Shown here: positions 1 through 64,000 of the stretch, piece after piece
How positions within the stretch are numbered: position 1 is the stretch's first letter
Layout of the letters: each line of letters opens with the position of its first letter
Assembly (NCBI GenBank): GCA_000092065.1
Contig: CP000590.1
Direction: 5' to 3' (one strand)
Length of the DNA: 64,000 nt
Source of the DNA: Ostreococcus lucimarinus
Lineage: Eukaryota
Made by a program: the position numbers and the translations under genes
The notes under the pieces: model-generated
Told to the model about the DNA's origin: nothing
The model's input: only the letters and a program-made list of their open reading frames with translations
The model's database searches: none

Positions 1-604
1 CTCGCTCCGCGCCGTCTCGCGCTCCCACGCCGACATGTGCTTCCCCTCGCTCGCCACCCCTCGCCACATCTGCGCGTCGAACCCCTCGCATCGAGTCCTT
101 TTCTTTCTCTCGTACGTCACGACGTCGTGATTCACGCGCGCCGCGCCGCGCGTGAACGATCGATCCCGGTCGCCGCCGTATCCGCGCGCTCGCGCCGCCT
201 CGGTCGTCTCGGACCAATCGAGCGCGTTCGCCCGCCCCCACGCCTCCGTCGCGTCGCGCCGCATCGCCTCGTCGCGCCGGTACGCGTCGTCGATCGCGTC
301 GTCCGCGATCGCGTCGTCCGCGAACGCGAACCACGCGCTGAGATCGCGCGCGTCGCTCGGCGACGCGTCGTCGAACAATCGTCGATTGGTGTCCTCGGAC
401 GCGACGACGGGCGTCTTCAGCGGCAACGCGCCGCGGTTCGCGCGCGGTTCGCGCGGCGCGCGCGCGGCGCGCGCGCGTCTCGATTTCGCGCCGCCGTAGC
501 CGCGGCCGCGGCCGCCGCCGCGCGCGCGCGCGTCGTCGTCGTCGTCGGTGACTCGCATCGAGTCGTCGCGAAGTGACTTCAGTCGGCGGCGCGCGGCGCG
601 CGGC

Positions 605-1567
605 ATGCCGCGCGACGACGCGCGCGCGAGAGACTATCGCGTGCTCTACGACCGCGACGCGCGCGCGCTGCGCGATAATCACACCGATCCGCGGACGTTT
701 CTCGCGCGCATGCGATTGAACAAAAGCGTCAAGACGCGGTCGTTCGCGACGAGCGCGCGCGCGGCGTGGACGATCTCGCAGCAGTGCGCGGTGGTGGTGA
801 TACACAGCGGCGCGCACGGCGCGATCGCGGACGGCGCGGTGCGCGCGCGGACGCTGGTGCGGTGGGAGACGCGGGCGCTGGGCGTCGGGCTGGCGGCGTG
901 GGCGCTGGGCGGCGACGGATCGAGCGCGGAGGGATCGGTGAAGCTCGGGCGCGCGGGAAGGGCGTGGCGGTCGATTCGATTGGGCGCGCTCACGCTCGGG
1001 GGGCTCGTGGCGCTGACGCCGCTGTGTCAGACGATGACGGCGGCGGTGAGCGACGATACGGCGGCGACGTGCGCGACGCTCGCGCTCGCGCTCTACGCCA
1101 TCACGTACGATTACGCGTTCGTGAATCTCGAGACGAAACAGCTCGCGAGTTCGTTTTCGCTCGGAGCGTCCATGTTCGCGTCGTTGCTCATGGCGAGTCG
1201 TTTGGACGATCCCGCGAGCGTCTTCGCCGACGTCTTGCTCGCGCTCGAGTGTTACGTGTTATCGCCGTACGTCTGGCGCGCCATTCGCGCCTTCTCCACG
1301 ACGCTTCATCTCGTCGTGGTGTTCGCACTACACATCATCGCGTTCACCGTCGCGCGGGCGCGCGACGAGACTTTGGCGTGGGCGTACGTCGTCGGCGTCT
1401 TTCTTCTCGCCGTCGTCGCGCCGGCGTCGCTCGTTCGGCTCGCCGCGAGCGGTAAGCGTCAAATCGCCGGTCCGTGGGACGAGGCGTTGCCCAAGCTGTA
1501 TTTATTCAAGGACACCGTGCGCGCGGCCGGGGTGCCGCGGTACCGCCACTGGGCGGCGAACAAGTAG
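605..1567 (+). CDS. PIGC: GPI-GlcNAc transferase subunit PIG-C/GPI2 (multi-pass membrane protein)
   Basis: True ATG at 605 inside track ORF 548..1567. Translation aligns end to end with the PIG-C family (DYRVLYDR N-terminal motif, internal FxDYxxxN and LASRL segments, C-terminal GPWDEA motif). Several hydrophobic helices. Confidence 0.7.
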   Translation: MPRDDARARDYRVLYDRDARALRDNHTDPRTFLARMRLNKSVKTRSFATSARAAWTISQQCAVVVIHSGAHGAIADGAVRARTLVRWETRALGVGLAAWALGGDGSSAEGSVKLGRAGRAWRSIRLGALTLGGLVALTPLCQTMTAAVSDDTAATCATLALALYAITYDYAFVNLETKQLASSFSLGASMFASLLMASRLDDPASVFADVLLALECYVLSPYVWRAIRAFSTTLHLVVVFALHIIAFTVARARDETLAWAYVVGVFLLAVVAPASLVRLAASGKRQIAGPWDEALPKLYLFKDTVRAAGVPRYRHWAANK

Positions 1568-1844
1568 CCTTAGCTCTCTAGCCGACGTCTCTCGCGCTCT
1601 CGCGCGCCGCGTCTGTAATTTCTTTCTTCTAAACCCTCAGTGTGGGTCCGGCGCTGAGATCGTCAGAGCGCGACGCCTCGCGCTTTCCAACTCGCGTCTT
1701 CGGCGATCGAGCGACGCAACACTTCCTCCCGCCGCGTCTCCGCGCGCGCGCTCGCCCCGAGCGCGCGCACCGCGCGCGGAAAGTGTCGTCTTCTCGAACG
1801 ATCGCGCCGAAGCACGAAATCTTGCGCGCGCATTTTCTCACGAA

Positions 1845-4800
1845 ATGAGCGTTCACGATCGGTTCCCGCACTCGACCGCGGAGCTGTGCCGCGTAAACGC
1901 GGTGCAGTTTGGGGTGTTGTCGCCCGATGAGATCGTACGTGCATCGAACGCGCGCGCGCGCGAAGCGAAGGCGCGAAAGAGCGCCGGCGCGGGAGATCTT
2001 CGAGAGGGCGAGGCGGCGAGGGCGAACGCGCGACGCGGGCGACGAAGGCGAGCGAGCGCGCACTGACCGAACGTGAAACTTTCGCGCGATAGCGTAAAAT
2101 GTCCGTGTGCGCGATCGAGACGAGCGAGACGTACGAGAAGGGTAGACCCAAGCGAGGGGGTTTGTCCGATCCGCGCATGGGGACGATGGATCGCGGCGCG
2201 GTGTGCGAGACGGACGGGTGCGACAGCGTGCAGACGCCGGGTTACTTTGGGCATCTTGAGTTGGCGAAACCGGTGTACCATCATGGGTTCATCAACGTCG
2301 TGTTGAGAATTCTGAGATGCGTCGGATACTCGTCTTCGCAATTGTTGCTGCACAAGGACGAGGACCCAAAGTTTGCGCAGTTGATGCGAATCAAGAACCC
2401 GAAAAACCGATTGAAGAAACTCACCGACGCGTGTAAAACCAAGAGCGTGTGTCCGTACACCGGGACGGCGCAACCGCAGTATCGTTTGGAGGGAATGAAG
2501 ATCACCGCCGAGTTCAAGCACCGCGACGAGGAGCTGTTGCCGGAAGGTGGCGAACGCAAGGTGATCGTCACCGCGGAGCGCGCGTTACAGATCTTGAAGG
2601 CGATTTCTGACGAGGATTGCCGTGCGCTGGGTCTCGACCCCGAGCACGCGCGTCCGGATTGGTTCATCTTGCAAGTGATGCCCGTGCCGCCGCCGCCGGT
2701 TCGTCCGTCGGTGTCGTTCGACGCTTCCACGCGCTCGGAGGACGATTTGACGGTCAAGCTCATGGAAATCGTGAGAACGAATAAAAATTTAGAGAGACAA
2801 GAACAAAATGGAGCGCCGCAGCACGTCATTTTAGAATTTACAGAGCTGCTTCAGTATCACATCATGACCTTCATGGACAACACGGTGGCTGGCATGCCGC
2901 GAGCGCTCACGCGCAGCGGCCGAAGCATTAAATCCATTTCAGAGCGTTTGAAGGGCAAGGCGGGTAGAATTCGAGGCAACTTGATGGGTAAGCGCGTGGA
3001 TTTCTCTGCGCGTACCGTCATTACGCCCGATCCAAACTTGATGCTCGACGAGCTCGGAGTTCCGTGGTCCATCGCGTTGAACATGACGTATCCGGAAACC
3101 GTGACGCCGTACAACATCGATCGCCTTCAACGATTGGTCGAGAACGGCCCGCATCCACCTCCTGGTGAGACCGGTGCGCGTTACATCATTCGTGAGGATG
3201 GTCAGCGACTCGATCTTCGCTTCTTGAAGAAGTCGAGCGAGAAGCGTCTCGAGTACGGTTACAAAGTTGAACGTCACATGGTGAACGGAGACGTCGTCCT
3301 GTTCAATCGTCAACCTTCTTTGCACAAGATGTCCATCATGGGTCATCGCGTCCGAATCATGCCTTACTCGACGTTCAGATTGAACTTGTCTGTCACGCCG
3401 CCATACAACGCTGATTTTGATGGGGATGAAATGAACATGCACCTTCCGCAGTCTTACGAGACACGCGCGGAGGTGAAGGAGTTGATGATGGTACCGAAAA
3501 TGATCGTATCGCCCCAGGCCAACAAGCCCGTGATGGCTATCGTGCAAGACACCTTGTTGGGTTGCCGCTTGATCACGAAGCGCGACACCTTCATCACAAA
3601 GGACGTCTTCATGAACATCATCATGTGGTTGGAGGATTGGGACGGGAAGGTGCCGAAGCCGGCTATCCTCAAACCCCAACCTTTGTGGACTGGTAAACAA
3701 GTGTTTTCGATGATGTTACCGAAGGTGAACTTGCTTCGCACGAGTGCGTGGGCCAAGGACTCCGACGACATGGCTTTCAGCGTGGACGACACCGGTGTCC
3801 GAATTGAACAAGGCGAATTGCTCACCGGGACGCTGTGCAAGAAGACTATGGGTAGCGGCGGTGGCGGTTTGATCCACGTGACCTGGGAAGAGTGGGGTCC
3901 CATCGCCGCACGCGGGCTCATCTCTCAGACGCAGACGCTCGTCAACTACTGGGTGCTCCACCACGGTTTCACCGTCGGCATTGCGGATACCATTGCGGAC
4001 GACGAGACAATGTTCTCCATTAACAACACCATCACCAAGGCTAAAGCTGACGTGAAGGAAGTCATCAAACTCGCACAAAACAATGAACTCGAGTTGCAAC
4101 CGGGTATGACGATGCAACAATCGTTCGAACAGAAGGTGAACCAAATCTTGAACAAGGCGCGTGATAACGCTGGTAACTCGGCGCAAAACTCGCTTATGGA
4201 TACCAACAATGTCAAGATGATGGTGACGGCCGGTTCGAAGGGTTCGTTCTTGAACATTTCGCAGATGATTGCGTGTGTAGGACAACAAAACGTAGAAGGA
4301 AAACGTATTCCGTACGGTTTCAAAGGCAGAACATTGCCGCACTTTAGCAAGGATGATTTCGGTCCCGAGTCGCGTGGTTTCGTCGAGAACTCGTATTTGC
4401 GTGGTTTGACTCCTCAGGAGTTCTTTTTCCACGCCATGGGTGGCCGAGAAGGTTTGATCGATACTGCAGTTAAGACGTCTGAAACTGGTTACATCCAACG
4501 TCGTCTTGTCAAGGCTATGGAGGACGTGGTTGTCAAGTACGACGGCACTGTGCGTAACAGCGTCGGCGACGTCATCCAGTTCTTGTACGGCGAGGACGGC
4601 ATGGACGCGACCATGATTGAAAGCCAATCCATCGATACGTTGCGTTTCAGCGTGAAGGAGTTCGCGGCGAAGTTCCACATCGATCCAGATGTCCCGGGCT
4701 TTAACAATGGCTGGTTGAGCGAGGAGCAAGCGAGCGAACTCGCGCACACTGCAAAGGTGCGCGAGATTCTTGACGCAGAATGGGATCGACTTCAGCGCGA

Positions 4801-6943
4801 CCGAGTCGAACTGCGAACGATTTGTCCCACAGGGGATCCTCACGTGCACTTACCAGTGAACATGAAGCGTATCTTGTGGAATGCACAAAAGCAGTACGGC
4901 CTGTACCGACCGGATTCTGGCGAAGAAGAGGTCAAGGTGACGCACATCATCGAGAGCGTCGCTGAACTTTTGCCGAAGCTCATCGTGGTGCCTGGTACAG
5001 ATCCGTTATCCGTCGAAGCGCAAAGAAACGGTACGATGCTATTTTTCGCGCACGTGCGCGCCAATTTGGCAGCCAAGCGCGTGCTGAAAGAACACAAGCT
5101 CACGCGCGCCGGCTTCGACTGGGTCATCGGCGAAATCGAATCACGCTTCAAGATGGCACTTGCGCCGCCCGGTGATGGTATTGGCACGGTTGCCGCGCAA
5201 TCAATCGGTGAGCCGGCGACGCAGATGACGTTGAATACGTTCCACTTCGCCGGTGTGTCCGCCAAGAACGTGACCCTTGGTGTGCCGCGCTTGAAAGAAA
5301 TCATCAACATCGCGAAGAGCATCAAGACGCCAAGCTTGACGATCGCACTCAAGCCAGAGTTAGCTGGTGACAGAACGAGAGCGAAGGACTGTCAAGCGAG
5401 CCTAGAGTACACCACGCTCCACAGCGTTGCCGCAGTCACCGAGGTTCACTACGATCCAGATCCCACGGACACTGTCATCGAGGAAGACCGCGAATTCGTT
5501 CGCGCGTACTACGAAATGCCAGACGAAGACGTTGACCCGTCGCGCATGTCCCCATGGTTGTTGCGTATCGAGCTTAACCGTGAGATGATGGTAGACAAGA
5601 AGCTCCTCATGGCGGATGTTGCGGAGAGAATCAACGAAGATTTCGCCGGCGACTTGAGCTGCATCTTCAACGACGACAACTCTGAAAAGTTGGTGTTGAG
5701 AATTAGAATCATGAACCCCGAAGGCGTGAAATACGAGGACGCCTCGACCGAGGACGAAGTATTCTTGAAGCGTCTCGAGACGCAGATGTTGAGCAACCTT
5801 GCATTGCGCGGTATTCCAGACATTAAGAAGGTTTTCATCCGCGAAGCCAAACAAAACGCCATCAACAGCAAGACGGAGCTCTTCGAGAAAACCACCGAGT
5901 GGATGTTGGACACCGAAGGCGTCAACTTGCTCGAAGTCATGGCACATCCGGACGTCGACTTCACGAGAACTACATCTAACCACTTGATTGAAGTGATTCA
6001 AGTTCTTGGCATCGAAGCGGTGCGCAATACGCTCTTGCGTGAGTTGCGTGGTGTGATTGAGTTCGACGGTTCGTACGTGAACTACAGACATCTCGCGATT
6101 CTCGTCGAAGTGATGACATACCGTGGTCACTTGATGTCGATTACGCGACACGGCATCAACCGCGTGGAGACCGGTCCGCTCATGCGCTGCAGCTTCGAAG
6201 AAACTGTCGACATTCTCATGGAGGCGTCGGCGTTCTCTGAGCGAGACAATATGACTGGGCCGAGCGAGAATATCATGCTCGGGCAGTTCTGTCCGATCGG
6301 TACCGGGGAGTTCAAGCTGCACTTGAACGACGAGTTGTTACAAGATGCAGTTGAGTTAGAACTGTTCGGGGATGGATCTAGGACCCCTGGACACGGCGGA
6401 ATGATGACGCCGGGGCGCGATGGAACGCCCGGTTGGGGATCAAAGTCGCCGAGTTTCTTGTTGAGTCCAGGTGGACATCAAAGTCCGTTCGATACAAGCA
6501 TGGCATTCTCGCCGTACTCCGATGGCATGGCGTTCTCACCGGGAATGTCCCCTGGTGGTTTTGGAGGTTACTCCCCCACGAGTCCAGCGTATTCTCCGAC
6601 GAGCCCAGCATACTCCCCCACGAGTCCGGCGTACTCGCCCACGAGCCCAGCGTACTCGCCCACGAGTCCAGCGTACTCGCCCACGAGCCCGGCTTACTCG
6701 CCCACGAGTCCAGCGTACTCCCCCACGAGTCCAGCGTACTCCCCCACGAGTCCGGCGTACTCGCCCACGAGCCCAGCGTACTCGCCCACGAGTCCAGCGT
6801 ACTCGCCCACGAGCCCGGCTTACTCGCCCACGAGTCCAGCGTACTCCCCCACGAGTCCAGCGTACTCCCCCACGAGTCCGGCGTACTCGCCCACGAGCCC
6901 AGCGTACTCCCCGAAAGAGGAAGAAGAAAACGAAGAAGAATAG
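1845..6943 (+). CDS. RPB1: DNA-directed RNA polymerase II largest subunit RPB1; exon1 1845..1934, intron 1935..2092, exon2 2093..6943
   Basis: Track ORF 2099..6943 carries all conserved RPB1 regions and the CTD. Its conserved N-terminus (RVNAVQFGVLSPDEI) is encoded upstream at 1845..1934. The two parts join through a GTACGT...CACTGAC...AG intron, giving DEI-RK-MSVCAIE in frame. Confidence 0.9.
6569..6904 (+). repeat. RPB1 CTD heptad array: 16 x YSPTSPA (21-bp units) with a 126-bp higher-order repeat (6611..6736 identical to 6737..6862)
   Basis: Direct reading of nucleotide units. Units 3-8 and 9-14 are base-for-base identical and a third copy begins at 6863. Confidence 0.9.
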
Positions 6944-7048
6944 AGGAAAGGAGACAACTGTTTGTTTTAATGCATCACTGCACAGTTACGTTGCACAAGA
7001 TTTTGTTTACAACAACTTTCGGCGCCGCGCTCGATTATAATAAACTGT

Positions 7049-8572
7049 TCACAGTTTTGACTGTGGGCGCGTCATTTCTTCAGGCTTTATCCATTCATCG
7101 AACTGTTCGTTCGTCAGTAAACCGAGCGCGATGCCAGCTTCGCGTAAAGTTAAACCTTCGGCGTGTGCTTTTTTCGAAATTTTTGCGGCGTTGTCGTACC
7201 CGATCTTCGGCAGCAAGCTGGTGACGAGCATTAAGCTGCTTCGCATGAGCGCGTCGATGCGCTCGATGTTTGGTTCGATACCAACGACGCAGTTTTGCGT
7301 GAAGCTGATGACCGAATCAGAAAGGAGCGCGATGGAGTTCAGGTTGTTGTGAGCGATCAGAGGCTTAGCTACGTTGAGCTCAAAGTGGGAGCTCGCGGAA
7401 CCGCCGATGGTGACCGCGAGATCGTTACCGATGACTTGCGCGCACACCTGCATCAGACTTTCGCACTGCGTCGGGTTCACCTTACCAGGCATGATACTGC
7501 TTCCGGGCTCGTTTTCAGGCAGCTGAAGTTCGCCGAGTCCGGCGCGAGGTCCAGAGCCGAGAAGACGAATATCGTTGGCAATTTTCAACAACGAAATCGC
7601 GATAGTCTTCAACAGACCGGACAGCGCGGACTGCGCGTCGTGTGCGGCGAGCGCCTCAAACTTATTTGGCGCGCTCACGAACGGCAAACCGGTTAATAGG
7701 GAGATTTCCGCCGCCATCGCCTCGCCGAAACCTGGTGGCGAGTTTAGCCCCGTGCCGACGGCGGTGCCGCCGATGGCGAGCTCGAGCAAGTGAATGAGCG
7801 CACCTTTGGCGCGCACGAGAGAATTCTTGCACTGTTGCTCGTACCCACTGAATTCTTGCGCGAGCGTGATCGGGACGGCGTCTTGAAGATGCGTTCTGCC
7901 GATTTTCACTATGCCTCCCCACGCGAGCACTTTCTGGTGCAACGCCTCCTGCAGCATTTTCAACGCCGGAATCAGCCGCTCTTGCACTTCGTGCGCGGTG
8001 GCGATGGACATAGCGGTCGGAAACGTATCGTTACTCGACTGCGATTTGTTGACGTGATCGTTCGGGTGAATCGGAGACTTGGTCCCGACGGCGCCGCCGA
8101 GCACGCGCGAATTCGCGTAATTCGAGATGACCTCGTTCAGATTCATGTTCGTCTGCGTCCCACTTCCCGTTTGCCACACGGCGAGCGGAAAATGATCATC
8201 CAACCGTCCCTCCACCACCTCCCGCGCCGCCTTTCGAATCGCATCCGCCAATCTCGGCTCCAGTCCCCCCGCCCGTTCGTTCACCGTCGCCGCCGCGTAC
8301 TTGACGATGGCCAAGCTTCGCACGATCGCCACCGGCATCTTCTCCCCCCCGATCCTAAAATTCTGCAGCGACCGCTGCGTCTGCGCCCCCCACAGCTTAT
8401 CCGCGGGCACGCGCACCTCTCCCATCGTGTCCGTCTCGACGCGCCACCCGCGCTCGCCCTCACCGCTCGCCGTCGTCGTCGGCGCGAGCGACGTCCCGTG
8501 CGCGACGATCCGCGTCTCGTCCCGCGCGTTCGACGCCCGCATCAGCTCCACCAACCGCTCCGCGAACGGCAT
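7049..8572 (-). CDS. FUM1: Fumarate hydratase class II (fumarase), N-terminal presequence
   Basis: ATG verified at 8572 (minus strand). [15 protein letters not shown] fumarase/aspartase signature. Family-typical N-terminus [21 protein letters not shown]. Confidence 0.9.
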
Positions 8573-8601
8573 CGCCTCTCGCGCGTCGCGTCGACCCGGT
8601 C

Positions 8602-8669
8602 GCGAGGATTCGATTCAATCCGCGTAACGACCCGCGTCGCGTCGCGCGCGCCGACTCGATCGAATCCTC
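8602..8669. repeat. 14-bp inverted repeat (CGCGAGGATTCGAT ... ATCGAATCCTCGCG) with ~40-nt spacer, 30-100 bp upstream of the fumarase start
   Basis: Read directly from the sequence. Potential stem-loop in the fumarase 5' region, which is also the divergent promoter shared with MYG1. Confidence 0.6.
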
Positions 8670-9217
8670 GCGCGCGCGTCGCGCGTCGCGCGCGTCGCGT
8701 CGCTCGCGCGCGAACGGCGCGTCGCGCCCGTTTTTTATTCGCCGTCCGCGGCGTTCGCGCGTCGACGCGTGCCGACGCCGCGTCGCGTCGCGTCGCGCGA
8801 CGCGTCGACGCGGCCGTTCGCGAATCGCGACGGTCGCGCGCGGCGCGCGAATCGACGTCGCCGCGCCCCGCGCGCGCGCGGCGCGACGCCCGCGACGCGC
8901 GCGACGGCGCGCGAAAATTTTTATCGCGCGTTTCGCGTCGACGCGCGCGCGCCGGGCGTCGCGACGGCGATGCGGCGGCGCATCGCGCGCGCATCGCGCG
9001 CGCATCGCGCGTCCGCGACGCGCGGCACTGCGCGCCTCGCGACGTCTCGCGCGTCGATCCGACCGACGCGCGCGCGGACGGACGAAGAGCTCGGCGACGC
9101 GCGCGGCGCGGACGCACGACGAGCGCGGCGCGCGTCATCGCGCGCGTCGCGCGCGCGCGCGGCGCGAGCGCGAGGGGCGCGCGCGACGGACGGCGACGCG
9201 CGGCGACGACGCGCGCG

Positions 9218-10231
9218 ATGACGAACGAGGCGAAGCGGACGAAGGCGCAGACGACGATCGCGACGCACGACGGCGCGTTTCACTGCGACGAGGCGCTCGG
9301 GTGTCACCTGCTGCGAAGGACGCGCGCGTTCGCGGGCGCGGCGATCGACCGCTCGCGAGACGGCGAGCGATGGGCCAAGGCGGACGTCGTCATCGACGTC
9401 GGCGCGGTGTACGACGCGGAGAAGAGGCTGTACGATCATCATCAGCGGGAGTTCGCGGAGACGTTCGGACGGGGGTTCGGGACGAAGCTGTCGAGCGCGG
9501 GGTTGGTGTACAAGCACTACGGGGAGGAAATCGTGCGCGAGGCGTTGACGCGAGCGAAGCGCGGCGAGGCGCCGGATGAGAAGACGGTGGAGAAGATTTA
9601 CGTGAAGATGTACGAAGAATTCATCGAGGGCGTGGACGCGATCGATAACGGGGTGAACATGTACGATACGGATGCGAAGGCAAAGTACAAGGACAACACC
9701 GGGTTGTCGGCGCGCGTCAAGCGATTGAATCCGGCGTGGGACGAGCCCAATTCGCCGGAAAAGCAAATGGAACAGTTCGAAAAGGCGGTGGCGTTGACCG
9801 GGGGTGAGTTCGACGACGTGCTCGAGTACTACGCGAGTAAGTGGCTTCCCGCGCGCTCGCACGTGGAGAGCGCGCTCGACAAGGCGAAGAGCGTGCACGA
9901 GAGCGGCGAAATTCTTTACCTCGAGACATTTTGTCCGTGGAAAGAGCACCTTTACGAGCTCGAAGCCGAACGTCAGATGACGACGTTGCCGAAGTTTGTG
10001 TTGTGGCAAGACCCCAAAGGTTTCCGCGTGAGCACGATCTCCCTCTCGCCCTCGAGTTTTGAGTTTCGCAAAGGCTTGCCTACGGCGTGGCGCGGTCTTC
10101 GCGACGATGACTTGAGCAAGGCGTCGGGGATTCCGGGATGCGTGTTCATCCACGCCGCTGGATTCATCGGTGGCAACGCCACCTACGATGGCGCGCTCGC
10201 CATGGCCGTAGCGGGCTTACAGATGGATTAG
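9218..10231 (+). CDS. MYG1: MYG1/UPF0160 family metal-dependent hydrolase
   Basis: ATG at 9218 is in frame within the long track ORF 7790..10231. The N-terminus IATHDGAFHCDEALGCHLLR is the conserved MYG1 start. The Arg-rich part of the ORF upstream of 9218 overlaps fumarase antisense and is rejected. Confidence 0.8.
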   Translation: MTNEAKRTKAQTTIATHDGAFHCDEALGCHLLRRTRAFAGAAIDRSRDGERWAKADVVIDVGAVYDAEKRLYDHHQREFAETFGRGFGTKLSSAGLVYKHYGEEIVREALTRAKRGEAPDEKTVEKIYVKMYEEFIEGVDAIDNGVNMYDTDAKAKYKDNTGLSARVKRLNPAWDEPNSPEKQMEQFEKAVALTGGEFDDVLEYYASKWLPARSHVESALDKAKSVHESGEILYLETFCPWKEHLYELEAERQMTTLPKFVLWQDPKGFRVSTISLSPSSFEFRKGLPTAWRGLRDDDLSKASGIPGCVFIHAAGFIGGNATYDGALAMAVAGLQMD

Positions 10232-10281
10232 AAGACAGACGATTTTAGAGACGCGCTTGTTGTCGTACGAACCCTCACAAC

Positions 10282-10788
10282 ATGCCTCCCAACATCCCGG
10301 GCGCGCGCCGCGGCGTGCGTCCGAGCAAAGGTTCGCGCAAAGCGAACGCCCGCGCGCACAAATTCTCCAAGCGCGCGTCCAAGCGCGGTGCGAGCGACGA
10401 CGGTCGTCCCCGTCCCCGCGGCGGCTTTGGTCTCCTGGCGCTTGTCGGCGCCGGTGTCGCCGCGCTCGTCGGTTTCGTGCTCCATCAAGCCGCGGAGTAC
10501 GAGCGCGAGAACGAGCGCGTGCGCGCGAGGCTGCGGTCGAAGCCTCGGGTGACGAGCGAGCACGCGGCGTGCCGCATGGAGTGCAGGTTCATCACGGCGG
10601 AGGAGGTCGAGCGCACGCTCGTGGACGGGAAAGTGGATGCGAGGCACAGCACGCCCAACGCGCGACCGTGTCCGAAAATAGCTCTAAACATGGGTCGCGT
10701 GCGAGCGGTTTGGGCGGATTGCGCGGACAGCACGAGGCTGGTGACGGCGATCGACGCGGAGACGAACCATCCGTGCGGGCCGTGCTGA
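10282..10788 (+). CDS. Single-pass membrane protein with C-terminal DUF4258-like domain (tentative)
   Basis: True ATG at 10282. Basic N-terminus followed by one hydrophobic helix (GGFGLLALVGAGVAALVGFVL). The C-terminal segment EHAACRMECRFITAEEVERTLVDGKV resembles the H-A-x-x-R-M-x-x-R-x-I-x-x-x-E-V motif of DUF4258, recalled from memory. Confidence 0.35.
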   Translation: MPPNIPGARRGVRPSKGSRKANARAHKFSKRASKRGASDDGRPRPRGGFGLLALVGAGVAALVGFVLHQAAEYERENERVRARLRSKPRVTSEHAACRMECRFITAEEVERTLVDGKVDARHSTPNARPCPKIALNMGRVRAVWADCADSTRLVTAIDAETNHPCGPC

Positions 10789-10882
10789 GACGCGGGACGA
10801 CGTAGTACATTTCAGAGGAGGATAGCGCGAGAGGAGAGCGATTGTAACATTAAGTAGCGCGAGGTAGAGAGATATCAAATCA

Positions 10883-11470
10883 CTATGCGGCGCGTCGCGT
10901 TTTTCCCGCACGAACGGTGGACTTTTTGACATCGCCGTCGCCGCGACTCTTCGTATTCTTCGCGCGCTTCGTCTTGGTCTTCCTCTTCTTCGGACGCTTA
11001 CGTCCGTTGGCGACCCAACGCCGAAATGCGCGCTGAATCGTGGTCGCCGAACGCACGCGCCGGAACTCTAAGAGACGCGCCTGCGCACGCGCTTCGCGCT
11101 TTGCTGCCGCCGCCCTCTCGGCGCGCTCGCGAATCGCTTCGACTTCGCTCGCCAACTGCGCGTTGGCGTTCTGAATCTCGCGCAAGACGTCGCGCGCGCC
11201 ATCACACTTCACGTCCAATGCCGACATACGCGCGCGCGACGTCGCGCAGTCTCGCTCGGATGCCGCGCCTACTGCGCGCACGGCGGCTCGGTGCCGCTCG
11301 AGCGTCGTCGCCGAGCGCGTCTCCAGCGCCTTTAACTCCCGCCTCAAGTCATCAATCTCAGCCTCTCGCGCGCGCTTCGCAAACGCACGCTCGTGCGACA
11401 ACGACTTTACGCGAACAGATATCTCGATCCTCGCCGTTCGAGCGGCGCGCGCGCGTCTACTCGCCCACAT
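10883..11470 (-). CDS. Hypothetical coiled-coil protein with IQ-like motif and Lys/Arg-rich tail
   Basis: ATG verified at 11470. Heptad-rich sequence, IQRAFRRW IQ-like motif, KKRKTKTKRAK tail. Could also be a composition artefact. Confidence 0.3.
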   Translation of the reverse strand: MWASRRARAARTARIEISVRVKSLSHERAFAKRAREAEIDDLRRELKALETRSATTLERHRAAVRAVGAASERDCATSRARMSALDVKCDGARDVLREIQNANAQLASEVEAIRERAERAAAAKREARAQARLLEFRRVRSATTIQRAFRRWVANGRKRPKKRKTKTKRAKNTKSRGDGDVKKSTVRAGKTRRAA

Positions 11471-11705
11471 TCGCTCGACCGAAAATAGAAGCCCGGTAAG
11501 ATTAGAATACCAGGCGTCTCGCGCAGCGGACGCCTCGTCGCGCGCGCGCGCCGTTCAAGGTTAAAATTCGCGAGATCAAAATCGCCACGCGCCGATTCGT
11601 CGCGCGGCGTGAGCGCGCGCGACCGCTTGAGGCCCAGCCGCGTCTTGAACTGAGGCTCGTTCGCGCCTGTAGCATACGAAACGCCACTACGACGCGTGAC
11701 GCGTC

Positions 11706-11963
11706 ATGCGCGCGCGACGCCGCTCCGCGACGCTCGCGTGCGTCGCGTCATCACTCGTGTCCGTCGTTCGCGCGCACTCCGCCGCCGAGTGCGCGGCGCT
11801 CGGCTTCGTGTCGTCCGAGTGCTCTGTGGATGCCTGCGATAATTTACGTTCGAAAACAGCGTCCGTCGCGCTCTACGACGAGTGCCGCGCGTGTTGCGCC
11901 GCCTCGAACGACGCCGCGGCGCCCGTGACATACGCTCGAGCGCTCGTTCGCGTGTGCTCGTGA
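11706..11963 (+). CDS. Small Cys-rich protein with signal-peptide-like N-terminus (hypothetical)
   Basis: 85-aa ORF with hydrophobic N-terminus and 8 Cys residues. The in-frame ORF 11985..12221 that follows ends in SRDEL. Confidence 0.2.
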   Translation: MRARRRSATLACVASSLVSVVRAHSAAECAALGFVSSECSVDACDNLRSKTASVALYDECRACCAASNDAAAPVTYARALVRVCS

Positions 11964-12633
11964 AAACTGGGACGCTTTCCGGAGTTGAAGAAGTTTCAAA
12001 CGGAGAGCTTGCCCGCGTTGCGCCAGACCCGCGACGTGCGGTTCGATTTAGTTCAAGGAATGTCACCGACGCTCACGATGTACGAAGACGCGGCGAGCGA
12101 TAACAACGGCATCGACGTCGACGTCGGTAGCTGGAGTTCGGACGTCATCGTGGAGTATCTCAAATCAAAGTTGACGCCGAGCCCGGACGCGTCGTCGCGG
12201 TCCTCGCGAGACGAGCTTTAAGACGCCGCATCGCGCGAAACATAGACACACGGACATCGCGCCACGACGATCGGTCGTCGCGCGCCGTTAGATTAGCCCG
12301 CGTACGAGTCTTGGGCTTTGACGTTGACGAATTCGACGACGACCGCGCGGTGACTCGCGCTCGGCGAAACGCTCTCGATTCCGAGCCGCCGAGCGCGACG
12401 ATACGCGGTCGTGCGTCGCGTCGCGTCCTCGTTTTCGACCGTCTCGCGCCTAGCGCCGCACCGTGTAATCACGGCATCACATTCGCTCGGCGAACGCGCT
12501 TCGTCGCGCGTTTTCGCGACGCCCTCGTCTCGCGTCTCGCCGCGACGTTTGCCTCGCGGCGCGAGAGCTCGATCGATCTTCACACTCGCGCTCGCGCCGC
12601 GTCCGCACGCGTCCGATCGTCCGCGCGCGCGCG

Positions 12634-14145
12634 ATGACGCGTGCGAAACATCATCCCGCGCGGGCGCGCGGGCGTCGTTCCCCGCTCGCGCGCCTCGTCG
12701 CGCTGATTTCCTTCGCGTTCGTCGTCCGCGCGCGCCTCATCGTGGCGTCGTCGGATGACTACTATAAACTGCTCGGCGTCGATCGCAACGCGGACGAACG
12801 CACGCTGAAGAAGAACTATCGCATTCAGGCGCTGAAGCATCACCCCGATAAGGGCGGATCGCCCGAACACTTCGCGAAGATCTCCGAAGCGTACGAGGCG
12901 CTGACGGATCCGGAGAAGCGACGCGTGTACGACCAGTACGGCGCGGAGGGACTGCGGAACCAGCAAGCCGGCGGGCATCCGGGCGGCGGAGGCGGATTCG
13001 GTGGAGGTGGGTTCGGACATCCGGGAATGCGGTTCGAGTTTAATCAACGCGGCGGCGGGGGAGGTCCGTTCGGCGGGGGCGACCCGTTCGGGGACATTTT
13101 CGGCGACATGTTCGGACGCGGAGGCGGAGGCGGACGCGGAGGGCGAAGACATCCGCATCAGCAGCAGCGTCAGCAGCAACAGCGACCGAAGGAAAATTTA
13201 TTCGATAAAAAGTCACCGGTGACGAGCTTGAGGCAAGGACGGTTTCCGGGGACGGATGCGAAGAATATTTGGTTCATTTCGTTTTACGCCCCGTGGTGCG
13301 GGCACTGTCAGCAGATGAAATCGCAGTTTGAGGAACTCGCGAAGGCGCTCAATGGGTTCGTTCGCGTCGGGGCGGTGAATTGCGAGAAGCAAAAAGGTCT
13401 CTGCGCGATGGAGGGCGTTGATTCGTACCCGACGCTTAAGCTGAAGAAAGCCGGCGTGAGCACGACGTACGATAGCGGCGGACACGGATTTCAACAAATG
13501 TACGACTGGGTGATGAATCAGCTTCCCGTGAGTTTTGCGAACTTGCGAAAGACGGTGCAGTTGGAGAAATTTGTCGCCACGGATTGCACGAAGTGGTCGT
13601 CGAGCGGGAGCGCGTGCGTCATCTTTTTGAACGACAAGCACGAGACGCCGGCTTGGTTTAAAGTCACCGCGTACGCGTTCAGGGACAGGATGCACATGGC
13701 GGAGAGTAGGAGCAACAATCTCGAAATGGGTTTGCATTTCGACGTCGTGAAGCAGCCCGTGCTCATGGTACTTTGCGACGGTGACATGGACAAGACGGTT
13801 GCATACGGTGGCAAGCTCGATCACGACATGAAGAGCGCCGAGGTGGAGAAGTGGCTCGAGTCGTACGCGAAGAGCTACGCGACGGGTTGCGCTCGCGTGA
13901 AAGCGGTGCCGAAACAAGGCCTCAAACTCGACCCTTCGAAGAATTACAGCAAGATGAAAGTGAGCGCGATCAAGGCGCTCATGCAAGTGCACTCGATTCC
14001 GTGCGTCTCATGCTACGAAAAGAGTGATTTCGTCAACGCGATCAACGCGTACATTGAAGAAAAGTTTCCTAAACCGAAATCGAAGAAGAAACGCGGATTC
14101 GGTGCGGAGTACTTGCACTCGTCGTTCGCGCACGACGATTTTTAG
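12634..14145 (+). CDS. DnaJ (J-domain) plus thioredoxin-domain protein, ERdj5/DNAJC10-like, with signal peptide
   Basis: ATG at 12634. Hydrophobic leader. J domain DYYKLLGV...HPDKGG. Gly-rich linker. Thioredoxin fold with WCGHC active site. Confidence 0.8.
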   Translation: MTRAKHHPARARGRRSPLARLVALISFAFVVRARLIVASSDDYYKLLGVDRNADERTLKKNYRIQALKHHPDKGGSPEHFAKISEAYEALTDPEKRRVYDQYGAEGLRNQQAGGHPGGGGGFGGGGFGHPGMRFEFNQRGGGGGPFGGGDPFGDIFGDMFGRGGGGGRGGRRHPHQQQRQQQQRPKENLFDKKSPVTSLRQGRFPGTDAKNIWFISFYAPWCGHCQQMKSQFEELAKALNGFVRVGAVNCEKQKGLCAMEGVDSYPTLKLKKAGVSTTYDSGGHGFQQMYDWVMNQLPVSFANLRKTVQLEKFVATDCTKWSSSGSACVIFLNDKHETPAWFKVTAYAFRDRMHMAESRSNNLEMGLHFDVVKQPVLMVLCDGDMDKTVAYGGKLDHDMKSAEVEKWLESYAKSYATGCARVKAVPKQGLKLDPSKNYSKMKVSAIKALMQVHSIPCVSCYEKSDFVNAINAYIEEKFPKPKSKKKRGFGAEYLHSSFAHDDF

Positions 14146-14194
14146 ATTAGCTACGCGGTAATATTCTTTTACAACACACGAATTCGTTCGAGTT

Positions 14195-15175
14195 TTAATC
14201 GCCACTTCCCCAGGCGTCGCCGAAGGAGGCGGCTCCGGGCGCGCCGCGATTGTCGAACCCGCCCGGCCCGCCCGGAGGACCGAACTGCTGCGGCGGACGT
14301 GGGGGCACGGGATATCCCATAGCCTTGAGTAAAATGCGTGACATCTCTCCGTACAAATGCCCGCCGCGGTCTAGGAGCTGCAACAGCGACATGATGAAAA
14401 AATGCAACGCCTGCGTGTTTTCGTCGACGAGAAAGGAAATCTTCCCAAACAAGTGCACGACGGACGACAAAGAGTGCATGAGCGCCTGCCAACCCGTCAA
14501 CGGCGGCGCGCCGGGCGGTGGACCACCGGGCCCATACGGTCCCATGGGTGGCTGCCCGTACATCCCGCCGCCGTACATCCCGCCGCCGTGCCCGCCGTAC
14601 ATCCCGCCGCCGTACCCGCCGTACATCCCGCCGCCGTACCCGCCGCCGTACCCGCCGCCGTACATCCCGCCGCCGTACCCGCCGCCGTACATCCCGCCGC
14701 CGTACATCCCGCCGCCGTACCCTCCGTACCCGCCGCCGTACATCGAATTTCCGTACGCGCCTCCCCGATACCCTCCGTACATCGAATTTCCGCCGTACGG
14801 CGCGCCTCCGTACGTCGTCCCCGCGTACCCGCTCGGCGACGCCCCGTGCGACGTCCCTCGATTCGTCGTCTCCCACGCTCGACTCTCCGGCGTCGCCGTC
14901 GTTCCCGTCGGATTATTCACCGTCGCCACGGGCGCTATCGCGCGAACGTCGTCGTCGTCGTCGTCGTCAGTCTCTCCGCGTTCGCCTTCGCCTTCGCCTT
15001 CGCCTTCGCGTCGCGTCGCCCGTTCGCTCGTTCGCGCACCGCTCGGCGTCTGTCCCGCCCCCGGCTTATCCCACGGTTTCACCGCGCTTCCGTCGGCCAC
15101 CGGCGTGGACTTCACCGCCGTCTCGCCCGCGCCCGCCGCCGCGCGCCACGGTTTCGGCGGCGGCGGCGTCGCCAT
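14195..15175 (-). CDS. PEX13: Peroxin PEX13 (SH3-less form)
   Basis: ATG verified at 15175. N-terminal PPPPKPW PEX13 motif. Long Gly/Tyr repeat (YGGGMYGGG). Conserved membrane region aligning to human PEX13 (FQSIESIVHAF-like segment). Confidence 0.7.
   Translation of the reverse strand: MATPPPPKPWRAAAGAGETAVKSTPVADGSAVKPWDKPGAGQTPSGARTSERATRREGEGEGEGERGETDDDDDDDVRAIAPVATVNNPTGTTATPESRAWETTNRGTSHGASPSGYAGTTYGGAPYGGNSMYGGYRGGAYGNSMYGGGYGGYGGGMYGGGMYGGGYGGGMYGGGYGGGYGGGMYGGYGGGMYGGHGGGMYGGGMYGQPPMGPYGPGGPPPGAPPLTGWQALMHSLSSVVHLFGKISFLVDENTQALHFFIMSLLQLLDRGGHLYGEMSRILLKAMGYPVPPRPPQQFGPPGGPGGFDNRGAPGAASFGDAWGSGD
14557..14760. repeat. Tandem degenerate repeat (TACATCCCGCCGCCG-like units) encoding the PEX13 Gly/Tyr-rich region
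   Basis: Read directly. On the + strand it produces the artefactual PPYIPPPYPP antisense ORF 14250..15521. Confidence 0.7.
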
Positions 15176-15639
15176 GCCGATTCCCCTCGACGATTCGATT
15201 CGTTCGTCGCGTCGCGCCTTCTCGCCGTCGTCGCGCGTTCGATCGCGACGGCGCGCGCGACGATCAACGCGCGCGTCGTCGCGCGTCGTCGCGGCGCGAC
15301 GGAAGCGACGCGAGCCGACGCGAGCGCGCGATTGTGCGGCGAGTCAACGGCGTCGCGATTCCGTCGCCAGATCGCGCCGCGACGACGCGCGCGATGCCCG
15401 CGCGCGCGCGCGGACGCGCGACGACGCGCGCGGAGAACGCGTTCGTCGTCGCGCGCGATCGCGAGATCGGGCTGCGGCGCGCGCGCGACGAACGACGCGA
15501 CGACGACGACGACGACGATAAAGGCGAGCGATTAGCGACGACGCGCGACGTCGAGCGCACGCCGCGACGCGACGACGCGCGCGCGAGGACGCGGAACGCG
15601 AACGACCGCGCGACGACGCGCGCGCGGTGCGAGGGGCGG

Positions 15640-17376
15640 ATGCGACGATGGGCCGAGGACGACGCGCTGCGGCGGGTGAGCGGACGGTACTGCCCGTTCG
15701 AGCCGGCGCCGCGAAGCACGATCGCGGTGGCGTACAGCGCGGACGGGAAGACGCTGGCGAGCACGCACGGCGATCACACGGTGAAGCTGATCGAGTGCGC
15801 GACGGGGAGGATGGTGCGGACGCTGGAGGGACACGGAAGGACGCCGTGGGTGGTGCGGTTTCACCCGACGAATTCAGACGTGCTGGCGAGCGGATCGCTG
15901 GATAACACGGTGATCGTGTGGGATCGGGCGAGCGGGGTGATGACGGCGCGGTGGGACTTCGGGAAGAGCATCGCGAGCCTGGCGTTCTTTCCAGGGAGCG
16001 ATATTTTGTGCGTCACGTCGGGGCACAGGCTGTACGCGTGGAAGTATAAAAAGTACAAGTTTAGAGAGCAGGTGAACCCCGATGGGAGCGCGGTGAGCGC
16101 GCAGGACGCGATCAAGGTGCTGCTGCGAACGACGCGGTCGCTGCGCGCGGTGCACTTTCATCCCACGGGGGCGCCGATGATTCTCACGGCGGAGGTTCGC
16201 GACATGGACGCGGACGCGCTCGGTCCGGCGTACACTAAGGATGTGGAAGGGGGTTATGATCAAGAAGCTGGGGTGTATTGCGCGCGCGACGACGTCGTCG
16301 AAACGGCGCGGTCGAGATTAGAGACGGAGCTGGAGCTCGGAACGGCCACGAGCGGCCGCCGACGTAGCCTCAACGCCCAAGGAGACGCGATGTGGCGAGA
16401 CCGAGCGAACGCGCCGGCGAACGTCGAAAACGCGCCCGAGGCGACGCGGAAGTACGTGCACGAAATGTTAGGGTTAGGGAATCGTAGATACGCCACGTAT
16501 TCCATGACGCAGATGATGGGACGGATCACGAGCGCGCCCATGCGAGCCGCGCACGAGGAGCGAAACGACGAGGGCGCCGACGCTCGAGGCGCTCGGCGTT
16601 TGCAGCCAGAAGCGAGAGCGGGAGGGATGCCGCAACAGATGCCGCAACAGACGGCACCGATCGTCGCCGCGGCGAGCGCATCGACGATGGCGTCGCCAGA
16701 CTTGCCGTGTATCGTCAAGCTCAAGCTTTGGGAGTTTGAAACGCAATTGGACGAGGATGGCGAGATTGAACTCAAACCTCTCGAGGAGCTACCGTTCGTG
16801 TTACCACAAACAGTGCTATGTAGCGAGATGGGTGCGCACTTTTCACCGTGCGGACGGTACATCGCGACCTGCCAGGCGTGTAAACCGCCCGTACCGAGGC
16901 AAGATTTACGATTTATTTGCGAGCTGCGAGTGTACTCGCTCGATTCACAAAATTTCGGTCAAGTCCTGAGCGCGAGGGCCATCAAGGCGGCGCAGTGCTT
17001 GACGAGCATCCAGTTCAGTCCAACGAGCGCACACGTACTTTTGGCATACGGCCGTCGACACGCTGCGCTGGAAATTCTCATGCCGCATGGTGATTCGTTT
17101 TCCCAAGTGCACACCATCCTCGAGGTGTTTTGCACTGAGAACATGCGTCTCGTGCGGATCATTCCATCCGTCGAGGACGAAGTCAACGCCGCGTGTTTTC
17201 ACCCGATCCCAGGGCAGGGTATCGCGTATGGCACCAAAGAAGGCCGGCTTCGAGTTTTACTCCACGACAGCTCTCCGAAGAGAGCGGAGAAGAGATTATT
17301 GGCCGATGCCGCGGGCGACGATTCACCGCTCACCGTGTCCCGTCGCGATTCTCACGCCATGGACATCGACGAGTGA
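15640..17376 (+). CDS. WD40-repeat protein, AMBRA1/DCAF3-like
   Basis: In-frame ATG at 15640, downstream of the PEX13 start. WD segment ASTHGDHTVKLIECATGRMVRTLEGHGRTPWVVRFHPTNSDVLASGSLDNTVIVWD aligns closely to the AMBRA1 N-terminal WD40 region. The track ORF start at 14518 overlaps PEX13 antisense and is rejected. Confidence 0.65.
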   Translation: MRRWAEDDALRRVSGRYCPFEPAPRSTIAVAYSADGKTLASTHGDHTVKLIECATGRMVRTLEGHGRTPWVVRFHPTNSDVLASGSLDNTVIVWDRASGVMTARWDFGKSIASLAFFPGSDILCVTSGHRLYAWKYKKYKFREQVNPDGSAVSAQDAIKVLLRTTRSLRAVHFHPTGAPMILTAEVRDMDADALGPAYTKDVEGGYDQEAGVYCARDDVVETARSRLETELELGTATSGRRRSLNAQGDAMWRDRANAPANVENAPEATRKYVHEMLGLGNRRYATYSMTQMMGRITSAPMRAAHEERNDEGADARGARRLQPEARAGGMPQQMPQQTAPIVAAASASTMASPDLPCIVKLKLWEFETQLDEDGEIELKPLEELPFVLPQTVLCSEMGAHFSPCGRYIATCQACKPPVPRQDLRFICELRVYSLDSQNFGQVLSARAIKAAQCLTSIQFSPTSAHVLLAYGRRHAALEILMPHGDSFSQVHTILEVFCTENMRLVRIIPSVEDEVNAACFHPIPGQGIAYGTKEGRLRVLLHDSSPKRAEKRLLADAAGDDSPLTVSRRDSHAMDIDE

Positions 17377-17605
17377 GCGCGACGGGTACACCGAACCCAT
17401 CCCATAGTTGTATCACACACTGTATCACCCCACCTTGTATTCGAACACGTTTTGTCTAGTCTTCACTTTCATCGCGTTCCCCGAGGCGCTGCTGCCGACG
17501 TCGCGGCGTCGCGTCGTTCCGATATCTGGGCCCAACTCCCGCGAAATCCGCATACACGCGCGCGCGACCGCGTCGATGGTGCCAAAACCCTAAGCATAAA
17601 ATTCC

Positions 17606-18592
17606 ATGTCGATCGACATCGTCACGCGCGCGTCGCCTCGCGCCCGTTCGTCGCGCAAACTGTTTCAGGAAGACGTTGACGGTGGCAACGCCGCGAGCTC
17701 CAACGCCACCACACTCGAACCGAGCGCGCGCATGCGCCAACCGTACGCTTGGCCAGCTTTGTGGATATTTCCCGTCGCCGTGTTGTTTCTCGCGTTGTTG
17801 TTCCGGGGCATTCGATGCGGTCGCCGTGGTCGCCGATGCCAAAGGCTGTGCTTCGGCGACGATTCAGATTCCAATGACGACGACGTCGAGTTGGGCGATC
17901 GACGCGCGAGCGAATCGGGAGAATCCGACGCCGCGATCACACCAATCGTGCCAGACGCGGATGTCCACGAGTTCCTTCGCGTGATGCGACGGGCGGAATC
18001 TCGCAGAGCGCCAGGTCGATGGACGCACGACGCCGCGTTCGATCCGGGGACGTGGCGCCAGTTAGCCGTCGCTCGCGAGCTCGAGCGACAACGACGTTTG
18101 CGCGACAACGACGAAGCGTCGACGCATCGTCAACCGCTCGTTGGTTTACCCGATCGTCTCGTTCGCCGCGCGAGTACATTTGAAGAGCTCAACAAAGCGC
18201 GCGTCGGCCCCGCGTCGAGAACCGCTCTCCGCAGCTTGCCGCGCTGCGTCGTCGGCAGCCCGCGCTGGTTTCAATTCCTCCGAGCGAACGGCCACATCGA
18301 AGTCAAGATCATCGACGGCTCGGTTCGCCACGTCAAGGACTGCGCCGTCGCCGAGTGCGCGATCTGCACCGAAAGTTTCGAAGACGAGGACTTGGCCCTC
18401 GTCCTCAAGTGCGCGCACGCGTTTCACGACGAGTGCTGCACGCATTGGCTTAAAATTCACGCCTCGTGTCCCATATGTCGCGAGGAGGTCACGCGCATGT
18501 CCCTCGTCGACCGTCACGACGTTTTCACGCGTCGGCGCCGGCGGTACGTGCGCGACGACGCCGAGGCCGCGTCGCGCGGCGCGGCGCCGTGA
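17606..18592 (+). CDS. RING-H2 E3 ubiquitin ligase with N-terminal transmembrane segment
   Basis: ATG at 17606. Hydrophobic segment WPALWIFPVAVLFLALLF. RING-H2 motif CAICTESF...CAHAFHDECCTHWL...CPICR. Confidence 0.75.
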   Translation: MSIDIVTRASPRARSSRKLFQEDVDGGNAASSNATTLEPSARMRQPYAWPALWIFPVAVLFLALLFRGIRCGRRGRRCQRLCFGDDSDSNDDDVELGDRRASESGESDAAITPIVPDADVHEFLRVMRRAESRRAPGRWTHDAAFDPGTWRQLAVARELERQRRLRDNDEASTHRQPLVGLPDRLVRRASTFEELNKARVGPASRTALRSLPRCVVGSPRWFQFLRANGHIEVKIIDGSVRHVKDCAVAECAICTESFEDEDLALVLKCAHAFHDECCTHWLKIHASCPICREEVTRMSLVDRHDVFTRRRRRYVRDDAEAASRGAAP

Positions 18593-18793
18593 GCGGGACG
18601 CTCGCGAACAGACGCCGAGGCACTCGACGTCGCCGCACACGGCCGCGCGCGGTCGACGCCTCGCGCGCGCGCGCGAAACGAAAGATCGAACCAATCGACG
18701 ACGTTGTGATACGAACGTGCGCGCGCAAACCGAGCGAACGACGCGAAAACGGCGCGCAAACGTTCACGCGGTTGAAATTACGAATCGGTTTGA

Positions 18794-20436
18794 ATGAGTT
18801 CTCCCGCGCGTAAACGCGGCGCTGAGAACGCGTCGCCGGGCCTGTGCACGCCCACGGATGCGTCGCCGGAGACGTCGATCGCGACGCCGCACTACGGCGA
18901 GCGGGAGAGCGGTAATAAACGAGGACGGGTGAAGAAGGATGATGAGACGGGGGCGAGCGGACGAGAGTCGAGCGGACGAGAGTCGAGCGGCGAACGGGCG
19001 TCTCGATCGTCCGTGCGTCAGGTAGCGGTGAAGATGCATCTGGACGCGACCCGAACGCGAATGCGAGAGCTGTGCGCGGATTTGGCGGCTAATTACGAAC
19101 GGGCGAGGCGCGCGAGGTAGGGATTCCGGACGATTGCGCTCGAATCGCGTCGGGTCGGACGCTCGGCGCGAACGGCGATGACGCGCTCGGACGATCGCGC
19201 GCGAGAAAGACACTGACGCGTTGGATGTATTGATCATTACAGTGCCCACGCCGCTCGCGAAGAGGCGAGATTGGCCGCGGAAGATATTTTAGACGAGCTC
19301 GAGGAAGTGGAACGGTACGTTTGAACGCACGAAAGACCCGAACCGTTTGAACGGGCACTGACTTCGTTCTTTTTCGCGTCCTTTGCAGGCGACTTCGTGC
19401 GATCGGTGACGACGAACCCGCGGTGGCGGCGATGTTGACGTACTTGTCGTTCGTGCGACGAAAGTCGCGAACGATGGTGACGTTGAACGACATCAACGAG
19501 GACACCCTGCAACTCATTTTGCGGCGAATCGAAGCGCCGTCGCCGAAAGAGTTACTCGCGCTTTCGCTCGTCAACAAACGGTTTCGCGCGGCGATCCGAA
19601 GCCCTACTGTGTGGCATACGCTCGATCTCAGCCGACATGCGGCGACGATGACGAACAAAGTGTTGTACGGGATAGTCAAGGACGACAACGCGTTCGCGTC
19701 CATCGAAGTGCTGAACTTGAGCGGGTGTTCGCAACTCACGGATCTTTCAGTGTTGAAGGTGTTGAACAAGTGCCATCACACCATTCGAGAGATCGATTTG
19801 AGTGGATGCGAACTCTTGACGCTCGAAACCGCGGAGTACATCGGCTTCCACTGCCACGAGCTCGAGCGACTCGACCTCACGGGCTGCAAGCGCGTGCCGA
19901 CGACGTTTTTGTTTCAGAACCTTCCCATCATGCAGTTGAACCTCAAAGACTTGCGCGTCAAAGGGACGAAGCATCTCAACGGGCGCGTTGACGAAGTCGA
20001 CTTTGAAGATCTCGTGGACGCCATCGCGAAATACGTTCGTTGGCTTCAATCGTTCGATGGGACAGTCTTTGACAAGGGTGACGTCCGAGACGTGATGGAG
20101 CTCGTCCACGTGTGCGAGGAGCACCTCGAGTTTTGGCGAAGTGGGAATGCGGTCGCGATCTGTGATCACGCGAGTGAATTACAAAACAATGATCCAACGA
20201 GCACGCCCATGTGTACCATCTTTCCGGAGTGCGGTCACGTCATGTGCGTCGAGTGCTCGGCCGTGGAGCGCCGAAACATGATGCGCGAGGGCGGACGTTA
20301 CGTCTACCCGTGCTCACATTGCGCGCACCCAGTGCGTTTCATGCCCGCGCCGGGCGGATTTGAAATTGTCGTTCACTCGCCCGAAGACTTCAAAAAGCTG
20401 CTCGCCGAACGGCGACGTTTGGGTGGTCCGCCTTGA
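18794..20436 (+). CDS. F-box/LRR protein with C-terminal Cys/His zinc-binding motif; exons 18794..19116, 19243..19314, 19389..20436
   Basis: F-box TLQLILRRIEAPSPKELLALSLVNKRFRAAI. LRR-like LNLSGCSQLTDLSVLKVLNKC. Two 5' introns (GTAGGG...ACTGAC...CAG and GTACGT...ACTGAC...GCAG) join the upstream ORF 18794..19120 in frame. The track start at 19423 is a GTG. Confidence 0.65.
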
Positions 20437-20870
20437 ACGAGGAGTAGTCCTAGCAAACGCCGACGCCGCGAGCGCGTTTTAGTTCTCTACTAGTGCTTTG
20501 CTACTGCTGTACCAATTTTGTAACGCAATGCGTAGATGTATTACGATTCGTACCGTTGTGATCGCGGAGTTACAGGCGAGAGACGAGGCACATTCTTCGG
20601 TGATGTCACGAAAACTTCGTATTACAGGTGAAATGCCGCCGCCCCGCTGCGGGGCGCCGCGTCGCCGAGAGCTTTATCGACGGACTAGAAAGAAGTGGGT
20701 TGAGCTTTCGCCAGGATACAAACCTGAGCGTATAGATCACGCTTATGAGAAAGCGCGCTTACTTACTGTGGGCAGGATAAAGTATAATGTCGTCAGTCTT
20801 TTGTTCGGTTCGGGTTGGGGTCGGCGTCGGGGACGGGAGCTTTCGCTTCTCTTTCGCCTCAAAAGAAAAC

Positions 20871-22055
20871 TTACCTGAGCGCATTCGTCGCGTTGAGATC
20901 TTCATAAGCCGCAAGCAACCGGTCGCACGTCGCTTGTTCCGCGGATCGGATCCACGCGCGCGGATCGTAGTACTTCTTGTTCGGCTTTTCGGCGCCCTCC
21001 GGGTTGCCAATTTGGCCTTGGAGGTACGCGTTGTTCTTGGCTTCGTAGTTCTTGACGCCATCCCAGAAGCTCCACTGGGTGTCGGTGTCGATGTTCATCT
21101 TGATGACACCGTAGCCAACCGCCTCACGGATTTCTTCGCGGGAAGAACCGGAGCCGCCGTGGAAGACAAAGTACACCGGCTTGTCGCTGTCGCCGCCCGT
21201 CTTTTCCTTGACGAACTTTTGCGCGTTGGCCAAAATCTTCGGCGTGAGCTTGACGTTACCCGGGGAGTAGACGCCGTGCACGTTACCGAACGCCGCAGCG
21301 ATGGAGTAGAAGTCCGGCGCGATCGGTTGGAGCGCTTCGTAGACTTGGTAGATCTCTTCCGGCTTGGAGTAGAGGTCTTCCGGCGCGACGTCCGAGTTGT
21401 CGACGCCGTCCTCCTCGCCGCCGGTGATGCCGATCTCCATCTCGAGGAAGCAGTTGATCTTCTTCATGCGCGCCAAGTACTTCTTGCAGATTTCCAAGTT
21501 CTCCTCGATCGGTTCCTCGCTCAAGTCGAGCATGTGCGACGAGAACAACGGTTCACCGTGCTTGGCAAAGTACGCCTCGTTCGCCTCCAACAAGCCGTCG
21601 AACCACGGGAGCAAGTTTTTCGCGCAGTGGTCGGTGTGCAAAATCACCGGCACGCCGTACAGCGCCGCCAATTCCCGCACCATGACCGCGCCCGCGACGC
21701 ATCCCGCGACCGCGGCCTTCTCATCCGCGTTGCTCGTGCCCTTACCGGCCATGAAGTATCCGCCGCCGTTTGAGAATTGCACGATCATCGGCGCGTTCGC
21801 CTTCTTCGCCGCCTCGAGGCACGCGTTGATCACCGGCGACATCGTGCAGTTCACCGCCGGAATCGCGTATCCGTGATGACGCGCGTGGTTCAGCACGTCG
21901 ATCATGTCCTGTCCCGTGACGACGCCCGTCTTCAGCGTCTTCGGCGGCGCGCTCACCGCCGCGCGCGTCTTCGTCGCGCGTCGCGATCGCGACGCGGTGC
22001 TCCGCGACGTCGTCGTCGCGATTCGCGCGGTGTGCGCGAGCTGGCTCGCGTGCAT
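20871..22055 (-). CDS. FBA: Fructose-bisphosphate aldolase class II with N-terminal Ser/Thr/Arg-rich presequence
   Basis: ATG verified at 22055. Matches FbaA along its length (MIDVLNHARHHGYAIPAVN, HTDHC, C-terminal ELNATNAL equivalent to E. coli ...ELNAIDVL). Confidence 0.9.
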   Translation of the reverse strand: MHASQLAHTARIATTTSRSTASRSRRATKTRAAVSAPPKTLKTGVVTGQDMIDVLNHARHHGYAIPAVNCTMSPVINACLEAAKKANAPMIVQFSNGGGYFMAGKGTSNADEKAAVAGCVAGAVMVRELAALYGVPVILHTDHCAKNLLPWFDGLLEANEAYFAKHGEPLFSSHMLDLSEEPIEENLEICKKYLARMKKINCFLEMEIGITGGEEDGVDNSDVAPEDLYSKPEEIYQVYEALQPIAPDFYSIAAAFGNVHGVYSPGNVKLTPKILANAQKFVKEKTGGDSDKPVYFVFHGGSGSSREEIREAVGYGVIKMNIDTDTQWSFWDGVKNYEAKNNAYLQGQIGNPEGAEKPNKKYYDPRAWIRSAEQATCDRLLAAYEDLNATNALR

Positions 22056-22375
22056 GATGAGAGAGGTGTGCGCGCGCGTGTGCGTCTCGGTTCGGTCGTC
22101 GGGCGGTCGAGCGCGGCGATGTGACGACGCGTCGCGCGTCGCGATCGCGTCGCGCGAGCCTTATCCGCGGCGGCGCGGATGACGTCGCGCGTTCGGACAT
22201 TCGGAGTCATAAAGATGGGCGCATTCGCGACTCTTGTGCGGGGATGTTCGGTGATAAATACGATAAATACATCGTGACTGCGCGCGCATACGACCGTGCG
22301 GTCGGTCGCGGTCGGTCGCCGCGAGTCCGAGCGTCGCGCGCGCCGCGCGACGCCGCTCGGCGACGCGCGCGCGCG

Positions 22376-22855
22376 ATGGACGATCTCGCGCGGCACCGCG
22401 CGACGCTCGGACTCGCGCGCGACGCGCGTCCGACGCGCGACGAGGTCAAGGCGGCGTTTAAGCGCGCGGCGCGCGCGGCGCATCCCGACGCGGCGGGATG
22501 CGCGGTGAAGTTTCGCGAGGTCGTCGCCGCGCGAGACGCGCTGCTGGGACGAGGGCGATCGCGCGACGCGGCGTACGCGCGCGGAGGGGCGGCGGCGGCG
22601 GCGGCGGCGCGGGGGGGGTCGGGAGGGCGGCAGACGCGGGCGTTCGCGGCGGTGCTGGCGACGCCGTTCTTCGTCGCGGCGATGGTGTCGACGACGCTGC
22701 CGAAATCGAACGAGAGCGGCGCGAACGCGGAGATAGGACGGGTGCACGGATGGATAAACGCGCCGGTGAACGCGTGGTTGAAGGAGGATCGACGCGAGCC
22801 GGGAGATGGGAATCGGGAAAGGTTTTGGAAGACGGGTCGCGTCAACGCGAAGTGA
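22376..22855 (+). CDS. Small J-domain protein with C-terminal hydrophobic tail
   Basis: The track ORF starts on GTG at 22121. First plausible ATG is 22376 (22244 is an alternative). J-like helix II-III with HPD motif (KAAFKRAARAAHPD). C-terminal FAAVLATPFFVAAMV segment. Confidence 0.45.
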   Translation: MDDLARHRATLGLARDARPTRDEVKAAFKRAARAAHPDAAGCAVKFREVVAARDALLGRGRSRDAAYARGGAAAAAAARGGSGGRQTRAFAAVLATPFFVAAMVSTTLPKSNESGANAEIGRVHGWINAPVNAWLKEDRREPGDGNRERFWKTGRVNAK

Positions 22856-22910
22856 CGCGAAGCGCGCCGACGCCGAGGCGCGTATTGTAGCGAGCTTAAC
22901 TGTATGTAAA

Positions 22911-24053
22911 CTAGGTAGTAGTACTAGCGGCAGACACCGAGGCGTCGACGACGACGTTGGCGCCCTCGAGACGTTCGCCCGCGCAAAACTGGCGAAAGTT
23001 TTCCGCGGTGTGCTTGGCGATTTCGTCCAGCGCCTCGTGCGTCAAAAACGCGGTGTGCGGCGTCACGAGTACTTGCGGCATCGAGCCTAAGATCGCCATC
23101 GTCTCGTCCCACACCAACATGCGCTCGTTCGTGTTCATCGAACTGAAATCCTTGAAGAAGAGGCGATTTTCGTTTTCGTACACGTCCAAGCCGAGCGCGG
23201 CGATGCGCCCGGAATACAAACCGTCGATAGCAGCGCGAGCGTCGACGAGCAGACCACGGCTGGTGTTGATGAGGATCGTACCCTCCTTCATCTTCGCTAT
23301 CGTCTCCACGCAAATCATCCCACGCGTCTCCGGCGTGAGCGGAAGGTGGAGCGACACGACGTCGCTCCGCGCCAAGAGCTCGTCGAGCGACACGTAATCG
23401 CCGCAAAAATCGTCCTTCTCGAATTTATCGTACCCGAGCACGCGCATCTGAAATCCATTCTTCAAAATTTCCGCCACACCGCGGCCGATTTTACCCGTTC
23501 CCACGACGCCGACGGTTTTCCCTCGCATCGAACTTCCCACCAAGCCGTCGAGCGTAAAGTTTCCCATGCGCAGCCGGTCGCGCGACGCGCACAAGTGTCG
23601 ATTCAGACTCATCATCATCGCCACCGCGTGCTCGCTGATGCTCAACGGATCGTACGCCGGCACGCGCAGCACGCTGATCCCTCTCTCGCGCGCTCGCTCG
23701 CAGTCCACGTTGTCGAATCCCGCGCAGCGGAGCAATATCAACTTCACCCCGCGCTCCGCGAGGGCGTCCACGACCTCGCCGCGCGCGTCGTCGTCGACGA
23801 ACACGCAGACCGCGTCGTGGCCCTGCGCGAGCGACGCGGTGTCGAGCGATAGACGCGCGCTGCTGTACGTCGCGTTCGGGAGCGCGCGGCGAAGCGTTTC
23901 GTCTTCGTAACGGTGCGCGCTGAAAACAAAGCATCGCGCGTCCGAGGACGCGCGCGCGGCGACGATGACGCTCGAGAGACGTCGCGCACCGCGCGCGCGC
24001 GCGCGGGACGCGCGGGCGGCGATGAGGGGCGCGCGAACGACGGAAGAAGACAT
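22911..24053 (-). CDS. D-lactate dehydrogenase / D-isomer-specific 2-hydroxyacid dehydrogenase with N-terminal presequence
   Basis: ATG verified at 24053. NAD-binding GVVGTGKIGRGVA. Catalytic-domain similarity to LdhA along the whole ORF. Confidence 0.85.
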   Translation of the reverse strand: MSSSVVRAPLIAARASRARARGARRLSSVIVAARASSDARCFVFSAHRYEDETLRRALPNATYSSARLSLDTASLAQGHDAVCVFVDDDARGEVVDALAERGVKLILLRCAGFDNVDCERARERGISVLRVPAYDPLSISEHAVAMMMSLNRHLCASRDRLRMGNFTLDGLVGSSMRGKTVGVVGTGKIGRGVAEILKNGFQMRVLGYDKFEKDDFCGDYVSLDELLARSDVVSLHLPLTPETRGMICVETIAKMKEGTILINTSRGLLVDARAAIDGLYSGRIAALGLDVYENENRLFFKDFSSMNTNERMLVWDETMAILGSMPQVLVTPHTAFLTHEALDEIAKHTAENFRQFCAGERLEGANVVVDASVSAASTTT

Positions 24054-24144
24054 GCCGCCGCCGCGAGGTGAGCTACGTTGTGCGGTTGGATTATTACAGC
24101 CGCGAGTGTGTCTTCGATTCTAAAAGTGCGCGCGCGATCGGCGC

Positions 24145-24866
24145 CTACTCGAACGGTGCGGGAACGGTGTTGGCGTCGGTCTCCTTCTGACGCCGGCGCG
24201 ACCAGCGAGAGACGTCTTCGCCCGCGAGCGTGTCCGTCGCCGCCTGCCCGCGCTCGAACCGCTCGCGGCGCGTCGCCGCCAACTTCTCGTCCGTGTCCAC
24301 AAACTTGCGCATGAGCCAGTGCAACGCGATCGTCGGCGGGTTGCGAATGTTCGGCACCAATCCTCGAACGTTTCGTGCGGGCACCCAATCCGACAACCCG
24401 TTCCCCCAAACCAACGTGTGTTCGTCCACGACGCCGTTCACCCAGCACTGTCGCATCGTGTTCAACGGCGCCGGTCCACGGCACTTACCCACGCGATCGC
24501 GGTAAAACCACACGTTATTATCGTTCGCTGTTTTCGGTCGAAAATTCACGAAACCGTCGTCAGTCGCGCGTTCGTCGTCGTTCGCTTCGTCTCGCCGTCG
24601 CCGTCGACCCTACGCCGCGAGAAGGTCCACCGGTTTCCTCGCTTTCGCGCGCCCGTCGTCGCGCGCGTTCGCGCGCGCGCGCTTCCGCGGTGTCGAACGC
24701 GCGCTCGCGCGTCGCGCGCGGGCGCGGCGCGACGCGCACCGTCCGTCGCGCGAAGATCGTTCCGCGCTTCAAACTTGTACGGCCCGAGCTTGTCTCGCCA
24801 CGACTGCAGGTACTTTCTGCGCGATTCCGTCGCGTCCGTGGGGCTGTCTTCGCCGTAGAAGCTCAT
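24145..24866 (-). CDS. GYF-domain protein; exons complement(24614..24866) and complement(24145..24527), intron 24528..24613
   Basis: GYF core WFYRDRVGKCRGPAPLNTMRQCWVNGVVDEHTLVWG. The track ORF begins on GTG with no ATG. Removing an 86-nt GTAGGG...GACTGAC...AACAG intron joins it in frame to an upstream ATG at 24866 (MSFYGEDSP...). Confidence 0.5.
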
Positions 24867-25069
24867 GGTGCGCGCCTGGGGGGGGCGGGCGGGGGCGAGC
24901 GCGTCGGCGCCGCGCGCGCGAGTGCGGACGGGGCGCGCCCGCCGTGAGGGTCTAGGTTTTTTTCGTCTCGAGTCGCGCGAGACGTTTCGCGCGCGCGAGA
25001 CGCCCGCGGGCGCGTGATTTACAAGAGAGCGAGCGCTAATAAATGATGCTAAATGCACGCTCGGTGCGA

Positions 25070-26248
25070 TCAACGCCAGCGCGAGCGGGCGATGTTGAGG
25101 ATGATTTGCGCGACGGCGTCGTACACCACGGGGCGGTAGTGGACGCCGTCGACGGAGCACTCCGCGCCGCACAGGGCGGTGATTTCGCGCGCGCGCACGC
25201 GCACCGCCGGACCGGCGGGGAGGACGATCCTCGTTGACTTTTGGTCGTCTCGTATTTTGGCGTACCGCGCCAGATTCGTGTCGGTAAATTTGACGCGTTT
25301 GTCCTCGGCGACGAGCTTGTCGCGAATCACGAGCGCGGCGTCGATCCACACAATCACCACCTTTGGATGCGCCGCCTCGATCGTGCGCACGCGCGCACCG
25401 AGCGCGGCCATCGTCGTCTTGTACCTAGACACCGATTCGTCGTGCAAAACGTGCCACAGCGCCGTGGATATGACGATCAAATCCGGCGCGTCGCGCTCGC
25501 CGTACGCGTCCAGCGCGTCGACGACGTCCGACGCGTACGGCGCCCACGTAAACGTCGCCTTCGCCCCCCCGACCAAGTCGTGCGCCCAATCGCGATGTTT
25601 CTCCCCATCCTTCGTCGTCAAGCTCACGTCGCTCCACGCATCGCTCGTCGCCGCGACGAATCCCCCGTACGCGTTTCTCGCGCCCGAGTCGCCCAAAAAC
25701 GCCGCGCGCCGCCCTTCGATCAATTTCCCCACCCTGTTCCCCCGCGCCGTCGCCGCCAACCGCCCGAACCCGCACGTCTCCCCCACGTCCTCGCGCATGA
25801 CCCACGCCAGGGCGTTTTCTCGCCCCCTTCGTCCTCTCTTTCCTCCGCGTCCCCGTCCCCGCGTCTCCGCGTCGTCCTCGTCGCCGCACCCCGTCCTCGC
25901 CAGCGTCCACGCGCGCGTCGCGCACGCGCTCGCGCCGCGCGTCCACGTCCCTCGCCACGCGTGCGTCGCGCACCCGTCGACGTCGACCGCGAACGCGCCG
26001 ACGTCGACGTCGTCGTCGCGCGTCGTCGTCGTCGTCCCCGTCGTCGCGTCTCGCGGCGCGTCGCGCGTCGTCGCCGCGCGCGCCGCGCACGCGACCGCCG
26101 CGCACGCGAGCGCGACGACCGTCGCGACGCGCGCCTTCGTCGCCGTCGCCGTCGGCGCGCGCGCGTCGCCGCGCGCGCGCATGCGCGCCGCGCTCTGCCG
26201 CGCGCCGCCGCGCGTCCCGGCACATCGTCGCGCGCGACGGCGCGCCAT
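25070..26248 (-). CDS. Type II membrane SGNH/PC-esterase-like hydrolase (CAS1 N-terminal-domain-like)
   Basis: ATG verified at 26248. N-terminal signal-anchor VATVVALACAAVACAA. GDS motif (FLGDSGARN). Distal D-x-x-H (SVDGVHY). Confidence 0.5.
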   Translation of the reverse strand: MARRRARRCAGTRGGARQSAARMRARGDARAPTATATKARVATVVALACAAVACAARAATTRDAPRDATTGTTTTTRDDDVDVGAFAVDVDGCATHAWRGTWTRGASACATRAWTLARTGCGDEDDAETRGRGRGGKRGRRGRENALAWVMREDVGETCGFGRLAATARGNRVGKLIEGRRAAFLGDSGARNAYGGFVAATSDAWSDVSLTTKDGEKHRDWAHDLVGGAKATFTWAPYASDVVDALDAYGERDAPDLIVISTALWHVLHDESVSRYKTTMAALGARVRTIEAAHPKVVIVWIDAALVIRDKLVAEDKRVKFTDTNLARYAKIRDDQKSTRIVLPAGPAVRVRAREITALCGAECSVDGVHYRPVVYDAVAQIILNIARSRWR

Positions 26249-26776
26249 GGCGTCCGCGCGCGGCGTCGTGCTCGGGTGCGCGCGAATCGCGCGCGTCTCG
26301 CGCGCGCGACTGACGACGGCGCGCAGCGCGTACAGAGAGCTCGTGTGGCTCGCGCGACGCGCGCGGGCGGAGGAGCGGCGAAGACTCGAGGACGTCGTCG
26401 CGGACGTCGCGCGGCGCGCGCGCGCGGCGCGCGGGGCGAACGCGACGGCGGCGGACGTCGCGGACGGCGTGCGACGATTGGTGGGGACGGTGGGGTACGC
26501 GCGAGCGATGACGTCGAGGGTCGGGCGACGACGGTTCGAGTGGGACGAGGACGCGCGCGAGGCGACGCGCGTCGTGGAGCGAACGGGAGGAAAGAGCGGA
26601 CGCGAACGCGTCGCGAACGGCGTGCTGAGTCGAGAAGACGCGTGGGCGTATCACAATAGGTTGATCGATCGACAACACTTCGGGAGACGGTTGAAAAAGT
26701 TTAAGCCGGAACCGCTGTAGACGGCGGGATGCAATAAATACATGAAATGGGACGCGCTCGGCGGCGACGGAGCGCT

Positions 26777-28396
26777 TTAATCTTTTCTCGTCGCGCTGGC
26801 GAGCTCGTGCCTTCGCTGACGCATGCTCTTTTGCAATTCTGATCCGACGTCTGGATCCGAGGCGATCGCCCACGCCATCTCGCGTCGACCCATGACCAGA
26901 CATTGCACTTCGGTTTGGGCGATGACGTCGGCGTTGCGTCGACCGCCGATCCATTTCTTGGCGACCATTCTCGCGCTCACCCACGATTTCAGTGTGAATT
27001 TCTCCCCTTTTTTTCTCTTGGGCGGGCCTTTGGCGAGGACTTCCGCAATGCGTTTATCAATCATCGCGCGCGACGATGAGGCTGACTTGCTTTTCGCAAT
27101 CAACCGATCGCCGAGAGCCATCTCTCCGATGAATTCGCCCGGCTCGCGCTTGGCCACCTGCGCGCCCTGGTCGCGCAAGATGTTCCGGTCCGCGTCCACC
27201 GGACTGACGACAATTTTCACACTGCCGGACTTAATGAGAAACACTTCATCGGTCGCGCGTGCGCCCTGATGAATGAGGATATCACCGGCTTCGTACTTTC
27301 TCAACGGAAGCTTCATGCCCTTCGCGAAGTCGCGAAGCTTGGATTTAATGCGCAGAGGCGCCGGTCGCACGCTCTCCACTTGTTGCAACCATGGATGCTT
27401 GAGGCAGTTTGCCGGGGTCAAACGATGGACCGGTTTGTGCGCCAGACACGACATGACGAACTCGCGAGCCGTTTCACTCACGGAGTCCCACTCGAAGCAA
27501 TCAAAACCAAAATCGCGTTGGACGACGCGTCCGTACTTCAACGCGCTCTTCCACAAGCTCCTCGGCATGGCGCCCGTGAGCAACACGTACGTGATGACAC
27601 CGAGAGACCACATATCGATCGCACCACCGTACGACTTTTGCTCCACGACCTCCGGCGCGGCGAACACGGGCGTACCCACGGGCGCGGTATCGATCCCTCG
27701 GCTGTGCGGCAACGACCCCAACCCTTCAGGGTTTTGGCACCGTCTCGCCAACCCGAAATCCGCGATCACGACGCTCGCGAGATCATCGTTCGACCGCAGC
27801 AATAAGTTCTCCAGCTTCAAATCTCGATGTAACACAAAATTTTTATGCATGTAATCGATCCCTTGCACCGTGCGCTGCACCACCACCTTCGCCTCCGCCT
27901 CGGTGTATCGCTCGCTCTTCATGCGCAAAATCGCGTCCAACACCGCCCCCCCGTGCAGGACCTCCGTCACGACGTACACCTTATCGCCGTACCAGTGGCA
28001 CTCTTCGAGTCTCAACATCGTCGGCGACGTCAACACGCGCAGAATATCGATCTCACTCGTGACCTCGTTCACGCTCATGCGTTCCTTCCCATGTTCGTCC
28101 TTGTCCGCGTCCGCGTCCGCGTCGCCCTCCTTGACGCTGATGATCTTCATCGCGTACGTCTTCGCGCTCTGACGATGGCGCACTTTGCGCACGACGCTGA
28201 AACCGCCCGCACCGAGCGACTCGAGGTCGTCGTAGCGCTCCATCGGGTCGCGCTCCGCGCGCTTCAGCTTCACCGGCGGGACGCTCGGCATCGTCTCGCG
28301 CGTCGCCGGCGCGCCGCCGTCGCGCGTGCGCGCGCTGCCGCGCTTTCGAGGCTTCGGCGACGCATCGCCGTCGGGTTTGGAGGCGACGCAACCCAT
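26777..28396 (-). CDS. CaMK-like Ser/Thr protein kinase with C-terminal cyclic-nucleotide-binding (CNB) domain; N-terminal MGCxxS acylation motif
   Basis: Internal ATG verified at 28396 (MGCVASK). Kinase motifs GAGGFSVV, HRDLKLENLL, DFGLAR, APE. CNB motifs GDILIHQGARATDEVFLIKSGSV and GEFIGEMAL...R.A follow the kinase. The Arg-rich track extension upstream of 28396 is rejected. Confidence 0.8.
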   Translation of the reverse strand: MGCVASKPDGDASPKPRKRGSARTRDGGAPATRETMPSVPPVKLKRAERDPMERYDDLESLGAGGFSVVRKVRHRQSAKTYAMKIISVKEGDADADADKDEHGKERMSVNEVTSEIDILRVLTSPTMLRLEECHWYGDKVYVVTEVLHGGAVLDAILRMKSERYTEAEAKVVVQRTVQGIDYMHKNFVLHRDLKLENLLLRSNDDLASVVIADFGLARRCQNPEGLGSLPHSRGIDTAPVGTPVFAAPEVVEQKSYGGAIDMWSLGVITYVLLTGAMPRSLWKSALKYGRVVQRDFGFDCFEWDSVSETAREFVMSCLAHKPVHRLTPANCLKHPWLQQVESVRPAPLRIKSKLRDFAKGMKLPLRKYEAGDILIHQGARATDEVFLIKSGSVKIVVSPVDADRNILRDQGAQVAKREPGEFIGEMALGDRLIAKSKSASSSRAMIDKRIAEVLAKGPPKRKKGEKFTLKSWVSARMVAKKWIGGRRNADVIAQTEVQCLVMGRREMAWAIASDPDVGSELQKSMRQRRHELASATRKD

Positions 28397-28580
28397 GACG
28401 GCGGTCGCGACGCGGTGTGGACGCGCGACCGGTCGAAAGACCCGAAGCCCGCGAAGGTGCCGCGAAGGTGCCGCGAAGGCTGGAACGCGGCGAAGGCGAG
28501 GCGAGACGAAAGCGACGCGCGATGGGCGTCGCACGGCGGTGGTGCGCGCGATTTGAGATGAAATGCATCTCTGGGTTACA

Positions 28581-30503
28581 CTATTTCGCGCGTTTGAGCA
28601 CCAGAGCGACGTAGGTGACGGCGACGTTGAGCGCGGCGACGCCGAGCTGAGATTTGCACGCTCTGCCGGCGTGCCCGCGAACGGGCAAACCCAAGCCTTC
28701 GAGGACGTCCTCGCCGTTTCTCGGGGGGACGCCCTCGTTGAATCGACGCGCGAGGACCTTTCGAACGCCGCGGGATTTGGCGAGCTTTTTGCTCTTGGCG
28801 TCGGTGTCTTCTTTCTCGAAGACCAAGCCCTCAAATTCCGAGCACAAGACGCCTTCAAAGGCGTGGCGAATGAGCGAGAGCTTGGAAAGCGGCGCTAAAG
28901 AATCGGGAATTTCTGCGAATGCGCCGGATGCATCGCCGAGCATGATGTTAAGTACCATTACGCACGGTCCGATGGCGAGAGCGACGTCAGCGCTCGGACT
29001 CAGGGCGCTTATGGAGAGCCCCAAAGACGACGCCGCGGCGGATTGCAACGCGAGCGACGTCAGAAACATCTTTCGTCCAGACTTGTTTAAACCTACCATG
29101 GGCGCCATGACACCTCCGAAAACGACTGGAAACACCATATCAATCGGAGTTTCTATCAAAAGCTTCGATAGAAAGTACGGGCCAGGGCTGTAGCCACCGC
29201 TTTGGCGCGCCATCTCGCGTCGCACCGTGGCGCGCTCGCGTGGAAACCCGTTCAAGCTCTTCACCAATGCGAGCATGGAGGTGTTAATGCACGCCTGCAT
29301 GAGTACCGCGACTCGTCGTTTCACACTACGAGGTCCGAGTCCAAGCTGGAAGTTACATCCGCCAAACATCGCGGCCAGACCGACTGAGGCCACCATGCGG
29401 ACGCCGTTCACCCACATCTCTCGCTTGGCTTGTCGCCAAGCACGACCGGCGAGTAATCTAAATTGCTTAAGCGGATCACAGGCTTTCTTTCGCACGGCTT
29501 TCGAAGTCGAAGTCGATTCAGGCGCCCGTGTCACATCTGCCGCTCTCGGTGCCGTTGTTTTGCTATGCTTTGCCCACTCGTCAACGATGCGTTCTATTCG
29601 CGCGCGGCTCTTGGCCTCGGCGTCGTCGCTCCCGACGCCGTCGCCGACGTCGACGCTCACGAGATCAATCAAAAACTCGGCCGGATTAAAATGCTCGGGG
29701 CACTCGAAACCGATGCCGCGAAAGTAACTGATGACGTCTTCGCTCGGCCCGTGGTACGCCACACGCGCGCCGCTCGCGAGCAACAACACGTCGTGCACCT
29801 TGGCGAACGAGGCGCTCCTCGGTTGGTGCAGCGTGCACACTACGCACGCGTCTTCGCGTTCCGCGAGCTCGACCAGCTTCTCCACCATCTTATCCGCCTG
29901 AAATGCATCGAGCCCAGACGTCGGCTCGTCCACGAGCACGACTAAACCACCACCCGACTTCGAATCCGTCGTTCCCAGTCCGAGCGTCTCGCTCGCGATG
30001 GCCAACCGCCGCCGCTCGCCTCCTGATATCCCCGCCACCGCCTTCCCTCCGGTATCACCCCCCACGACCGTATCCGCGCACGTCATCAACGACATCTTTC
30101 TCAACGTCGAGTTCACGAGCGCCGCGGCGCTCTCCTGCGTCTCTCCGCGCAGCCGCGCGTCCAACTCGAGCGTCTCTCGCACCGTGAGATTGCTAAAGAA
30201 TTTCGGCTCTTGCTCCACGTAGCTCATCGAAACGTCCTCGTCATCGGCGCCGGTGATGCGTTTCCCATCGTACGTCACGACGCACTCGAGCGAGTCGCCT
30301 CGCTTGACGTCCAGGCGATGGGACAGGGCGTTGAGCAGCGATGTCTTGCCGCAACCGCTCGGGCCGAGAATCGCCAAGACGCGGCCGCTGTTGGCGTGCG
30401 CGGACGTCCCGCGCAGGATTACGCGCGAAGAGGCGTTGTGGCCGTCGGCATCTTTCGTGCGGACGACGTATTCGACGTCGCGCCAAGCCAGGGTGCCACC
30501 CAT
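28581..30503 (-). CDS. ABC transporter G-family half-transporter (White/ABCG-like)
   Basis: ATG verified at 30503. Walker A GPSGCGKTS. ABC signature ISGGERRRL. Walker B LVLVDEPTSGLD. C-terminal six-helix ABC2 membrane domain. Confidence 0.9.
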   Translation of the reverse strand: MGGTLAWRDVEYVVRTKDADGHNASSRVILRGTSAHANSGRVLAILGPSGCGKTSLLNALSHRLDVKRGDSLECVVTYDGKRITGADDEDVSMSYVEQEPKFFSNLTVRETLELDARLRGETQESAAALVNSTLRKMSLMTCADTVVGGDTGGKAVAGISGGERRRLAIASETLGLGTTDSKSGGGLVVLVDEPTSGLDAFQADKMVEKLVELAEREDACVVCTLHQPRSASFAKVHDVLLLASGARVAYHGPSEDVISYFRGIGFECPEHFNPAEFLIDLVSVDVGDGVGSDDAEAKSRARIERIVDEWAKHSKTTAPRAADVTRAPESTSTSKAVRKKACDPLKQFRLLAGRAWRQAKREMWVNGVRMVASVGLAAMFGGCNFQLGLGPRSVKRRVAVLMQACINTSMLALVKSLNGFPRERATVRREMARQSGGYSPGPYFLSKLLIETPIDMVFPVVFGGVMAPMVGLNKSGRKMFLTSLALQSAAASSLGLSISALSPSADVALAIGPCVMVLNIMLGDASGAFAEIPDSLAPLSKLSLIRHAFEGVLCSEFEGLVFEKEDTDAKSKKLAKSRGVRKVLARRFNEGVPPRNGEDVLEGLGLPVRGHAGRACKSQLGVAALNVAVTYVALVLKRAK

Positions 30504-30601
30504 GGCGTCCGAGAGTGCGGGCGCGACCGTCGTCGGGACGGGACGCGGGCAAAAGTGGTACAGTAATGTTACACGATGCCCCCGACGCGTCGTCGGGCGC
30601 G

Positions 30602-31534
30602 CTAATCAGAATCGCTACCGTAATCGCCGAGCAAACCCCCGAGCCCGGCCGGAGGCGGGGATTCAGCCTTCGGCGGCGCGGCGGCGGCGGTCGATTTGAC
30701 CTTTGCTTTGACCGCGGCATTCGTCGGACGCTTGACGACGACACTCACCGCGGGCGCGTCCACGCGAGCTTTCTTCGCCGCTGCATGATCGTCGTCGTCG
30801 CTCTCGCTCTCGATGCGCTTGACGATTTTCGCGCGCTGTTCCTTAAAAATAGCGCGCGCGGTTTCCGCGTCCAACTCGTCGGCTCTGCGCGCGAGACAAG
30901 GTGAAATAAAAGTCAGTCTTCCCGTTCGGAAATTGGCGTCGCGCTCGCATCTGAGGCGTCGACGGCACGGCGCACTCGCGTACCTCTCCTTATCCGTTCT
31001 CGTATTCGCCGTCATCGCGTTCAAAGCGTCCGCGTTCGATATTCCGGCGTGTCTCGCGTTGAGCGACCGCATCTCGTCCAACGCCGCCATGATATCCATC
31101 TCTCGTTTACTCTCCTCCGTTCGATTCTCCAATCGCCGCATCTCGTTATTTTCCTCATCATCCGCGCGCGCTTTCGCCTCATCTTCCTCCGTCGTGTCCT
31201 TCCACGCCTCAAAGTTTCGCGACGCCCCGGCTTCGACGACGTAGTCCCCGTTCTTCGGGTCCGTCTTCATCGCCAACTCCGCGCTGCATCGCGTGCATCG
31301 AAAGTAAAACCTAAATATTTGTATTCCCAAGTAGTCTTCGCCCTTGACGTCCTCCTTGCGCGCGTTGAATTTCGTGCCCTTGCAGATGAATTCGCCGCAC
31401 GTGTTGCAGCAAATCGTCATGGGGAGCATGATTCTGACTTTGATTTGTCCACCCTTCGGCGCCCTGCCGCGCGGGATCTTGGCCGGATCGAAGTCGGGAG
31501 GGATGTACTTGTTCAGCACCTTGCGCTCGCCCAT
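30602..31534 (-). CDS. YJU2: Splicing factor YJU2/CWC16 (CCDC94/CCDC130 family)
   Basis: ATG verified at 31534. Family N-terminus MGERKVLNKYIPPDFDP. Conserved CNTCGEF...C..C zinc-binding region. Basic coiled-coil tail. Confidence 0.85.
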   Translation of the reverse strand: MGERKVLNKYIPPDFDPAKIPRGRAPKGGQIKVRIMLPMTICCNTCGEFICKGTKFNARKEDVKGEDYLGIQIFRFYFRCTRCSAELAMKTDPKNGDYVVEAGASRNFEAWKDTTEEDEAKARADDEENNEMRRLENRTEESKREMDIMAALDEMRSLNARHAGISNADALNAMTANTRTDKERYASAPCRRRLRCERDANFRTGRLTFISPCLARRADELDAETARAIFKEQRAKIVKRIESESDDDDHAAAKKARVDAPAVSVVVKRPTNAAVKAKVKSTAAAAPPKAESPPPAGLGGLLGDYGSDSD

Positions 31535-31692
31535 GGCGCGCGGACGTCGAGGGCGGGAGGGGAGGCGAGGAGTGCGGACGGGGAGACGGCGGCGTTCTCG
31601 AGACTTCCGGCGGCGCGCGGCGGACGAGGGAAGGCGTTTGAAACAAGGCAACACGGACTATGACAATGCGAAACTATATGCGACTAATAATA

Positions 31693-33423
31693 TTAGGCCA
31701 CTGGGGCGAGCTCGACGCCCGGCTCGTCGTCGGCGTCGAGCTCGCGACCGGCGGTTTCGACGGCGAGCGAGAGCGCGGCGGCGCACGCGACGGCGGCGAC
31801 GGCGATGAAGACGACGACGGAGAGCGTCAGATGTCCGGACTCAATCAAAGTCACAGCGAATATCGGGCATGTTATTCCACCGATGCGCGCGAACCCGTTT
31901 CCGAGGCCGACACCGGTCGAACGGATCGACGTCGGATAGACTTCGCCGGCGAATATGTACAAGACGGTGAACGCCGCGAACGCGGCGCTTCTTCCACCGA
32001 AGAGCATGATGTCACGAACCGCCTTACTTATGCTCGATGAAGCCACGGGGAGCAAGAACACAGCGGTGGCAATCACGGTGAACGCCATCGAGCGCCTGCG
32101 ACCGATCTTGTCGACGATCATAATCGCGACGATCAAGCCTGGAATTTCGCCGAACGAGCTGAGAAAGATGTCGGCGTACTCGCCGTCGCTCAAATGTGGC
32201 GCACCGTGCGCTAGACACGCCAACTCTCCCCCACGCTTGGACTCGTCGTCGCGCACGTTGAGTGACGTTGTGAGAAGGACAATGCCGTAGTACAAAAACG
32301 CCACACCGAAGAAAATCACCCAAACCAAGAGAGACGTCTTCGCGTGCTTCTTGGACAGCAACGCGCGAACGCCGCTCGGAACGAACCTTTGCATCATCGT
32401 AGAAGACGACGCTCCCGACGCGCCCATGCCATACGAAGTACGATCTTCGAACTCGCCACTCGATGACGCGCGATCGTTCGGCCCCACGAGCTCGCCCTGC
32501 GGTAGAGATTTACCATTCGTCGCCGCGACGCGACGCAACGTCTCCTTCGCCTCCTCCATTCGACCGGCGTTTACCGAGTACAAGACGCTCTCCGGGACGA
32601 TAAAGATGCATGCGATCAATCCAAGCAACGGCGCCGCTGAAATCAACAGTAAAACTCGCCACGAATGCCGCGGAAGCACGATCCACGCCAGCGCGGACTC
32701 CAACATCGATCCCAGCGTCCAAAACGCCTCAATGTACGACAAGCGCGCGCCGCGATTTTCCCTCGGTAAAAACTCCATGAACAACCCGTACGCCACGGGT
32801 ACCCCACCCAAACCAACGCCCACGAGGCATCTAAAGAACAACACGCTCCCGAAGCTCCCGCCCAGCGCGCTTCCGATCCCCGCCGCGAGCGTCGTCGTCG
32901 AGCTGAACAGCAGCGCCGGCTTCCGACCGCGCGCGTCGCTCACCACTCCCCACGCCGGCGCCCCGAGAGCCATTCCCACGAACACCACGCTCGTCAGCGC
33001 GCCTTCCGCGTCGCTCGACACCCCGAATTCGCATCGCATCGCGGGTCCGATGAAACTGAGCAGCATCATCTCCATCGCGTCCGCCGCCCACGCGAAACCG
33101 ACGAAGCACAGCGCGTGGATTTGAAACTTCCCGAATCCCACGTGATCGAGCGCCTCGTTCGCGGTGTACGTTCGTCGACGCGCATCGTCGCCGTCGCCGT
33201 CGCCGTCGTCGTTCGGCGCGTCGAGGGCGACGACGACGAATTCGCCGCGCGGCGTCGCGGCGTCGAGCAGGCCGAGTCTTTGGTCGTCGGCGTCGTCATC
33301 GCGCGCGTCGTCGCGCGCGGTGGACGCCGCGCCGTCGGGCGCGCGCGGTGGACGCGGGATGTCGCCGCCGTCGTCGTCGTCGACGTCGGCGTCGACGTCG
33401 ACGTCGGGCGCGGCGGCGGACAT
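31693..33423 (-). CDS. MFS transporter, SVOP/SV2-like
   Basis: ATG verified at 33423. 12-helix MFS pattern. Sugar-transporter-like motifs (GRKP after TM2, PESV before TM7). Acidic N-terminal extension. Confidence 0.8.
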   Translation of the reverse strand: MSAAAPDVDVDADVDDDDGGDIPRPPRAPDGAASTARDDARDDDADDQRLGLLDAATPRGEFVVVALDAPNDDGDGDGDDARRRTYTANEALDHVGFGKFQIHALCFVGFAWAADAMEMMLLSFIGPAMRCEFGVSSDAEGALTSVVFVGMALGAPAWGVVSDARGRKPALLFSSTTTLAAGIGSALGGSFGSVLFFRCLVGVGLGGVPVAYGLFMEFLPRENRGARLSYIEAFWTLGSMLESALAWIVLPRHSWRVLLLISAAPLLGLIACIFIVPESVLYSVNAGRMEEAKETLRRVAATNGKSLPQGELVGPNDRASSSGEFEDRTSYGMGASGASSSTMMQRFVPSGVRALLSKKHAKTSLLVWVIFFGVAFLYYGIVLLTTSLNVRDDESKRGGELACLAHGAPHLSDGEYADIFLSSFGEIPGLIVAIMIVDKIGRRRSMAFTVIATAVFLLPVASSSISKAVRDIMLFGGRSAAFAAFTVLYIFAGEVYPTSIRSTGVGLGNGFARIGGITCPIFAVTLIESGHLTLSVVVFIAVAAVACAAALSLAVETAGRELDADDEPGVELAPVA

Positions 33424-33601
33424 CGCGATGTGGGGACGGCGCGCGCGTCGCGTCGAACGCGAACGCGAGCGAGCGCGGCGACGGTTTAGATGTCGGGTCG
33501 GTTCCCGATGTTACAAGAATGTGGACGCGCGAAATGCTCGCATCGCCCGCATCGCTAGGGTTTGAATGCACATCTACGACGCGCCGAGGGGCGAGAAAGA
33601 A

Positions 33602-34456
33602 TTACAGAGAAGAGACGCGCTCGTGCTGCGCCGCGTTGGCGACGTGTTGGCCGATTTGGCGCATGCACGCGTCCTCGCGGTAGAGCATGCCGCGCAACGT
33701 TTGGCCGTTGACGCGCACCGTCATGAAGTATCCCGTGTCGAAAGTGCCGTCGATGAGACCTTCGACTTTCATGCCGGTCAAATCGGCGCTTCCCGGAGGA
33801 TTGGTCGGCTTCAAGCCGTCTTGATCCATGACGTTGACGACGTCGTGCTGCAAAAAGTGCATCGGATCGTGCGCCGAAGCGTGGTGGTGATGGTGCATGT
33901 GCGACTTCGGGGCGTCGAATTGAGAGTTGACGACCACGGGCATCGAGCTCGGGTTGAACGGCATGAACAAGTCGCTCAAGTTGTGGTGGTCGTTCCCCCA
34001 CGCGTACGGGTCGCGCTCGTGGTGCGAGTGCTCGTCCGTGTGATCGACGTGATCCATGAACGCATTGTGGAACCCGTTATGCATCATCGGCGCCGAATCC
34101 TTCGCATTCGATGGCTTGCGCAACGACGTGTGATCCCCAGAGCTCGTCTTCGGAGGTCGACCGCGTCGACGTTTGGGCGCCGGGTCGCTCCCCGAGCCCG
34201 TGGCTTTCTGCTTCTTCGCGCGTCCGCCCGACGACGGCGCCTGCGGCATCCCACCCTCGGCGATCAATCGCGCCTGTTCGACGCGAGCCTTATCGATGTG
34301 TTTCTCCTTCTCTTCCCTCGTCATCGCCTTCCATCGATTACCGATCACCTTTTCGATGCCCATCTGCATCTCCGCGCGCGACAACAGCGTCGAGTCGCGC
34401 AGCACGAGTCGCATCTCGCTCGCGAACATGTTAAACGCCAACAAGTTCGGGCTCAT
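33602..34456 (-). CDS. HMG-box-like / AT-hook DNA-binding protein, His-rich
   Basis: The track start at 34480 is TTG. First ATG is 34456. HMG-like helices (LLAFNMF...NRWKAMTREEKEKHIDKA). AT-hook KRRRGRPPK. Intron-like ACTGAC...CGTAG lies directly upstream, so an extra 5' exon is possible. Confidence 0.45.
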   Translation of the reverse strand: MSPNLLAFNMFASEMRLVLRDSTLLSRAEMQMGIEKVIGNRWKAMTREEKEKHIDKARVEQARLIAEGGMPQAPSSGGRAKKQKATGSGSDPAPKRRRGRPPKTSSGDHTSLRKPSNAKDSAPMMHNGFHNAFMDHVDHTDEHSHHERDPYAWGNDHHNLSDLFMPFNPSSMPVVVNSQFDAPKSHMHHHHHASAHDPMHFLQHDVVNVMDQDGLKPTNPPGSADLTGMKVEGLIDGTFDTGYFMTVRVNGQTLRGMLYREDACMRQIGQHVANAAQHERVSSL

Positions 34457-35039
34457 GCTGAGCTCGCGATACGTTTTCAAATTCTACGCTCGCGACGAAA
34501 CGACGCGCGCCGTCAGTCCTCCGCGTTCGTTCCCGCGCGCGCGCGCGCGCGCCCCCCACGCGCCCCCTCCCACTTCCGGGTGTCTCCACGCGCCGCGTCC
34601 GCGTCTTATCCGCCCCCCGCGCGTCCCGCGCGTCCCGCGCGTCCCGCGCGCGCGTCCCGCGCGTCGCGCGCCCGTCCCATCGCTCGCGCGCGTCTCGCGC
34701 GTCACGCACCGTATCGCTCCCCTTCCGGCTGTACCGCGACATCGTCGCCGGCCGTCGCCCCCCGTCGTCGTCGCGCGCGCCCGGTCGTTGCCCGTCGTCG
34801 ATCCGCGCGCGCGTCGTCGACCCTCGCGTCGTCTCGCGCGGCCGTCGATCGATCGATCGATCGCGCGCGCGTGCCCGCGTTCGCGCGTTCGCGTCTCGCG
34901 CGTCGTCGACGCCGTCGCCGTCGTCGCGCACTGCGGCCGCGTCGTCGCTTCGCGCGCTGACGCGGCGCGGTGACTGCGCGCGGTCGATCTCGACCCGGGT
35001 GTTTCGCGCGCTTGAATACGTGAATACGCGCGCGATCGC

Positions 35040-35340
35040 GCCGTCGTCGCGCGCGCGGGCCTAGGCTAGGTTAATTCCCGCGAGGGGGGTCGAATTTAAT
35101 CGTCGAGGCTTTTTTTTATTTTTCGGCGCCGCGCGTCGACGTCGACGTCGTCGTCGCGCGATTCGAGGGGTTTGATGGTGATTACGTACGTGATATACGT
35201 AATCATGGGGTCGGTGTGTACCCCCCTCGTGATGGGGGGTACACGCGCCGGGGGCCGCGCGCGGGGCGTGTACCCCCGCGTGTACCCCCCTCTGTGGATC
35301 GTTTTTTCGAAAAAAGAAGTTTATTTCTCGCGACCCCTCG
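35040..35340. promoter_or_regulatory. AT-rich island with clustered perfect palindromes in the divergent promoter between the HMG/AT-hook gene and PAM16
   Basis: The only AT-rich patch in this region. Hairpins GATTACGTA-cgtgata-TACGTAATC (35180..35204) and GTGTACCCCCC-tcgtgat-GGGGGGTACAC (35215..35243). T-runs. GTGTACCCCC direct repeats. Imperfect TTAATTC...GAATTTAA palindrome at about 35070. Confidence 0.3.
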
Positions 35341-35544
35341 CGGCGCGGCGCGGCGGCGCGCGCGGGCCGACGCCTCCGCGCGGTCGGTCGCCGACGCGCG
35401 CGCGCTTGAATACGCGTCGCGGTTTTTTTTCACGAGCCGTCGACGCGCCGCGCGCGGCGCGATTGGCGTGCTCGCGAACGCGCGTCGATCGCGCGAGACG
35501 AACGCCGGACGTCGACGCGTCGAGCGAGCGCGTCGCGGACGGGC

Positions 35545-35991
35545 ATGGCGTCGCGCGCGCTCGCGAACCTGCTCGTCGCCGGCGGCGCCGCGCTCGCGCG
35601 CGCGGCGTCGCAGGCGTACCGCCAGGCGCTCGCGAACGCGCAGCGCACGGGCGTCGCGAGCGAGGCGGCGAACGCGGCGTCGGGCGCGCGGGGGGCGTTC
35701 GGGAGGAAGGCGATGACGGCGGAGGAGGCGCGACTCGTGCTGGGGGTCGAGGCCTCGGCGACGTACGCCGAGGTGCTCGCGCGGTACGAGCGGCTGTTCG
35801 CGAGCAACGAAAAGGGTGGGTCGTTTTACCTGCAGAGCAAGGTGTACAGGGCGCGGGAGAGCCTGGAGAGAGAGTACGACGAGGAGACGGTGCGAAGGGA
35901 GCGGGAGGCGGCGGCGGCGCGAAGGGACGGGACGCAGGGGGTCGTGGAGGACGGACGCGAGGCGGGGGGGGGGGGCGCGTCGTCGTCGTGA
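35545..35991 (+). CDS. PAM16: Mitochondrial import motor subunit PAM16/TIM16 (Magmas)
   Basis: ATG at 35545. J-like domain MTAEEARLVLGV...YERLFASNEKGGSFYLQSKVYRARE typical of PAM16. Confidence 0.85.
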   Translation: MASRALANLLVAGGAALARAASQAYRQALANAQRTGVASEAANAASGARGAFGRKAMTAEEARLVLGVEASATYAEVLARYERLFASNEKGGSFYLQSKVYRARESLEREYDEETVRREREAAAARRDGTQGVVEDGREAGGGGASSS

Positions 35992-36045
35992 ACGACGGCG
36001 GCGGCGCGCGTTTCGCGTTTCGCGTTTTAATGAAAGAGCTAGACG

Positions 36046-39000
36046 TTATAGAGGTTGAGGAGAATGGACGGTCGCGGCGATGTGGTGGCGAGCGAAACCG
36101 AGGGCGAAGGTAGCGGAGGCGCGATGACGCTCGACGACGTCTTCGAGCGCGGAGTTGAACTCGGTCGCGTCCGAGGCTTCGGCGGCGAACCACGCGAGAG
36201 CGCGGGATTTGGCGTCTTCGGCGTCCGCGATGAGGACGCCACACGCGGTCGAGCACGCGCGTCTGAACGTGTGGATTTCTGCCGATCGACTCGCGCGTTC
36301 CGCGCGCTCGCGGACGTCGCTGCCGCCGCACACGAGCGCCATAAATCGGGCGAGCGAATCGTAGGATAACGCGTGAAACGCGGCGGGGATGACGCCGCGC
36401 GCGAACATCGCGGGAGCGCTCCCGCTTTCGATCACGTTTTTCGGCCACTCACACAGTTTTGCGATGGCGTCAAATACGGTGTCCATGCGCGATTGCGACC
36501 AATCGTTGTCGACGACGACGTCGAGAAGCGCGAAGTCCACGTCTCGCGCGAGATCCGCTTGGGCGTTCGCACGCACCGGCGTACGTTTTGTCGCTCCGGT
36601 CTTGAGCTGATCCAACAGCGCGCGAATATTCGTCCAACTGACCGTCGCGTCGCAATCGACGATTTCGGTGCGCGCGCGATTTGCGATGGCGTCGAGCAAC
36701 AAGACGCGTCTTCGGAGCGAGTCGCGCGCGTCTGAAAAATACCACGCGTACGGGATTTCCGTGTTTTCATCGCCATGAGCGCTCGTTTCGATCGGATTCG
36801 ACCACCACTCCGCGCTCGACAGTGCGGGATCTTTTCCACAAGGCGCGAGCCAGGCCGGGTTGGTTTTGAAATCGTCCAAGTACGTCCACGCGTCGCTCGA
36901 TTCGTCGTCTTTGTCCCAGCGCGCGGTATCGGCGTTCGTGCGCGTCAAATCGCACACGTCCTCGGCGTACTCCATCAACCCTTCGAGCATGTTCAATCGG
37001 AACTCATCGATGTTGGGAAAATCATCCATGTCGCCCGCGAGGCGGTTGATGCCGTTGATGCCGATCATCAGATTCGCCGTCATGCCTGCGGCGATGGAGT
37101 GCGCGTCTCGAATCGTGCGGAAAAACTCCGCAAACTCGAGAACTTTCGTGTACTTTCCATTCATCGCAGCTAAAGTGGCGCTTTGTGAAACTTGCCGCTC
37201 GATTTCATGGCGTAACTGCTGTAGACGAGTGCCCAAAAATTCCTCGGTGATGCCGGGAGGCGCGCCACTCGAGCACGCGGGAAGGGCGTGATGCAACAGC
37301 GTAGACATCTGCACGTGCTTCATATCCACCAACTCCAACGTTTCGAGCGCCAGACCAGCGGCGCCTAGGAGCGTGTAGATCGCGGTCAAGCTGAACCTCA
37401 ACGACGCGTTGTATGGCGATTTCTTCAAGCCAACCTCGAGCGCCGCGGCGGCGGCGTAAAGCGCGTTGACGGCGCCGTCGTCGTCTCCATTTTCTTTGCA
37501 CGCAGCCGCTTCGCCGGCGAGTGCGCACGATGCTAAATACGGGAATACGTCTATGGCGGTTGGTTCTCGCGCGTCCGCATCGGCGAACAGATTCATATGA
37601 TCCCAGTACAAATTCATGAACCGACTCGCCGCGGCGCGGCCGCGGAGCGGCATCGACGCCGCTGGCGAATTCCTCGCGACGCCGTGCCAGGACGGACAAC
37701 ACGCGTTTAAATCGACACATATGAGCAGTGCAGACGTCACCCTCCGCAAAACCGTGATCGCGAGCTTCTTCGAAGCATCGTCTCCCGTCGTGACGCTCGG
37801 AATATGTTCCTCGCCGCGCCCTCGAAGTGTTTCGATCAGCCATTCGCGAGCACCGTCGGCGCCGCGAAGCGCCTGCGCATATCTTCGCATATCCTGCGCA
37901 CAACTGGTCCATGCCCCGAAACGTTCGTGATACGTCGCAACAGCCTCGGCGAGCGCACGATACCGCGTGTCTTCATCGCCTTCGTCTAATAACCTATACA
38001 TCAAGTCCACCTGCAAAATGTACGCCCCACGCCCGACTTCGCGTTCGCCACCCTTTTCCTCGGCGTTGGCGACGACGCTCTCGACAAACTTCGTCGCAGC
38101 GACGATATCGATGGACTTCATTTTCGGTCGAACGGTCGGAAAGTTCGATATGCGAGGAACTGATCTCCCGGATATCGACAATTTAGCATCCATCTCCTCG
38201 GCCAACGCCGCGTCGCCGCGACACAAATCCAAAATCGCGTTCATCGACATCCAATCATCCGGGGCGAGCTCGAGAACCTTTTCGTGATGCTTTCGCGCTT
38301 CCGCCATCTTCCCCGCCTTGAGGGCGTAACGCGCCCGCATGCGTTCGCGCTCGATCGGCATCGGCACGCACGTGTCTGCGAGCGCCGACTTCGTCAAATC
38401 GTACGCCTCGTCCGTTTGCCCCATCAACGCCATCGTCATCGCGTACATCGAGAACGAATCCTGATCCTTGATTTCATCCTTCCCACGAAGCTTACCAAGC
38501 ATCCCATTCGCGAGTTTCAACAGCGTTTCCGCCCCCATCCCGTTAGTTTCGCCGCTGGAAGTCGTAGTCTTCGCCTCCGCCGCCTCCGCCTCGCGTTGCG
38601 CCAACATCGACGTTATGGCTTTCAACAAATCCTTCGTATTCCCAGTCGCCTTATACATTCGCATGGCCACGCTCTGTTGTTTTCCGAATTCCCACGTCTC
38701 GCCGTAATCCGCGTACAGCGTCTGTAGCGACGTCATGTGCGTCGGATTCAGTCGCAGCGTGTGTTCGAGCAGCTTGCGCATTTCGCTCCGCCTGGACATC
38801 TCTTTAAACGTCATCAGCACCACGCGCAAGACGTCTTCGTCCACCGCGCCCTCGTCACGGATCGCGACGGCGATGTTCAATGCGTCCTGTTCGTTCGCCA
38901 TCGCATCCGCGCGCCACAGCGCGAGAGCTTTCAGCGCGCGCGCGAGTTGGAAACGCGGATGCTTTTTGAGCGTCTTGTCGAGCGACTTTAACGCCCGCGC

Positions 39001-39072
39001 GGGGTCTTCGCGGTCTAGGGCGTCGTACGCCGGGTTGAGCTCGCGCTGTGAATCTCTTGGGTTGAGCTGCAT
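36046..39072 (-). CDS. NAA25: N-terminal acetyltransferase B auxiliary subunit NAA25/MDM20 (TPR protein)
   Basis: ATG verified at 39072. The N-terminus (PAYDALD...KSLDKTLKKHP...ALKALALWR) aligns to NAA25. About 1000 aa of TPR-like helical repeats. Confidence 0.8.
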   Translation of the reverse strand: MQLNPRDSQRELNPAYDALDREDPARALKSLDKTLKKHPRFQLARALKALALWRADAMANEQDALNIAVAIRDEGAVDEDVLRVVLMTFKEMSRRSEMRKLLEHTLRLNPTHMTSLQTLYADYGETWEFGKQQSVAMRMYKATGNTKDLLKAITSMLAQREAEAAEAKTTTSSGETNGMGAETLLKLANGMLGKLRGKDEIKDQDSFSMYAMTMALMGQTDEAYDLTKSALADTCVPMPIERERMRARYALKAGKMAEARKHHEKVLELAPDDWMSMNAILDLCRGDAALAEEMDAKLSISGRSVPRISNFPTVRPKMKSIDIVAATKFVESVVANAEEKGGEREVGRGAYILQVDLMYRLLDEGDEDTRYRALAEAVATYHERFGAWTSCAQDMRRYAQALRGADGAREWLIETLRGRGEEHIPSVTTGDDASKKLAITVLRRVTSALLICVDLNACCPSWHGVARNSPAASMPLRGRAAASRFMNLYWDHMNLFADADAREPTAIDVFPYLASCALAGEAAACKENGDDDGAVNALYAAAAALEVGLKKSPYNASLRFSLTAIYTLLGAAGLALETLELVDMKHVQMSTLLHHALPACSSGAPPGITEEFLGTRLQQLRHEIERQVSQSATLAAMNGKYTKVLEFAEFFRTIRDAHSIAAGMTANLMIGINGINRLAGDMDDFPNIDEFRLNMLEGLMEYAEDVCDLTRTNADTARWDKDDESSDAWTYLDDFKTNPAWLAPCGKDPALSSAEWWSNPIETSAHGDENTEIPYAWYFSDARDSLRRRVLLLDAIANRARTEIVDCDATVSWTNIRALLDQLKTGATKRTPVRANAQADLARDVDFALLDVVVDNDWSQSRMDTVFDAIAKLCEWPKNVIESGSAPAMFARGVIPAAFHALSYDSLARFMALVCGGSDVRERAERASRSAEIHTFRRACSTACGVLIADAEDAKSRALAWFAAEASDATEFNSALEDVVERHRASATFALGFARHHIAATVHSPQPL

Positions 39073-39230
39073 GGCGCGCGTCGAACGTCGCGCGCGCGCG
39101 GGACGATGGACGAGCGCCGGCGTGTGCTGCGCCGGTGCTCAAGCGCGGCGGCTGCGAGGTCGGCGGATCGAAACCGCGATATCAATCACCGTAGTCGATG
39201 TCGTGTTGATTACAAGCGGGTGCGCGCGCA

Positions 39231-41069
39231 CTAATCACGTTCGCCGAACATCTCGTCGAAGCTCGACGTGAGCTTGTCTCCGATGTCCTTGAGATCGAAG
39301 CCCGAAGACGACGGCACTTTCGCTTGTCGATTTGGACGCTCGGCCAGAGTGCGCTCGACTTTATCGACGCCATAGCTCGCCAAAGTTTCTGTGGCCACCA
39401 TTCCTAAATTTTTACGCGCGGTGTCCACGTCGTCGATGTTGCCATCCTCTTCGAACTCGCGCAGCTGTGCCTCGGTGAAACCGCCCTCCTTACGCGTGCC
39501 GCTGCGAGCGACGCGGAAGAGTAACCACTTTCCGAACGCGTTCTCGTCGTTCGTTTCCGAGTCCTCGTCCGGAAGTGGGAACAACTTTTCGGCGACGGTC
39601 AACGCCGAGCTTTTACCTCGAACGAATCGCGAGCCGCGAGCGCCGAGCGCCGCCGGTCGCGAGCGGCCTTCGGTGGCCATGAGACCCTTGACCAAGCGCC
39701 AGCCGGCGCGATCGTCCAAGTCGAGCACTTCGAAACCTTCTTCTACTTCAGGTCTCTTCATCACGCGCGAAGCGATGTTATTTCTCCACGCCACGAGATC
39801 GTTACCGTTGTCCTCTAACTCTCGACGGAACTTGATCAAATCGTCGTCCTTCCGCAAGTTTGGCAGGCACATTTGCAAGAACATAACCCCGGTGCTGTAC
39901 ATGTCGAAACGATCTGGGAGGTTGAGCTGCCACAGCACGGGCGACAGAGCTAATGCTACGGGAAGCACAGGTGCCTCTGGGGTCTGTCTACTCATAATGT
40001 ACTCCTCTGGCGCCTTGAAGCGAGGGTCAAAGATGAAATCCTTTGGCGAATAGTTGACGCCAGATCGCAAATCTGCCGCGGCGCCGAGATCAATCAAACG
40101 AAACTTTCCGCTCGATTCGTCAAATAAAATATTTTCTGGCTTGACGTCGCGGTGAACGATACCGGTACCGTGCACGCGCGCGAGCGCGTCTAAGATTTGA
40201 TCCAAGATTTTACCGATGATGATGGACTTGCGTCGCGCCCCCGGCGGTAACCCTCCCGGGGCCTCGCCGTCTTTAAACATGTACGGCTCGACGTTATACG
40301 GGAAATTCTTGTCCTTCATGAGCTCAAACAGCGTACTTTTCCCTTCGTATTTCCACACCAGCCACAGCGACGGCTCGTCGTCTCCCTTCTTCACCGGCGG
40401 ACCCTCGAACGCGGAGACAAAGTCGGCGCACGCCCCCGGGCACGCTATTTGCAACCGCGAGTTCATCCAAACCTCCGCCTCTCCGTAGTCCGTCGCTCGC
40501 TTCAGCACGTACTTTTTCTGGTCGTTCACCCCCGTCGCCTCGTACACCACCCCAAACCCACCCTCTCCCAGTTTTTTCCCGAGCGCGAAATCCTCCAACG
40601 CGTACCGCTTTCGCAGCGTCCCCAACAGCGGTCGCAGCAGATAAAAGTCAACCACCCCCGGAATCACTCCCGGCGTGATCAGCCCGTACGTCGCGGCGAC
40701 CGCCAATATCGTCGCTCCCACCGGCGTGAGCAGCGGCGCGATCTCTCGTCGCAGCTCGGCGTCGAGCGTGCTTCGATATATCGCGTCCCCGCAGTTTTGC
40801 ACCGTGCACGGCAGCCCGACGCCGACGGCGACGTCGCCGAGCGCGCGATGCACCTCGCGCGCCGCGTCCGCGTGCGCGGGGTCGATCGCGCGCGTCTCCG
40901 TCGCGCGCGCGCGTCGTCGTCCGTCGCGCGCGCGCGCGCCCGCGACGCCGACCGCGACGTCGACGTCGCGACGTCGCGGACGCGTCGTCGTCGTTCGCGT
41001 CGCGCGTCGTCCCGCGTCGTCGCACCGCGCGCGCGCGAGCACCGACGGCGGTCGCGTCGGTCGCGCCAT
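39231..41069 (-). CDS. STN7: Thylakoid-associated Ser/Thr protein kinase, STN7/STN8 (Stt7)-like, with organellar presequence
   Basis: Internal ATG verified at 41069. Strong family match: DFALGKKLGEGGFGVVYEA...LKRATDYGEAEVWMNSRL...HRDVKPENILFDE...IDLGAAADLRSGVNYSPKDFIFDPRFKAPEEYIMS. The Arg-rich 5' part of the track ORF is rejected. Confidence 0.8.
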   Translation of the reverse strand: MARPTRPPSVLARARCDDAGRRATRTTTTRPRRRDVDVAVGVAGARARDGRRRARATETRAIDPAHADAAREVHRALGDVAVGVGLPCTVQNCGDAIYRSTLDAELRREIAPLLTPVGATILAVAATYGLITPGVIPGVVDFYLLRPLLGTLRKRYALEDFALGKKLGEGGFGVVYEATGVNDQKKYVLKRATDYGEAEVWMNSRLQIACPGACADFVSAFEGPPVKKGDDEPSLWLVWKYEGKSTLFELMKDKNFPYNVEPYMFKDGEAPGGLPPGARRKSIIIGKILDQILDALARVHGTGIVHRDVKPENILFDESSGKFRLIDLGAAADLRSGVNYSPKDFIFDPRFKAPEEYIMSRQTPEAPVLPVALALSPVLWQLNLPDRFDMYSTGVMFLQMCLPNLRKDDDLIKFRRELEDNGNDLVAWRNNIASRVMKRPEVEEGFEVLDLDDRAGWRLVKGLMATEGRSRPAALGARGSRFVRGKSSALTVAEKLFPLPDEDSETNDENAFGKWLLFRVARSGTRKEGGFTEAQLREFEEDGNIDDVDTARKNLGMVATETLASYGVDKVERTLAERPNRQAKVPSSSGFDLKDIGDKLTSSFDEMFGERD

Positions 41070-41405
41070 CTTCGCGTCCGCGCGCCGTCGTCGTCGTCGC
41101 GCAGTGCGGCGGCGCGACGCCGCGCGCGACGGTTTATCCGCGTCGACGCACCATCCGTCGCGTCTCACTGTTTGCCCATACGAAGGGTGCGTCGCGCCCC
41201 GCCGCGTCGCGCGCGCGCGCGGCACGCGGCGACGCGCGGCGCGACGGCGCGCGATGGCGTCGTTCTGGACGCGCGTCGCGCGCGAGGCGCGAGAGAGCGC
41301 CGGTTCGGTGCGCGCGCGACGCGCGAAGGCTCGAAGACTCGAAGACTCGAAGGCGCGACCGACGCGGACGCGCGCGAGGACTGACGGCGCGACCGCGACG
41401 CGCAG

Positions 41406-41909
41406 ATGGCGCGAATCGCGATCGTCGTCGCGGCGGTGAAGACGCACGCGATCGATCTCACGCTGTGCGTCGGACCGAGCATGATGCCGACGTTCAATCC
41501 GAGCGGGGACGTCGTGGCGGTGGAGAAGCGCGCGGCGCGGCGGCTGCGAAGCGGCGACGAACGATGCGCGCGACGAGGGGACGTCGTGCTCGCGACGTCG
41601 CCGACGAACCCGACGCAGTTGGTGTTTAAACGCGTCGTCGGCGTCGGCGGGGACGTGATCGACGTTCCGTACTCGAACGGGAGGAATTTTAGAGTGACGA
41701 CGACGCGCGTGCGAGTGCCGGTCGGGAGCGTGTGGTTGCAGGGCGATAACGCGAGAAATAGCACGGATAGTCGAGATTACGGGCCCGTGCCCGAGGATAT
41801 GATTCTCGGACGCGCGATCGTGCGCGTGTGGCCGCCGTCGGGGTTCGGATGGGTGGAAAATTCGATGGGAGACGCGCGGTTGGTTCGCGCCGGCGCGGAC
41901 GCCGCGTAG
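41406..41909 (+). CDS. IMP1: Mitochondrial inner membrane protease subunit IMP1/IMP2 (signal peptidase I, S26 family)
   Basis: ATG at 41406. Catalytic Ser motif GPSMMPTF. RGDVV, KRVVGVGGD and GDNxxNSxDSRxxGPV boxes. Confidence 0.8.
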   Translation: MARIAIVVAAVKTHAIDLTLCVGPSMMPTFNPSGDVVAVEKRAARRLRSGDERCARRGDVVLATSPTNPTQLVFKRVVGVGGDVIDVPYSNGRNFRVTTTRVRVPVGSVWLQGDNARNSTDSRDYGPVPEDMILGRAIVRVWPPSGFGWVENSMGDARLVRAGADAA

Positions 41910-42161
41910 CGACTCTTTCGCGCGCGCGGCGTCGATCGCGGCGCGCGGCGTCGTCGCGGTAGATCTAGGTATTAAAACTTCAAATCGCATCGCTCGGTCG
42001 GCGTCGCCGCGTTCGCGTTCGCGGCGCGTTCGCTCGCGACGCTTCGCCTCGTTTCGCTCCCTCGAACGAGCTCTGAAATCGACGCGCTTTCGCGCGCAAA
42101 CTGTTGACATTTTTCAAAATTCGAACCGCGCGCGCGCGACGCCGCACACGCGGTCGTCGCC

Positions 42162-44606
42162 ATGGAGCGCGCGGTTCGCGAAGCGCACAGACGCGGGGGC
42201 GTAGAGCGCGCGACGTCGTCCGACCGCGGTGCCTCGCCGAGCGCCGCGCGCGCGGTGACGCCGGCGACGTTCTTCGCCCCGCTCATCGCGCGCGGCGGAT
42301 GGCGCTTCGTCGGACACGGTGCGCGAGCGCAGACGTACGGCGCGATGACGCTGGTGCCGCCGGGACACGAGAAACGGTTGAGAGGGAGTAATGCGCCGTG
42401 CATGACGCCGGGAGAGGAGTGGGAGGACGCGGACGACGAGGAGACGAGACGCGCGCTCAAGGCGTGCGGACTGCTCGTGGCGAAGAACGCCGCGCTGATG
42501 GATAAACCGAAAGCCGGACGGTCGAAACCTGCGCGCGTTGGGTTGCGAGACTACATCGCGCAAAATTTGAAGTGCATGATAAGCGCGATGGTGGCGATGC
42601 GGGTGAGCGCGACGGTGTATAGACATAAACGTTGGACGTTTGAGTGCTTCCGAGAGGTGTACCGAAAGCGCATGGAGTTGCGCAGGCGTCTCGAAAACTC
42701 ACGGGTCAGTGCGCTGGGGAAGGAGTCTCAGCGTTCGCTGACCACGCTTTTGCGTGCTTTCGACACGATGATGGAGCAAATGTGTGATCCTCGCGGGAAC
42801 ATTCGCGCGGCGTTTTACGACGGGATGGTGGCGTGTCCGTGGGACGTCGACTACGAATGGCAACAGAATGCAGCATTTCACGAAGACTTGTACAGCGTGC
42901 CGTACGCGACGAATGACGACCGCGATATGACACACTCATACGAAGTGCCAGATTTACCGGAGGCCTCACATAAGCGCGTGTTCGAAGGACAAGATTCGAT
43001 GTCGCAAGATTCGCGCGCGTCCACGGGCACGGACGACGCCGGGGTGATTGGCGGCAAGCGCAAGCAAGCCGATTATGCCGACGGTGTCACGGTGCGTCGG
43101 TGCCGAATCAAGCCTAGCATGGATGAGATTCCATCCATCGTGGCGTTAGAAATGGCCGCGGAGATTGACGTCGTTGCCGCCGCGACGGCACACTTCTTCG
43201 CCACGTGCGACTTATGCACCGATGGGCCAACCTTCCATGAGTATTTGACGCTGGTGACGTCAGCGTACGATTTTGCGTTCGCGACGGAAATGCAACTGTC
43301 ATTAGAGAACACGGTGATTCCTCAGATGCGCGAGAAGCAGTTTCCAGATGACGCCACTTTCCACTACACGCTTCTCGCGCAGTGCTACTCCTCGTCTTCT
43401 CAAGCGACGCAGTTACTCAAGCTACTCAGCAGCGATCCGAATCCGTTATTACACATCTCGTTGATGCAACGAATTGAAGGCGTATTCATCACGTCCAGAG
43501 ATGGACCCGACGATAAAGCAGACGCGAGGTTTGATCGTCTGATGCGGGACTACGCTGAAAGAGTGGCGTCGGCTCATCACAAACGACCGTGCTCCGTCAA
43601 TGGCTCGCATATGCAGTTGCACTATCCTCCGCCGATTCGCACGTGGATCGAAACGTGCAAATTATCGAATAGCCAACTTTACTCGCCCGCTGTGCCGAGT
43701 TTCGAGGCGCTAATCGAACTGCGTAGCTCATCGCCAAATGGTTGGGTGGAAATCTCGCGCGAAGGCACGGGCTATTGGACGGCCGTGATGACGAAGTGTG
43801 GCATACCCGCGCAGGCGGTGAACGTGCGCCTGGATATCAAGCGATACGGCCCAGAGGACGCGCGCGAACCTCCTCCTCCTCTTCCGCCGAGCTCAAGGCC
43901 GTTCGTGGGCATTCATTATGACTTACCTGACGTGTGCTCGGAATTTGGCAACTTTGGCTTGCTCCTCAACTGCATGCCTCGAGACGAAGATTTAGCAATT
44001 GAGTGTCTGAGAAATTACACTGGAAGCACAATCGCGTTAGTGGGCGAGTGGGTCGGCTCGACCGCTGGTTCGCGCTTCGTGCGTCGACTCGCAAAAAGGT
44101 TTGAGTTCGCGACCACCACAGTCTTGCCATGGATCGGCGATTCCGCGCACGAGCTCAGTATTTGGAAACGCCGAGCGGAAAAGTTGACGAAGCAGAAGCG
44201 TCGCGACGACGCGCTTTCTCGACGCGACGTGTTCCCCGCGGTGAAGAAATGCCAAGTCGCCGGCTGTCAATCGAAGTCGCGCACTATGTTCTGCTGTCGT
44301 CTCTGTCGCAGCGCCTTCGTGTGCTCCGAGCATCTGCACGCCTTGCATGATGAGTACGATCTCGCGCACGCCACCGAGCACTGCGTACGGCTCCTGCCGA
44401 CGCTCGATAGATTGCGAGGATACGAAGTCGAACTGGCGCACGGTGAAGGCAAGAAGCAAATGCGAAGCGAAACCATCATGGCGTTTAATCCATTCATCGC
44501 GGGTGTCGACTGCTGGATGGTGGACTATCGCAAAAGTTCAAATGACGTGTACGAAGACGTGCAAATAAGCGTGCCCCGAATCGAACGCGTGGAAAACTGG
44601 GAATGA
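42162..44606 (+). CDS. Large hypothetical protein (814 aa) with C-terminal MYND/HIT-like zinc finger
   Basis: ATG at 42162. Long uninterrupted ORF with normal (non-Arg-rich) composition. C-terminal CQVAGCQSKSRTMFCCRLCRSAFVCSEHLHALHDEYDLAHATEHC Cys/His cluster. No family recognised. Confidence 0.5.
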   Translation: MERAVREAHRRGGVERATSSDRGASPSAARAVTPATFFAPLIARGGWRFVGHGARAQTYGAMTLVPPGHEKRLRGSNAPCMTPGEEWEDADDEETRRALKACGLLVAKNAALMDKPKAGRSKPARVGLRDYIAQNLKCMISAMVAMRVSATVYRHKRWTFECFREVYRKRMELRRRLENSRVSALGKESQRSLTTLLRAFDTMMEQMCDPRGNIRAAFYDGMVACPWDVDYEWQQNAAFHEDLYSVPYATNDDRDMTHSYEVPDLPEASHKRVFEGQDSMSQDSRASTGTDDAGVIGGKRKQADYADGVTVRRCRIKPSMDEIPSIVALEMAAEIDVVAAATAHFFATCDLCTDGPTFHEYLTLVTSAYDFAFATEMQLSLENTVIPQMREKQFPDDATFHYTLLAQCYSSSSQATQLLKLLSSDPNPLLHISLMQRIEGVFITSRDGPDDKADARFDRLMRDYAERVASAHHKRPCSVNGSHMQLHYPPPIRTWIETCKLSNSQLYSPAVPSFEALIELRSSSPNGWVEISREGTGYWTAVMTKCGIPAQAVNVRLDIKRYGPEDAREPPPPLPPSSRPFVGIHYDLPDVCSEFGNFGLLLNCMPRDEDLAIECLRNYTGSTIALVGEWVGSTAGSRFVRRLAKRFEFATTTVLPWIGDSAHELSIWKRRAEKLTKQKRRDDALSRRDVFPAVKKCQVAGCQSKSRTMFCCRLCRSAFVCSEHLHALHDEYDLAHATEHCVRLLPTLDRLRGYEVELAHGEGKKQMRSETIMAFNPFIAGVDCWMVDYRKSSNDVYEDVQISVPRIERVENWE

Positions 44607-44675
44607 ATTATGCGTGGAATGACACTTAGAATTCTAGAAGCCTATCGATATCGTCTAATACGAAGGAATAATCGA

Positions 44676-45683
44676 TCAACGTTTCGCCGCCGGAGCGCCG
44701 AAAAGGTCTTTTAAAATCTCAAAAGACACAAAACGGATAGAATTTTGCGGCACAACCTTGAGTGTATTCGCCGCCCATCCGCGGAAGAAACCTTTCACGC
44801 CCTCAGTCCGCGCTATTGTCGTGATGGCGTCGTACATCCCGTTGTAAGTTTTGCCCTTCATTTGCATGCGTCGCCGAATGGTGTCGAGCGGGTAGCACAC
44901 GGTGGCGCTAAACGTGCCCGAAGCCCCACCGACGACCAAGTTAGACACCCTATCTTCCTTACCGTTTTCGCCATAGTACATCTTCTTTGCCATGTCGTAC
45001 GACGCAAAGTTAATCGCCGCGTAAGGGGCTATGCCAGCCAACGTCGGCCCGAGACCTTTGTAGAGCGCGCCGACGCCCTCGGTGCGGTACACCGTTCCAA
45101 AGCAGTGCATCATCCCGTTATACCCATGATTCGGTAGCGCCAAGCGTAACCTCACGGTGTCTAACGGGTGCGTGATGGCTGTTCCCGTCATACCCGCCAA
45201 AGCGCCCGCCAAAAGGCGCTGCGGTACCCCAAGCTTGCCTTGTTCGTCCGCCAACAGCGACTTGTAGTAATCGTTAGACGCCAACTGCGCCGCCGCGTAC
45301 GGCGCCACGCGAATGACGTTCACCCCGTTCCCTTTCCAGAAACTCAATATCCCCTCCTCGGCGTAAATCTTTCGAAACGCCTGCCCGACGCTCGTGTACG
45401 CCGTCGCCGACGTCCCGCTCGACGCCATCGCCTGGACTTGAAACAGCAGCTTGATCCGATCCAACGGCGCGCTCGCCGTCCGCGCGATGATTCCCGCGCC
45501 GCCGCCCGCGGCGACCGACCGGGATCCATCCAGCACCGCTAACGCGCGCTCCGCGATCGCGCTCGCCGCGAACGGCGCCTCTCGCGCCGTCGCGCGTCGC
45601 GCGTCCTCGCGTCGGGTCGCGCCGGTGGCGGCGCTTTTCGTCGCCGCCCATCGGCGCGCACGCGCGGCGGCGTCCCCGTCCAT
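44676..45683 (-). CDS. Mitochondrial carrier family protein (SLC25A42 / CoA-carrier-like)
   Basis: Internal ATG verified at 45683. Three carrier repeats with PLDRIKLLFQV, PxDTVRLR and PLDTIRRRMQ signatures. Confidence 0.75.
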   Translation of the reverse strand: MDGDAAARARRWAATKSAATGATRREDARRATAREAPFAASAIAERALAVLDGSRSVAAGGGAGIIARTASAPLDRIKLLFQVQAMASSGTSATAYTSVGQAFRKIYAEEGILSFWKGNGVNVIRVAPYAAAQLASNDYYKSLLADEQGKLGVPQRLLAGALAGMTGTAITHPLDTVRLRLALPNHGYNGMMHCFGTVYRTEGVGALYKGLGPTLAGIAPYAAINFASYDMAKKMYYGENGKEDRVSNLVVGGASGTFSATVCYPLDTIRRRMQMKGKTYNGMYDAITTIARTEGVKGFFRGWAANTLKVVPQNSIRFVSFEILKDLFGAPAAKR

Positions 45684-45832
45684 GGCCGTCGATCGCTCGC
45701 GCCGCGACGTTCGCGCGTCCTCGAGCGCGCGCGCGGTCGAGCGCGCGCCGCGCGTCGTCGTGTGCGCGCGGCGCGATTCTATCCACAACGCGTCGGGACG
45801 AAAAAGCGCACTCCGTCGCGCGCGATCGCGCC

Positions 45833-46297
45833 ATGCACGCCGGCGCGCGCGCGACGTCGTCGTCGACGACGAGCGCGCGGCTCGGATGGCTCGTCGCGCT
45901 CGCGTTGGCGGCGCTGCACCTCGCGCGCGGGGTCCGGACGGTCGGGACGCGGCCGAGGAACGCGGCGGGGGCGTTCGTGCTCCACGTCGAGCTCGAATTC
46001 AAGACGGAGGCGGCGGCGAAAGAGCTGGTGACGGCGTGGGCGCGGTGCGCCGATTGGTGCAGGGCGAACGAGGCGGGACTGATGCACTACGAGATCGCGC
46101 GGAGCCAGACGGATCCGCTCAAGTATGGCATATTCGAACGGTACGCGAGTTTGGACGCGTACGCGTCGACGCACAAGTCGACGGAGGCGTACAGGACGTT
46201 TCGCCCGAAGATGCAGGCGTTGCAAGACAGCGGCGAGCTCGAGGTGAGTGGTTCGTCGTATTTCGAACTCGGCCACGGGTTCGTGTCGGGCTCGTGA
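45833..46297 (+). CDS. ABM-domain (dimeric alpha/beta-barrel, antibiotic-biosynthesis-monooxygenase-like) protein with hydrophobic N-terminus
   Basis: ATG at 45833. Leader LGWLVALALAALHLA. About 100-aa ferredoxin-like beta-alpha-beta-beta ABM pattern (FVLHVELEFK...LMHYEIARSQTDPLKYGIFERYASLDAY...). Confidence 0.5.
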   Translation: MHAGARATSSSTTSARLGWLVALALAALHLARGVRTVGTRPRNAAGAFVLHVELEFKTEAAAKELVTAWARCADWCRANEAGLMHYEIARSQTDPLKYGIFERYASLDAYASTHKSTEAYRTFRPKMQALQDSGELEVSGSSYFELGHGFVSGS

Positions 46298-46360
46298 CGC
46301 GAATCGTAGCGTGGTCGTGTGTAGAATAGAGTTGAAATAACAGTTGGGCGGAAACGCGCG

Positions 46361-47304
46361 TCAGCAAAATGGTAGACGCGTGTTCGCGGAACGTCGAACT
46401 ATGGCGCTCGACACCGGAAACGCGTCGCACGCGCTACCGGGAGTGTCAAACGAAACCGCGAACACGCTTTGTCGAGGCAAAACCAAGGGCGACTCGGCCC
46501 AAATGTTGTCCCAGTTGAGCGCGGACACGTCCGCGTCGAGCGGCACCGGAACCGCGAACACGCGATGCTGACTATTGATCTCGCGCGCGTGTTCGGCGTT
46601 TTGCGCGCCAATTCTTTCGAAAGTCACGTAATCCCCGGGATAAAACGTGTGCGACGCCTCGACGGTGATGACGGCGTACCTAGCGTGTTCGTTGAAGCAC
46701 TGAATGTTTGTCACGACGTGTCGCTGGTTGCACTCCTTCACTTCTTCCTCAACTTGGCCCTGGCGAAGAGGGAAACCATTCCTAGATTTACTCTTTCGCC
46801 GCTGGCGATTGTTCATGCTCGCCGCTCGCCAGTATCCTCCGACGCGAATGGCGCGAGCGTCGACGGCGTCCGGCGCGGTGGACGCGACGTGCTTTCGCAA
46901 CCTCTCGGGCATGTCGTCCCACGAGAGCCAACGCACGTTATTAGCGTCGATGACGGAAAGTAACGTGCGTCCATCTCGAGACTTCGTCGCGTGTGCTTCG
47001 CGATTCGCGCTCGACGCTACGTTGGGCTGAACCTCGCGCAGCACCGGCTTGGGCGTCGTCGTCGTCTCCGTCGTCGTCTCCGTCGTCGTCTCCGTCACGA
47101 CGTCCTCCGTCGCGTCCTCCACGACCGCCGGCGTCGGTTCAGCATCTATATCTACCCCTAGTCCTAATAATAACTTCTTCCTCTGCTCGATCGCGCGCTC
47201 GTCCTCGCTATCGTCCTCCTCTTCGACGTACTCCACCGCGAGCAGCTCCGCCGACGCCTCGTCATCCATCCCGAGCGCCTGCCCCAAAACGCCCTCGATA
47301 TCGA

Positions 47305-47345
<41 letters not shown>

Positions 47346-47621
47346 TCTAAATCCAACCCAAACTTACTCGCCTCGACGAACAAATCACGCATCAGCGCGC
47401 GCGCCTCGACGCCGCCCAACCGCACCAAGTCGTCCAGCGTCGTCGTCGACGCCCCCTCATCCTCGCCAGACGTTCCCTCGTCCCCCGCTTCCGGCGCGTC
47501 CTCGTGCGCGTCCTCGTCCGCGTCCTCGTCCGCGTCATCGTCGTCGTCGCGTCGCGTCGTCGCCGAACCGTCGTCGTCGTCGCTTTCGACCGTTTCTTCG
47601 ACACCGTCGCCATCTTCTCCC

Positions 47622-47658
<37 letters not shown>

Positions 47659-47734
47659 GCAGGCCATCGAACAGACCGTCGTCGTCGTCGTCGTCCGGTC
47701 GCGCCGCGCGCGCGAGCGCGACCCCGGTCGCGCG

Positions 47735-47788
<54 letters not shown>

Positions 47789-47899
47789 GGTCGCGACGCG
47801 CGCGTCGTCGACGCGCGCGCGCGGCATCAGGCACGCGAGCGCGACGCACGCGAGCGCGACGCGCGTCTTCGCGCGCGCGCGCGCGCGCCGGCGACGCAT
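46361..47899 (-). CDS. Hypothetical signal-peptide protein with (AT)n, poly-Asp/Glu low-complexity core and conserved-looking C-terminal domain
   Basis: Internal ATG verified at 47899 followed by hydrophobic VALACVALACL. Microsatellite-encoded ATATAT.., DDDDD.., DEDEDE.. runs. Normal-composition C-terminal domain of about 230 aa. The Arg-rich upstream track extension is rejected. Confidence 0.4.
47306..47346. repeat. (GTCCTC)n microsatellite, about 7 units
   Basis: Direct reading. Encodes the (Glu-Asp)n run. (GTC)n runs at 47623..47696 encode poly-Asp. Confidence 0.9.
47735..47784. repeat. (GTCGCC)n hexanucleotide microsatellite, about 8 units
   Basis: Direct reading. Encodes the (Ala-Thr)n run of the minus-strand gene. 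Confidence 0.9.
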
Positions 47900-48134
47900 C
47901 GCGGCGCGGTGCGCGGCGCGCGAGGCCGCGGCTCGCCGCGTCGCGGCGTCGTCGCGTGTACCCCTTGACTGTACTGGGTCGTGAATCGATGATGTCCTCG
48001 AGGGGGAGGTACACGCGGTTCGTGACCCGGCGCGACGACGCGTGACGAAATATCTGACGAAATATCTTCGAGCGACGCCGCAGAGCGACGCGCGCGGGCG
48101 ACGGCGACGGCGACGGCGACGCGCGACGCGCGGC

Positions 48135-48169
<35 letters not shown>

Positions 48170-48263
48170 CGCGCGCGCGGGCGCGCGGGCGCGCGCGGAC
48201 GCGCCGACGTCGCGCGCGCGCGACGCGAATCGCGCGACGCCGGGTTCGAATCGGCGCGGCGCG

Positions 48264-49232
48264 ATGGCGCGCGAGGACGCGCGAGGACGCGTGGGCGCGG
48301 CCGCGGCGTCGTCGGGACGCGCGGGAACGAACGCGCGCGACGGCGCGGAGGCGCGCGGGACGGCGACGCTGACGGTGGACGTGGAGACGGCGGAGACGGA
48401 GGCGGAGGCGCGAGAGCGCGTGCGGTTCTTCGAACTCTGCGCGCCGAGCGCGCTCGGGACGTGGACGGACGAGCGGACGTGCGTGGTGGACGTGCGGGGA
48501 GGGATCGCGGCGCTGCAGGGGACGGGCGCGGAGCTGATCGCGTACCTTCGCGATCGGCTCGGGGTGATCATGGAGGTGGACGCCGAGCGGGAGCGCGTGC
48601 TGATTAATCACGAAATTCACAACGTCGTCATCGAGGCTGCGCGGATTTTGCACTTACAGATCGAGCAGGCGAAGATGGTGACGATAGCCCCGACGAATGG
48701 CGACGAGGCGGCGACGCCGACGCCGAAGATGGGGCTCTCGTCCTCCGTCGACGACGACGCGGTGATGCAAGAGGTGCTCGGCGACATCGAACCCGAAGAA
48801 CTCGAAGAGTTGCGTCGACAGCTCGAGAGCAAACGCGCGACGAGACAGCGATTGATCGAGACGCTCGGCGAACCGCGAGTGACGTGTCACTTACAACCCG
48901 TCGAGTTGACGAGCACGCTCGTGCGCGTGCGGTTGCCTCGAACGAGGTCGTTCACGGGCGACGATCCGCTGTACGGTGTAGGCGTCGCGCTTCGCGCGGT
49001 GGCGTCGACGACGCAAGACGGTGAGCCCACGTGGATTTTTCAGTGCGACATGGGCGGGTCCAAACTCCACGAAACTGATATTATGTATATTTCCAACAAC
49101 GCCATCTCGGTTCCCGAAGTTTGCCGACTCGTATCGGGACACAAACGGCGCAGCGTGGACAAACCACGTGACGTGATGGACGAATTTTTGCCGAGTTGTC
49201 GCACTGATGTGACGCAGTCTTCTGCGGCTTGA
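48264..49232 (+). CDS. Hypothetical protein (322 aa)
   Basis: The track ORF starts on GTG at 48042. First ATG is 48264. Normal composition from about 48390 onward. No family recognised. An (ACG)n run and a GC-rich leader lie upstream. Confidence 0.35.
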   Translation: MAREDARGRVGAAAASSGRAGTNARDGAEARGTATLTVDVETAETEAEARERVRFFELCAPSALGTWTDERTCVVDVRGGIAALQGTGAELIAYLRDRLGVIMEVDAERERVLINHEIHNVVIEAARILHLQIEQAKMVTIAPTNGDEAATPTPKMGLSSSVDDDAVMQEVLGDIEPEELEELRRQLESKRATRQRLIETLGEPRVTCHLQPVELTSTLVRVRLPRTRSFTGDDPLYGVGVALRAVASTTQDGEPTWIFQCDMGGSKLHETDIMYISNNAISVPEVCRLVSGHKRRSVDKPRDVMDEFLPSCRTDVTQSSAA

Positions 49233-49490
49233 GCGATCGCGCTCGCCGCGGCGTGTACACTTTTTCCTTTGTTAATACCGACGTAATACCACGTGTACGA
49301 ACGACGTAATACCCCGCGCGCGAACGCATCGCAACGAAACTACGCGGCGCGCGCTTTGATTGATTGGCGATTGTGACTAGTATGGCGTAATTACACAGTT
49401 TTCGTACTCTGCGGGTAAATACGGCCGCGACGTCGCGTCGGGCCGAAAGAAGAGAAGTCGTCTCGAGAAGGCGAATTTTTCGTCTCAATT

Positions 49491-50837
49491 CTATTCCGGG
49501 TTGATGACCGCCTTGATCTCGTCGTACATCACGAGCACGAGCGCACCACCGACGCCACGAAGAACGTTGGAGAAGGCACCCTTGAAGAAGGCACCCATAC
49601 CTTCTTGCGCATAAATCTTGACGAAGGCGTCCACGGTGCCGCTGTACAACTTCTTGCCCGCGCCAGAGTTCATCATCAAGCGACGACGAACAGTGTCGAA
49701 GGGGTAGGAGAGAACACCAGCCGCGTTGGTAGCGACTTGGGCCACGATGAACTTGAAGATGAAGGAAGAATCCTTGGTGAGGAGCGCACCCTTACCGGTG
49801 TCGTAGAGACCGAAGTAAGAACCGCGGTACACGATGATACCTTGCACGGAGACGCCGAAGCCTTGGTAGAGCGCCATCGGGCCGGAGCGCCTGGCAATCT
49901 TGGACAAGCAGTCGACCAAACCGGTGAATTCACGGTCGTTAGCCTTGCCGACATCGGCAGCGAGACGCGTACGCGCAAAATCAAGCGGGTAAACAATCAA
50001 CAAAGAACCGGCACCGGCCAAACCGCCCGAAGCCATGTTGACGGCGAAAAACGGCCAAAACGCGTCCTTCGGCGAGTAGCTCGGGAACAAACCCTTGATG
50101 GTATCCTTGAACGCAAAGTTGAACGCTTGCGTCGGGAAGTAACGCACGATGTTCGCGGTGTTACCTCTCCAGAACGAACCGAAACCTTGCTCGGCGCTCA
50201 CGCGCGTGAAGCAGTTGACGATGCCCGTGTATCGCGGCACTTCGCCCGACATGATTCTCGGGTTCGCGTCTTGCGTTTGAATCAAAAGTTTCACGCGTTC
50301 GATCGGCGCCGTGGCCGTCTTCGCGATGGAACCAGACACTCCACCCTGCGCGCATCAAAACCAGCCAGTTTTCCGTCAGTCTCGAGTCCCTCGCGCGTCG
50401 TCTCGCGCGCCCGCGCGCGCGTCCGGATTGACTTTCCCATCATCCTTCGCATTTCCCATCTCACGGCGCGAATCACCCCCAGACTACGTCGAATCCCCCG
50501 CGCGCGACATTTATCTCGCGCCGCCCGATCGCCGCGATCGCGCCGCGTGCGTCGCCACCATCGCCGTCCTCGACGCGCGCGCGACCTCCCTCGCGCGCCC
50601 ATTCCGCGTCCAACCATCGCGCACGAATCTTCGCGCCCGCGCCGTCGCCCGCGTTTCCGTCGAGATCGCGTCGAGCGCGCGCACCGCGGCGAGATCCTTC
50701 AAAAACGACGTCAAGTCGAACTCCTTCTTCGCCGCCGCCGCGAACGGCTTCGCGGCGACCGGCGCGCGCGCGCGATCGAATCGTCCGACCGCGGATCGCG
50801 CGAAACAATCGGCGTAAAATTCACGGTTGAGGGCCAT
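49491..50837 (-). CDS. AAC: ADP/ATP carrier (AAC/ANT); exons complement(50685..50837) and complement(49491..50345), intron 50346..50684
   Basis: Exon 2 carries the [14 protein letters not shown] and RRRMMM signatures. The track 'M' at 50339 is GTG. An upstream exon (ATG verified at 50837) ends ...FLKDLAA. After a GTGCGC...GAGACTGACGG...CAG intron it continues [21 protein letters not shown], reproducing the conserved AAC N-terminus. Confidence 0.8.
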
Positions 50838-51109
50838 GACGCGCGGGACGGGAGCGGTGCGTGGAGTGCCGCGCCGGCGCTCGCGCGCGCGATCCATCTT
50901 GCGCGGGGGTGGTGGCGTGTGTCCGACCGACCGACCGAGCGCACTGGGCAAACAGTCACGCGCTGGGCAAACAGTCACGCGTCGGTCGGTCGGTCGGTCG
51001 GTCGCGACGCCCGCGCGGCGGCAGAGCGCGGCGCGCGCGACGCGCGCGCACGACGCGCGCGGCGACGACGACGACGACGACGACGACCGCCGCGTCGTCC
51101 GCGCGCGCG

Positions 51110-52936
51110 ATGGCGACGCCGCGAATCGGCGTCGGACGGCGCGCGTGGCGTCGATGCGTCGAGGGCGCGCGCGCGACGACGACGACGGCGACGGCGACGA
51201 CGGCGGCGCGCGCGACGGCGCGCGCGAGCGGCGCGCGCGCGGCGACGACGACGACGCGCGCGCGCGCGCGCGAGGATCGAGCGACGGCGATCGGGGCGTG
51301 GGAGGCGATTCGCGAACGCGCGCGCGCGGCGCCGGACGCGACGGCGACGGCGAACGCGGCGGGCGACGGCGACGCGACGTACGCGGAGGTGATGGCGCTC
51401 GCGGCGCGCGTGGCGGAGGAGTTGAAGGCGCTGGACGTGCGGAAGGGCGATCGCGTGGGACTGGCGGCGACGGCGGGGATGGAGTATTGCGCGGCGGCGT
51501 ACGCGACGTGGGCGCGCGGGGGGGTGTCGGTGCCGATCGCGAGCTCGCACTCGGAGGAAGACGCGGCGTACGTGATGCGGCATTCGGGGATGCGGGTCGT
51601 GCTGATACCGCCGTTGGCGGACGGGGAGGAGGATTCGGAGACGTATGAGAAGTATGCGAGGGTGGCGACGCGGTTCGATTTGACGACGCTGCGGCTGCGG
51701 CACGTGCGGAGGCTCGACGCGGAATGGAAGGACGCCGACGCCGACGGCGCGGAGTTGGACGACGTCGTGAGCTCGCCAGATGATGGTGCGCTCATCATAT
51801 ACACGAGCGGAACCACCGGTCGACCCAAAGGGGCGTTGCACACGCACAGGTCGCTGTACGCGCAGTGCGCGGGCTTGATTGACGCGTGGCGTTGGGACCC
51901 GAGCGATCGAATCATCCACGCGTTGCCTTTGCATCACATCCACGGCATCGTCAACGCGTGGTTGTGCGCGCACGTCGTTGGCGCTACCGTGGAGTTCCAC
52001 CGTACGTTCACCCCTCGCGGGGTTTGGGCGCGACTTCGCGACGCGGCGCAGCCGCCGGTGACGGTTTTCATGGGCGTGCCGACGATGTACGTCATGCTCA
52101 TGCGCGCTTTGCAAGGGAACATGGCGCCTGAAGCGCGCGCGGAATCCATCGCCGCGGCGTCGAGACTACGCTTGACCGTGAGTGGGTCAGCGGCGTGCCC
52201 GGTGCCGGTGCTGGAGGATTGGCGCCGACTCACGGGACGAAGCTTGCTCGAGCGATACGGAATGACGGAGATCGGCATGGCGTTGAGCAATCCGTACGAA
52301 GAGTCCAAACACAAGCCTGGATACGTCGGATTGCCATTACCCGGTGTTCAAGTGAAGCTCGCACCTTTGGTTGGCGCGGACGGTGACGAGGACACGTCGG
52401 ATGTCGATTCCGGTGAGTATCTTCAAGGTCCGGGTGAGCTCCTCGTCAAAGGTGACAATTTGTTCACAGAGTACTATGACAACGCAGAGGCGACGTCGGA
52501 GAGCTTTGACGAAAGTGGATACTTTAAAACGGGAGATGTCGCAGCGATGGCAAGCGATGGGTTTTGGCGCATTCTCGGGCGCGCATCTGTGGACGTGCTT
52601 AAGATAGGAGGCTTCAAGGTGAGCGCGCTCGAAATCGAGGCGCGCCTGCTCGAAAATCCATCCATCGCCGAAGTCGCCGTATTGGGCATCCCGGACGAAG
52701 CGTACGGACAACGAGCGGTTGCGCTCGTCGTTCTCGCGCTCGACATGGAAACGGGCGAGCCCGCAAATTTGACGGAGGGTGATGTAACGCTGTGGGTTCG
52801 CCAAAATTTGGCGTCAAAGATGCATTTGCGCGTCGTCAAGTTTGCCGACAAAATGCCTCGAAACGCCATGGGCAAGGTGAACAAAAAGGACTTGCAAAGA
52901 ACGCACTTTGCCGAGTACTTTGAGCAGCAGCAGTAG
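51110..52936 (+). CDS. ACSF3: Acyl-CoA synthetase family member 3 / malonyl-CoA synthetase (AAE13)-like, with presequence
   Basis: The track ORF starts on GTG. In-frame ATG at 51110. AMP-binding motif YTSGTTGRPKG. ACSF3-like LHHIHGIVN and GYFKTGD...GRASVDVLKIGGFKVSALEIE. Confidence 0.8.
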   Translation: MATPRIGVGRRAWRRCVEGARATTTTATATTAARATARASGARAATTTTRARAREDRATAIGAWEAIRERARAAPDATATANAAGDGDATYAEVMALAARVAEELKALDVRKGDRVGLAATAGMEYCAAAYATWARGGVSVPIASSHSEEDAAYVMRHSGMRVVLIPPLADGEEDSETYEKYARVATRFDLTTLRLRHVRRLDAEWKDADADGAELDDVVSSPDDGALIIYTSGTTGRPKGALHTHRSLYAQCAGLIDAWRWDPSDRIIHALPLHHIHGIVNAWLCAHVVGATVEFHRTFTPRGVWARLRDAAQPPVTVFMGVPTMYVMLMRALQGNMAPEARAESIAAASRLRLTVSGSAACPVPVLEDWRRLTGRSLLERYGMTEIGMALSNPYEESKHKPGYVGLPLPGVQVKLAPLVGADGDEDTSDVDSGEYLQGPGELLVKGDNLFTEYYDNAEATSESFDESGYFKTGDVAAMASDGFWRILGRASVDVLKIGGFKVSALEIEARLLENPSIAEVAVLGIPDEAYGQRAVALVVLALDMETGEPANLTEGDVTLWVRQNLASKMHLRVVKFADKMPRNAMGKVNKKDLQRTHFAEYFEQQQ

Positions 52937-53030
52937 AGCAGCGGTGTAGCATTAATTTTGTATTGGTTGTAAATCACGATCATTGACAACGTATCTAAAA
53001 AATCGAATATCAGTACATGCCGTGTCGAGA

Positions 53031-55529
53031 TCATCGTGCCGTCGTCGACGCGAACTCTGGCAATGGGAAGTTGGAGAGAAGTTCGACGTCGGCCGGGGTC
53101 ACCGGAGGAGCTTCGCCGCGTAAGAATAGCGCAAGCGACGGCGGCGCGACAACTCTGTCGAGATACTTTTGCAATTCGTCGCCGTAAATTTTCTCCTTCT
53201 CTGCGAGTGCGGCGGTGAGTTCGCTCATGACTTCCGGGTTGGACCGAACGACATCGCACGCGACGAGCAAAGACGTGGTGAGCGTGTGCTTGACTTCCTT
53301 TTCGACGACAGCGTCAGCCTCACTTGCTTTATCGGAGCCGATGAGAAGATCTTCATTTCCTCCCGAAGACAGCGTAGAAACACTCATCGGGCCCAAGCTG
53401 GCGCTGAAACCCAATTCAGCGACGCTCTTGTACGCCAAGTTTGTCGCACGTTGAATATCGTCGCTCGCACCCGAGCTGATGCGCTTACACACCACCATTT
53501 CTGCCGCTCGTCCACCCATGAACGTCGTCACTTTCCCCAGGAGTTCATCCTTGTACATCAACCAACGATCTTCGGTTGGTGGGGTGTACGTAAAACCCAG
53601 AGCGCCTCCGCTTCGACTCACAATGCTCAGCGTTTCCGGACGCTCCGTGTCTGGAATCAGTCTTCCTACCGCCGCGGCGACGAGGGCGTGTCCCACTTCG
53701 TGCGCCGAGACCGTGCGCTTTTCCCCCGCAGTCAACAAGCTTCGCTTCTTCTCAATGCCCGCGATCGTACGAAGCACCGCGGCTTCAAAATCAGTGTAAC
53801 TCACAGTGCTCTTACCTTCGCGGCCCGCCAGTAGCGCCGCTTCGTTGACCAAATTTTCCAAGTCGGCGCCGGTGAAGCCCGCCGTCATTTGTGCGATGAT
53901 GTCGAGACCGGCGTCCTCGGCTAATGGAAGCGCCCGACGTCCGGTATGCACGGCCAAGATCTCGCGTCGACCTTGCTTATCTGGTCGATCGACGGAGATC
54001 GTACGGTCGAAACGTCCCGGGCGCCGCAACGCGGCGTCGAGCGTGTCGGCACGATTCGTAGCCGCGATGCAAATTACCATGGACTCTGTCTCAAACCCGT
54101 CGAGCTCGGTGAGCAACTGGTTTAGAGTTTGTTCGCGCTCGTCATTACCCATCCCTCGCATCTTACCGTCACCCCGGCTCTTCGCCACGGCGTCAATTTC
54201 ATCGATGAAGACGATGGACGGCGACTGCGCCTTGGCTCTTGCGAACACCTCGCGCACGCGCGCCGCACCCATGCCGACGTAGAGCTCAACAAACTCAGAT
54301 GCGGAGATCGAAATGAATGGAACGCCAGCTTCGCCTGCGACCGCGCGTGCGAGTAGTGTCTTGCCCGTCCCGGGTGCACCTACGAGCATGACGCCGCTCG
54401 GTGGCCGAGCGCCCAGCCGCGCGTACTTGGCCGGGTTCTTCAGAATATCGACGATTTCTTGGAGTTCTTCTTTCGCCTCATCCACGCCAGCAACGTCCGC
54501 GAACGTCGTCGTCGGCGGCGCGATCGCGTCGCGCGCGCGTCCGCCCCGCTGCACGCCGGGCATGGATATTCCACCCGGAGATCCCATCCCTCGCATCCCC
54601 GGACCGCCGAAATTGCCTTGACCTTGACCTCGAAACACGTTCACCAAGAGGACGAACATCAGCAACGCCACCCAAGGTGCAAAATTCGGTCCGTTCCTGG
54701 AATCTGGTGCGCTCACATCTACTCTATTCTTCAGCAAGACATCATACGGCATCGGCGCATCTTTTGGTCGCGACGTGTGATACACGACCTCGACCTCCCT
54801 CGGCTCGTCGAACGGCGTCCCCGTCGACCCCTCCGCTGCGGCGCTCGTCGTCACCATCTTCCTCGCCTTCGGCGCCCACGTGAGCTGATTCCCATCGATG
54901 TGCACCGCTCGCACCTCGTTTCTATTCGCACTATCCACGAACGCATCAAACCGCGTCGGTATCGGATGCGACTTCGTCGTCGTCTTCGCGCTCAGCGCGA
55001 ACGCCGTCGCGCTAAACGCGACGTAAAACAAAAACCCTTTCCCGACCAGTTTCGCCAGCTCCATCGGTTGCAGCACGTTCGCCACCCACCACGCCAACCC
55101 GCGCTCGGGTTCGCGCGGTCCGCGCTCATCGCTCGTCGGTTCGCCTCGTTCGCCTCGCGCGCTCGCCTCGGGCGCGCTCGGTGGTTGCTGATTCTCGCTC
55201 CCCTTCTCGCGTCTATCCGGGCCGTGCTCCCCCGGCGCGTTCGTCGACGTCGACGCTCGCGTCACGACGTCCTCGCGCGCGCGCCGCGCGCGTCCGATCG
55301 CGCCGTCCGTCACCGCGCGCGTGGTCGCGGCGGCGCCGACGACGATGACGTGGCGTCGCTCGCGCGCGTCTTCTCGCGCCCCCGGCGCGCGCGCGACGCG
55401 CGCGGCGCGCGGCGCGCGCGCGACGCGCATCGCGCGCGTCGGCGCGCGCGGTCCGGACGCGTCGGCGCGCATCGCGCGCGTCGGCGCCGCGCTCGAAATC
55501 GCCATCGCGACTCGAAGTGCCGACGGCAT
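53031..55529 (-). CDS. FTSH: ATP-dependent zinc metalloprotease FtsH (organellar) with long N-terminal extension
   Basis: ATG verified at 55529. AAA module [22 protein letters not shown] with second region of homology. Zinc-binding HEVGHAL. One or two N-terminal TM helices. Confidence 0.9.
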
Positions 55530-55574
55530 AGCGCGACGACGCGACGTCCGACGGGCGCGCGCGTCGCGGCGGTG

Positions 55575-56336
55575 ATGGCGCCCGCGCGCGTGGCGTGCGC
55601 GTGGCGCGCGCGCGATCGCGCGTCCTCGAGCGCGGCGCCGCGCGTGCGCGAGTACCTACGACTTCGTGAGATTTTAACGCGCGAGCTGAACGTGTGCGCG
55701 AGCAAGCGCGCGTCGCACGCGATGGCGATACGATGCATGCGCAGGGTCGTTCCCGAAGGCTCGCTCGTGGACGGACCGACGAAGGAGGAGCTGCGAAGCG
55801 CGCCCGAGGAGTTTTGGACGCTGGAGTTTAAGAATCCGACGCGGCGAAGCGTCGTCGCGCGAGGCGCGGCGAGCGGAGACGGTCGCGGTGGTGGCGATGA
55901 CGACCGCGCGAACGAAGACGAGGTGAAGGGAACGTACACGTGCGACGAAGACGAGGTTGGGGAATTTTTAGCGTCGTCGGCGACGCGGTTTCATAGAGCG
56001 GCGCAGTCGTACGTCGTCGCGGGAGACGCGTTCGACGCGGGCGATTTCAACGTCAAGATTTGTCGCGTCGAGACGAGCTCGGGGCAGTACGTGGGGACTA
56101 TTTTAGATTTGAGTTATCGCGCGACGAACGACGCGCGCACGGCGAGCGCGGCGTTGAGGGAGTTCGCCGCGCACGCGACGTCGACGGCGAACGCCGCCGC
56201 CGAATCCGACGACGATTTGGGCGACTTCGTCCTCAAAGATCTTCGCGAGAGTTGTCCTTTGCGCGCGTATCGCGCGCCGGCCGGGGATTTACAGTGCGCC
56301 ATTAGCTACGTCGACGCCGTTCGCGCGCTTTTGTGA
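55575..56336 (+). CDS. Hypothetical protein (about 250 aa)
   Basis: In-frame ATG at 55575 within track ORF 54459..56336. Only the last 200 aa have normal composition ([10 protein letters not shown]...[17 protein letters not shown]). No family recognised. Confidence 0.3.
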
Positions 56337-56407
56337 TCCTCGAGCGCGTGTAATCCAGCGCTTCTCGTTCGCGGACGCGTCGAAGAGCAAAAAGCCGTTA
56401 GCGCCAC

Positions 56408-58180
56408 ATGACGACTCCCGCCGCGCCGCGCTGGCCGTCGCTCTCGGTCGAGCGCGCCGCGCCCGGCGCGAGCGACGGTGACGACGTCGACGACGACGCG
56501 TGGGTGTCGTTCGCCGAAGACGCCGCCGTGCGCGCGCGCGACGACGCCGAAACGGCGGTTCGCGACGCCGAGTTCGAACGCGCGCTCGAACGCGTGCGCG
56601 AGGCGAAGCGCGAGCGCGCGCGCGCGCAGGCGCGGAAGGCGACGACGCGGAGCGCATTTCTCGAAGACGACGCGCGAGAGGAGCGCGCGCGAGAGGACGA
56701 GGATGGGGAGGTTGGGGGCGACGTCGCGCGCGGCTGGCGCGGCGAGTTCGCGGCGCGGGACGGCGACCCGGCGCCGGCGCCGAGGACGCTTCCGCAAGCG
56801 TGGACGGCGCCGACGTTGAATTTAAACGTGGACGATGAGGACGTGGAGACGTTCGCGCGAGAGGCGGCGACGCGGGCGACGTGGGCGAGCGAGGCGGCGA
56901 CGGCGGCGACGCGGGAGTCGGACGCCGTGGCGGAGTTGACGCAGCACGTTCGACGGTTGAGCTCGGCGTTGAGCGCGTGCGAGCGCCGCGAGAGCGCGGC
57001 GGAGGCGGCGGCGACGGCGGAGGCGGAGCGCGCAGCGGCGACGGAGCACGAATATTTGCAAACAAAGGCGCGCTTGAAGGCGCGCGATTTGGACATAGGC
57101 GAGTTGAACCAAGTCGTCTTCGCGCTCAAGAGACGAGTCGACGAGTTGACGGACGCCCTGGACGAGGCGAGAAGGGACGGGGAAAAGTATAGAATGGAAA
57201 TCGCGGAGCTCAAAGTGAACGATTCCGAGCTCAGAAGGACGGTGGAGAAGAGGGCGGTGAGCGAACGCATGGCGTACAACGCGAACGAGAACACAAAGCG
57301 CGATATTTTGGCGTTACAGAGCAAGTGCCGGACGTTAGAGGAAGAGAACGGACGTTTGAGCGAACGTTTAGCGCAGAGTGAAGATCGAGGTTTCGAGGCG
57401 AGCAAGTCTGCGCAACGTTTTCATCAGCTCGCCGAGGCTTCGGCGCGAGAAAATGAGATTTTGCAACGCGCCAACGACGCCGCGGCGAATGAAAATGCGC
57501 GCTTAAACCAAGAGCTCAAAGAGTTGCACAAGGAAGTACGCGCCGCGCATACGCAGACAAGCGTCGATCGAGCAAACGTTAACGCGAGTGTTGCGTACGT
57601 ACCGCCACCCGCGCCGACGCGCGCACCTTTGGAACCAGTCTTGGAGCCGCAGGTGGCACAGCCCAAAATCTCGGCGCATACAGTTACACAAACCACTGCG
57701 CTGACGAAGCAGACTTCCGCACCGCTGGCGGATCCGAAAGTAAACGCACCATCGATTGTTACTCGCGTGCAAATGTTCGATAACTCGGAATACAAGCGAC
57801 GAATGCGAGAAGGGAGTGGATTCTTTTACGACATGCAGGGCGTCGACGCGCCCAAACCCAAACCGCCGGCGCGGCGCCCCGCTCCTTCTCAGCCTCGACC
57901 CGGCGAACGCTACGTCCCTCCCGCCGAGCCATTGGAGCGTTCGTTAAGTTACGACGAATGGATGGCTAAAATTTCAGCTTTGGAGCACGAGCACATGAAG
58001 CTCGCGCTCGATCGAGACCAAATAGAAGCCGAGCTCAACAAGCTTCCGCTCGGCGCAGGTCGAAACATGCTCGAGCGCGAGCGCAAACGCGAGCTCAACG
58101 ATCGCCTCACCCAGATTCGCGCGGCTTTGAAAATCAACCGCGAGTCGCTTCGAACGGTCAAAGATGCACGGCACGGGTAG
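56408..58180 (+). CDS. Coiled-coil protein with acidic N-terminus; C-terminal region loosely enkurin-like
   Basis: ATG at 56408. Extended heptad-repeat region (EEENGRLSERLAQSE..., LNQELKELHKEVRAAH). C-terminus ...YDEWMAKISALEHEHMKLALDRDQIEAELNKLPLGAG.... Confidence 0.45.
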   Translation: MTTPAAPRWPSLSVERAAPGASDGDDVDDDAWVSFAEDAAVRARDDAETAVRDAEFERALERVREAKRERARAQARKATTRSAFLEDDAREERAREDEDGEVGGDVARGWRGEFAARDGDPAPAPRTLPQAWTAPTLNLNVDDEDVETFAREAATRATWASEAATAATRESDAVAELTQHVRRLSSALSACERRESAAEAAATAEAERAAATEHEYLQTKARLKARDLDIGELNQVVFALKRRVDELTDALDEARRDGEKYRMEIAELKVNDSELRRTVEKRAVSERMAYNANENTKRDILALQSKCRTLEEENGRLSERLAQSEDRGFEASKSAQRFHQLAEASARENEILQRANDAAANENARLNQELKELHKEVRAAHTQTSVDRANVNASVAYVPPPAPTRAPLEPVLEPQVAQPKISAHTVTQTTALTKQTSAPLADPKVNAPSIVTRVQMFDNSEYKRRMREGSGFFYDMQGVDAPKPKPPARRPAPSQPRPGERYVPPAEPLERSLSYDEWMAKISALEHEHMKLALDRDQIEAELNKLPLGAGRNMLERERKRELNDRLTQIRAALKINRESLRTVKDARHG

Positions 58181-58408
58181 TCATGTCGACTTTGTTTGTA
58201 ATCCCGAGACTCGCTCGCGCGTTCGCGTCCTCCCTACGATGAGATCAAGCGCGCTCTCGCCGCAGTCTACGCCTCGCGCGCGCGCTCAAGACTCCCGAAC
58301 GCGCGCGCGAGCGAAGATCACTCTCGTCGCGCGTCGTTTTGGACGCGCCGTTCGCGCCACGACGCCCACGGTGCGACGCAGCGACGCGACGTCGACGACA
58401 ATCCAACC

Positions 58409-60394
58409 ATGCTTGCGCTCCCGAAATACCTCGCGCTGAGCGCCGGTGCGGTGACGTGCGTCGTCGCGCACGCGCTGTACACGCGGGAACAATACTTTCC
58501 GGCGATGGTGTACCTGAGCACGAGCAAAGCGGCGCTGGTGGCGATCGGAAACTTTGCGTTCGCTTTGATGTTGGTGTTGGCGCACGCCGTCAAGGCGACG
58601 TTTCTGGGGACGCTTCGGGAGGCGGAGGTCGAGCGGTTGTACGAACGCACGCGAGACGCAGTGATGGAGACGTGCCTAGCGATGACAATATTTCGAGAGG
58701 AGTTTAACTCGCGGTTCGTCGCGCTGTTCGTGAGCTTATTGTTCGTGAAGGCGTTTCACTGGTTGTACCAGGACAGGGTGCAGTACACGGAGACGGCGCC
58801 GACGCTGAGTCGGTTCACGCACGTGCGACTGGCGACGTTCATGGGAACGTTGTTGTTGGTGGATTTGAGCATGCTGAGCTACATCGTCGGGAACACGATC
58901 GAGAACGGACCGAGCGTGTTGTTGTTGTTTGGGTTTGAGTACGTGATTCTCGCCACAAAGCTCTTCGTCGGGTTCGCAAAGTACTTGATCATTAGCGCTG
59001 ATCGAATGCTGGACGGACAATGGCAAGGCAAAGGGACGTGTGTGTTTTATCTTGAGCTCGTGACGGATTTGTTACAGCTCTTTGTGTACTTTGTCTTCTT
59101 TTTGATCATTTTTGCGTACTACGGGATGCCAGTGCACCTCGTTCGAGATTTGTACGTGACGTTTAGAAACTTTAGAAAGCGAGTGGAAGAGTTCATTCGA
59201 TACCGTCGAGTGACTGCAAATTTGAACGATCGATTTCCTGATTCCACCGCCGAGGACTTATCCACGGGGGACGACGTGTGCATCATTTGCCGAGAGAATA
59301 TGGAAGTGGACGCGCAAGGCGGGAGCAAACCGAAGAAGTTGCCGTGCGGACACTCCTTTCATTTGCATTGCCTTCGGTCTTGGTTGGAACGCCAGCAAGC
59401 GTGCCCGACGTGCAGACAGTCTGTCTTACCCGAACGCGAACGACGCGCCAACGCTGCGCGGGAAGCGGCGGAAGAAGCGCAGTGGCAGCCTTTACCGCCA
59501 GAGCTGCAAGCCGGATACGTACCGCCAGAGGTGGCTGCGCAGTTGGACCGCGAGGTAGAAGAGTTTGCGCGCGACCAACGCAGGGGGGTGCAGGCACCAA
59601 ATGATGCCACCCGTGATCGAGTGCCACGCCATGCCGCAACTCTGAACAGACCACCGGAGGGAGTGCCGCCTCAGACGCCGCCCAGCTCACAACCGCGAAC
59701 TCCGCTCCAAACGTCACCGATGGAACACCCTCGACAGGCGCAGCAACTGCAGCAACAGTTCACACCATCGCGCGCTTGGAGTTCTCCAGAGGCTTTCACT
59801 GCAGCACGCGCGGCGCAGGAAGCCCGCAACGTGACATCAGAAACAATGGACGTAGAGTCATCGCACCGAGTCGCCACCGCCGTGGCCTCGGCGGTAGCCG
59901 CGGCGAGCGCGCAGGCGCAGCTCGCTTTCGCGAGCGTCGCTCCATTTGGCACGCCTGGACTCGTTGAGGTCGCGACTGCGCACGCCTCTGGTGCGCTCGC
60001 ACCTTTATCTCCTTTGCCCTCGCCCGGAACTCAGCGCCCTTCGTTCTCGCCCATGCCTCGCGACGCGTCGCCGGCGGTCCGTGTCGCTGTCGAAGCCGAG
60101 CGTCAAGCCACTTTAGACGCCTTGAACGCCCAGGTGCGCTTATTACAAGCGCAGATGGCCACGCTTCAGGTTCAAGCGAACGATGAAGAGCTCGAAGTCG
60201 CCACCAGAGCGGTTTCCGGCTCTCGCGGCAAGGAAATCGCGGACGAGGACGACGAGCCAGTCGCGGCGTCCGCGGCCAGCGCGTCCGCGACCACAACACC
60301 TCTGACATCGGCACAACCCATTCGTCGAGACGATGATGACGGTCCGGCCGCCGACCTGCGCCGCCGACGTTTGCAGGCCTTCCGTAGCGACTAG
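58409..60394 (+). CDS. HRD1: ERAD E3 ubiquitin ligase HRD1/synoviolin
   Basis: ATG at 58409. N-terminal 6-TM HRD1 domain with conserved FREEFNSRFVALFVSLLFVKAFHWL. RING-H2 DDVCIICRE...LPCGHSFHLHCLRSWLERQQACPTCR. Pro/Gln-rich tail. Confidence 0.85.
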   Translation: MLALPKYLALSAGAVTCVVAHALYTREQYFPAMVYLSTSKAALVAIGNFAFALMLVLAHAVKATFLGTLREAEVERLYERTRDAVMETCLAMTIFREEFNSRFVALFVSLLFVKAFHWLYQDRVQYTETAPTLSRFTHVRLATFMGTLLLVDLSMLSYIVGNTIENGPSVLLLFGFEYVILATKLFVGFAKYLIISADRMLDGQWQGKGTCVFYLELVTDLLQLFVYFVFFLIIFAYYGMPVHLVRDLYVTFRNFRKRVEEFIRYRRVTANLNDRFPDSTAEDLSTGDDVCIICRENMEVDAQGGSKPKKLPCGHSFHLHCLRSWLERQQACPTCRQSVLPERERRANAAREAAEEAQWQPLPPELQAGYVPPEVAAQLDREVEEFARDQRRGVQAPNDATRDRVPRHAATLNRPPEGVPPQTPPSSQPRTPLQTSPMEHPRQAQQLQQQFTPSRAWSSPEAFTAARAAQEARNVTSETMDVESSHRVATAVASAVAAASAQAQLAFASVAPFGTPGLVEVATAHASGALAPLSPLPSPGTQRPSFSPMPRDASPAVRVAVEAERQATLDALNAQVRLLQAQMATLQVQANDEELEVATRAVSGSRGKEIADEDDEPVAASAASASATTTPLTSAQPIRRDDDDGPAADLRRRRLQAFRSD

Positions 60395-60459
60395 AAGAAC
60401 GACCATTTGTAAAAGCCACCGCCGAGCCCCGAGCCGTCACCAGTCCCCAACGCACCATC

Positions 60460-62103
60460 ATGGGTCAAAAGCGCTACGCACGCTCGCTCAAGCAAGACGA
60501 GCGCAGGCGCGAGCTCGCCGAGCTCGCCAAGCGCCCTCGCGCGCCGAGCATTCGGCAAAAAGTCGCCGCGTTCAACGCAGAGATATTGGAGACCGCCGAC
60601 CTGCAAGCCATTAAGTCGTGGGGCGGCGCGCGCGGCACCGTCGCGTCCGCGTCATCCGGCGACGCCGACGCCGAAGGCGTGGTCGACGCGCATTGCGTCG
60701 TGGTCGGGAACTTACCGGTCGATCTGAGGCCGGAGGATGTGAAGGCGGCGCTGACGCCGCTCGTGGTAGAAAAAGCGCGCGACGCCGGCGTGGACGCGGC
60801 GAAGGAACTCGTCGGTGATATCGGCGTCGGGGTGTTTGGACCGTGTAGACCGAAGACGAGACGCGATCGCGATCGCGAATTCAGAGGGTTTGCGGTGGTT
60901 CGATTTCGAAGTGCGAGCGGTGCGGCGGCGGCGGCGACGGCGCTTCACGGGACGACGTTTCGCACCAAGTCCGCGAAATGGCCCGAGCGAGTCTTGAACG
61001 CAAGATTAGATGATAAGGGTGAGTATGACGACGCTTACGTCCGTGGGCTACGCGGAAGCGCGCCGAAAATACCCGATAAAGTGTCAAAAAAGGAGCCGCG
61101 AAAGCGTTGGAAGATGGCCGAATTGGAAAATTTACCAATGCGACAGAAATGTCTCTCCACGCATACGCGTTTTAGCGATCTAGATGGCAAGCTTCGAGTG
61201 CGATTGCTGGAGTACTTAAGTACGGCGATACCTGCGATGCCTGAGCTCGCGGGTGTGGTGCTCGCGATGGAGCAGAGCGCGCCGCATTACTTGAGAATCA
61301 AAGAATTGATTGAATCCATCGAGTGCTTCAATGTGATTCTTGGACACTTAAACTCTGCGGAATCCACTGCTGGACGTTCGATGGACGATGTACGAGTGTA
61401 CGATACGTTTTTCGATCTCGCATGCGGCCACGGTCTCGTTGGCGTTTTACTTGCGTACGCGTTTCCGACGCGTACAGTGCGCTCGTTCGATCACACCAAA
61501 CGGGCAGCTTTCTTTGCGTTCTGTCATGCATTTGAGCAAATGCGCAAAACAATGACGCGAAAGCCTTGGACCGTGGGTGCGATTGACTGGGATACCGAAG
61601 AAATGTTCGTCGCGAGCAACCGATTGGAAGAAACGAATGACGCGAGCACGGCACCAAAGGATGTGCGCGACGACGAGGAGCCAGCGTTGTCGAACATCGT
61701 CTTCACTTTGGGTGACATTGACGACGCAAGAGCGCTCGTCAACGCATCGAGCTTCGTCGTCGCCCTTCATGGGTGCAACGAAGCCAACAAAGTCGCCGTA
61801 GAGATGGCCAAAAGTCAAGACGCCGTGTGGGCCGTCATGCCATGTTGCATCAAAGCTTCAATTTATTTGCCCGAGTGCATCGTCTCCAAGCTCGACGACG
61901 ACTCCAAGTACGGTTTCATGTGCGGCGTCATGTGTCAAAAATACGACGCACAGTTGATCCGCGCCATCGACACTCGCATCACAACTCGAGCGATCGTCTT
62001 GTGCGGCGGTATCAAGGGCTTTAAGAAGCATTGTTTCGTCATCGGGAACAATACCAAGATACAGCGCGAGCGCGAGCGCAAAATGGAGGCGCCGCTTCAC
62101 TAG
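60460..62103 (+). CDS. SAM-dependent methyltransferase (Methyltransf_32-type, METTL25/TRM13-like) with N-terminal RRM-like region
   Basis: ATG at 60460. Motif I FDLACGHGLVGVLLA. LHGCN motif typical of the Methyltransf_32 family. N-terminal VVVGNLPVDLRPEDV...FRGFAVVRF RRM-like segment. Confidence 0.55.
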   Translation: MGQKRYARSLKQDERRRELAELAKRPRAPSIRQKVAAFNAEILETADLQAIKSWGGARGTVASASSGDADAEGVVDAHCVVVGNLPVDLRPEDVKAALTPLVVEKARDAGVDAAKELVGDIGVGVFGPCRPKTRRDRDREFRGFAVVRFRSASGAAAAATALHGTTFRTKSAKWPERVLNARLDDKGEYDDAYVRGLRGSAPKIPDKVSKKEPRKRWKMAELENLPMRQKCLSTHTRFSDLDGKLRVRLLEYLSTAIPAMPELAGVVLAMEQSAPHYLRIKELIESIECFNVILGHLNSAESTAGRSMDDVRVYDTFFDLACGHGLVGVLLAYAFPTRTVRSFDHTKRAAFFAFCHAFEQMRKTMTRKPWTVGAIDWDTEEMFVASNRLEETNDASTAPKDVRDDEEPALSNIVFTLGDIDDARALVNASSFVVALHGCNEANKVAVEMAKSQDAVWAVMPCCIKASIYLPECIVSKLDDDSKYGFMCGVMCQKYDAQLIRAIDTRITTRAIVLCGGIKGFKKHCFVIGNNTKIQRERERKMEAPLH

Positions 62104-62182
62104 CCGACGCTTGAACCTTCGCAAAACGTCGCCAATGTCAGACACGGCGTGATCGCACGCTCGCAGACAATCCATCGGCGAC

Positions 62183-62201
62183 ATGTCTAGCTCGTCTTGG
62201 A

Positions 62202-62233
<32 letters not shown>

Positions 62234-64000
62234 AGTTCGTCATCGCGATCGGCCGAAAAAGCGGCGGCGGCGCTCGTCGCGACGAACAAACGCAAAGAAC
62301 GATCCGACGCGGGCGTCTCCGAGCGAGCAGCGTCTCTCATTACGAGTGGACTGCTTCCGATCGCGCGTCACGCGCTCGTACCGGACCAAACGACCGAACC
62401 GGAAGCCCCTGTGGCGGGAGAGAGTCGGGAGAATGCAGCGCGAGGGCAAGACCGGGACCGACGCGGCGAGAGCTTGCGCATGATTAAGAGACGGAATGCC
62501 GAACAAAGAAGGAATGATTTGTGTCGTTACACGGTGCAAGGGGAGGTTTGTAAATTAGGTAAGAGGTGTGGGTACTCACACGACTTAGAGGCGTACGTGC
62601 GGTCGAAGCCGAACGACGTAAAGGGCGCGGCGTGCGTCTTCGTCACCGCGGCAAATGAAAAGTGCCCTTTCGGCGTGCGTTGTAGATTTGCTTCGAGTCA
62701 TGGTAAGCTGACGAGCGCTCGAAAGGTGGATTTTGCGACGAATTTACTCGATGATGCGATGCAGAAACGACTTTCAAAGAATGAGTATCCGTTCAAGCGC
62801 TCGGATGCAGCGCTGGCAAAAGCCGAGCTCGAGTTAAAGTGCCTGTCGTTTGCGCAAAAGGGTAAACTCGATCGCAAGCAAGGCTTCTTGGGACCGTTTG
62901 AGCCTGGGTGCGTGAATACGCGCGAGAGGCGCAAAGAACTCGATTTCAAGGGCAAGCTGTACGTGGCGCCGTTGACGACGGTTGGGAACTTGCCATTTCG
63001 GCGAGTTTGCACCGATCTCGGCGCCGACATTACCGTATCAGAGATGGCGATGGCGAGTAATTTGCTCAAGGGGGATCGTAAAGAGTGGGCGCTTCTTCGT
63101 CGTCACCCAAGCGAGAAGTGCTATGGTATACAAGTTTGCGGTGGATATCCAGATCTGATGGCAAGGTGTGCGGAATTGATCGACAACGAAGTCTCGTGTG
63201 ATTTCATCGACGTCAATATGGGATGCCCAATCGACGGCGTTTGCGCCAAGGGTGCCGGTAGCAGTCTCATGCGCGATACTGATCGATTGAAAAACGTTGT
63301 ACGGACAATGGCGGCGGTTTCTTCGACCCCCGTAACAATCAAGCTCCGCATGGGCTACTTTGACGACCCCTCGAAGTACGTTGCGCACGACATCATCCCG
63401 CGAGCGAAAGCTTGGGGAGCGTTTGCGGCAACTCTACACGGGCGCACTCGTGAGCAACGTTACTCGCGCCTCGCGGATTGGTCTTACATTCATCGTTGCG
63501 CCGACGTGGCGGCAAAGAGCGAGTTCACACTCATCGGTAACGGAGATGTGTACACGTACGAAGATTACAACGCCCAAGTCGCCGACAACAAAGTGGCGAC
63601 GTGTATGATCGGTCGCGGTGCCATCATCAAGCCCTGGCTCATGACTGAAATCAAAGAGCAGCGTCACTGGGACATAAGCGCCAATGAGCGATTAGATTTG
63701 TTCAAGGACTTTTGCCAATATGGGCTCGAACACTGGGGCAGCGACTCGATGGGAGTGGAGAAGACGCGCCGCTATCTCCTCGAGTGGATGAGTTACACCC
63801 ATCGATACGTCCCAATAGGACTATTGGAGCAAAACGTCGTTCCGAAACTCCACTTGCGTCCGATGCGTTACGTCGGACGATCGGACCTCGAAACCAAACT
63901 CGCGAGCGACAGACTCGAAGATTGGCTCGAGTTGAGTGAAATTTGCGGGCTTGGCAAACCCGACGCGTCGTTCAAGTTTGTTCCAAAACACGCTTCGAAT
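62183..64000 (+). CDS. DUS3: tRNA-dihydrouridine(47) synthase DUS3 (two CCCH zinc fingers plus Dus FMN domain); 3'-partial, runs off the window end
   Basis: Absent from the ORF track, presumably because it lacks a stop. ATG at 62183 opens a 606-codon frame to position 64000. CCCH fingers CRYTVQGEVCKLGKRCGYSHD and CVFVTAANEKCPFGVRCRFASSHG. Dus core LYVAPLTTVGNLPFRRVC...VNMGCP...IKLRMG...LHGRTREQRY...GNGD. Confidence 0.85.

Follow-up and report, generated by a model that had tools for sequence, protein, structure and literature searches.

In the GC-rich bulk of the Ostreococcus lucimarinus genome, where introns are few, the hexamer ACTGAC (extended form GACTGACG) very probably serves as the branch point of ordinary U2-type introns. 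It is present in every one of the eleven introns we recognise in the window, i.e. the 64,000-nt stretch of contig CP000590.1 analysed here. The signal of the window is a rediscovery of the ACTGAC signal published for the same genome in 2008, with which it agrees on each point of the description.

Distribution and form of the motif

On both strands of the window (128 kb) ACTGAC occurs 15 times, and 19.8 copies are expected from shuffles, so that the hexamer shows no overall enrichment. Eleven of these copies, however, lie within 1.6 kb of intron, where 0.2 copies would be expected. When the interior of each intron was shuffled, 0.20 of the eleven introns were expected to contain the motif (none of 20,000 shuffles reached eleven), and the subset of introns defined without the motif carries it in seven of seven cases (0.16 expected from shuffles). 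ACTGAC is strand-specific relative to the transcript, and in seven introns (64%) it takes the form GACTGACG. The spacing, counted from the last C of ACTGAC to the G of the acceptor AG, amounts to 12, 20, 25, 25, 26, 26, 27, 28, 29, 31 and 31 nt. Donors are GTGCGCG (five introns), GTACG (three), GTGCGTG, GTAGGG and GTAAGT (one each), and the acceptor reads CGCAG in four cases. The introns are sparse, 51-339 nt in length and 51-80% in GC content. They occupy 5', internal and, in the aldolase gene, 3'-terminal positions, most of them being situated near gene 5' ends. The GC content of the window is 52-70% per 2-kb bin (~62% overall), and the survey of these bins revealed no dense small AT-rich introns.

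Six of the eleven sites had been listed in an earlier note, at 2062, 19212 and 19357 on the plus strand and at 24564, 50380 and 34517 on the minus strand. All six are located exactly there, and the motif-to-AG distances reported for them (RPB1 25 nt, F-box 25 and 26 nt, GYF 31 nt, AAC 29 nt, HMG 28 nt) are exact as well. The rigid spacing of 25-31 nt deduced from them does not hold: distances in the window range from 12 to 31 nt, with 12, 20, 26, 27 and 31 nt in the added introns, and from 10 to 39 nt in orthologues. The five additional copies, in the same GT...ACTGAC...AG context, are found at 14971, 20797 and 30917 on the minus strand and at 26309 and 41380 on the plus strand. Since these five introns were found with ACTGAC as a probe, the proposal that the motif is useful for annotation was well founded.

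Only four copies in the 128 kb of two-strand sequence are non-intronic. Three of them (27203 and 36637 on the plus strand, 42710 on the minus strand) are antisense to coding sequence, and the fourth, at 7113..7118 on the minus strand in the fumarase coding sequence, is the sole sense-strand exonic copy in the window. The C-terminal domain of this fumarase is complete in Pfam and there is no splicing at 7113..7118; thus, ACTGAC by itself does not suffice for splicing. A sample of this size does not demonstrate that the hexamer is avoided outside introns, as the outcome depends on the model: a first-order model predicts 20.4 copies outside introns compared with the four observed, which makes ACTGAC one of the most depleted hexamers, a fourth-order model predicts 5.9, and codon shuffling within genes gives 3.35 sense-strand copies compared with the one observed (P=0.14).

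A search for motif-less introns, using WCTRAY variants combined with a plausible donor and acceptor in all non-coding intervals, yielded three weak sites (1667 on the minus strand, 46078 and 48053 on the plus strand), none with gene context. When intergenic intervals were compared with related loci by tblastx in search of unannotated exons, the output was dominated by Arg/Ala-rich low-complexity matches. At Rfam gathering thresholds, no snRNA or other RNA family was detected in the window.

Introns of the window

The RPB1 intron (1935..2092, plus strand; 158 nt, phase 0) has the donor GTACGTG, CACTGACC at 2062-2067 and the acceptor ATAG, 25 nt from the motif. Its removal links ..VQFGVLSPDEI to RKMSVCAIET.., the conserved RPB1 N-terminus. 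In a Micromonas-like relative (locus L005), the same peptides flank an identically placed intron, but this intron has no ACTGAC, which is absent from the entire 10 kb of that locus. Support for this intron therefore consists of the shared position and of protein continuity over the junction.

Two introns interrupt the F-box/LRR gene, whose exon 1 begins at ATG 18794 and encodes a peptide conserved from MSSP..K on. Intron 1 (19117..19242, plus strand; 126 nt, phase 2; donor GTAGGGA, motif at 19212-19217, spacing 25 nt) links open frames, with a TAG stop located at the donor; its orthologues at loci L008, L012 and L014 all have ACTGAC and use the donors GTACGGG, GTGCGTG and GTGCGTT. Intron 2 (19315..19388, plus strand; 74 nt, phase 2; donor GTACGTT, motif at 19357-19362, acceptor GCAG, spacing 26 nt) has a pyrimidine-rich tail, and its removal brings exon 2 into frame with the F-box ORF. 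At the same three loci it retains ACTGAC 22-26 nt from the AG.

For the GYF-domain gene, the donor had been assigned to GTAGGG at 24613. This is most likely misplaced: the donor appears to be GTGCGCG at 24739, with 24613 inside the intron (24528..24739, minus strand; 212 nt, phase 1; GACTGACG at 24559-24564, spacing 31 nt). With the 24739 donor, the spliced 169-aa product is identical to XP_001420121.1 of O. lucimarinus CCE9901, whereas the model with the 24613 donor matches no exact protein on record. In a four-species alignment, exon conservation ends at the 24739 donor, and the disputed segment downstream of it differs from that of the closest sister species by two indels of one base each. 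In orthologous introns the motif is ACTGAC at L011, a tandem GACTGACGACTGACG at L012 and the variant GATTGACG at L014.

The intron of the ADP/ATP carrier (AAC) gene (50346..50684, minus strand; 339 nt, phase 0) combines a GTGCGCG donor, GACTGACG at 50375-50380 and a CGCAG acceptor, with a spacing of 29 nt. The product of the spliced gene and O. tauri AAC show 92% identity along their entire length, including the junction FLKDLAA|GGVSGS. The O. tauri intron has ACTGAC at 27 nt, and gene order also matches the window. Moreover, in Logan contig L096 AAC exon 1 is directly joined to exon 2.

Least certain of the eleven is a candidate 5' intron of the HMG-box gene (34484..34709, minus strand; 226 nt; donor GTGCGTG, GACTGACG at 34512-34517, acceptor GTAG, spacing 28 nt), which would link an 11-codon first exon (34742-34710) in frame. 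Its assignment is based on the splice signals and the reading frame.

Among the introns missed by the earlier note, that of the class II fructose-bisphosphate aldolase gene (20766..20874, minus strand; 109 nt; donor GTAAGTT, GACTGACG at 20792-20797, spacing 26 nt) is terminal: the donor overlaps the stop codon (AG|GTAAGT), and after splicing the C-terminus reads ..NALSK* instead of ..NALR*. Two JGI contigs (L094 and L095) contain the identical sequence minus exactly window positions 20874-20766, and protein P0320 ends in NALSK. Two other Ostreococcus species do not have this intron.

The mitochondrial inner-membrane peptidase gene, identified by a Pfam S26 match, contains a previously missed phase 0 intron (41308..41405, plus strand; 98 nt; donor GTGCGCG, GACTGACG at 41380-41385, acceptor CGCAG, spacing 20 nt). 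In the O. tauri orthologue (L007), a 97-nt intron with GTGCGTC and GACTGACT is annotated; the peptide encoded by the first exon is conserved, and the second exon of O. tauri has no ATG of its own.

The remaining three introns, again missed previously, maintain the reading frame without any stop codon, in line with the suggestion that short introns are hidden in GC-rich ORF-like sequence. The gene of an unnamed Gly/Tyr-rich protein (14195-15175, minus strand) has an intron of 105 nt (14935..15039, minus strand; donor GTGCGCG, GACTGACG at 14966-14971, spacing 31 nt). In a related species (L008) the protein is shorter here by exactly 35 residues, and two other relatives (L012 and L015) have a longer intron there with GTGCG donors and GACTGACG, the L015 copy containing in-frame stops. 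In the Yju2/CCDC94 splicing-factor gene, the intron (30885..30983, minus strand; 99 nt) shows the donor GTACGCG, GACTGACT at 30912-30917 and a CGCAG acceptor, 27 nt from the motif. At this position two relatives (L014 and L017) carry an intron of 84 nt with GTACGGG and GACTGACG, its sequence being otherwise unrelated; in an alignment with human YJU2, 33 surplus residues at the intron correspond to its length, in a region that is weakly aligned. The shortest intron (26276..26326, plus strand; 51 nt; donor GTGCGCG, GACTGACG at 26309-26314, acceptor CGCAG), with a spacing of 12 nt, belongs to the gene of an unnamed 140-aa protein (26247-26720, plus strand). Its orthologues measure 48 nt (L011, spacing 10 nt) and 63 nt (L014, spacing 16 nt); both have the arrangement GTGCG...GACTGACG...CGCAG, and all three introns end directly before the conserved exon sequence CGCGTACAG. 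The provisional names 'PEX13-like' and 'LYR-like' for two of the intron-bearing genes were dropped, having no Pfam backing.

Independent support and conservation

For ten of the eleven introns there is support independent of the motif, in the form of orthologous introns, transcript-derived contigs or, for RPB1, position and protein continuity. Exact removal is documented in transcript-derived contigs for the aldolase and AAC introns, and annotation agrees with our models for GYF (O. lucimarinus reference) and for AAC and the S26 peptidase (O. tauri). The sites noted earlier as introns are real spliceosomal introns, in which ACTGAC behaves as a branch-point signal.

We collected orthologous introns, 22 in all, from further species or strains of Ostreococcus, comprising O. 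tauri (L007) and the metagenome loci L008, L011, L012, L014, L015 and L017. ACTGAC is found in 21 of them and ATTGAC in one. Length and the rest of the intron sequence diverge while ACTGAC stays; the spacing extends from 10 to 39 nt, and donors are mostly GTGCGT or GTGCGC. The ATTGAC orthologue, together with the ~13% of published confirmed introns without ACTGAC, indicates that the motif is not strictly necessary. Two more annotated O. tauri 'introns' without ACTGAC in the syntenic region were rejected, as they look like gene-model artefacts that extend ORFs into non-coding-looking 3' sequence.

Agreement with the published signal and relation to other systems

Irimia & Roy (2008, PLoS Genet 4:e1000148; PMC2483917) described O. 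lucimarinus introns outside chromosome 2 on the basis of 319 EST-confirmed introns. ACTGAC occurred in 87% and GACTGACG in 66.5% of them, with the donor consensus GTGCGTG, a preference for CGCAG acceptors and ~20-35 nt between branch site and AG (PMC2483917). The corresponding values in the window, which by its composition and by the 613,585-bp size of its record appears to lie outside chromosome 2, are 11/11 for ACTGAC, 64% for GACTGACG, 6/11 for the donor GTGCG[C/T]G, 4/11 for CGCAG and 10/11 for the ~20-35 nt band, the one exception being the 12-nt spacing. The organism is the same, as exact matches to RefSeq proteins show, and so are the signals; nothing essential differs. This also bears out the earlier guess that the DNA might come from the Mamiellophyceae. 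The window adds the 12-nt spacing, an intron overlapping a stop codon and three in-frame stop-free introns, as well as conservation orthologue by orthologue, which had merely been hinted at for O. tauri.

According to our proposal, the second A of ACUGAC would be the branch adenosine. The flanking bases would pair with the branch-recognition box of U2 snRNA as yeast UACUAAC does, with a G-U wobble at the fourth position, and the first usable AG 10-40 nt downstream would then serve as acceptor. The motif is accompanied by a donor of unusual uniformity, GTGCG[C/T]G, and by an acceptor of the CGCAG type. The branch-site role is suggested by position, similarity to the CTRAY consensus and conservation.

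Near-invariant splice signals are the usual state in genomes that retain few introns. A parallel is the yeast-type UACUAAC of hemiascomycetes and other intron-poor eukaryotes, where a near-invariant branch hexamer likewise goes along with few, mostly 5' introns and a constrained donor. The window differs in having ACTGAC instead of ACTAAC (presumably a G-U wobble instead of an A-U pair with U2), a GTGCGYG instead of a GTATGT donor, and GC-rich introns. Ostreococcus and the yeast lineages being unrelated, the shared state of the branch signal represents convergence. U12-type introns are characterised by the donor [AG]TATCCTT and the branch sequence TCCTTAAC 10-15 nt from the acceptor; no resemblance to either was seen in the donors or branch regions of the eleven introns.

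A different situation is encountered in the low-GC outlier regions of the Mamiellales (half of chromosome 2 in Ostreococcus, BOC1 in Bathycoccus), although genus and splicing machinery are shared with the window. Their introns are 40-65 nt long, AT-rich, very dense and devoid of a detectable branch or splice consensus (PMC3491373; PMC2483917), whereas those of the window are 51-339 nt long, 51-80% GC, sparse and all endowed with ACTGAC. The low-GC half of chromosome 2 is intron-dense, and its introns, which have weak, variable signals, are spliced as well (PMC2483917).

Alternative explanations

That ACTGAC is just an ordinary hexamer which happens to lie near an AG in a few GC-rich inter-ORF gaps has next to no probability. 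The count for the entire window would suit this explanation; the concentration of 11/15 copies in intron, the retention of the motif in 21 of 22 orthologous introns with diverging flanking sequence, and the same result from the published EST-confirmed set (PMC2483917) speak against it, and shuffles together with cross-species conservation refute it. It is also very improbable that the motif was inherited from a common mobile element rather than independently selected. Micromonas pusilla, a related picoalga of the Mamiellophyceae, does have introner elements, i.e. spliceosomal introns with recognisable branch points (PMC4815162), and the aldolase intron, species-specific among those compared, could be a recent gain. 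Introner elements, however, are similar over their whole length and repeated thousands of times, whereas the window introns share splice signals only. All-against-all comparison of the eleven introns, and comparison with the window, gave only CG-rich low-complexity matches; four introns (aldolase, F-box and Yju2) match only themselves, lengths are spread over 51-339 nt, and most introns are old, with positions common to several species. There is little likelihood, too, that ACTGAC is another intronic element, such as a splicing-regulator site or a transcriptional element of 5' introns, with the true branch point elsewhere. Most introns are located near gene 5' ends, which also harbour regulatory elements, but the motif fits the universal CTRAY branch consensus, including the position of the A, stands as far from the acceptor as is typical of branch sites, is oriented with the transcript, and is present in 5', internal and 3'-terminal introns alike.

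The earlier note had read the signal as evidence of a reduced or altered, 'streamlined' spliceosome able to use only near-consensus sites. This we consider unlikely, even though strong consensus signals recur in intron-poor lineages (PMC2483917) and the atypical donor GTGCG[C/T]G could hint at co-evolved snRNAs, a possibility raised and left open by Irimia & Roy (PMC2483917). In the same genome, hundreds of weak-donor introns on chromosome 2 are spliced, only 4.6% of which share any branch hexamer (PMC2483917). In O. tauri, spliceosomal RNAs were found in single copies only, and the authors argued against an altered spliceosome, favouring a single unchanged one that is scarce relative to introns (PMC2483917). 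The window also uses the donors GTAAGT (with transcript proof), GTAGGG and GTACG, and its content has no bearing on spliceosome composition. 

Gene annotation and intron turnover

The discovery value of these observations is small, since motif, extended form, donor consensus and spacing were all described for the same genome in 2008; the signals belong to the established picture of convergently strengthened splice signals in eukaryotes with few introns. As an annotation aid, a scan for GT[GA][CA]G...GACTGACG...N10-40...AG recovers introns that are invisible to ORF logic, because the reading frame can run on uninterrupted through GC-rich introns. The aldolase intron and the three in-frame stop-free introns tentatively suggest that such a scan may reveal introns missed or mis-modelled in current O. 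lucimarinus gene models, although we hold this to be somewhat less than an even chance. If true for the whole genome, both the number of introns in Ostreococcus and their turnover, by species-specific gain and precise loss, would be underestimated, and some annotated proteins would carry unspliced intron sequence.

In translation, the three in-frame stop-free introns would read as low-complexity protein insertions. Three proteins of the window have identical RefSeq entries from O. lucimarinus CCE9901, namely HADH (XP_001420120.1), GYF (XP_001420121.1) and ABCG (XP_001420124.1). Exact look-ups of seven spliced models (AAC, F-box, Gly/Tyr-rich, Yju2, 140-aa, S26 and HMG) returned nothing on record, a result that neither confirms nor refutes them. 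That seven of the nine other spliced models have no exact record fits with missed introns and could equally result from differing start codons in the reference.

For a study of intron gain and loss in Ostreococcus, the window and its orthologues offer some extras: an intron overlapping a stop codon, one intron that is precisely absent in a sister species, a tandemly duplicated branch motif and an ATTGAC variant.

The ACTGAC motif in the window introns

ACTGAC occurs 15 times in the window, counting both strands. This is slightly below the 19.8 copies expected from dinucleotide-preserving shuffles, so the hexamer is not enriched overall. The six sites described in the earlier note (RPB1, two in the F-box gene, GYF, the ADP/ATP carrier AAC and HMG) are all present, and the distances given for them, counted from the last C of the motif up to the G of the acceptor AG, hold exactly (25, 25, 26, 31, 29 and 28 nt). 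Inspection of the sequence around each of the 15 copies revealed five more that follow a GT donor and precede an AG by 12-31 nt: in the gene of a Gly/Tyr-rich protein (14971, -), at the end of the aldolase gene (20797, -), in the gene of a small 140-aa protein (26309, +), in Yju2 (30917, -) and in the S26 peptidase gene (41380, +). The four copies outside introns comprise one on the sense strand of the fumarase CDS and three antisense to coding sequence. An apparent fivefold depletion outside introns disappears under higher-order or codon-aware null models.

The motif is thus present in all eleven introns, compared with 0.20 expected from shuffled intron interiors (0/20,000 shuffles); for the seven introns definable without using it, the count is 7/7 versus 0.16 expected. 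This confirms the pattern far beyond chance. Our scan of the window sequence for introns lacking ACTGAC gave no convincing case; about one in eight would be expected from the literature (PMC2483917).

Support for individual introns and a corrected donor

Ten of the eleven introns have motif-independent support; the basis for the candidate 5' intron of HMG is its splice signals and an in-frame join. Splicing of RPB1 restores the conserved N-terminus VQFGVLSPDEI|RKMSV, and a Micromonas-like relative (L005) has an intron at the identical codon. That contig (GC 65%, RPB1 85% identical) carries this first RPB1 intron at 1568-1699 (+) with a GTGCGT donor and a further long one slightly further in (about 1880-2340, +); ACTGAC is found nowhere in 10 kb of it. 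Splicing of AAC restores FLKDLAA|GGVSGS as in the O. tauri protein, and a Logan contig has exon 1 fused directly to exon 2. The two F-box introns link three conserved open frames, the true start being the ATG at 18794. The S26 peptidase gene is annotated in O. tauri with a 97-nt intron at the matching place; the O. tauri second exon lacks a start codon, so that the conserved first exon is required. The window intron (41308-41405, +) contains a short tandem repeat, (CTCGAAGA)3. Orthologous introns at matching positions in other species support those of Yju2 and the 140-aa gene. Two JGI contigs equal the aldolase sequence minus exactly 20874-20766, and the protein they encode ends in NALSK as predicted, not NALR.

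The GYF donor, previously placed at 24613 (GTAGGG), had to be replaced by GTGCGCG at 24739. Both sites are in phase 1. The upstream one is favoured because exon conservation among four species ends there, because the disputed 126 nt carry two single-base indels versus the closest sister species, and because only this model matches the RefSeq protein (XP_001420121.1 of O. lucimarinus CCE9901, every residue identical). The donors of the eleven introns are then GTGCGCG (five), GTACG (three), GTGCGTG, GTAGGG and GTAAGT (one each). The proposed rigid spacing of 25-31 nt did not hold, as distances of 12 and 20 nt also occur in the window.

Comparison with published intron signals

The observation is a rediscovery of the known O. 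lucimarinus branch-point consensus, already published in 2008. Among 319 EST-confirmed introns outside chromosome 2 of the same genome, 87.2% contain ACTGAC and 66.5% GACTGACG (Irimia & Roy, PLoS Genet 2008; PMC2483917), compared with 11/11 and 7/11 in the window. The published donor consensus outside chromosome 2 is the atypical GTGCGTG, the preferred 3' end is CGCAG, and the branch-to-AG distance has a broad peak at ~20-35 nt (PMC2483917); in the window, six of eleven donors read GTGCG[C/T]G, four acceptors read CGCAG and ten spacings fall inside this band. Agreement with this Mamiellophyceae intron model therefore extends to each feature. The novelty of the ACTGAC finding is nil, and the added value is modest: the corrected GYF donor, conservation data at the level of orthologues, and five extra introns, of which three are concealed in frame, as anticipated for short introns hidden in ORF-like sequence, and one (aldolase) overlaps the stop codon and is transcript-confirmed.

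The best reading of ACUGAC is as the predicted branch site of U2-type introns. It conforms to CURAY, with position 5 as the putative branch adenosine. The yeast branch site UACUAAC pairs with the GUAGUA box of U2, and from established knowledge ACUGAC would pair in the same way, save for one G-U wobble. No U2 gene was found in the window.

A streamlined spliceosome, which the earlier note had derived from the motif, stays unsupported, since the content of the window is silent on this point. Moreover, numerous introns whose signals are weak and variable are spliced as well on chromosome 2 of the same genome, and snRNAs of O. tauri were found in single copies only; for these reasons Irimia & Roy regard a changed spliceosome as unlikely, and they propose that spliceosome concentration is low relative to introns (PMC2483917). 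We infer from, among other grounds, the GC content and the absence of dense small AT-rich introns that the window record lies outside the atypical half of chromosome 2.

Conservation and presence or absence of introns in relatives

For the comparison with relatives we used orthologous loci of O. tauri (L007), one ENA contig (L008) and a set of JGI metagenome contigs (L011, L012, L013-L017) that stand for at least three more lineages of Ostreococcus. ACTGAC is present in 21 of 22 orthologous introns, the remaining one (GYF in L014) having ATTGAC. Lengths, spacing (10-39 nt) and other intron sequence vary, and alignment identity falls sharply at the donor. On this sequence comparison, ACTGAC is conserved in the way that marks a splicing signal under selection, not copies inherited from one repeat. 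In an all-against-all comparison, the window introns resemble each other only in CG-rich low complexity. In the GYF intron of L012, the branch motif is tandemly doubled (GACTGACGACTGACG, 1479-1491, +), and in L014 the one-mismatch variant GATTGACG (about 9320-9330, +) lies 30 nt from the acceptor.

In O. tauri KZ155832.1 (L007), the annotated genes at 11332-12408 (-) and 13036-14922 (+) have 3'-terminal introns that lack ACTGAC. These introns push the ORFs into non-coding-like translated sequence and probably reflect faulty gene models. No such introns are present in the orthologous genes of the window (about 48042-49232, +; 46361-48571, -).

The aldolase intron (20766-20874, -) starts in a stop-codon context (CTC AG|GTAAGT), turning the unspliced C-terminus ..NALR* into ..NALSK*, the form seen in transcript contigs. 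This intron is missing from two further Ostreococcus species (L012, L014), in which the protein has another C-terminus (..GALDGVTLQ*); it may have been gained in one lineage. The Gly/Tyr-rich gene also differs between species: its 105-nt in-frame intron (14935-15039, -) is precisely absent in the L008 species, whose gene (4508-5374) lacks exactly 35 residues at this place. L012 and L015 have longer versions of the intron (152 and 192 nt), one of them with in-frame stops. The window copy contains the short tandem repeats (GAAGGC)4 and (GAC)6.

Gene content

The window is compact (GC ~62%, about one gene per 2.5 kb) and encodes, among others, RPB1, fumarase, MYG1, DnaJ-thioredoxin, WD40, RING, F-box/LRR, class II aldolase, 2-hydroxyacid dehydrogenase, GYF, kinases, ABCG, Yju2, MFS, HMG, NatB, mitochondrial carriers, FtsH and synoviolin. 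The 2-hydroxyacid dehydrogenase and the ABCG transporter are identical in every residue to RefSeq XP_001420120.1 and XP_001420124.1 of O. lucimarinus CCE9901. Spliced AAC is 92% identical to O. tauri AAC over its full length, and gene order around it is the same as on KZ155832.1.

A selenoprotein gene of the Sep15/SelM family (11706-12221, +; Pfam PF08806, E=1.3e-9), cut in two by ORF-based callers, has an in-frame TGA at 11961-11963 (..VRVCS-U-KLGRFPE..) and a C-terminal RDEL; its orthologue lies at 2222-2419 of L008. Between HMG and NatB, a small intronless gene (35545-35988, +) encodes Pam16 of the mitochondrial import motor, in a region where ORF lists give GC-rich ORFs that overlap one another.

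Follow-up and report, generated by a model that had tools for sequence, protein, structure and literature searches.

The window, that is, the whole 64-kb stretch of Ostreococcus lucimarinus CCE9901 DNA analysed here, contains on its minus strand a complete, intronless coding sequence at 26777..28396, which starts with an ATG at 28396, ends with a stop codon at 26777-26779, and encodes a protein of 539 amino acids that is colinear end to end with its orthologs. The list of open reading frames and the translation give 539 uninterrupted codons. The original prediction placed the translation start at the motif MGCVASK, and this ATG is the earliest one in frame, the frame remaining open upstream to 28858 without a further ATG. 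All motifs quoted in that prediction fall within the same ORF, namely HRDLKLENLL (aa 190-199), DFGLAR (aa 213-218), GDILIHQGARATDEVFLIKSGSV (aa 371-393), and GEFIGEMAL (aa 420-428). The proposed Pfam check returned both domains, PF00069 and PF00027, with scores far above chance, the latter above its gathering cut-off, and the claim of a single protein with a kinase followed by a C-terminal cyclic-nucleotide-binding (CNB) domain is thus borne out by one ORF with two called domains. No second copy of the gene was found in the 64-kb window by tblastn. In the protein collection, the exact 539-aa sequence is represented by Logan assemblies only; unlike both neighbours, it has no NCBI accession among the members listed.

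The gene lies head to tail with an upstream White-like ABCG half-transporter gene on the minus strand (28581..30503), recognized by the Pfam families ABC_tran and ABC2_membrane, the ORF of which is an exact match to the O. lucimarinus protein XP_001420124.1, "White protein-like". The adjacency and the ABCG identity proposed earlier both hold, and only the length of the gap required a trivial correction, from 185 to 184 nt. This intergenic region (28397..28580, minus strand), assigned to the promoter and 5'UTR, includes a single ATG out of frame (28568-28566) and, at 28449-28479, three tandem copies of an 11-nt unit with the core CCTTCGCGG; a frame-changing indel occurs in a related strain (P0125), and therefore the region behaves as non-coding. 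The adjacency of the transporter and kinase genes was also observed in Micromonas pusilla as part of a wider synteny block that includes the next downstream genes, encoding a 392-aa ORF and a GYF protein. A special functional link between the transporter and the kinase was considered and dropped, because these downstream genes are equally conserved in M. pusilla, and the arrangement looks like ordinary microsynteny.

Domain organization of the encoded protein

The N-terminal heptapeptide MGCVASK (28376..28396, minus strand) fits the PROSITE-type pattern MG[^EDRKHPFYW]xx[STAGCN][^P], with Gly2 in an N-myristoylation consensus and Cys3 as a candidate palmitoylation site. The MGC triplet is invariant in all nine aligned full-length orthologs, while their residues 8-45 are variable; together with the pattern fit, this invariance bears out the acylation consensus claimed in the original prediction. 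The same pattern opens 49 proteins of the family, the starts of the remaining members having been called too early or too late, and the paralogous subfamilies open with MG and a small residue, followed by approximately 40 variable residues. The adjoining segment of aa 8-50 (28247..28375, minus strand) shows 46% identity to an Ostreococcus ortholog and is probably disordered, as judged by its variability and by AlphaFold2 pLDDT values below 50 over aa 1-38.

The catalytic domain, a Ser/Thr kinase of the CaMK group, occupies aa 55-337 (27386..28234, minus strand) and was identified as Pkinase (PF00069, E = 2.8e-57, 194.6 bits). It contains the full catalytic set (K84, E115, HRDLKLEN at 190-197, DFG at 213-215, and APE at 247-249), which is invariant in 25 family members. 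The closest PDB sequences are CaMK1G/1D, CaMKII, CDPK1, and DAPK (E from 1e-40 to 1e-34), and the best 60 matches listed are made up of CaMK1, CaMKII, CaMKIV, CDPK, DAPK, CASK, STK17A, and RSK (S6 kinase alpha-3) chains. The best 50 fold matches listed comprise CaMKII, DAPK, and CASK, with CaMKII and DAPK at the top. No PKA or PKG kinase domain appeared among the 60 sequence matches or the 50 fold matches listed. By its nearest PDB sequences and its predicted fold, the catalytic domain belongs to the CaMK group and not to the AGC group, in agreement with the CaMK-like assignment made initially.

The kinase is connected to the CNB domain by a junction of 27 residues (aa 338-364, QQVESVRPAPLRIKSKLRDFAKGMKLP; 27305..27385, minus strand), which is 81% identical to its counterpart in an Ostreococcus ortholog, the highest value of all segments; orthologs show no variation at P345, P347, L348, R349, I350, K351, L354, R355, and D356. 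The C-terminal half of the junction, just ahead of the barrel, contains a predicted helix (353-360), and pLDDT is low at 341-351. We infer that this segment has an autoinhibitory or coupling role. A presumed likeness to the junction of plant CDPKs, or to the R-x-x-T286 register of CaMKII, provides leads only. With a 65-residue query covering the junction, one CDPK3 chain (9vhu) was aligned through it at E = 0.005, and a family profile restricted to the junction retrieved from the PDB no kinase and no CDPK or CaMK regulatory segment. Homology to the autoinhibitory junctions of CDPKs and CaMKs is thus unsupported, and since no such segments were retrieved, an autoinhibitory step is proposed on the basis of the position and conservation of the junction.

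The CNB domain is encoded in two parts. Its first part, aa 365-429 (27110..27304, minus strand; PF00027 positions 2-57), includes barrel strands 1-6 in canonical numbering as well as the opening stretch of the phosphate-binding cassette (GEFIGEMAL), to which E425 belongs. Its second part, aa 482-515 (26852..26953, minus strand), aligns with PKG-I CNB-B and consists of the cassette end (WIGGRRNADVIA, with R487, N488, and A489), the last two strands, and the first C-terminal helix; it is followed by a long C-terminal helix, aa 516-539 (26780..26851, minus strand; helix predicted at 515-537), corresponding to the CNB hinge/lid region. The PF00027 family (cNMP_binding) was detected in two stretches with 48.0 bits and E = 1.3e-12 against a gathering cut-off of 27.5 bits, and so the anticipated objection that an HMM scan might yield no CNB call fails. 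A profile of the domain matched PKG, PKA-R, and CAP in the PDB (E from 3e-18 to 1e-12). In the AlphaFold2 model of the domain only, the barrel has pLDDT values of 84-97 (84-94 in the first part and up to 97 in the second), and the Foldseek matches to this model were PKG-I CNB-B (4ku8, E = 7e-9), CRP/CAP, and PKA RI-alpha CNB-B, with E values from 7e-9 to 1e-7. Pfam, the profile search, and Foldseek therefore concur with the single C-terminal CNB fold originally predicted.

The published cassette consensus is GELALLYNDPRTATVIA for PKG and GELALIYGTPRAATVVA for PKA-R (PMC2246266). Once the insertion described below is excised, GEFIGEMALG..GGRRNADVIA aligns with the cassettes of PKG-I (...DVRTANVIA...) and CAP, and E425, R487, and A489 align with the corresponding residues of both. 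From PKA, PKG, and CAP structures, we take the Glu to contact the ribose 2'-OH, and the Arg and the Ala two positions on to contact the cyclic phosphate. In 25 diverse family members, G420, F422, G424, and W509 are invariant, R528 is nearly so, and E425, R487, and A489 are each present in at least 90%. The residue after the cassette Arg is Asn in the Ostreococcus proteins (Arg-Asn-Ala), whereas proven binders have Thr, Ser, or Ala; the PKG-like Arg-Thr-Ala is found in Micromonas orthologs, in subfamily B, and in a Pterosperma sequence. Both the cassette Glu and Arg are lost in a few members (P0069, P0071). Judged from sequence and the predicted model, the C-terminal domain is a true CNB fold that has retained the ligand residues of the cassette.

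A feature unremarked in the original prediction is an insertion of 52 residues inside the cassette (aa 430-481; 26954..27109, minus strand), recognized as a gap in the PF00027 alignment, which splits the cassette between GEMALG and WIGGRR. Canonical CNB domains have 5-6 residues at this site, so that the cassette is neither contiguous nor of the usual length (about 14-17 residues). In-silico removal of aa 430-481 raised the PF00027 score from 48.0 to 61.5 bits, with positions 2-88 of 89 aligned, and the barrel strands flanking the insertion remain in register. Within the insertion, residues 430-466 evolve fast, with differences of 0.50/0.50/0.64 at the three codon positions, whereas residues 467-481 (TLKSWVSARMVAKK) form a basic amphipathic stretch that is conserved, the corresponding values being 0.27/0.13/0.47. 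AlphaFold2 models the insertion as helices with low confidence. It is present in the subfamily of the O. lucimarinus protein and in a second subfamily, while subfamily B and the Pterosperma protein have a short extension only. Such an insertion in the cassette could distort the pocket; it may also constitute a lineage-specific regulatory surface in two of the three subfamilies.

Taxonomic distribution and comparison with known kinases

In every one of the 102 relatives whose kinase start is complete, the kinase precedes the CNB domain. These proteins form three paralogous subfamilies, approximately 30% identical overall, in Ostreococcus, Micromonas, Cymbomonas, and a Pterosperma transcript, so that the same architecture, sought in other algae as originally suggested, is present in Micromonas, Cymbomonas, and Pterosperma. 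The Pterosperma MMETSP sequence (P0282) provides mRNA-derived support for the fusion. A phmmer search with the CNB region against 1.84 billion representative proteins yielded just 81 relatives at E<=1e-3; of the 11 among them with a length of at least 400 aa and E<=1e-5, 10 have an upstream kinase. A second homolog search with a CNB profile added no named organisms. As far as sequence comparison goes, all three subfamilies of these prasinophyte green algae share the architecture and the N-terminal MG motif. Source annotations of family members read "calcium/calmodulin-dependent protein kinase I" or "protein serine kinase H". A flagellar function, prompted by the match in the flagellate Micromonas, was dropped, as O. 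lucimarinus has no flagellum.

In the literature, of which our coverage is incomplete, no account was found of a kinase of the CaMK type that ends in a CNB domain, and the O. tauri kinome paper names no kinases with cNMP domains other than AGC and AGC-like enzymes. Among the nearest known systems are PKG (types I-III) and PKA, in which a Ser/Thr kinase is likewise coupled to CNB domains with the same fold and cassette residues; the best fold match of the algal CNB domain is PKG-I CNB-B, algal relatives carry the PKG-like Arg-Thr-Ala, and, by analogy, the logic of a cyclic nucleotide relieving inhibition is likely shared. However, the kinase of PKG and PKA belongs to the AGC group, whereas the algal kinase is of the CaMK group and has no AGC tail, since a mere 27 residues separate the kinase from the CNB domain. 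PKG and PKA have two to four CNB domains with unbroken cassettes, located before the kinase or on a separate subunit, while the algal protein has one, interrupted by the 52-residue insertion and located after the kinase in 102 of 102 cases, as expected from the claim that its domain order is opposite to the PKG layout. Ostreococcus also has a conventional PKG with four CNB domains (PMC6628679), and therefore the CaMK-CNB kinase is not a PKG substitute.

The overall plan is that of the CDPK/CPK proteins of plants, algae, and apicomplexans, in which a CaMK-group kinase follows a variable N-terminus with an MG(C) acylation motif and is linked by a short junction to a sensor of a second messenger at the C-terminal end; kinase domains of CDPK1 also rank high in the PDB comparison (E = 3e-38). 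The CDPK sensor is a calmodulin-like EF-hand domain, whereas the algal sensor is a CNB barrel, and a Pfam scan of the algal protein gave no EF-hand family at E<=1. Given the outcome of the junction profile search, the kinase-junction-sensor arrangement is a likeness of plan only. A brown-alga CDPK with two CNB domains, SjCDPK13, retains its EF-hands (PMC12335766). The closest catalytic domains, those of CaMKI, CaMKII, DAPK, and PSKH, precede a calmodulin-binding autoinhibitory helix and are accompanied by no CNB domain. Human PSKH1 likewise begins with MGC and is dually acylated. Plant PP2C-CNB-kinase proteins also combine CNB and kinase domains in one polypeptide outside the PKG family (PMC2246266). 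Their kinase follows the CNB domain, and they carry a phosphatase domain in addition, unlike the compact CaMK-junction-CNB plan. GbpC of Dictyostelium is a large Roco protein with another kinase type and two C-terminal CNB domains; it too joins CNB and kinase in one non-PKG chain without the compact plan.

Proposed mechanism and alternative explanations

We propose, with a probability of roughly 0.55, that the gene encodes a membrane-anchored, cyclic-nucleotide-gated kinase on the CDPK plan, consisting of a lipid anchor, a CaMK kinase, a junction, and one CNB domain; ligand binding, regulation, and acylation of the algal kinase are inferred from the conserved features described above. Myristoylation of Gly2 and palmitoylation of Cys3 would tether the enzyme to a membrane. 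At rest, the kinase would be kept inactive by the junction, the CNB domain, or both, much as CaMKs and CDPKs are silenced by the regulatory segment that follows their catalytic domain. When cAMP or cGMP binds at E425/R487, the cassette helix and the helices flanking it would shift and free the kinase. The result would be a cyclic-nucleotide-dependent kinase with the sensor after the kinase, as in the CDPK plan, versus the PKG plan with sensors before an AGC kinase. The full-length AlphaFold2 model (pTM 0.57, linker pLDDT below 50) gives no confident inter-domain geometry. A review describes cAMP-dependent cell-cycle control in Ostreococcus (PMC13436692).

The main competitor of this proposal is a domain that has kept the CNB fold and lost cyclic-nucleotide binding, serving as a constitutive autoinhibitory, docking, or dimerization module or accommodating another small ligand; in that case the protein would be a CaMK with a degenerate regulatory module. 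The split cassette, the Asn at the Thr/Ser/Ala position in Ostreococcus, the loss of Glu and Arg in P0069 and P0071, and the divergence of the domain, with its 81 relatives among 1.84 billion representatives, are in line with such a loss, and a precedent is provided by the Trypanosoma PKA, which is reported to be cAMP-independent and has regulatory subunits that bind nucleosides (PMC6440977). However, subfamilies only ~30% identical overall have retained the Glu, Arg, and Ala as well as the three cassette glycines, and therefore the absence of a phosphate-ribose ligand would be hard to explain; in addition, the cassette of subfamily B and of the Pterosperma protein, with Arg-Thr-Ala, is close to canonical, and the strands are in register on both sides of the insertion. 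Loss of binding is accordingly regarded as unlikely, though a serious contender. Considerably less probable is regulation mainly by Ca2+/calmodulin, as in CaMKI and CaMKII, through a calmodulin site in the junction or the insertion helix (SWVSARMVAKKWIGGRR), with the CNB domain as a secondary modulator in a kinase of two inputs. The kinase domain is nearest to calmodulin-regulated kinases, basic residues and bulky hydrophobics abound in the conserved, coding-constrained part of the insertion, and V473/M477/W482 fit the 1-5-10 spacing by eye, but basic amphipathic helices are common, the insertion is absent in subfamily B, the spacing is lost in subfamily C, neither CaMK nor CDPK regulatory segments were recovered with the junction profile, and none of the computed results supports calmodulin binding.

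An artefact of the gene model, in which two neighbouring genes have been joined or an unspliced intron has been read as the cassette insertion, is very improbable, even though evolution in the variable part of the insertion is nearly neutral and the exact protein is known from Logan assemblies only, with no NCBI accession among the members listed. Two separate genes, named in the original prediction as a possible refutation, are rejected in view of the continuous open frame without a stop, the linker, which is the best conserved segment at 81% identity, the fusion in 102 of 102 relatives across genera, including the NCBI model for M. pusilla (P0022), and the mRNA-derived Pterosperma sequence. 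An unspliced intron is rejected as well, because the insertion is in frame in every ortholog and its C-terminal third, the last 15 residues, is under amino-acid constraint.

Returning to the cyclic-nucleotide-gated kinase, prasinophytes may have evolved a third design of cyclic-nucleotide-dependent kinase, independent of PKA and PKG, in which a membrane-anchored CaMK/CDPK-type enzyme carries a CNB domain in place of the Ca2+ sensor and the helical cassette insertion of two of the three subfamilies serves as an allosteric or second-input element; we advance this broader idea tentatively, at somewhat less than even odds. If true, it would represent a direct effector from cyclic nucleotides to phosphorylation at green-lineage membranes, distinct from PKG, the CDPK plan of kinase, junction, and sensor would accept a wholly different second-messenger sensor, and the cassette insertion would be an unusual site for coupling ligand binding to output. 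The cyclic-nucleotide effectors of the green lineage are poorly defined and include mainly channels, an algal PKG-like kinase, and the plant PP2C-CNB-kinase proteins. A compact CaMK-type kinase that carries its own CNB sensor and is apparently tethered to membranes offers a concrete candidate effector in algae that count among the most abundant marine picoeukaryotes; one of them, Ostreococcus tauri, is genetically tractable, and cAMP is reported to gate its cell cycle.

Coding sequence and translation start of the kinase-CNB gene

The kinase-CNB protein (539 aa) is encoded on the minus strand from an ATG at 28396 to a stop codon at 26777-26779; it begins with MGCVASK and contains all motifs quoted in the original prediction. 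An ORF scan found the frame open upstream to 28858, without any ATG before MGC. The 184-nt spacer between the ABCG gene (28581-30503, minus strand) and the kinase start contains a threefold tandem repeat with a period of 11 nt (28449-28479, minus strand; core CCTTCGCGG) and a lone out-of-frame ATG (28566-28568, minus strand), which lies 13 nt past the ABCG stop and starts an overlapping 171-aa ORF (28053-28568, minus strand). In a related strain (protein P0125), a spacer indel shifts the frame and brings this ATG into frame. Since the sole ATG is out of frame and the indel changes the frame, the spacer behaves as non-coding; as no earlier in-frame ATG exists, MGC, the start originally proposed, is the credible translation start.

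The MGCVASK sequence matches the myristoylation pattern, with Cys3 as a candidate for palmitoylation. All 9 full-length orthologs share MGC, in agreement with the predicted acylation consensus, whereas the next 40 or so residues vary and are predicted to be disordered. Subfamilies B and C, two paralogous groups distinct from the window's own subfamily A, and more distant members also start with MG and a small residue. The conservation of this start beside a variable, disordered stretch is strong evidence that selection acts on the extreme N-terminus of the putatively acylated protein.

The gene is already present in public databases, under automatic names only. Among the members listed, the exact 539-aa sequence occurs only in Logan assemblies, unlike the two neighbours compared, which carry RefSeq O. 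lucimarinus accessions: the ABCG product and a D-lactate dehydrogenase ORF exactly match XP_001420124.1 and XP_001420120.1 of strain CCE9901, respectively, which places the window in the genome of this strain. The deposited gene model at 26777-28396 may differ from the 539-aa ORF, for example in its start.

Kinase, junction and interrupted CNB domain

The Pkinase domain (aa 55-337, minus strand; Pfam, E 2.8e-57) possesses the full catalytic set, which is invariant across 25 family members. Among the matches listed, the closest solved structures by sequence are chains of CaMK1G/1D, CaMKII, CDPK1, DAPK and RSK (S6 kinase alpha-3), with E-values of 1e-40 to 1e-34, and the closest folds to the predicted structure are CaMKII, DAPK and CASK. 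Because of these nearest relatives by sequence and predicted fold, the kinase is assigned to the CaMK group, as first proposed, and not to AGC. The 27-residue junction between kinase and barrel (QQVESVRPAPLRIKSKLRDFAKGMKLP, minus strand) is the best conserved segment, with 81% identity to the Ostreococcus ortholog (L002) and nine invariant residues among 16 orthologs. It includes an R-x-x-S motif (RIKS, aa 349-352; 27341-27352, minus strand), the Ser of which is Asn in Micromonas pusilla and which subfamilies B and C do not retain; the distance of this motif from the HPW motif is presumably the same as that of the CaMKII autophosphorylation site T286 (RQET).

The single C-terminal CNB domain was called by Pfam as cNMP_binding (48 bits, cut-off 27.5; minus strand), although in two stretches, because a 52-residue insertion (aa 430-481) divides its phosphate-binding cassette between GEFIGEMALG and WIGGRRNADVIA. 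Once the insertion was removed in silico, PF00027 matched from end to end, over positions 2-88 of its 89 (61.5 bits). A profile of the C-terminal region matches the PKGs of Plasmodium and human, regulatory subunits of PKA, and CAP (E 3e-18 to 1e-12). An AlphaFold2 model of residues 340-539 is a confident barrel (pLDDT 84-97), whose fold matches are CNB-B of PKG-I (4ku8), the CRP proteins of mycobacteria and E. coli, and CNB-B of PKA RI-alpha. On these grounds the domain, though interrupted, is a true CNB domain. The insertion-free version aligns cleanly with PKG-I CNB-B and CAP, identifying the cassette Glu (E425), the cassette Arg (R487) and the conserved Ala (A489); at the position of N488, PKG has Thr, PKA-R has Ala and CAP has Ser (cassette consensus sequences are given in PMC2246266). 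Micromonas orthologs resemble PKG in having Thr here (RRTADV), as do subfamily B (PRTASV) and a Pterosperma protein (RRTASV).

Constraint on the insertion was assessed by codon-by-codon comparison with one Ostreococcus ortholog (L002, about 70% identity). Residues 430-466 (44% identity; codon-position differences 0.50/0.50/0.64) evolve almost neutrally, whereas residues 467-481 (80%; 0.27/0.13/0.47) are under constraint. As this constraint is accompanied by a frame kept in every ortholog aligned, the insertion is coding; it is a loose linker followed by a conserved basic amphipathic stretch (TLKSWVSARMVAKK). AlphaFold2 renders the insertion as helices with low confidence.

Kinase-CNB family and putative nucleotide gating

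The predicted architecture was recovered from other algae, in independent data sets: M. pusilla CCMP1545 (NCBI model MICPUCDRAFT_50468, 50% identity), Micromonas commoda (paralog XP_002508045.1, annotated as 'gliding motility related cam kinase'), Cymbomonas tetramitiformis and a Pterosperma transcript-derived sequence. Three subfamilies are distinguishable: A, with an MGC start and a long cassette insertion; B, with an MGS or MGT start and a near-canonical cassette; and C, with an insertion and the motif KNKWVGGRRGADV. Genes for B (P0058, locus L005) and C (P0064, locus L008) occur in one assembly (GCA_977009765.1), therefore single genomes hold several paralogs. Among 1.84 billion representative proteins, the CNB region had 81 relatives at E<=1e-3, and an upstream kinase was present in 10 of the 11 with at least 400 aa and E<=1e-5. 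Given these few relatives and the sharp fall of profile scores between the family itself and unspecific bacterial CNB proteins, the sensor represents a distinct CNB clade travelling with this kinase.

The layout, comprising a putatively acylated variable N-terminus, a CaMK-group kinase, a short conserved junction and a C-terminal second-messenger sensor, suggests a cyclic-nucleotide-gated kinase, to which we assign a probability of about 0.55. The junction and/or the CNB domain would keep the resting kinase inactive, and a nucleotide bound at E425/R487 would shift the cassette helix and flanking helices, releasing the kinase. Gating is favored by the strong junction conservation, by ligand-contact residues conserved between subfamilies of only about 30% identity, and by the presence in Ostreococcus of a PKG with four CNB domains (PMC6628679) and of cAMP-linked cell-cycle control (reviewed in PMC13436692). 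On the other side, the insertion and Asn488 could impair binding, and a non-binding pseudo-CNB domain is a less likely but serious alternative. Also counted against gating, the full-length model gives no trustworthy inter-domain geometry, and the junction could not be shown to be homologous to the regulatory segments of CaMKs or CDPKs; regulation mainly by calmodulin, for a kinase of the CaMK group, seems improbable. The originally proposed fusion in a single gene is borne out by the continuous ORF, the conserved junction and the domain order (182 proteins with both domains were gathered, and the kinase precedes CNB in all 102 with a complete kinase N-lobe), and a gene-model artefact is highly improbable.

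A gated kinase would resemble PKG in its working principle; however, the protein does not qualify as a PKG or PKA, as the kinase group differs, the domain order is reversed and only one CNB domain is present. The plan is that of CDPK, but with a CNB barrel in place of the calmodulin-like domain and no EF-hands. No description of a CaMK-type kinase with a C-terminal CNB domain was found in the literature searched: the O. tauri kinome study mentions cNMP domains only with AGC-type kinases, and PMC12335766 notes a CDPK from a brown alga that carries CNB domains in addition. Nucleotide-dependent activation, if true, would increase the interest of the protein.

Genomic neighbourhood

The ABCG gene, encoding a White-like half-transporter, has the same orientation as the kinase gene, and the head-to-tail arrangement noted previously holds with a spacer of 184 nt instead of 185 bp. 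This adjacency also occurs in other Ostreococcus-like contigs and in M. pusilla. The order ABCG, kinase, 392-aa ORF and GYF-domain gene is common to O. lucimarinus (24145-30503) and M. pusilla CCMP1545 (syntenic locus L001, 3329-12867), where extra genes are inserted; because the latter two genes are also nearby in M. pusilla, the adjacency is a conserved microsynteny block and not a specific pairing. The M. pusilla kinase gene is about 190 nt longer than its coding length, and translating it directly does not yield the protein, so that an intron is suspected. The 392-aa ORF (25070-26248, minus strand) has no Pfam match and a homolog at the M. pusilla syntenic position (36% identity over 140 aa, E 3e-20), and looks like a conserved Mamiellales protein of unknown function. 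Drosophila White was reported as a cGMP transporter, and the location of a White-like ABCG gene (28581-30503, minus strand) beside a putative cyclic-nucleotide-regulated kinase is a curious coincidence.

What the first reader, a model, noticed from the sequence alone, without database searches (positions are those of the whole stretch)
35040..35340. AT-rich island of perfect hairpin palindromes sharing a CGTGAT spacer in a divergent promoter
In otherwise uniformly GC-rich DNA, a 300-bp patch between the HMG/AT-hook gene and PAM16 contains two perfect inverted repeats with 7-nt loops. They are GATTACGTA-cgtgata-TACGTAATC and GTGTACCCCCC-tcgtgat-GGGGGGTACAC. The patch also has T8-T9 runs, triplicated GTGTACCCCC, and an imperfect TTAATTC...GAATTTAA palindrome. 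The shared CGTGAT loop or spacer suggests a common binding site or a structured element. Candidates are a bidirectional promoter element, an origin-like sequence or a decayed TIR. Nothing comparable occurs elsewhere in the window.
Basis: seen in the sequence. Interest (0 to 1): 0.5.

Follow-up and report, generated by a model that had tools for sequence, protein, structure and literature searches.

The report
Conserved promoter motif cluster in Ostreococcus
The two "hairpins" sit in the shared promoter of two back-to-back genes of the tiny marine alga Ostreococcus lucimarinus: one is made of two copies of a short, evolutionarily conserved DNA word (GTGTACCCC) that is most likely a docking site for a regulatory protein, while the other is a recent, strain-specific palindrome with no sign of conservation.

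Summary
The window is Ostreococcus lucimarinus CCE9901. The patch is the centre of the ~800-bp divergent promoter between an HMG-box/AT-hook gene and PAM16.

- **Hairpin 2** is two of four copies of GCGTGTACCCC(C). In three sister lineages whose promoters are only 50-72% identical, all four copies are invariant and keep their spacing. The loop is not conserved.
- **The same inverted pair recurs elsewhere:** at 47956-48014 in this window, and in the plastid uL3/beta-amylase and NOS promoters of related picoalgae.
- **Hairpin 1** is absent from the sister lineages. It arose through clustered substitutions, and only CCE9901 has the perfect form. The shared CGTGAT is therefore private to this strain.
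- **Composition:** the patch is 60% GC, about the window mean. It is AT-rich only relative to its flanks.

Best reading: a cluster of binding sites for an unidentified factor, possibly the single SBP (GTAC-core) protein. The palindromes are also hotspots for template-switch mutation; one 59-nt repeat-bounded segment is exactly inverted in a related lineage. I found no support for a structured RNA, transposon relic or origin. Modest interest.

The parts
35216..35244 (.). Hairpin 2. It consists of copies 1 (+) and 2 (-) of the GTGTACCCC(C) motif around a 7-nt spacer, TCGTGAT.
   Evidence: - It is a perfect 11-bp inverted repeat.
- The arms are invariant in 6 sequences from 4 lineages, while the spacer varies in sequence and by 1 nt in length.
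- 10 of 13 pairs never vary, and covariation is not significant.
35266..35277 (+). Copy 3 of the motif (GCGTGTACCCCC).
   Evidence: GCGTGTACCCC (35266-35276) is an invariant block in alignment A2. Its spacing to copy 1 (+52) is identical in L007/L008.
35278..35291 (+). Copy 4 of the motif (GCGTGTACCCCCCT).
   Evidence: It is a 14-nt invariant block. Its spacing of +64 is conserved in L007/L008.
35179..35205 (.). Hairpin 1 (TGATTACGTA-cgtgata-TACGTAATCA). It is a young, lineage-specific palindrome carrying two A-box-like TACGTA cores.
   Evidence: - It is perfect only in CCE9901.
- Conspecific contigs have 7-8-bp arms.
- Sister lineages have gattacgggcgtaGTGTACgcgcgcg, of the same length and with no palindrome.
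- Substitutions cluster here, with P=0.013 and 2e-5.
35138..35150 (.). GACGTCGACGTCG, two overlapping C-box-like ACGT cores.
   Evidence: It is invariant in all 6 aligned sequences.
34991..35034 (+). The longest conserved block of the promoter, CGACCCGGGTGTTTCGCGCGCT..TGAATACGCGCGCG. TGAATACG is tandemly duplicated in CCE9901 only.
   Evidence: It appears as invariant runs of 22 and 14 nt in A2. GCTTGAATACG also occurs next to the palindrome in the uL3c promoter of L212.
35398..35419 (+). Second copy of GCGCGCTTGAATACG, about 130 nt upstream of the PAM16 ATG. It is present only in the O. lucimarinus lineage.
   Evidence: Repeat family D2. It is absent from L007, L015 and L016.
35110..35123 (+). 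T8-A-T5 tract.
   Evidence: The sequence shows it directly. A T-rich tract is kept in the sister lineages, and its length is polymorphic among conspecifics.
35302..35315 (.). TTTTTTCGAAAAAA, a 14-bp perfect palindrome in the most AT-rich part of the patch.
   Evidence: The sequence shows it directly. 35295-35330 is 30.6% GC. It is not conserved in the sister lineages.
35071..35099 (.). Imperfect palindrome TTAATTC...GAATTTAA.
   Evidence: It is present. It is not conserved in L016, L007 or L171.
47956..48014 (.). Second site of the same motif, GTGTACCCC-41 nt-GGAGGTACAC. It lies in the divergent intergenic region between two genes of unknown function.
   Evidence: - Seen.
- The arms and the 59-nt length are kept in sister contigs L243 and L244, while the inner sequence has diverged.
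- The whole segment is exactly reverse-complemented in L240.

Best explanation
**What it is.** The patch is the core of the bidirectional promoter shared by the HMG-box/AT-hook gene (minus strand) and PAM16 (plus strand) of Ostreococcus lucimarinus.

**The working part.** The functional element is a cluster of four copies of one cis-element, with consensus GCGTGTACCCC(C) around a GTAC core. 'Hairpin 2' is simply two of these copies facing each other.

**Proposed mechanism.** The copies act as double-stranded binding sites for a sequence-specific DNA-binding protein that regulates one or both genes. The same element serves a small set of other promoters, often as an inverted pair. This step is inferred. 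The factor is unknown. The single SBP-domain (GTAC-core) protein of this alga is the leading candidate, at roughly 25%.

**Other conserved footprints.** GACGTCGACGTCG and CCCGGGTGTTTCGCGCGCTTGAATACG are further conserved blocks in the same promoter.

**Hairpin 1.** It is not part of the conserved machinery. It is a palindrome created recently in the O. lucimarinus lineage by a burst of clustered substitutions, and it was perfected only in strain CCE9901. Replication template switching is the most likely cause. The CGTGAT shared by the two loops is therefore incidental.

**Shown versus inferred.** Shown: the anatomy, the conservation pattern, the recurrence at other loci and the lineage-specific origin of hairpin 1. 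Inferred: protein binding, the identity of the factor, the regulatory effect and the template-switch mechanism.
For: **Organism and context**
- Six of ten window proteins looked up carry O. lucimarinus CCE9901 accessions (XP_0014xxxxx), on a 613,585-bp contig.
- HMG_box and Pam16 domains flank the patch.

**Phylogenetic footprinting**
- Synteny is conserved in relatives whose PAM16 is 86-88%, 73% and 66% identical.
- In alignment A2 the sister promoters are only 50-72% identical to CCE9901.
- The four motif copies are nevertheless invariant runs of 10-14 nt.
- Their relative positions (0, +22 reverse, +52, +64) are identical in L007/L008.

**The word is conserved, not the hairpin**
- The two tandem direct copies are as conserved as the inverted pair.
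- The loop sequence changes between lineages.
- A 73% relative keeps four GTGTACC(C) copies in a different arrangement, including the spacerless palindrome GTGTACCCATGGGTACAC. A 66% relative keeps two GGGGGTACA copies.
- That pattern is binding-site turnover within a maintained cluster.

**Recurrence at independent promoters**
- Window 47956-48014 carries the same inverted pair, conserved in sister contigs L243 and L244.
- The plastid uL3 / beta-amylase divergent promoter carries it in two lineages: L212, L227, L191, L203 and L221, and L204.
- The NOS / lipid-droplet-hydrolase divergent promoter carries it twice.
- A fourth contig, L206, carries it too.
- All five exact TGTACCCC occurrences in the 64-kb window lie in two intergenic regions.

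**Candidate factor**
- SBP factors across algae and plants need a GTAC core (PMC12638912 text; references in PMC7455551).
- O. lucimarinus is listed with one SBP gene (PMC7455551 Suppl. Table 8).

**Hairpin 1 is young**
- 10 of the 15 differences in the core between conspecific L002 and sister L015 fall within its 27 nt (P=2e-5).
- 4 of the 11 differences between CCE9901 and L002 fall there (P=0.013).
- CGCGCG changed to TAATCA, which makes the exact complement of the upstream TGATTA. The chance of that for five specified changes is about 0.004.
Against: - No binding, expression or TSS data are available, so protein binding is inferred from conservation alone.
- Spacers between inverted copies range from 0 to 41 nt across loci. 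That does not fit one rigid dimer and forces a model of independent or flexibly linked sites.
- The SBP idea fails the extended SBP consensus. The flanks here are TGTACC/GGTACA, not CGTAC. The 9-11 conserved positions are also more than an SBP domain usually specifies.
- The genes carrying the motif show no obvious common function. They are PAM16, HMG-box, plastid uL3, beta-amylase, NOS and two unknowns.
- A preference for the inverted arrangement, one compensatory-looking change at the innermost pair (C-G to A-T, with an unpaired intermediate in L171) and one repeat-bounded inversion leave room for a structural role.
- The genome-wide distribution could not be measured. Only this window and fetched loci were available, and the metagenome scan was designed to find inverted pairs, so it is biased towards them.
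Confidence: 0.65

Rival explanations
1. Structural element. The inverted GTGTACCCC pair is selected because it extrudes as a DNA cruciform or hairpin, or folds as an RNA stem-loop in a long 5' UTR. The structure, not the word, would be the functional unit. It might act as a nucleosome-excluding or insulating element between divergent genes, or as a structure-specific protein target.
For: - Both hairpins fold better than shuffles, with z about -3.9.
- The inverted '+ then -' arrangement recurs at several loci with free-to-vary loops.
- The innermost pair changes C-G to A-T in L007 and L016, with L171 as a half-step.
- A segment bounded by the repeat is inverted in L240. This shows that the arms do interact physically at least occasionally.
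Against: - 10 of 13 pairs never vary, so they say nothing either way. Covariation is not significant: 208 of 500 shuffles do as well.
- The two direct copies (35268 and 35280) are equally conserved but are not needed for the hairpin.
- More distant relatives keep the word but not the hairpin. These include spacerless 18-bp palindromes that cannot form a normal loop, and same-orientation copies.
- There is no Rfam match.
- The alga has no Argonaute, so a miRNA-type hairpin is excluded (PMC7455551 Suppl. Table 8).
Confidence: 0.13
2. Invertible DNA switch. The GTGTACCCC inverted repeats are recombination sites, and the DNA between them flips to change promoter output, as in bacterial invertons.
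For: The 59-nt segment bounded by the repeats at 47956-48014 is exactly reverse-complemented in contig L240. The match is 65 nt at 98.5% identity on the opposite strand, with co-linear flanks. The uL3c loop may also be flipped between two lineages, but the alignment scores are 20 against 17, so this is weak.
Against: - Eleven other sequences of the O. lucimarinus type, including the window, all have one orientation.
- The flipped contig belongs to a lineage about 10% diverged. This looks like one fixed evolutionary event, not switching.
- No flip is seen at the PAM16 site in any of about 10 sequences.
- A 7-nt spacer carries nothing to switch.
- Loop inversions next to short inverted repeats are a known mutational by-product (PMC12928735, PMC5453318).
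Confidence: 0.03
3. Relic of a mobile element. The palindromes would be decayed terminal inverted repeats, and the flanking GCGCGCTTGAATACG direct repeats would be a target-site duplication.
For: Direct repeats of about 15 nt lie at 35003-35020 and 35398-35415, bracketing the patch. The motif occurs at several loci.
Against: - The element sits at the orthologous position, with the same neighbours, in every relative examined.
- Sister lineages have only the first copy of the direct repeat, so it is not a target-site duplication of an ancestral insertion.
- Similarity between loci stops at the 9-13-nt word, and the flanks are unrelated.
- The viral-contig hits are unrelated phage hairpins or 9-nt coding repeats.
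Confidence: 0.02
4. No function. Both palindromes would be neutral products of template-switch mutation in a fast-evolving intergenic region.
For: Hairpin 1 fits this reading. Template switching is documented to create perfect hairpins (PMC8794818, PMC5453318).
Against: - The four GTGTACCCC copies are invariant where the surrounding promoter is 50-72% identical.
- The word is retained in relatives whose PAM16 is 66-73% identical.
- The word recurs, conserved, at other promoters.
Confidence: 0.05
5. Replication origin or another chromosome-maintenance site.
For: The only evidence is the presence of T-tracts and palindromes in a nucleosome-unfriendly patch.
Against: - Nothing specific points to an origin.
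- The coarse GC-skew profile follows gene orientation and shows no clear switch.
- The same word occurs in several ordinary promoters.
Confidence: 0.02

Closest known systems
Homotypic clusters of transcription-factor binding sites in bidirectional promoters, detected by phylogenetic footprinting
   Same: - Short invariant words sit in an otherwise diverging intergenic region.
- There are several copies in both orientations.
- Copies turn over between more distant species.
- The cluster lies midway between two divergent start codons.
- The word recurs in a subset of other promoters.
   Different: The factor is unknown. The word is long (9-11 nt or more). Inverted pairs are unusually frequent, with spacers from 0 to 41 nt.
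SBP-domain factor sites: copper-response elements with a GTAC core (Chlamydomonas CRR1, plant SPL proteins)
   Same: The element has a central GTAC. Several GTAC-containing copies occur per promoter. The organism has one SBP gene according to PMC7455551 Suppl. Table 8.
   Different: - The flanks do not match the CGTAC / TNCGTACAA preference (from my own knowledge of Birkenbihl 2005).
- The target genes are not known copper or hypoxia genes.
- No binding data exist.
Template-switch mutations and hairpin-associated small inversions (Loytynoja & Goldman, PMC5453318; PMC8794818; plastid small inversions, PMC12928735)
   Same: - Hairpin 1 arose through a tight cluster of substitutions that creates complementarity to adjacent sequence.
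- The segment between the inverted repeats at 47956-48014 is replaced by its exact reverse complement in one lineage.
   Different: The events are seen here in the nuclear promoter DNA of a picoalga, and the arms involved are themselves conserved cis-elements. The mechanism is inferred from the pattern and was not observed.
Plant bZIP ACGT boxes (A-box TACGTA, C-box GACGTC)
   Same: Hairpin 1 contains two TACGTA cores. The conserved GACGTCGACGTCG block contains two GACGTC cores.
   Different: The TACGTA cores are lineage-specific or strain-specific. The assignment rests on the ACGT core only.

Membership tests
Conserved cis-regulatory element (phylogenetic footprint) | It is more conserved than the surrounding non-coding DNA at the orthologous position in related species. 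| tested here: met
   The four copies are invariant runs of 10-14 nt, while the promoters are 50-72% identical overall.
Conserved cis-regulatory element (phylogenetic footprint) | The same word recurs in other promoters and is conserved there as well. | tested here: met
   Window 47956-48014 and sister contigs L243/L244. The uL3c promoter in two lineages. The NOS promoter.
Conserved cis-regulatory element (phylogenetic footprint) | A protein binds the element, and mutating it changes expression. | not testable with these tools
   This needs EMSA or DAP-seq and reporter assays.
SBP / CuRE (GTAC-core) binding site | A GTAC core is present and invariant. | tested here: met
   GTAC is invariant in every copy and lineage.
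SBP / CuRE (GTAC-core) binding site | The flanks match the extended SBP preference (CGTAC / CCGTAC(A/G)). | tested here: not met
   Every copy reads TGTACC on one strand and GGTACA on the other. The consensus itself is recalled from the literature and was not re-derived here.
SBP / CuRE (GTAC-core) binding site | The genome encodes an SBP-domain protein. | not tested
   The literature lists one SBP gene in O. lucimarinus (PMC7455551 Suppl. Table 8). I did not verify this in sequence.
Structured RNA / functional hairpin | Base pairing is maintained by compensatory changes, that is, significant covariation. | tested here: inconclusive
   10 of 13 pairs never vary and one pair has a double change. 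208 of 500 shuffles reach the observed score.
Structured RNA / functional hairpin | It matches a described RNA family. | tested here: not met
   No Rfam hit reaches the gathering score in the window. In 34900-35560 at E up to 10, all hits score far below their thresholds. No tRNA was found.
MITE / TIR transposon relic | Terminal inverted repeats plus a target-site duplication, with multiple copies that share internal sequence. | tested here: not met
   Similarity between loci is limited to the 9-13-nt word. The flanking direct repeat is absent from sister lineages. The position is orthologous in all relatives.
Invertible DNA switch (inverton) | Inverted repeats bound a segment that is found in both orientations. 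| tested here: met
   This is met at 47956-48014 only, where L240 is flipped relative to the window.
Invertible DNA switch (inverton) | Both orientations coexist within one population or clone. | tested here: not met
   Eleven sequences of the O. lucimarinus type, including the window, share one orientation. The flipped contig is about 10% diverged. These are assembled consensus contigs, so minor variants would be missed.
Template-switch mutation product (hairpin 1) | A cluster of nearby substitutions, with the new sequence being the reverse complement of adjacent DNA. | tested here: met
   Clustering gives P=2e-5 and 0.013. CGCGCG changed to TAATCA, which complements TGATTA. The ancestral state is fixed by three outgroup lineages.

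The most novel reading that the evidence does not exclude
The inverted GTGTACCCC pairs are a dispersed, conserved family of cruciform-forming or recombinogenic elements in Mamiellales promoters. Their arms pair in vivo, and the DNA between them can flip. At some promoters, such as 47956-48014, orientation would act as a heritable switch, or the extruded structure would itself be the regulatory signal. That would be a eukaryotic counterpart of bacterial invertons or REP-like elements.
Probability: 0.06. Interest if true: 0.75.

Novelty: new member of a known kind. Interest (0 to 1): 0.3.

Why it matters
Almost nothing is known about promoter grammar in Ostreococcus, the smallest free-living eukaryote and a model for marine picophytoplankton.

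- **A handle on regulation.** The GTAC-core word is long and conserved, and it marks a small set of divergent promoters: PAM16/HMG-box, plastid uL3/beta-amylase, NOS and others. It gives a concrete way to define a regulon and find its factor, and it can be tested directly in transformable O. tauri.
- **Mutational processes.** The locus also shows how perfect palindromes arise and how loops flip through template-switch-type events in a compact nuclear genome.
- **A caution.** A perfect hairpin in one reference strain is not evidence of function.

None of this overturns current ideas.

Tried and rejected
- **Rfam and tRNA scans:** Rfam on the whole window at gathering score found nothing. Rfam on 34900-35560 at E up to 10 gave only sub-threshold noise. 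No tRNA was found.
- **Viral-contig scans** for inverted and direct motif pairs returned unrelated phage hairpins, including one phage contig with at least 6 dispersed copies, and 9-nt-period coding repeats. They are not relevant to the alga.
- **Metagenome scan**: most of the 69 hits are unrelated bacterial or phage hairpins. Only the CGCG-rich, Ostreococcus-like contigs were used.
- **Literature:** searches for the motif or for Ostreococcus promoter motifs found no relevant description.
- **TTGAATACG direct repeats as a target-site duplication:** rejected, because the second copy is lineage-specific.
- **Common function among motif-bearing genes:** organelle biogenesis was considered and not supported, since beta-amylase, NOS, the HMG-box gene and two unknowns do not fit.
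- **uL3c loop inversion between L212 and L204:** the alignment scores are 20 against 17, which is too weak to claim.
- **G-quadruplex or i-motif from the G and C runs:** considered by eye only. The loops are longer than canonical, and I did not pursue it.
- **TSS position:** it could not be determined with these tools.
Full report
**Check of the observation**

- Hairpin 1 is TGATTACGTA-cgtgata-TACGTAATCA at 35179-35205.
- Hairpin 2 is GTGTACCCCCC-tcgtgat-GGGGGGTACAC at 35216-35244.
- Two further GTGTACCCCC copies start at 35268 and 35280.
- TTAATTC/GAATTTAA lies at 35071-35099.

The GTGTACCCCC word is over-represented. With up to one mismatch it occurs 6 times against 1.15 expected, and none of 100 shuffles reached 6. 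GATTACGTA is not over-represented. Both hairpins fold better than shuffled controls as single-stranded DNA, with z about -3.9. Almost every other perfect hairpin in the window with arms of 9 bp or more is CG-rich, most of them plain CGCG repeats.

Three parts of the description do not hold.
- The patch is 60.1% GC against a window mean of 62.3%. It is AT-rich only relative to its non-coding flanks, which are 75-80% GC.
- There is one T8 run and no T9.
- 'Nothing comparable occurs elsewhere' is wrong. An inverted GTGTACCCC / GGAGGTACAC pair lies at 47956-48014 in another divergent intergenic region.

**Organism and context**

Six of ten window proteins looked up match, residue for residue, proteins that carry Ostreococcus lucimarinus CCE9901 accessions, on a 613,585-bp contig. 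The patch lies between an HMG-box gene that carries an RGRP AT-hook (minus strand) and PAM16 (plus strand, ATG at 35545).

The HMG gene very probably starts further upstream than the simple ORF suggests.
- A mini-exon, ATG TCG CGG TAC AGC CGG AAG... (MSRYSRK), lies at 34742-34710.
- It is followed by GTGCGT, a CTGAC branch-like site and a TAG acceptor at 34484, and it is in frame with the ORF.
- The peptide is conserved, with synonymous changes, in relatives whose PAM16 is 73% and 66% identical.

The two start codons are therefore about 800 bp apart, and the patch lies in the middle.

**Comparative evidence at the locus**

Contigs carrying the same or related PAM16 genes were fetched, and synteny is conserved in all of them.

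*Conspecific contigs.* L002, L004, L006, L001 and L239 are about 91% identical across the promoter. Hairpin 2 and all four motif copies are identical in them. The centre of hairpin 1 reads GATTACG-CGTGTGCTA-TACGTAATC, or CGTGCGCTA in L006. The perfect palindrome and its CGTGAT loop are therefore private to CCE9901.

*Sister lineages.* L015, L016/L007 and L171 are 72%, about 55% and 50% identical in the aligned promoter core.
- The only invariant runs of 8 nt or more, other than two plain CGCGCG stretches, are the four motif copies, GACGTCGACGTCG, and CGACCCGGGTGTTTCGCGCGCT..TGAATACGCGCGCG.
- In L007/L008 the four copies keep exactly the relative positions 0, +22 (reverse), +52 and +64.
- The hairpin 2 spacer is not conserved: TCGTGAT, TCGTG-T, aTCGCGTGt, TCGCGCGt.
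- At the position of hairpin 1, all three sister lineages have gattacgggcgtaGTGTACgcgcgcg. It has the same length and forms no palindrome.

*More distant relatives.* They keep the word but rearrange it.
- L009 has four GTGTACC(C) copies, including GTGTACCCATGGGTACAC.
- L012 has two GGGGGTACA copies.
- L017 has none within the 546 nt available.

**Is the hairpin or the word conserved?**

A formal pair count on hairpin 2 gives 10 of 13 pairs that never vary. One pair changes on both sides (C-G to A-T in L007 and L016), and L171 is an unpaired intermediate. Covariation is not significant: 208 of 500 shuffles do as well.

Three further observations point to the word as the conserved unit.
- The two direct copies, which the hairpin does not need, are as conserved as the inverted pair.
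- The loops are free to vary.
- Spacerless palindromes and same-orientation copies occur in other species.

**Recurrence elsewhere**

One metagenome scan for GCGTGTACCCC-N(0-30)-GGGGTACAC returned 69 loci. Most are unrelated bacterial or phage hairpins. The CGCG-rich, Ostreococcus-like contigs show the same inverted pair at other promoters.
- **Plastid uL3 / beta-amylase.** The pair lies about 190-230 bp upstream of a plastid-type ribosomal protein uL3 gene that is divergent from a beta-amylase gene. It occurs in two lineages with different loops: L212, L227, L191, L203 and L221 have TCGTGC, and L204 has TCTGCCT.
- **NOS / lipid-droplet hydrolase.** The pair occurs twice in this divergent promoter (L223 and L217).
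- **L206.** This contig carries GTGTACCCCGGGGTACAC.

In the window, all five exact TGTACCCC occurrences lie in two intergenic regions. At the second window site, the arms and the 59-nt overall length are conserved in sister contigs L243 and L244, while the inner sequence has diverged.

No similarity beyond the word links these loci. This observation, together with orthologous conservation, rules out a transposon relic. The flanking GCGCGCTTGAATACG direct repeat is not a target-site duplication, because the second copy exists only in the O. lucimarinus lineage.

**Mutational behaviour of the palindromes**

Hairpin 1 arose through clustered change.
- Within the conserved core, 10 of the 15 differences between conspecific L002 and sister L015 fall in its 27 nt (P=2e-5).
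- CGCGCG became TAATCA, the exact complement of the upstream TGATTA. The chance of that for five specified changes is about 0.004.
- 4 of the 11 differences between CCE9901 and its conspecifics fall in the same 27 nt (P=0.013). They lengthen the arms from 8 to 10 bp.

This is the signature described for replication template switching, which is known to create perfect hairpins (PMC8794818, PMC5453318).

At the second window site, contig L240 belongs to a lineage about 90% identical to the window. It carries the whole repeat-bounded segment as an exact reverse complement: 65 nt at 98.5% identity on the opposite strand, with co-linear flanks. Eleven other sequences of the O. lucimarinus type, including the window, share one orientation. 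Small inversions next to short inverted repeats are a known mutational phenomenon (PMC12928735). I read this as one fixed event and not as a switch.

**Mechanism proposed**

The four GCGTGTACCCC(C) copies are binding sites for a sequence-specific factor in a bidirectional promoter. They sit with at least two other conserved footprints. The relatively AT-rich, T-tract-bearing centre is the likely nucleosome-poor core. Binding is inferred, not shown.

The invariant GTAC core suggests the SBP family, which needs GTAC across algae and plants (PMC12638912; references in PMC7455551). O. lucimarinus is listed with a single SBP gene and no Argonaute (PMC7455551 Suppl. Table 8). However, the flanks do not match the usual CGTAC preference, and the conserved word is longer than an SBP site. 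I therefore give this candidate only about 25%. A multi-zinc-finger or other factor is equally possible.

The variable spacing of inverted pairs (0-41 nt) argues against a single rigid dimer.

**Comparison with known things and novelty**

The element works like an ordinary homotypic cluster of cis-elements. It is a member of that general kind by the footprinting criteria tested here. Membership of the SBP/CuRE class fails one tested feature, the flanks. Membership of the structured-RNA, transposon and inverton classes fails or is inconclusive.

I found no description of this word in the searchable literature, so it is probably an undescribed Ostreococcus promoter motif. That makes it a new member of a known kind.

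**Verdict**

The argument from a shared CGTGAT loop is wrong. Hairpin 1 is a strain-specific mutational product. Interest is modest (0.3): a testable regulatory word for a model picoalga, plus a clean example of how palindromes arise. The most novel reading not excluded is that the inverted pairs act through cruciform formation or inversion. I put it at about 6%.

Noticed in passing
window 34710-34742 (minus strand) and intron 34484-34709: There is a probable unannotated first exon of the HMG-box/AT-hook gene. It reads ATG TCG CGG TAC AGC CGG AAG GGG AGC GAT ACG (MSRYSRKGSDT), followed by GTGCGT, a CTGAC branch-like site and a TAG acceptor. It is in frame with the ORF that starts at 34480. The peptide start MS(G)RYSRK is conserved, with synonymous changes, in L009 and L012. 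Metagenome gene callers start the gene at the internal ATG instead.
   Followed up: partly
window 48043-48067: There is a tandem pair TGACGAAATATCT x2. It contains two AAATATCT cores, which resemble the evening element (the CCA1/LHY-type clock motif, recalled from my own knowledge). It lies 30 nt from the second GTGTACC inverted pair. Sister contigs L243 and L244 keep one copy, and L240 keeps both.
   Followed up: partly
L240:375-433 versus window 47956-48014: In one metagenome lineage the 59-nt segment bounded by the GTGTACC/GGTACAC inverted repeats is exactly reverse-complemented, while its flanks stay co-linear. The overall identity of that lineage to the window is about 90%.
   Followed up: yes
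L212:4816-4835, L206:610-675, L017:375-395; window 17366-17391 and 11748: A second recurrent word, (T)CATCACTCGTCGA, or its complement TCGACGAGTGATGA, lies next to GTGTACC motifs.
- It occurs in the uL3c promoter (L212).
- It forms a 12-bp inverted repeat in L206.
- It lies upstream of PAM16 in L017, a relative that lacks the GTGTACCCC word there.
- The window has TCGACGAGTGA-8 nt-GGTACAC at 17366-17391.

It is possibly a partner cis-element.
   Followed up: no
L017:295-320: In one relative (L017, PAM16 about 73% identical), the PAM16 upstream region carries three tandem telomere-like repeats, CCCTAAACCCTAAACCCTA. These resemble the plant telo-box, a resemblance recalled from my own knowledge. 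The GTGTACCCC cluster is not there.
   Followed up: no
window 35012-35028: TGAATACG is tandemly duplicated (TTGAATACGTGAATACG) in CCE9901 only. All conspecific and sister contigs have a single copy inside the most conserved block of the promoter.
   Followed up: partly
L018 and L019 (IMGVR_UViG_3300030106_005739): A phage-like contig carries at least six dispersed hairpins of the form ttaGTGTACCCC(T/C)..loop..GGGGTACACgtaa, spaced 300-700 nt apart. This is an unrelated viral repeat family that happens to share the arm sequence.
   Followed up: no
window, e.g. 34484-34709, 35340-35544, 47700-47950, 51000-51300: Non-coding DNA (introns, UTRs and intergenic regions) is far more GC-rich, at 75-83% with CGCG-type low complexity, than most coding sequence, which runs about 46-65%. 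The sixty-four 300-bp samples taken every 1 kb span 46-83% GC. The window is therefore not 'uniformly GC-rich', and GC peaks mark non-coding DNA.
   Followed up: partly
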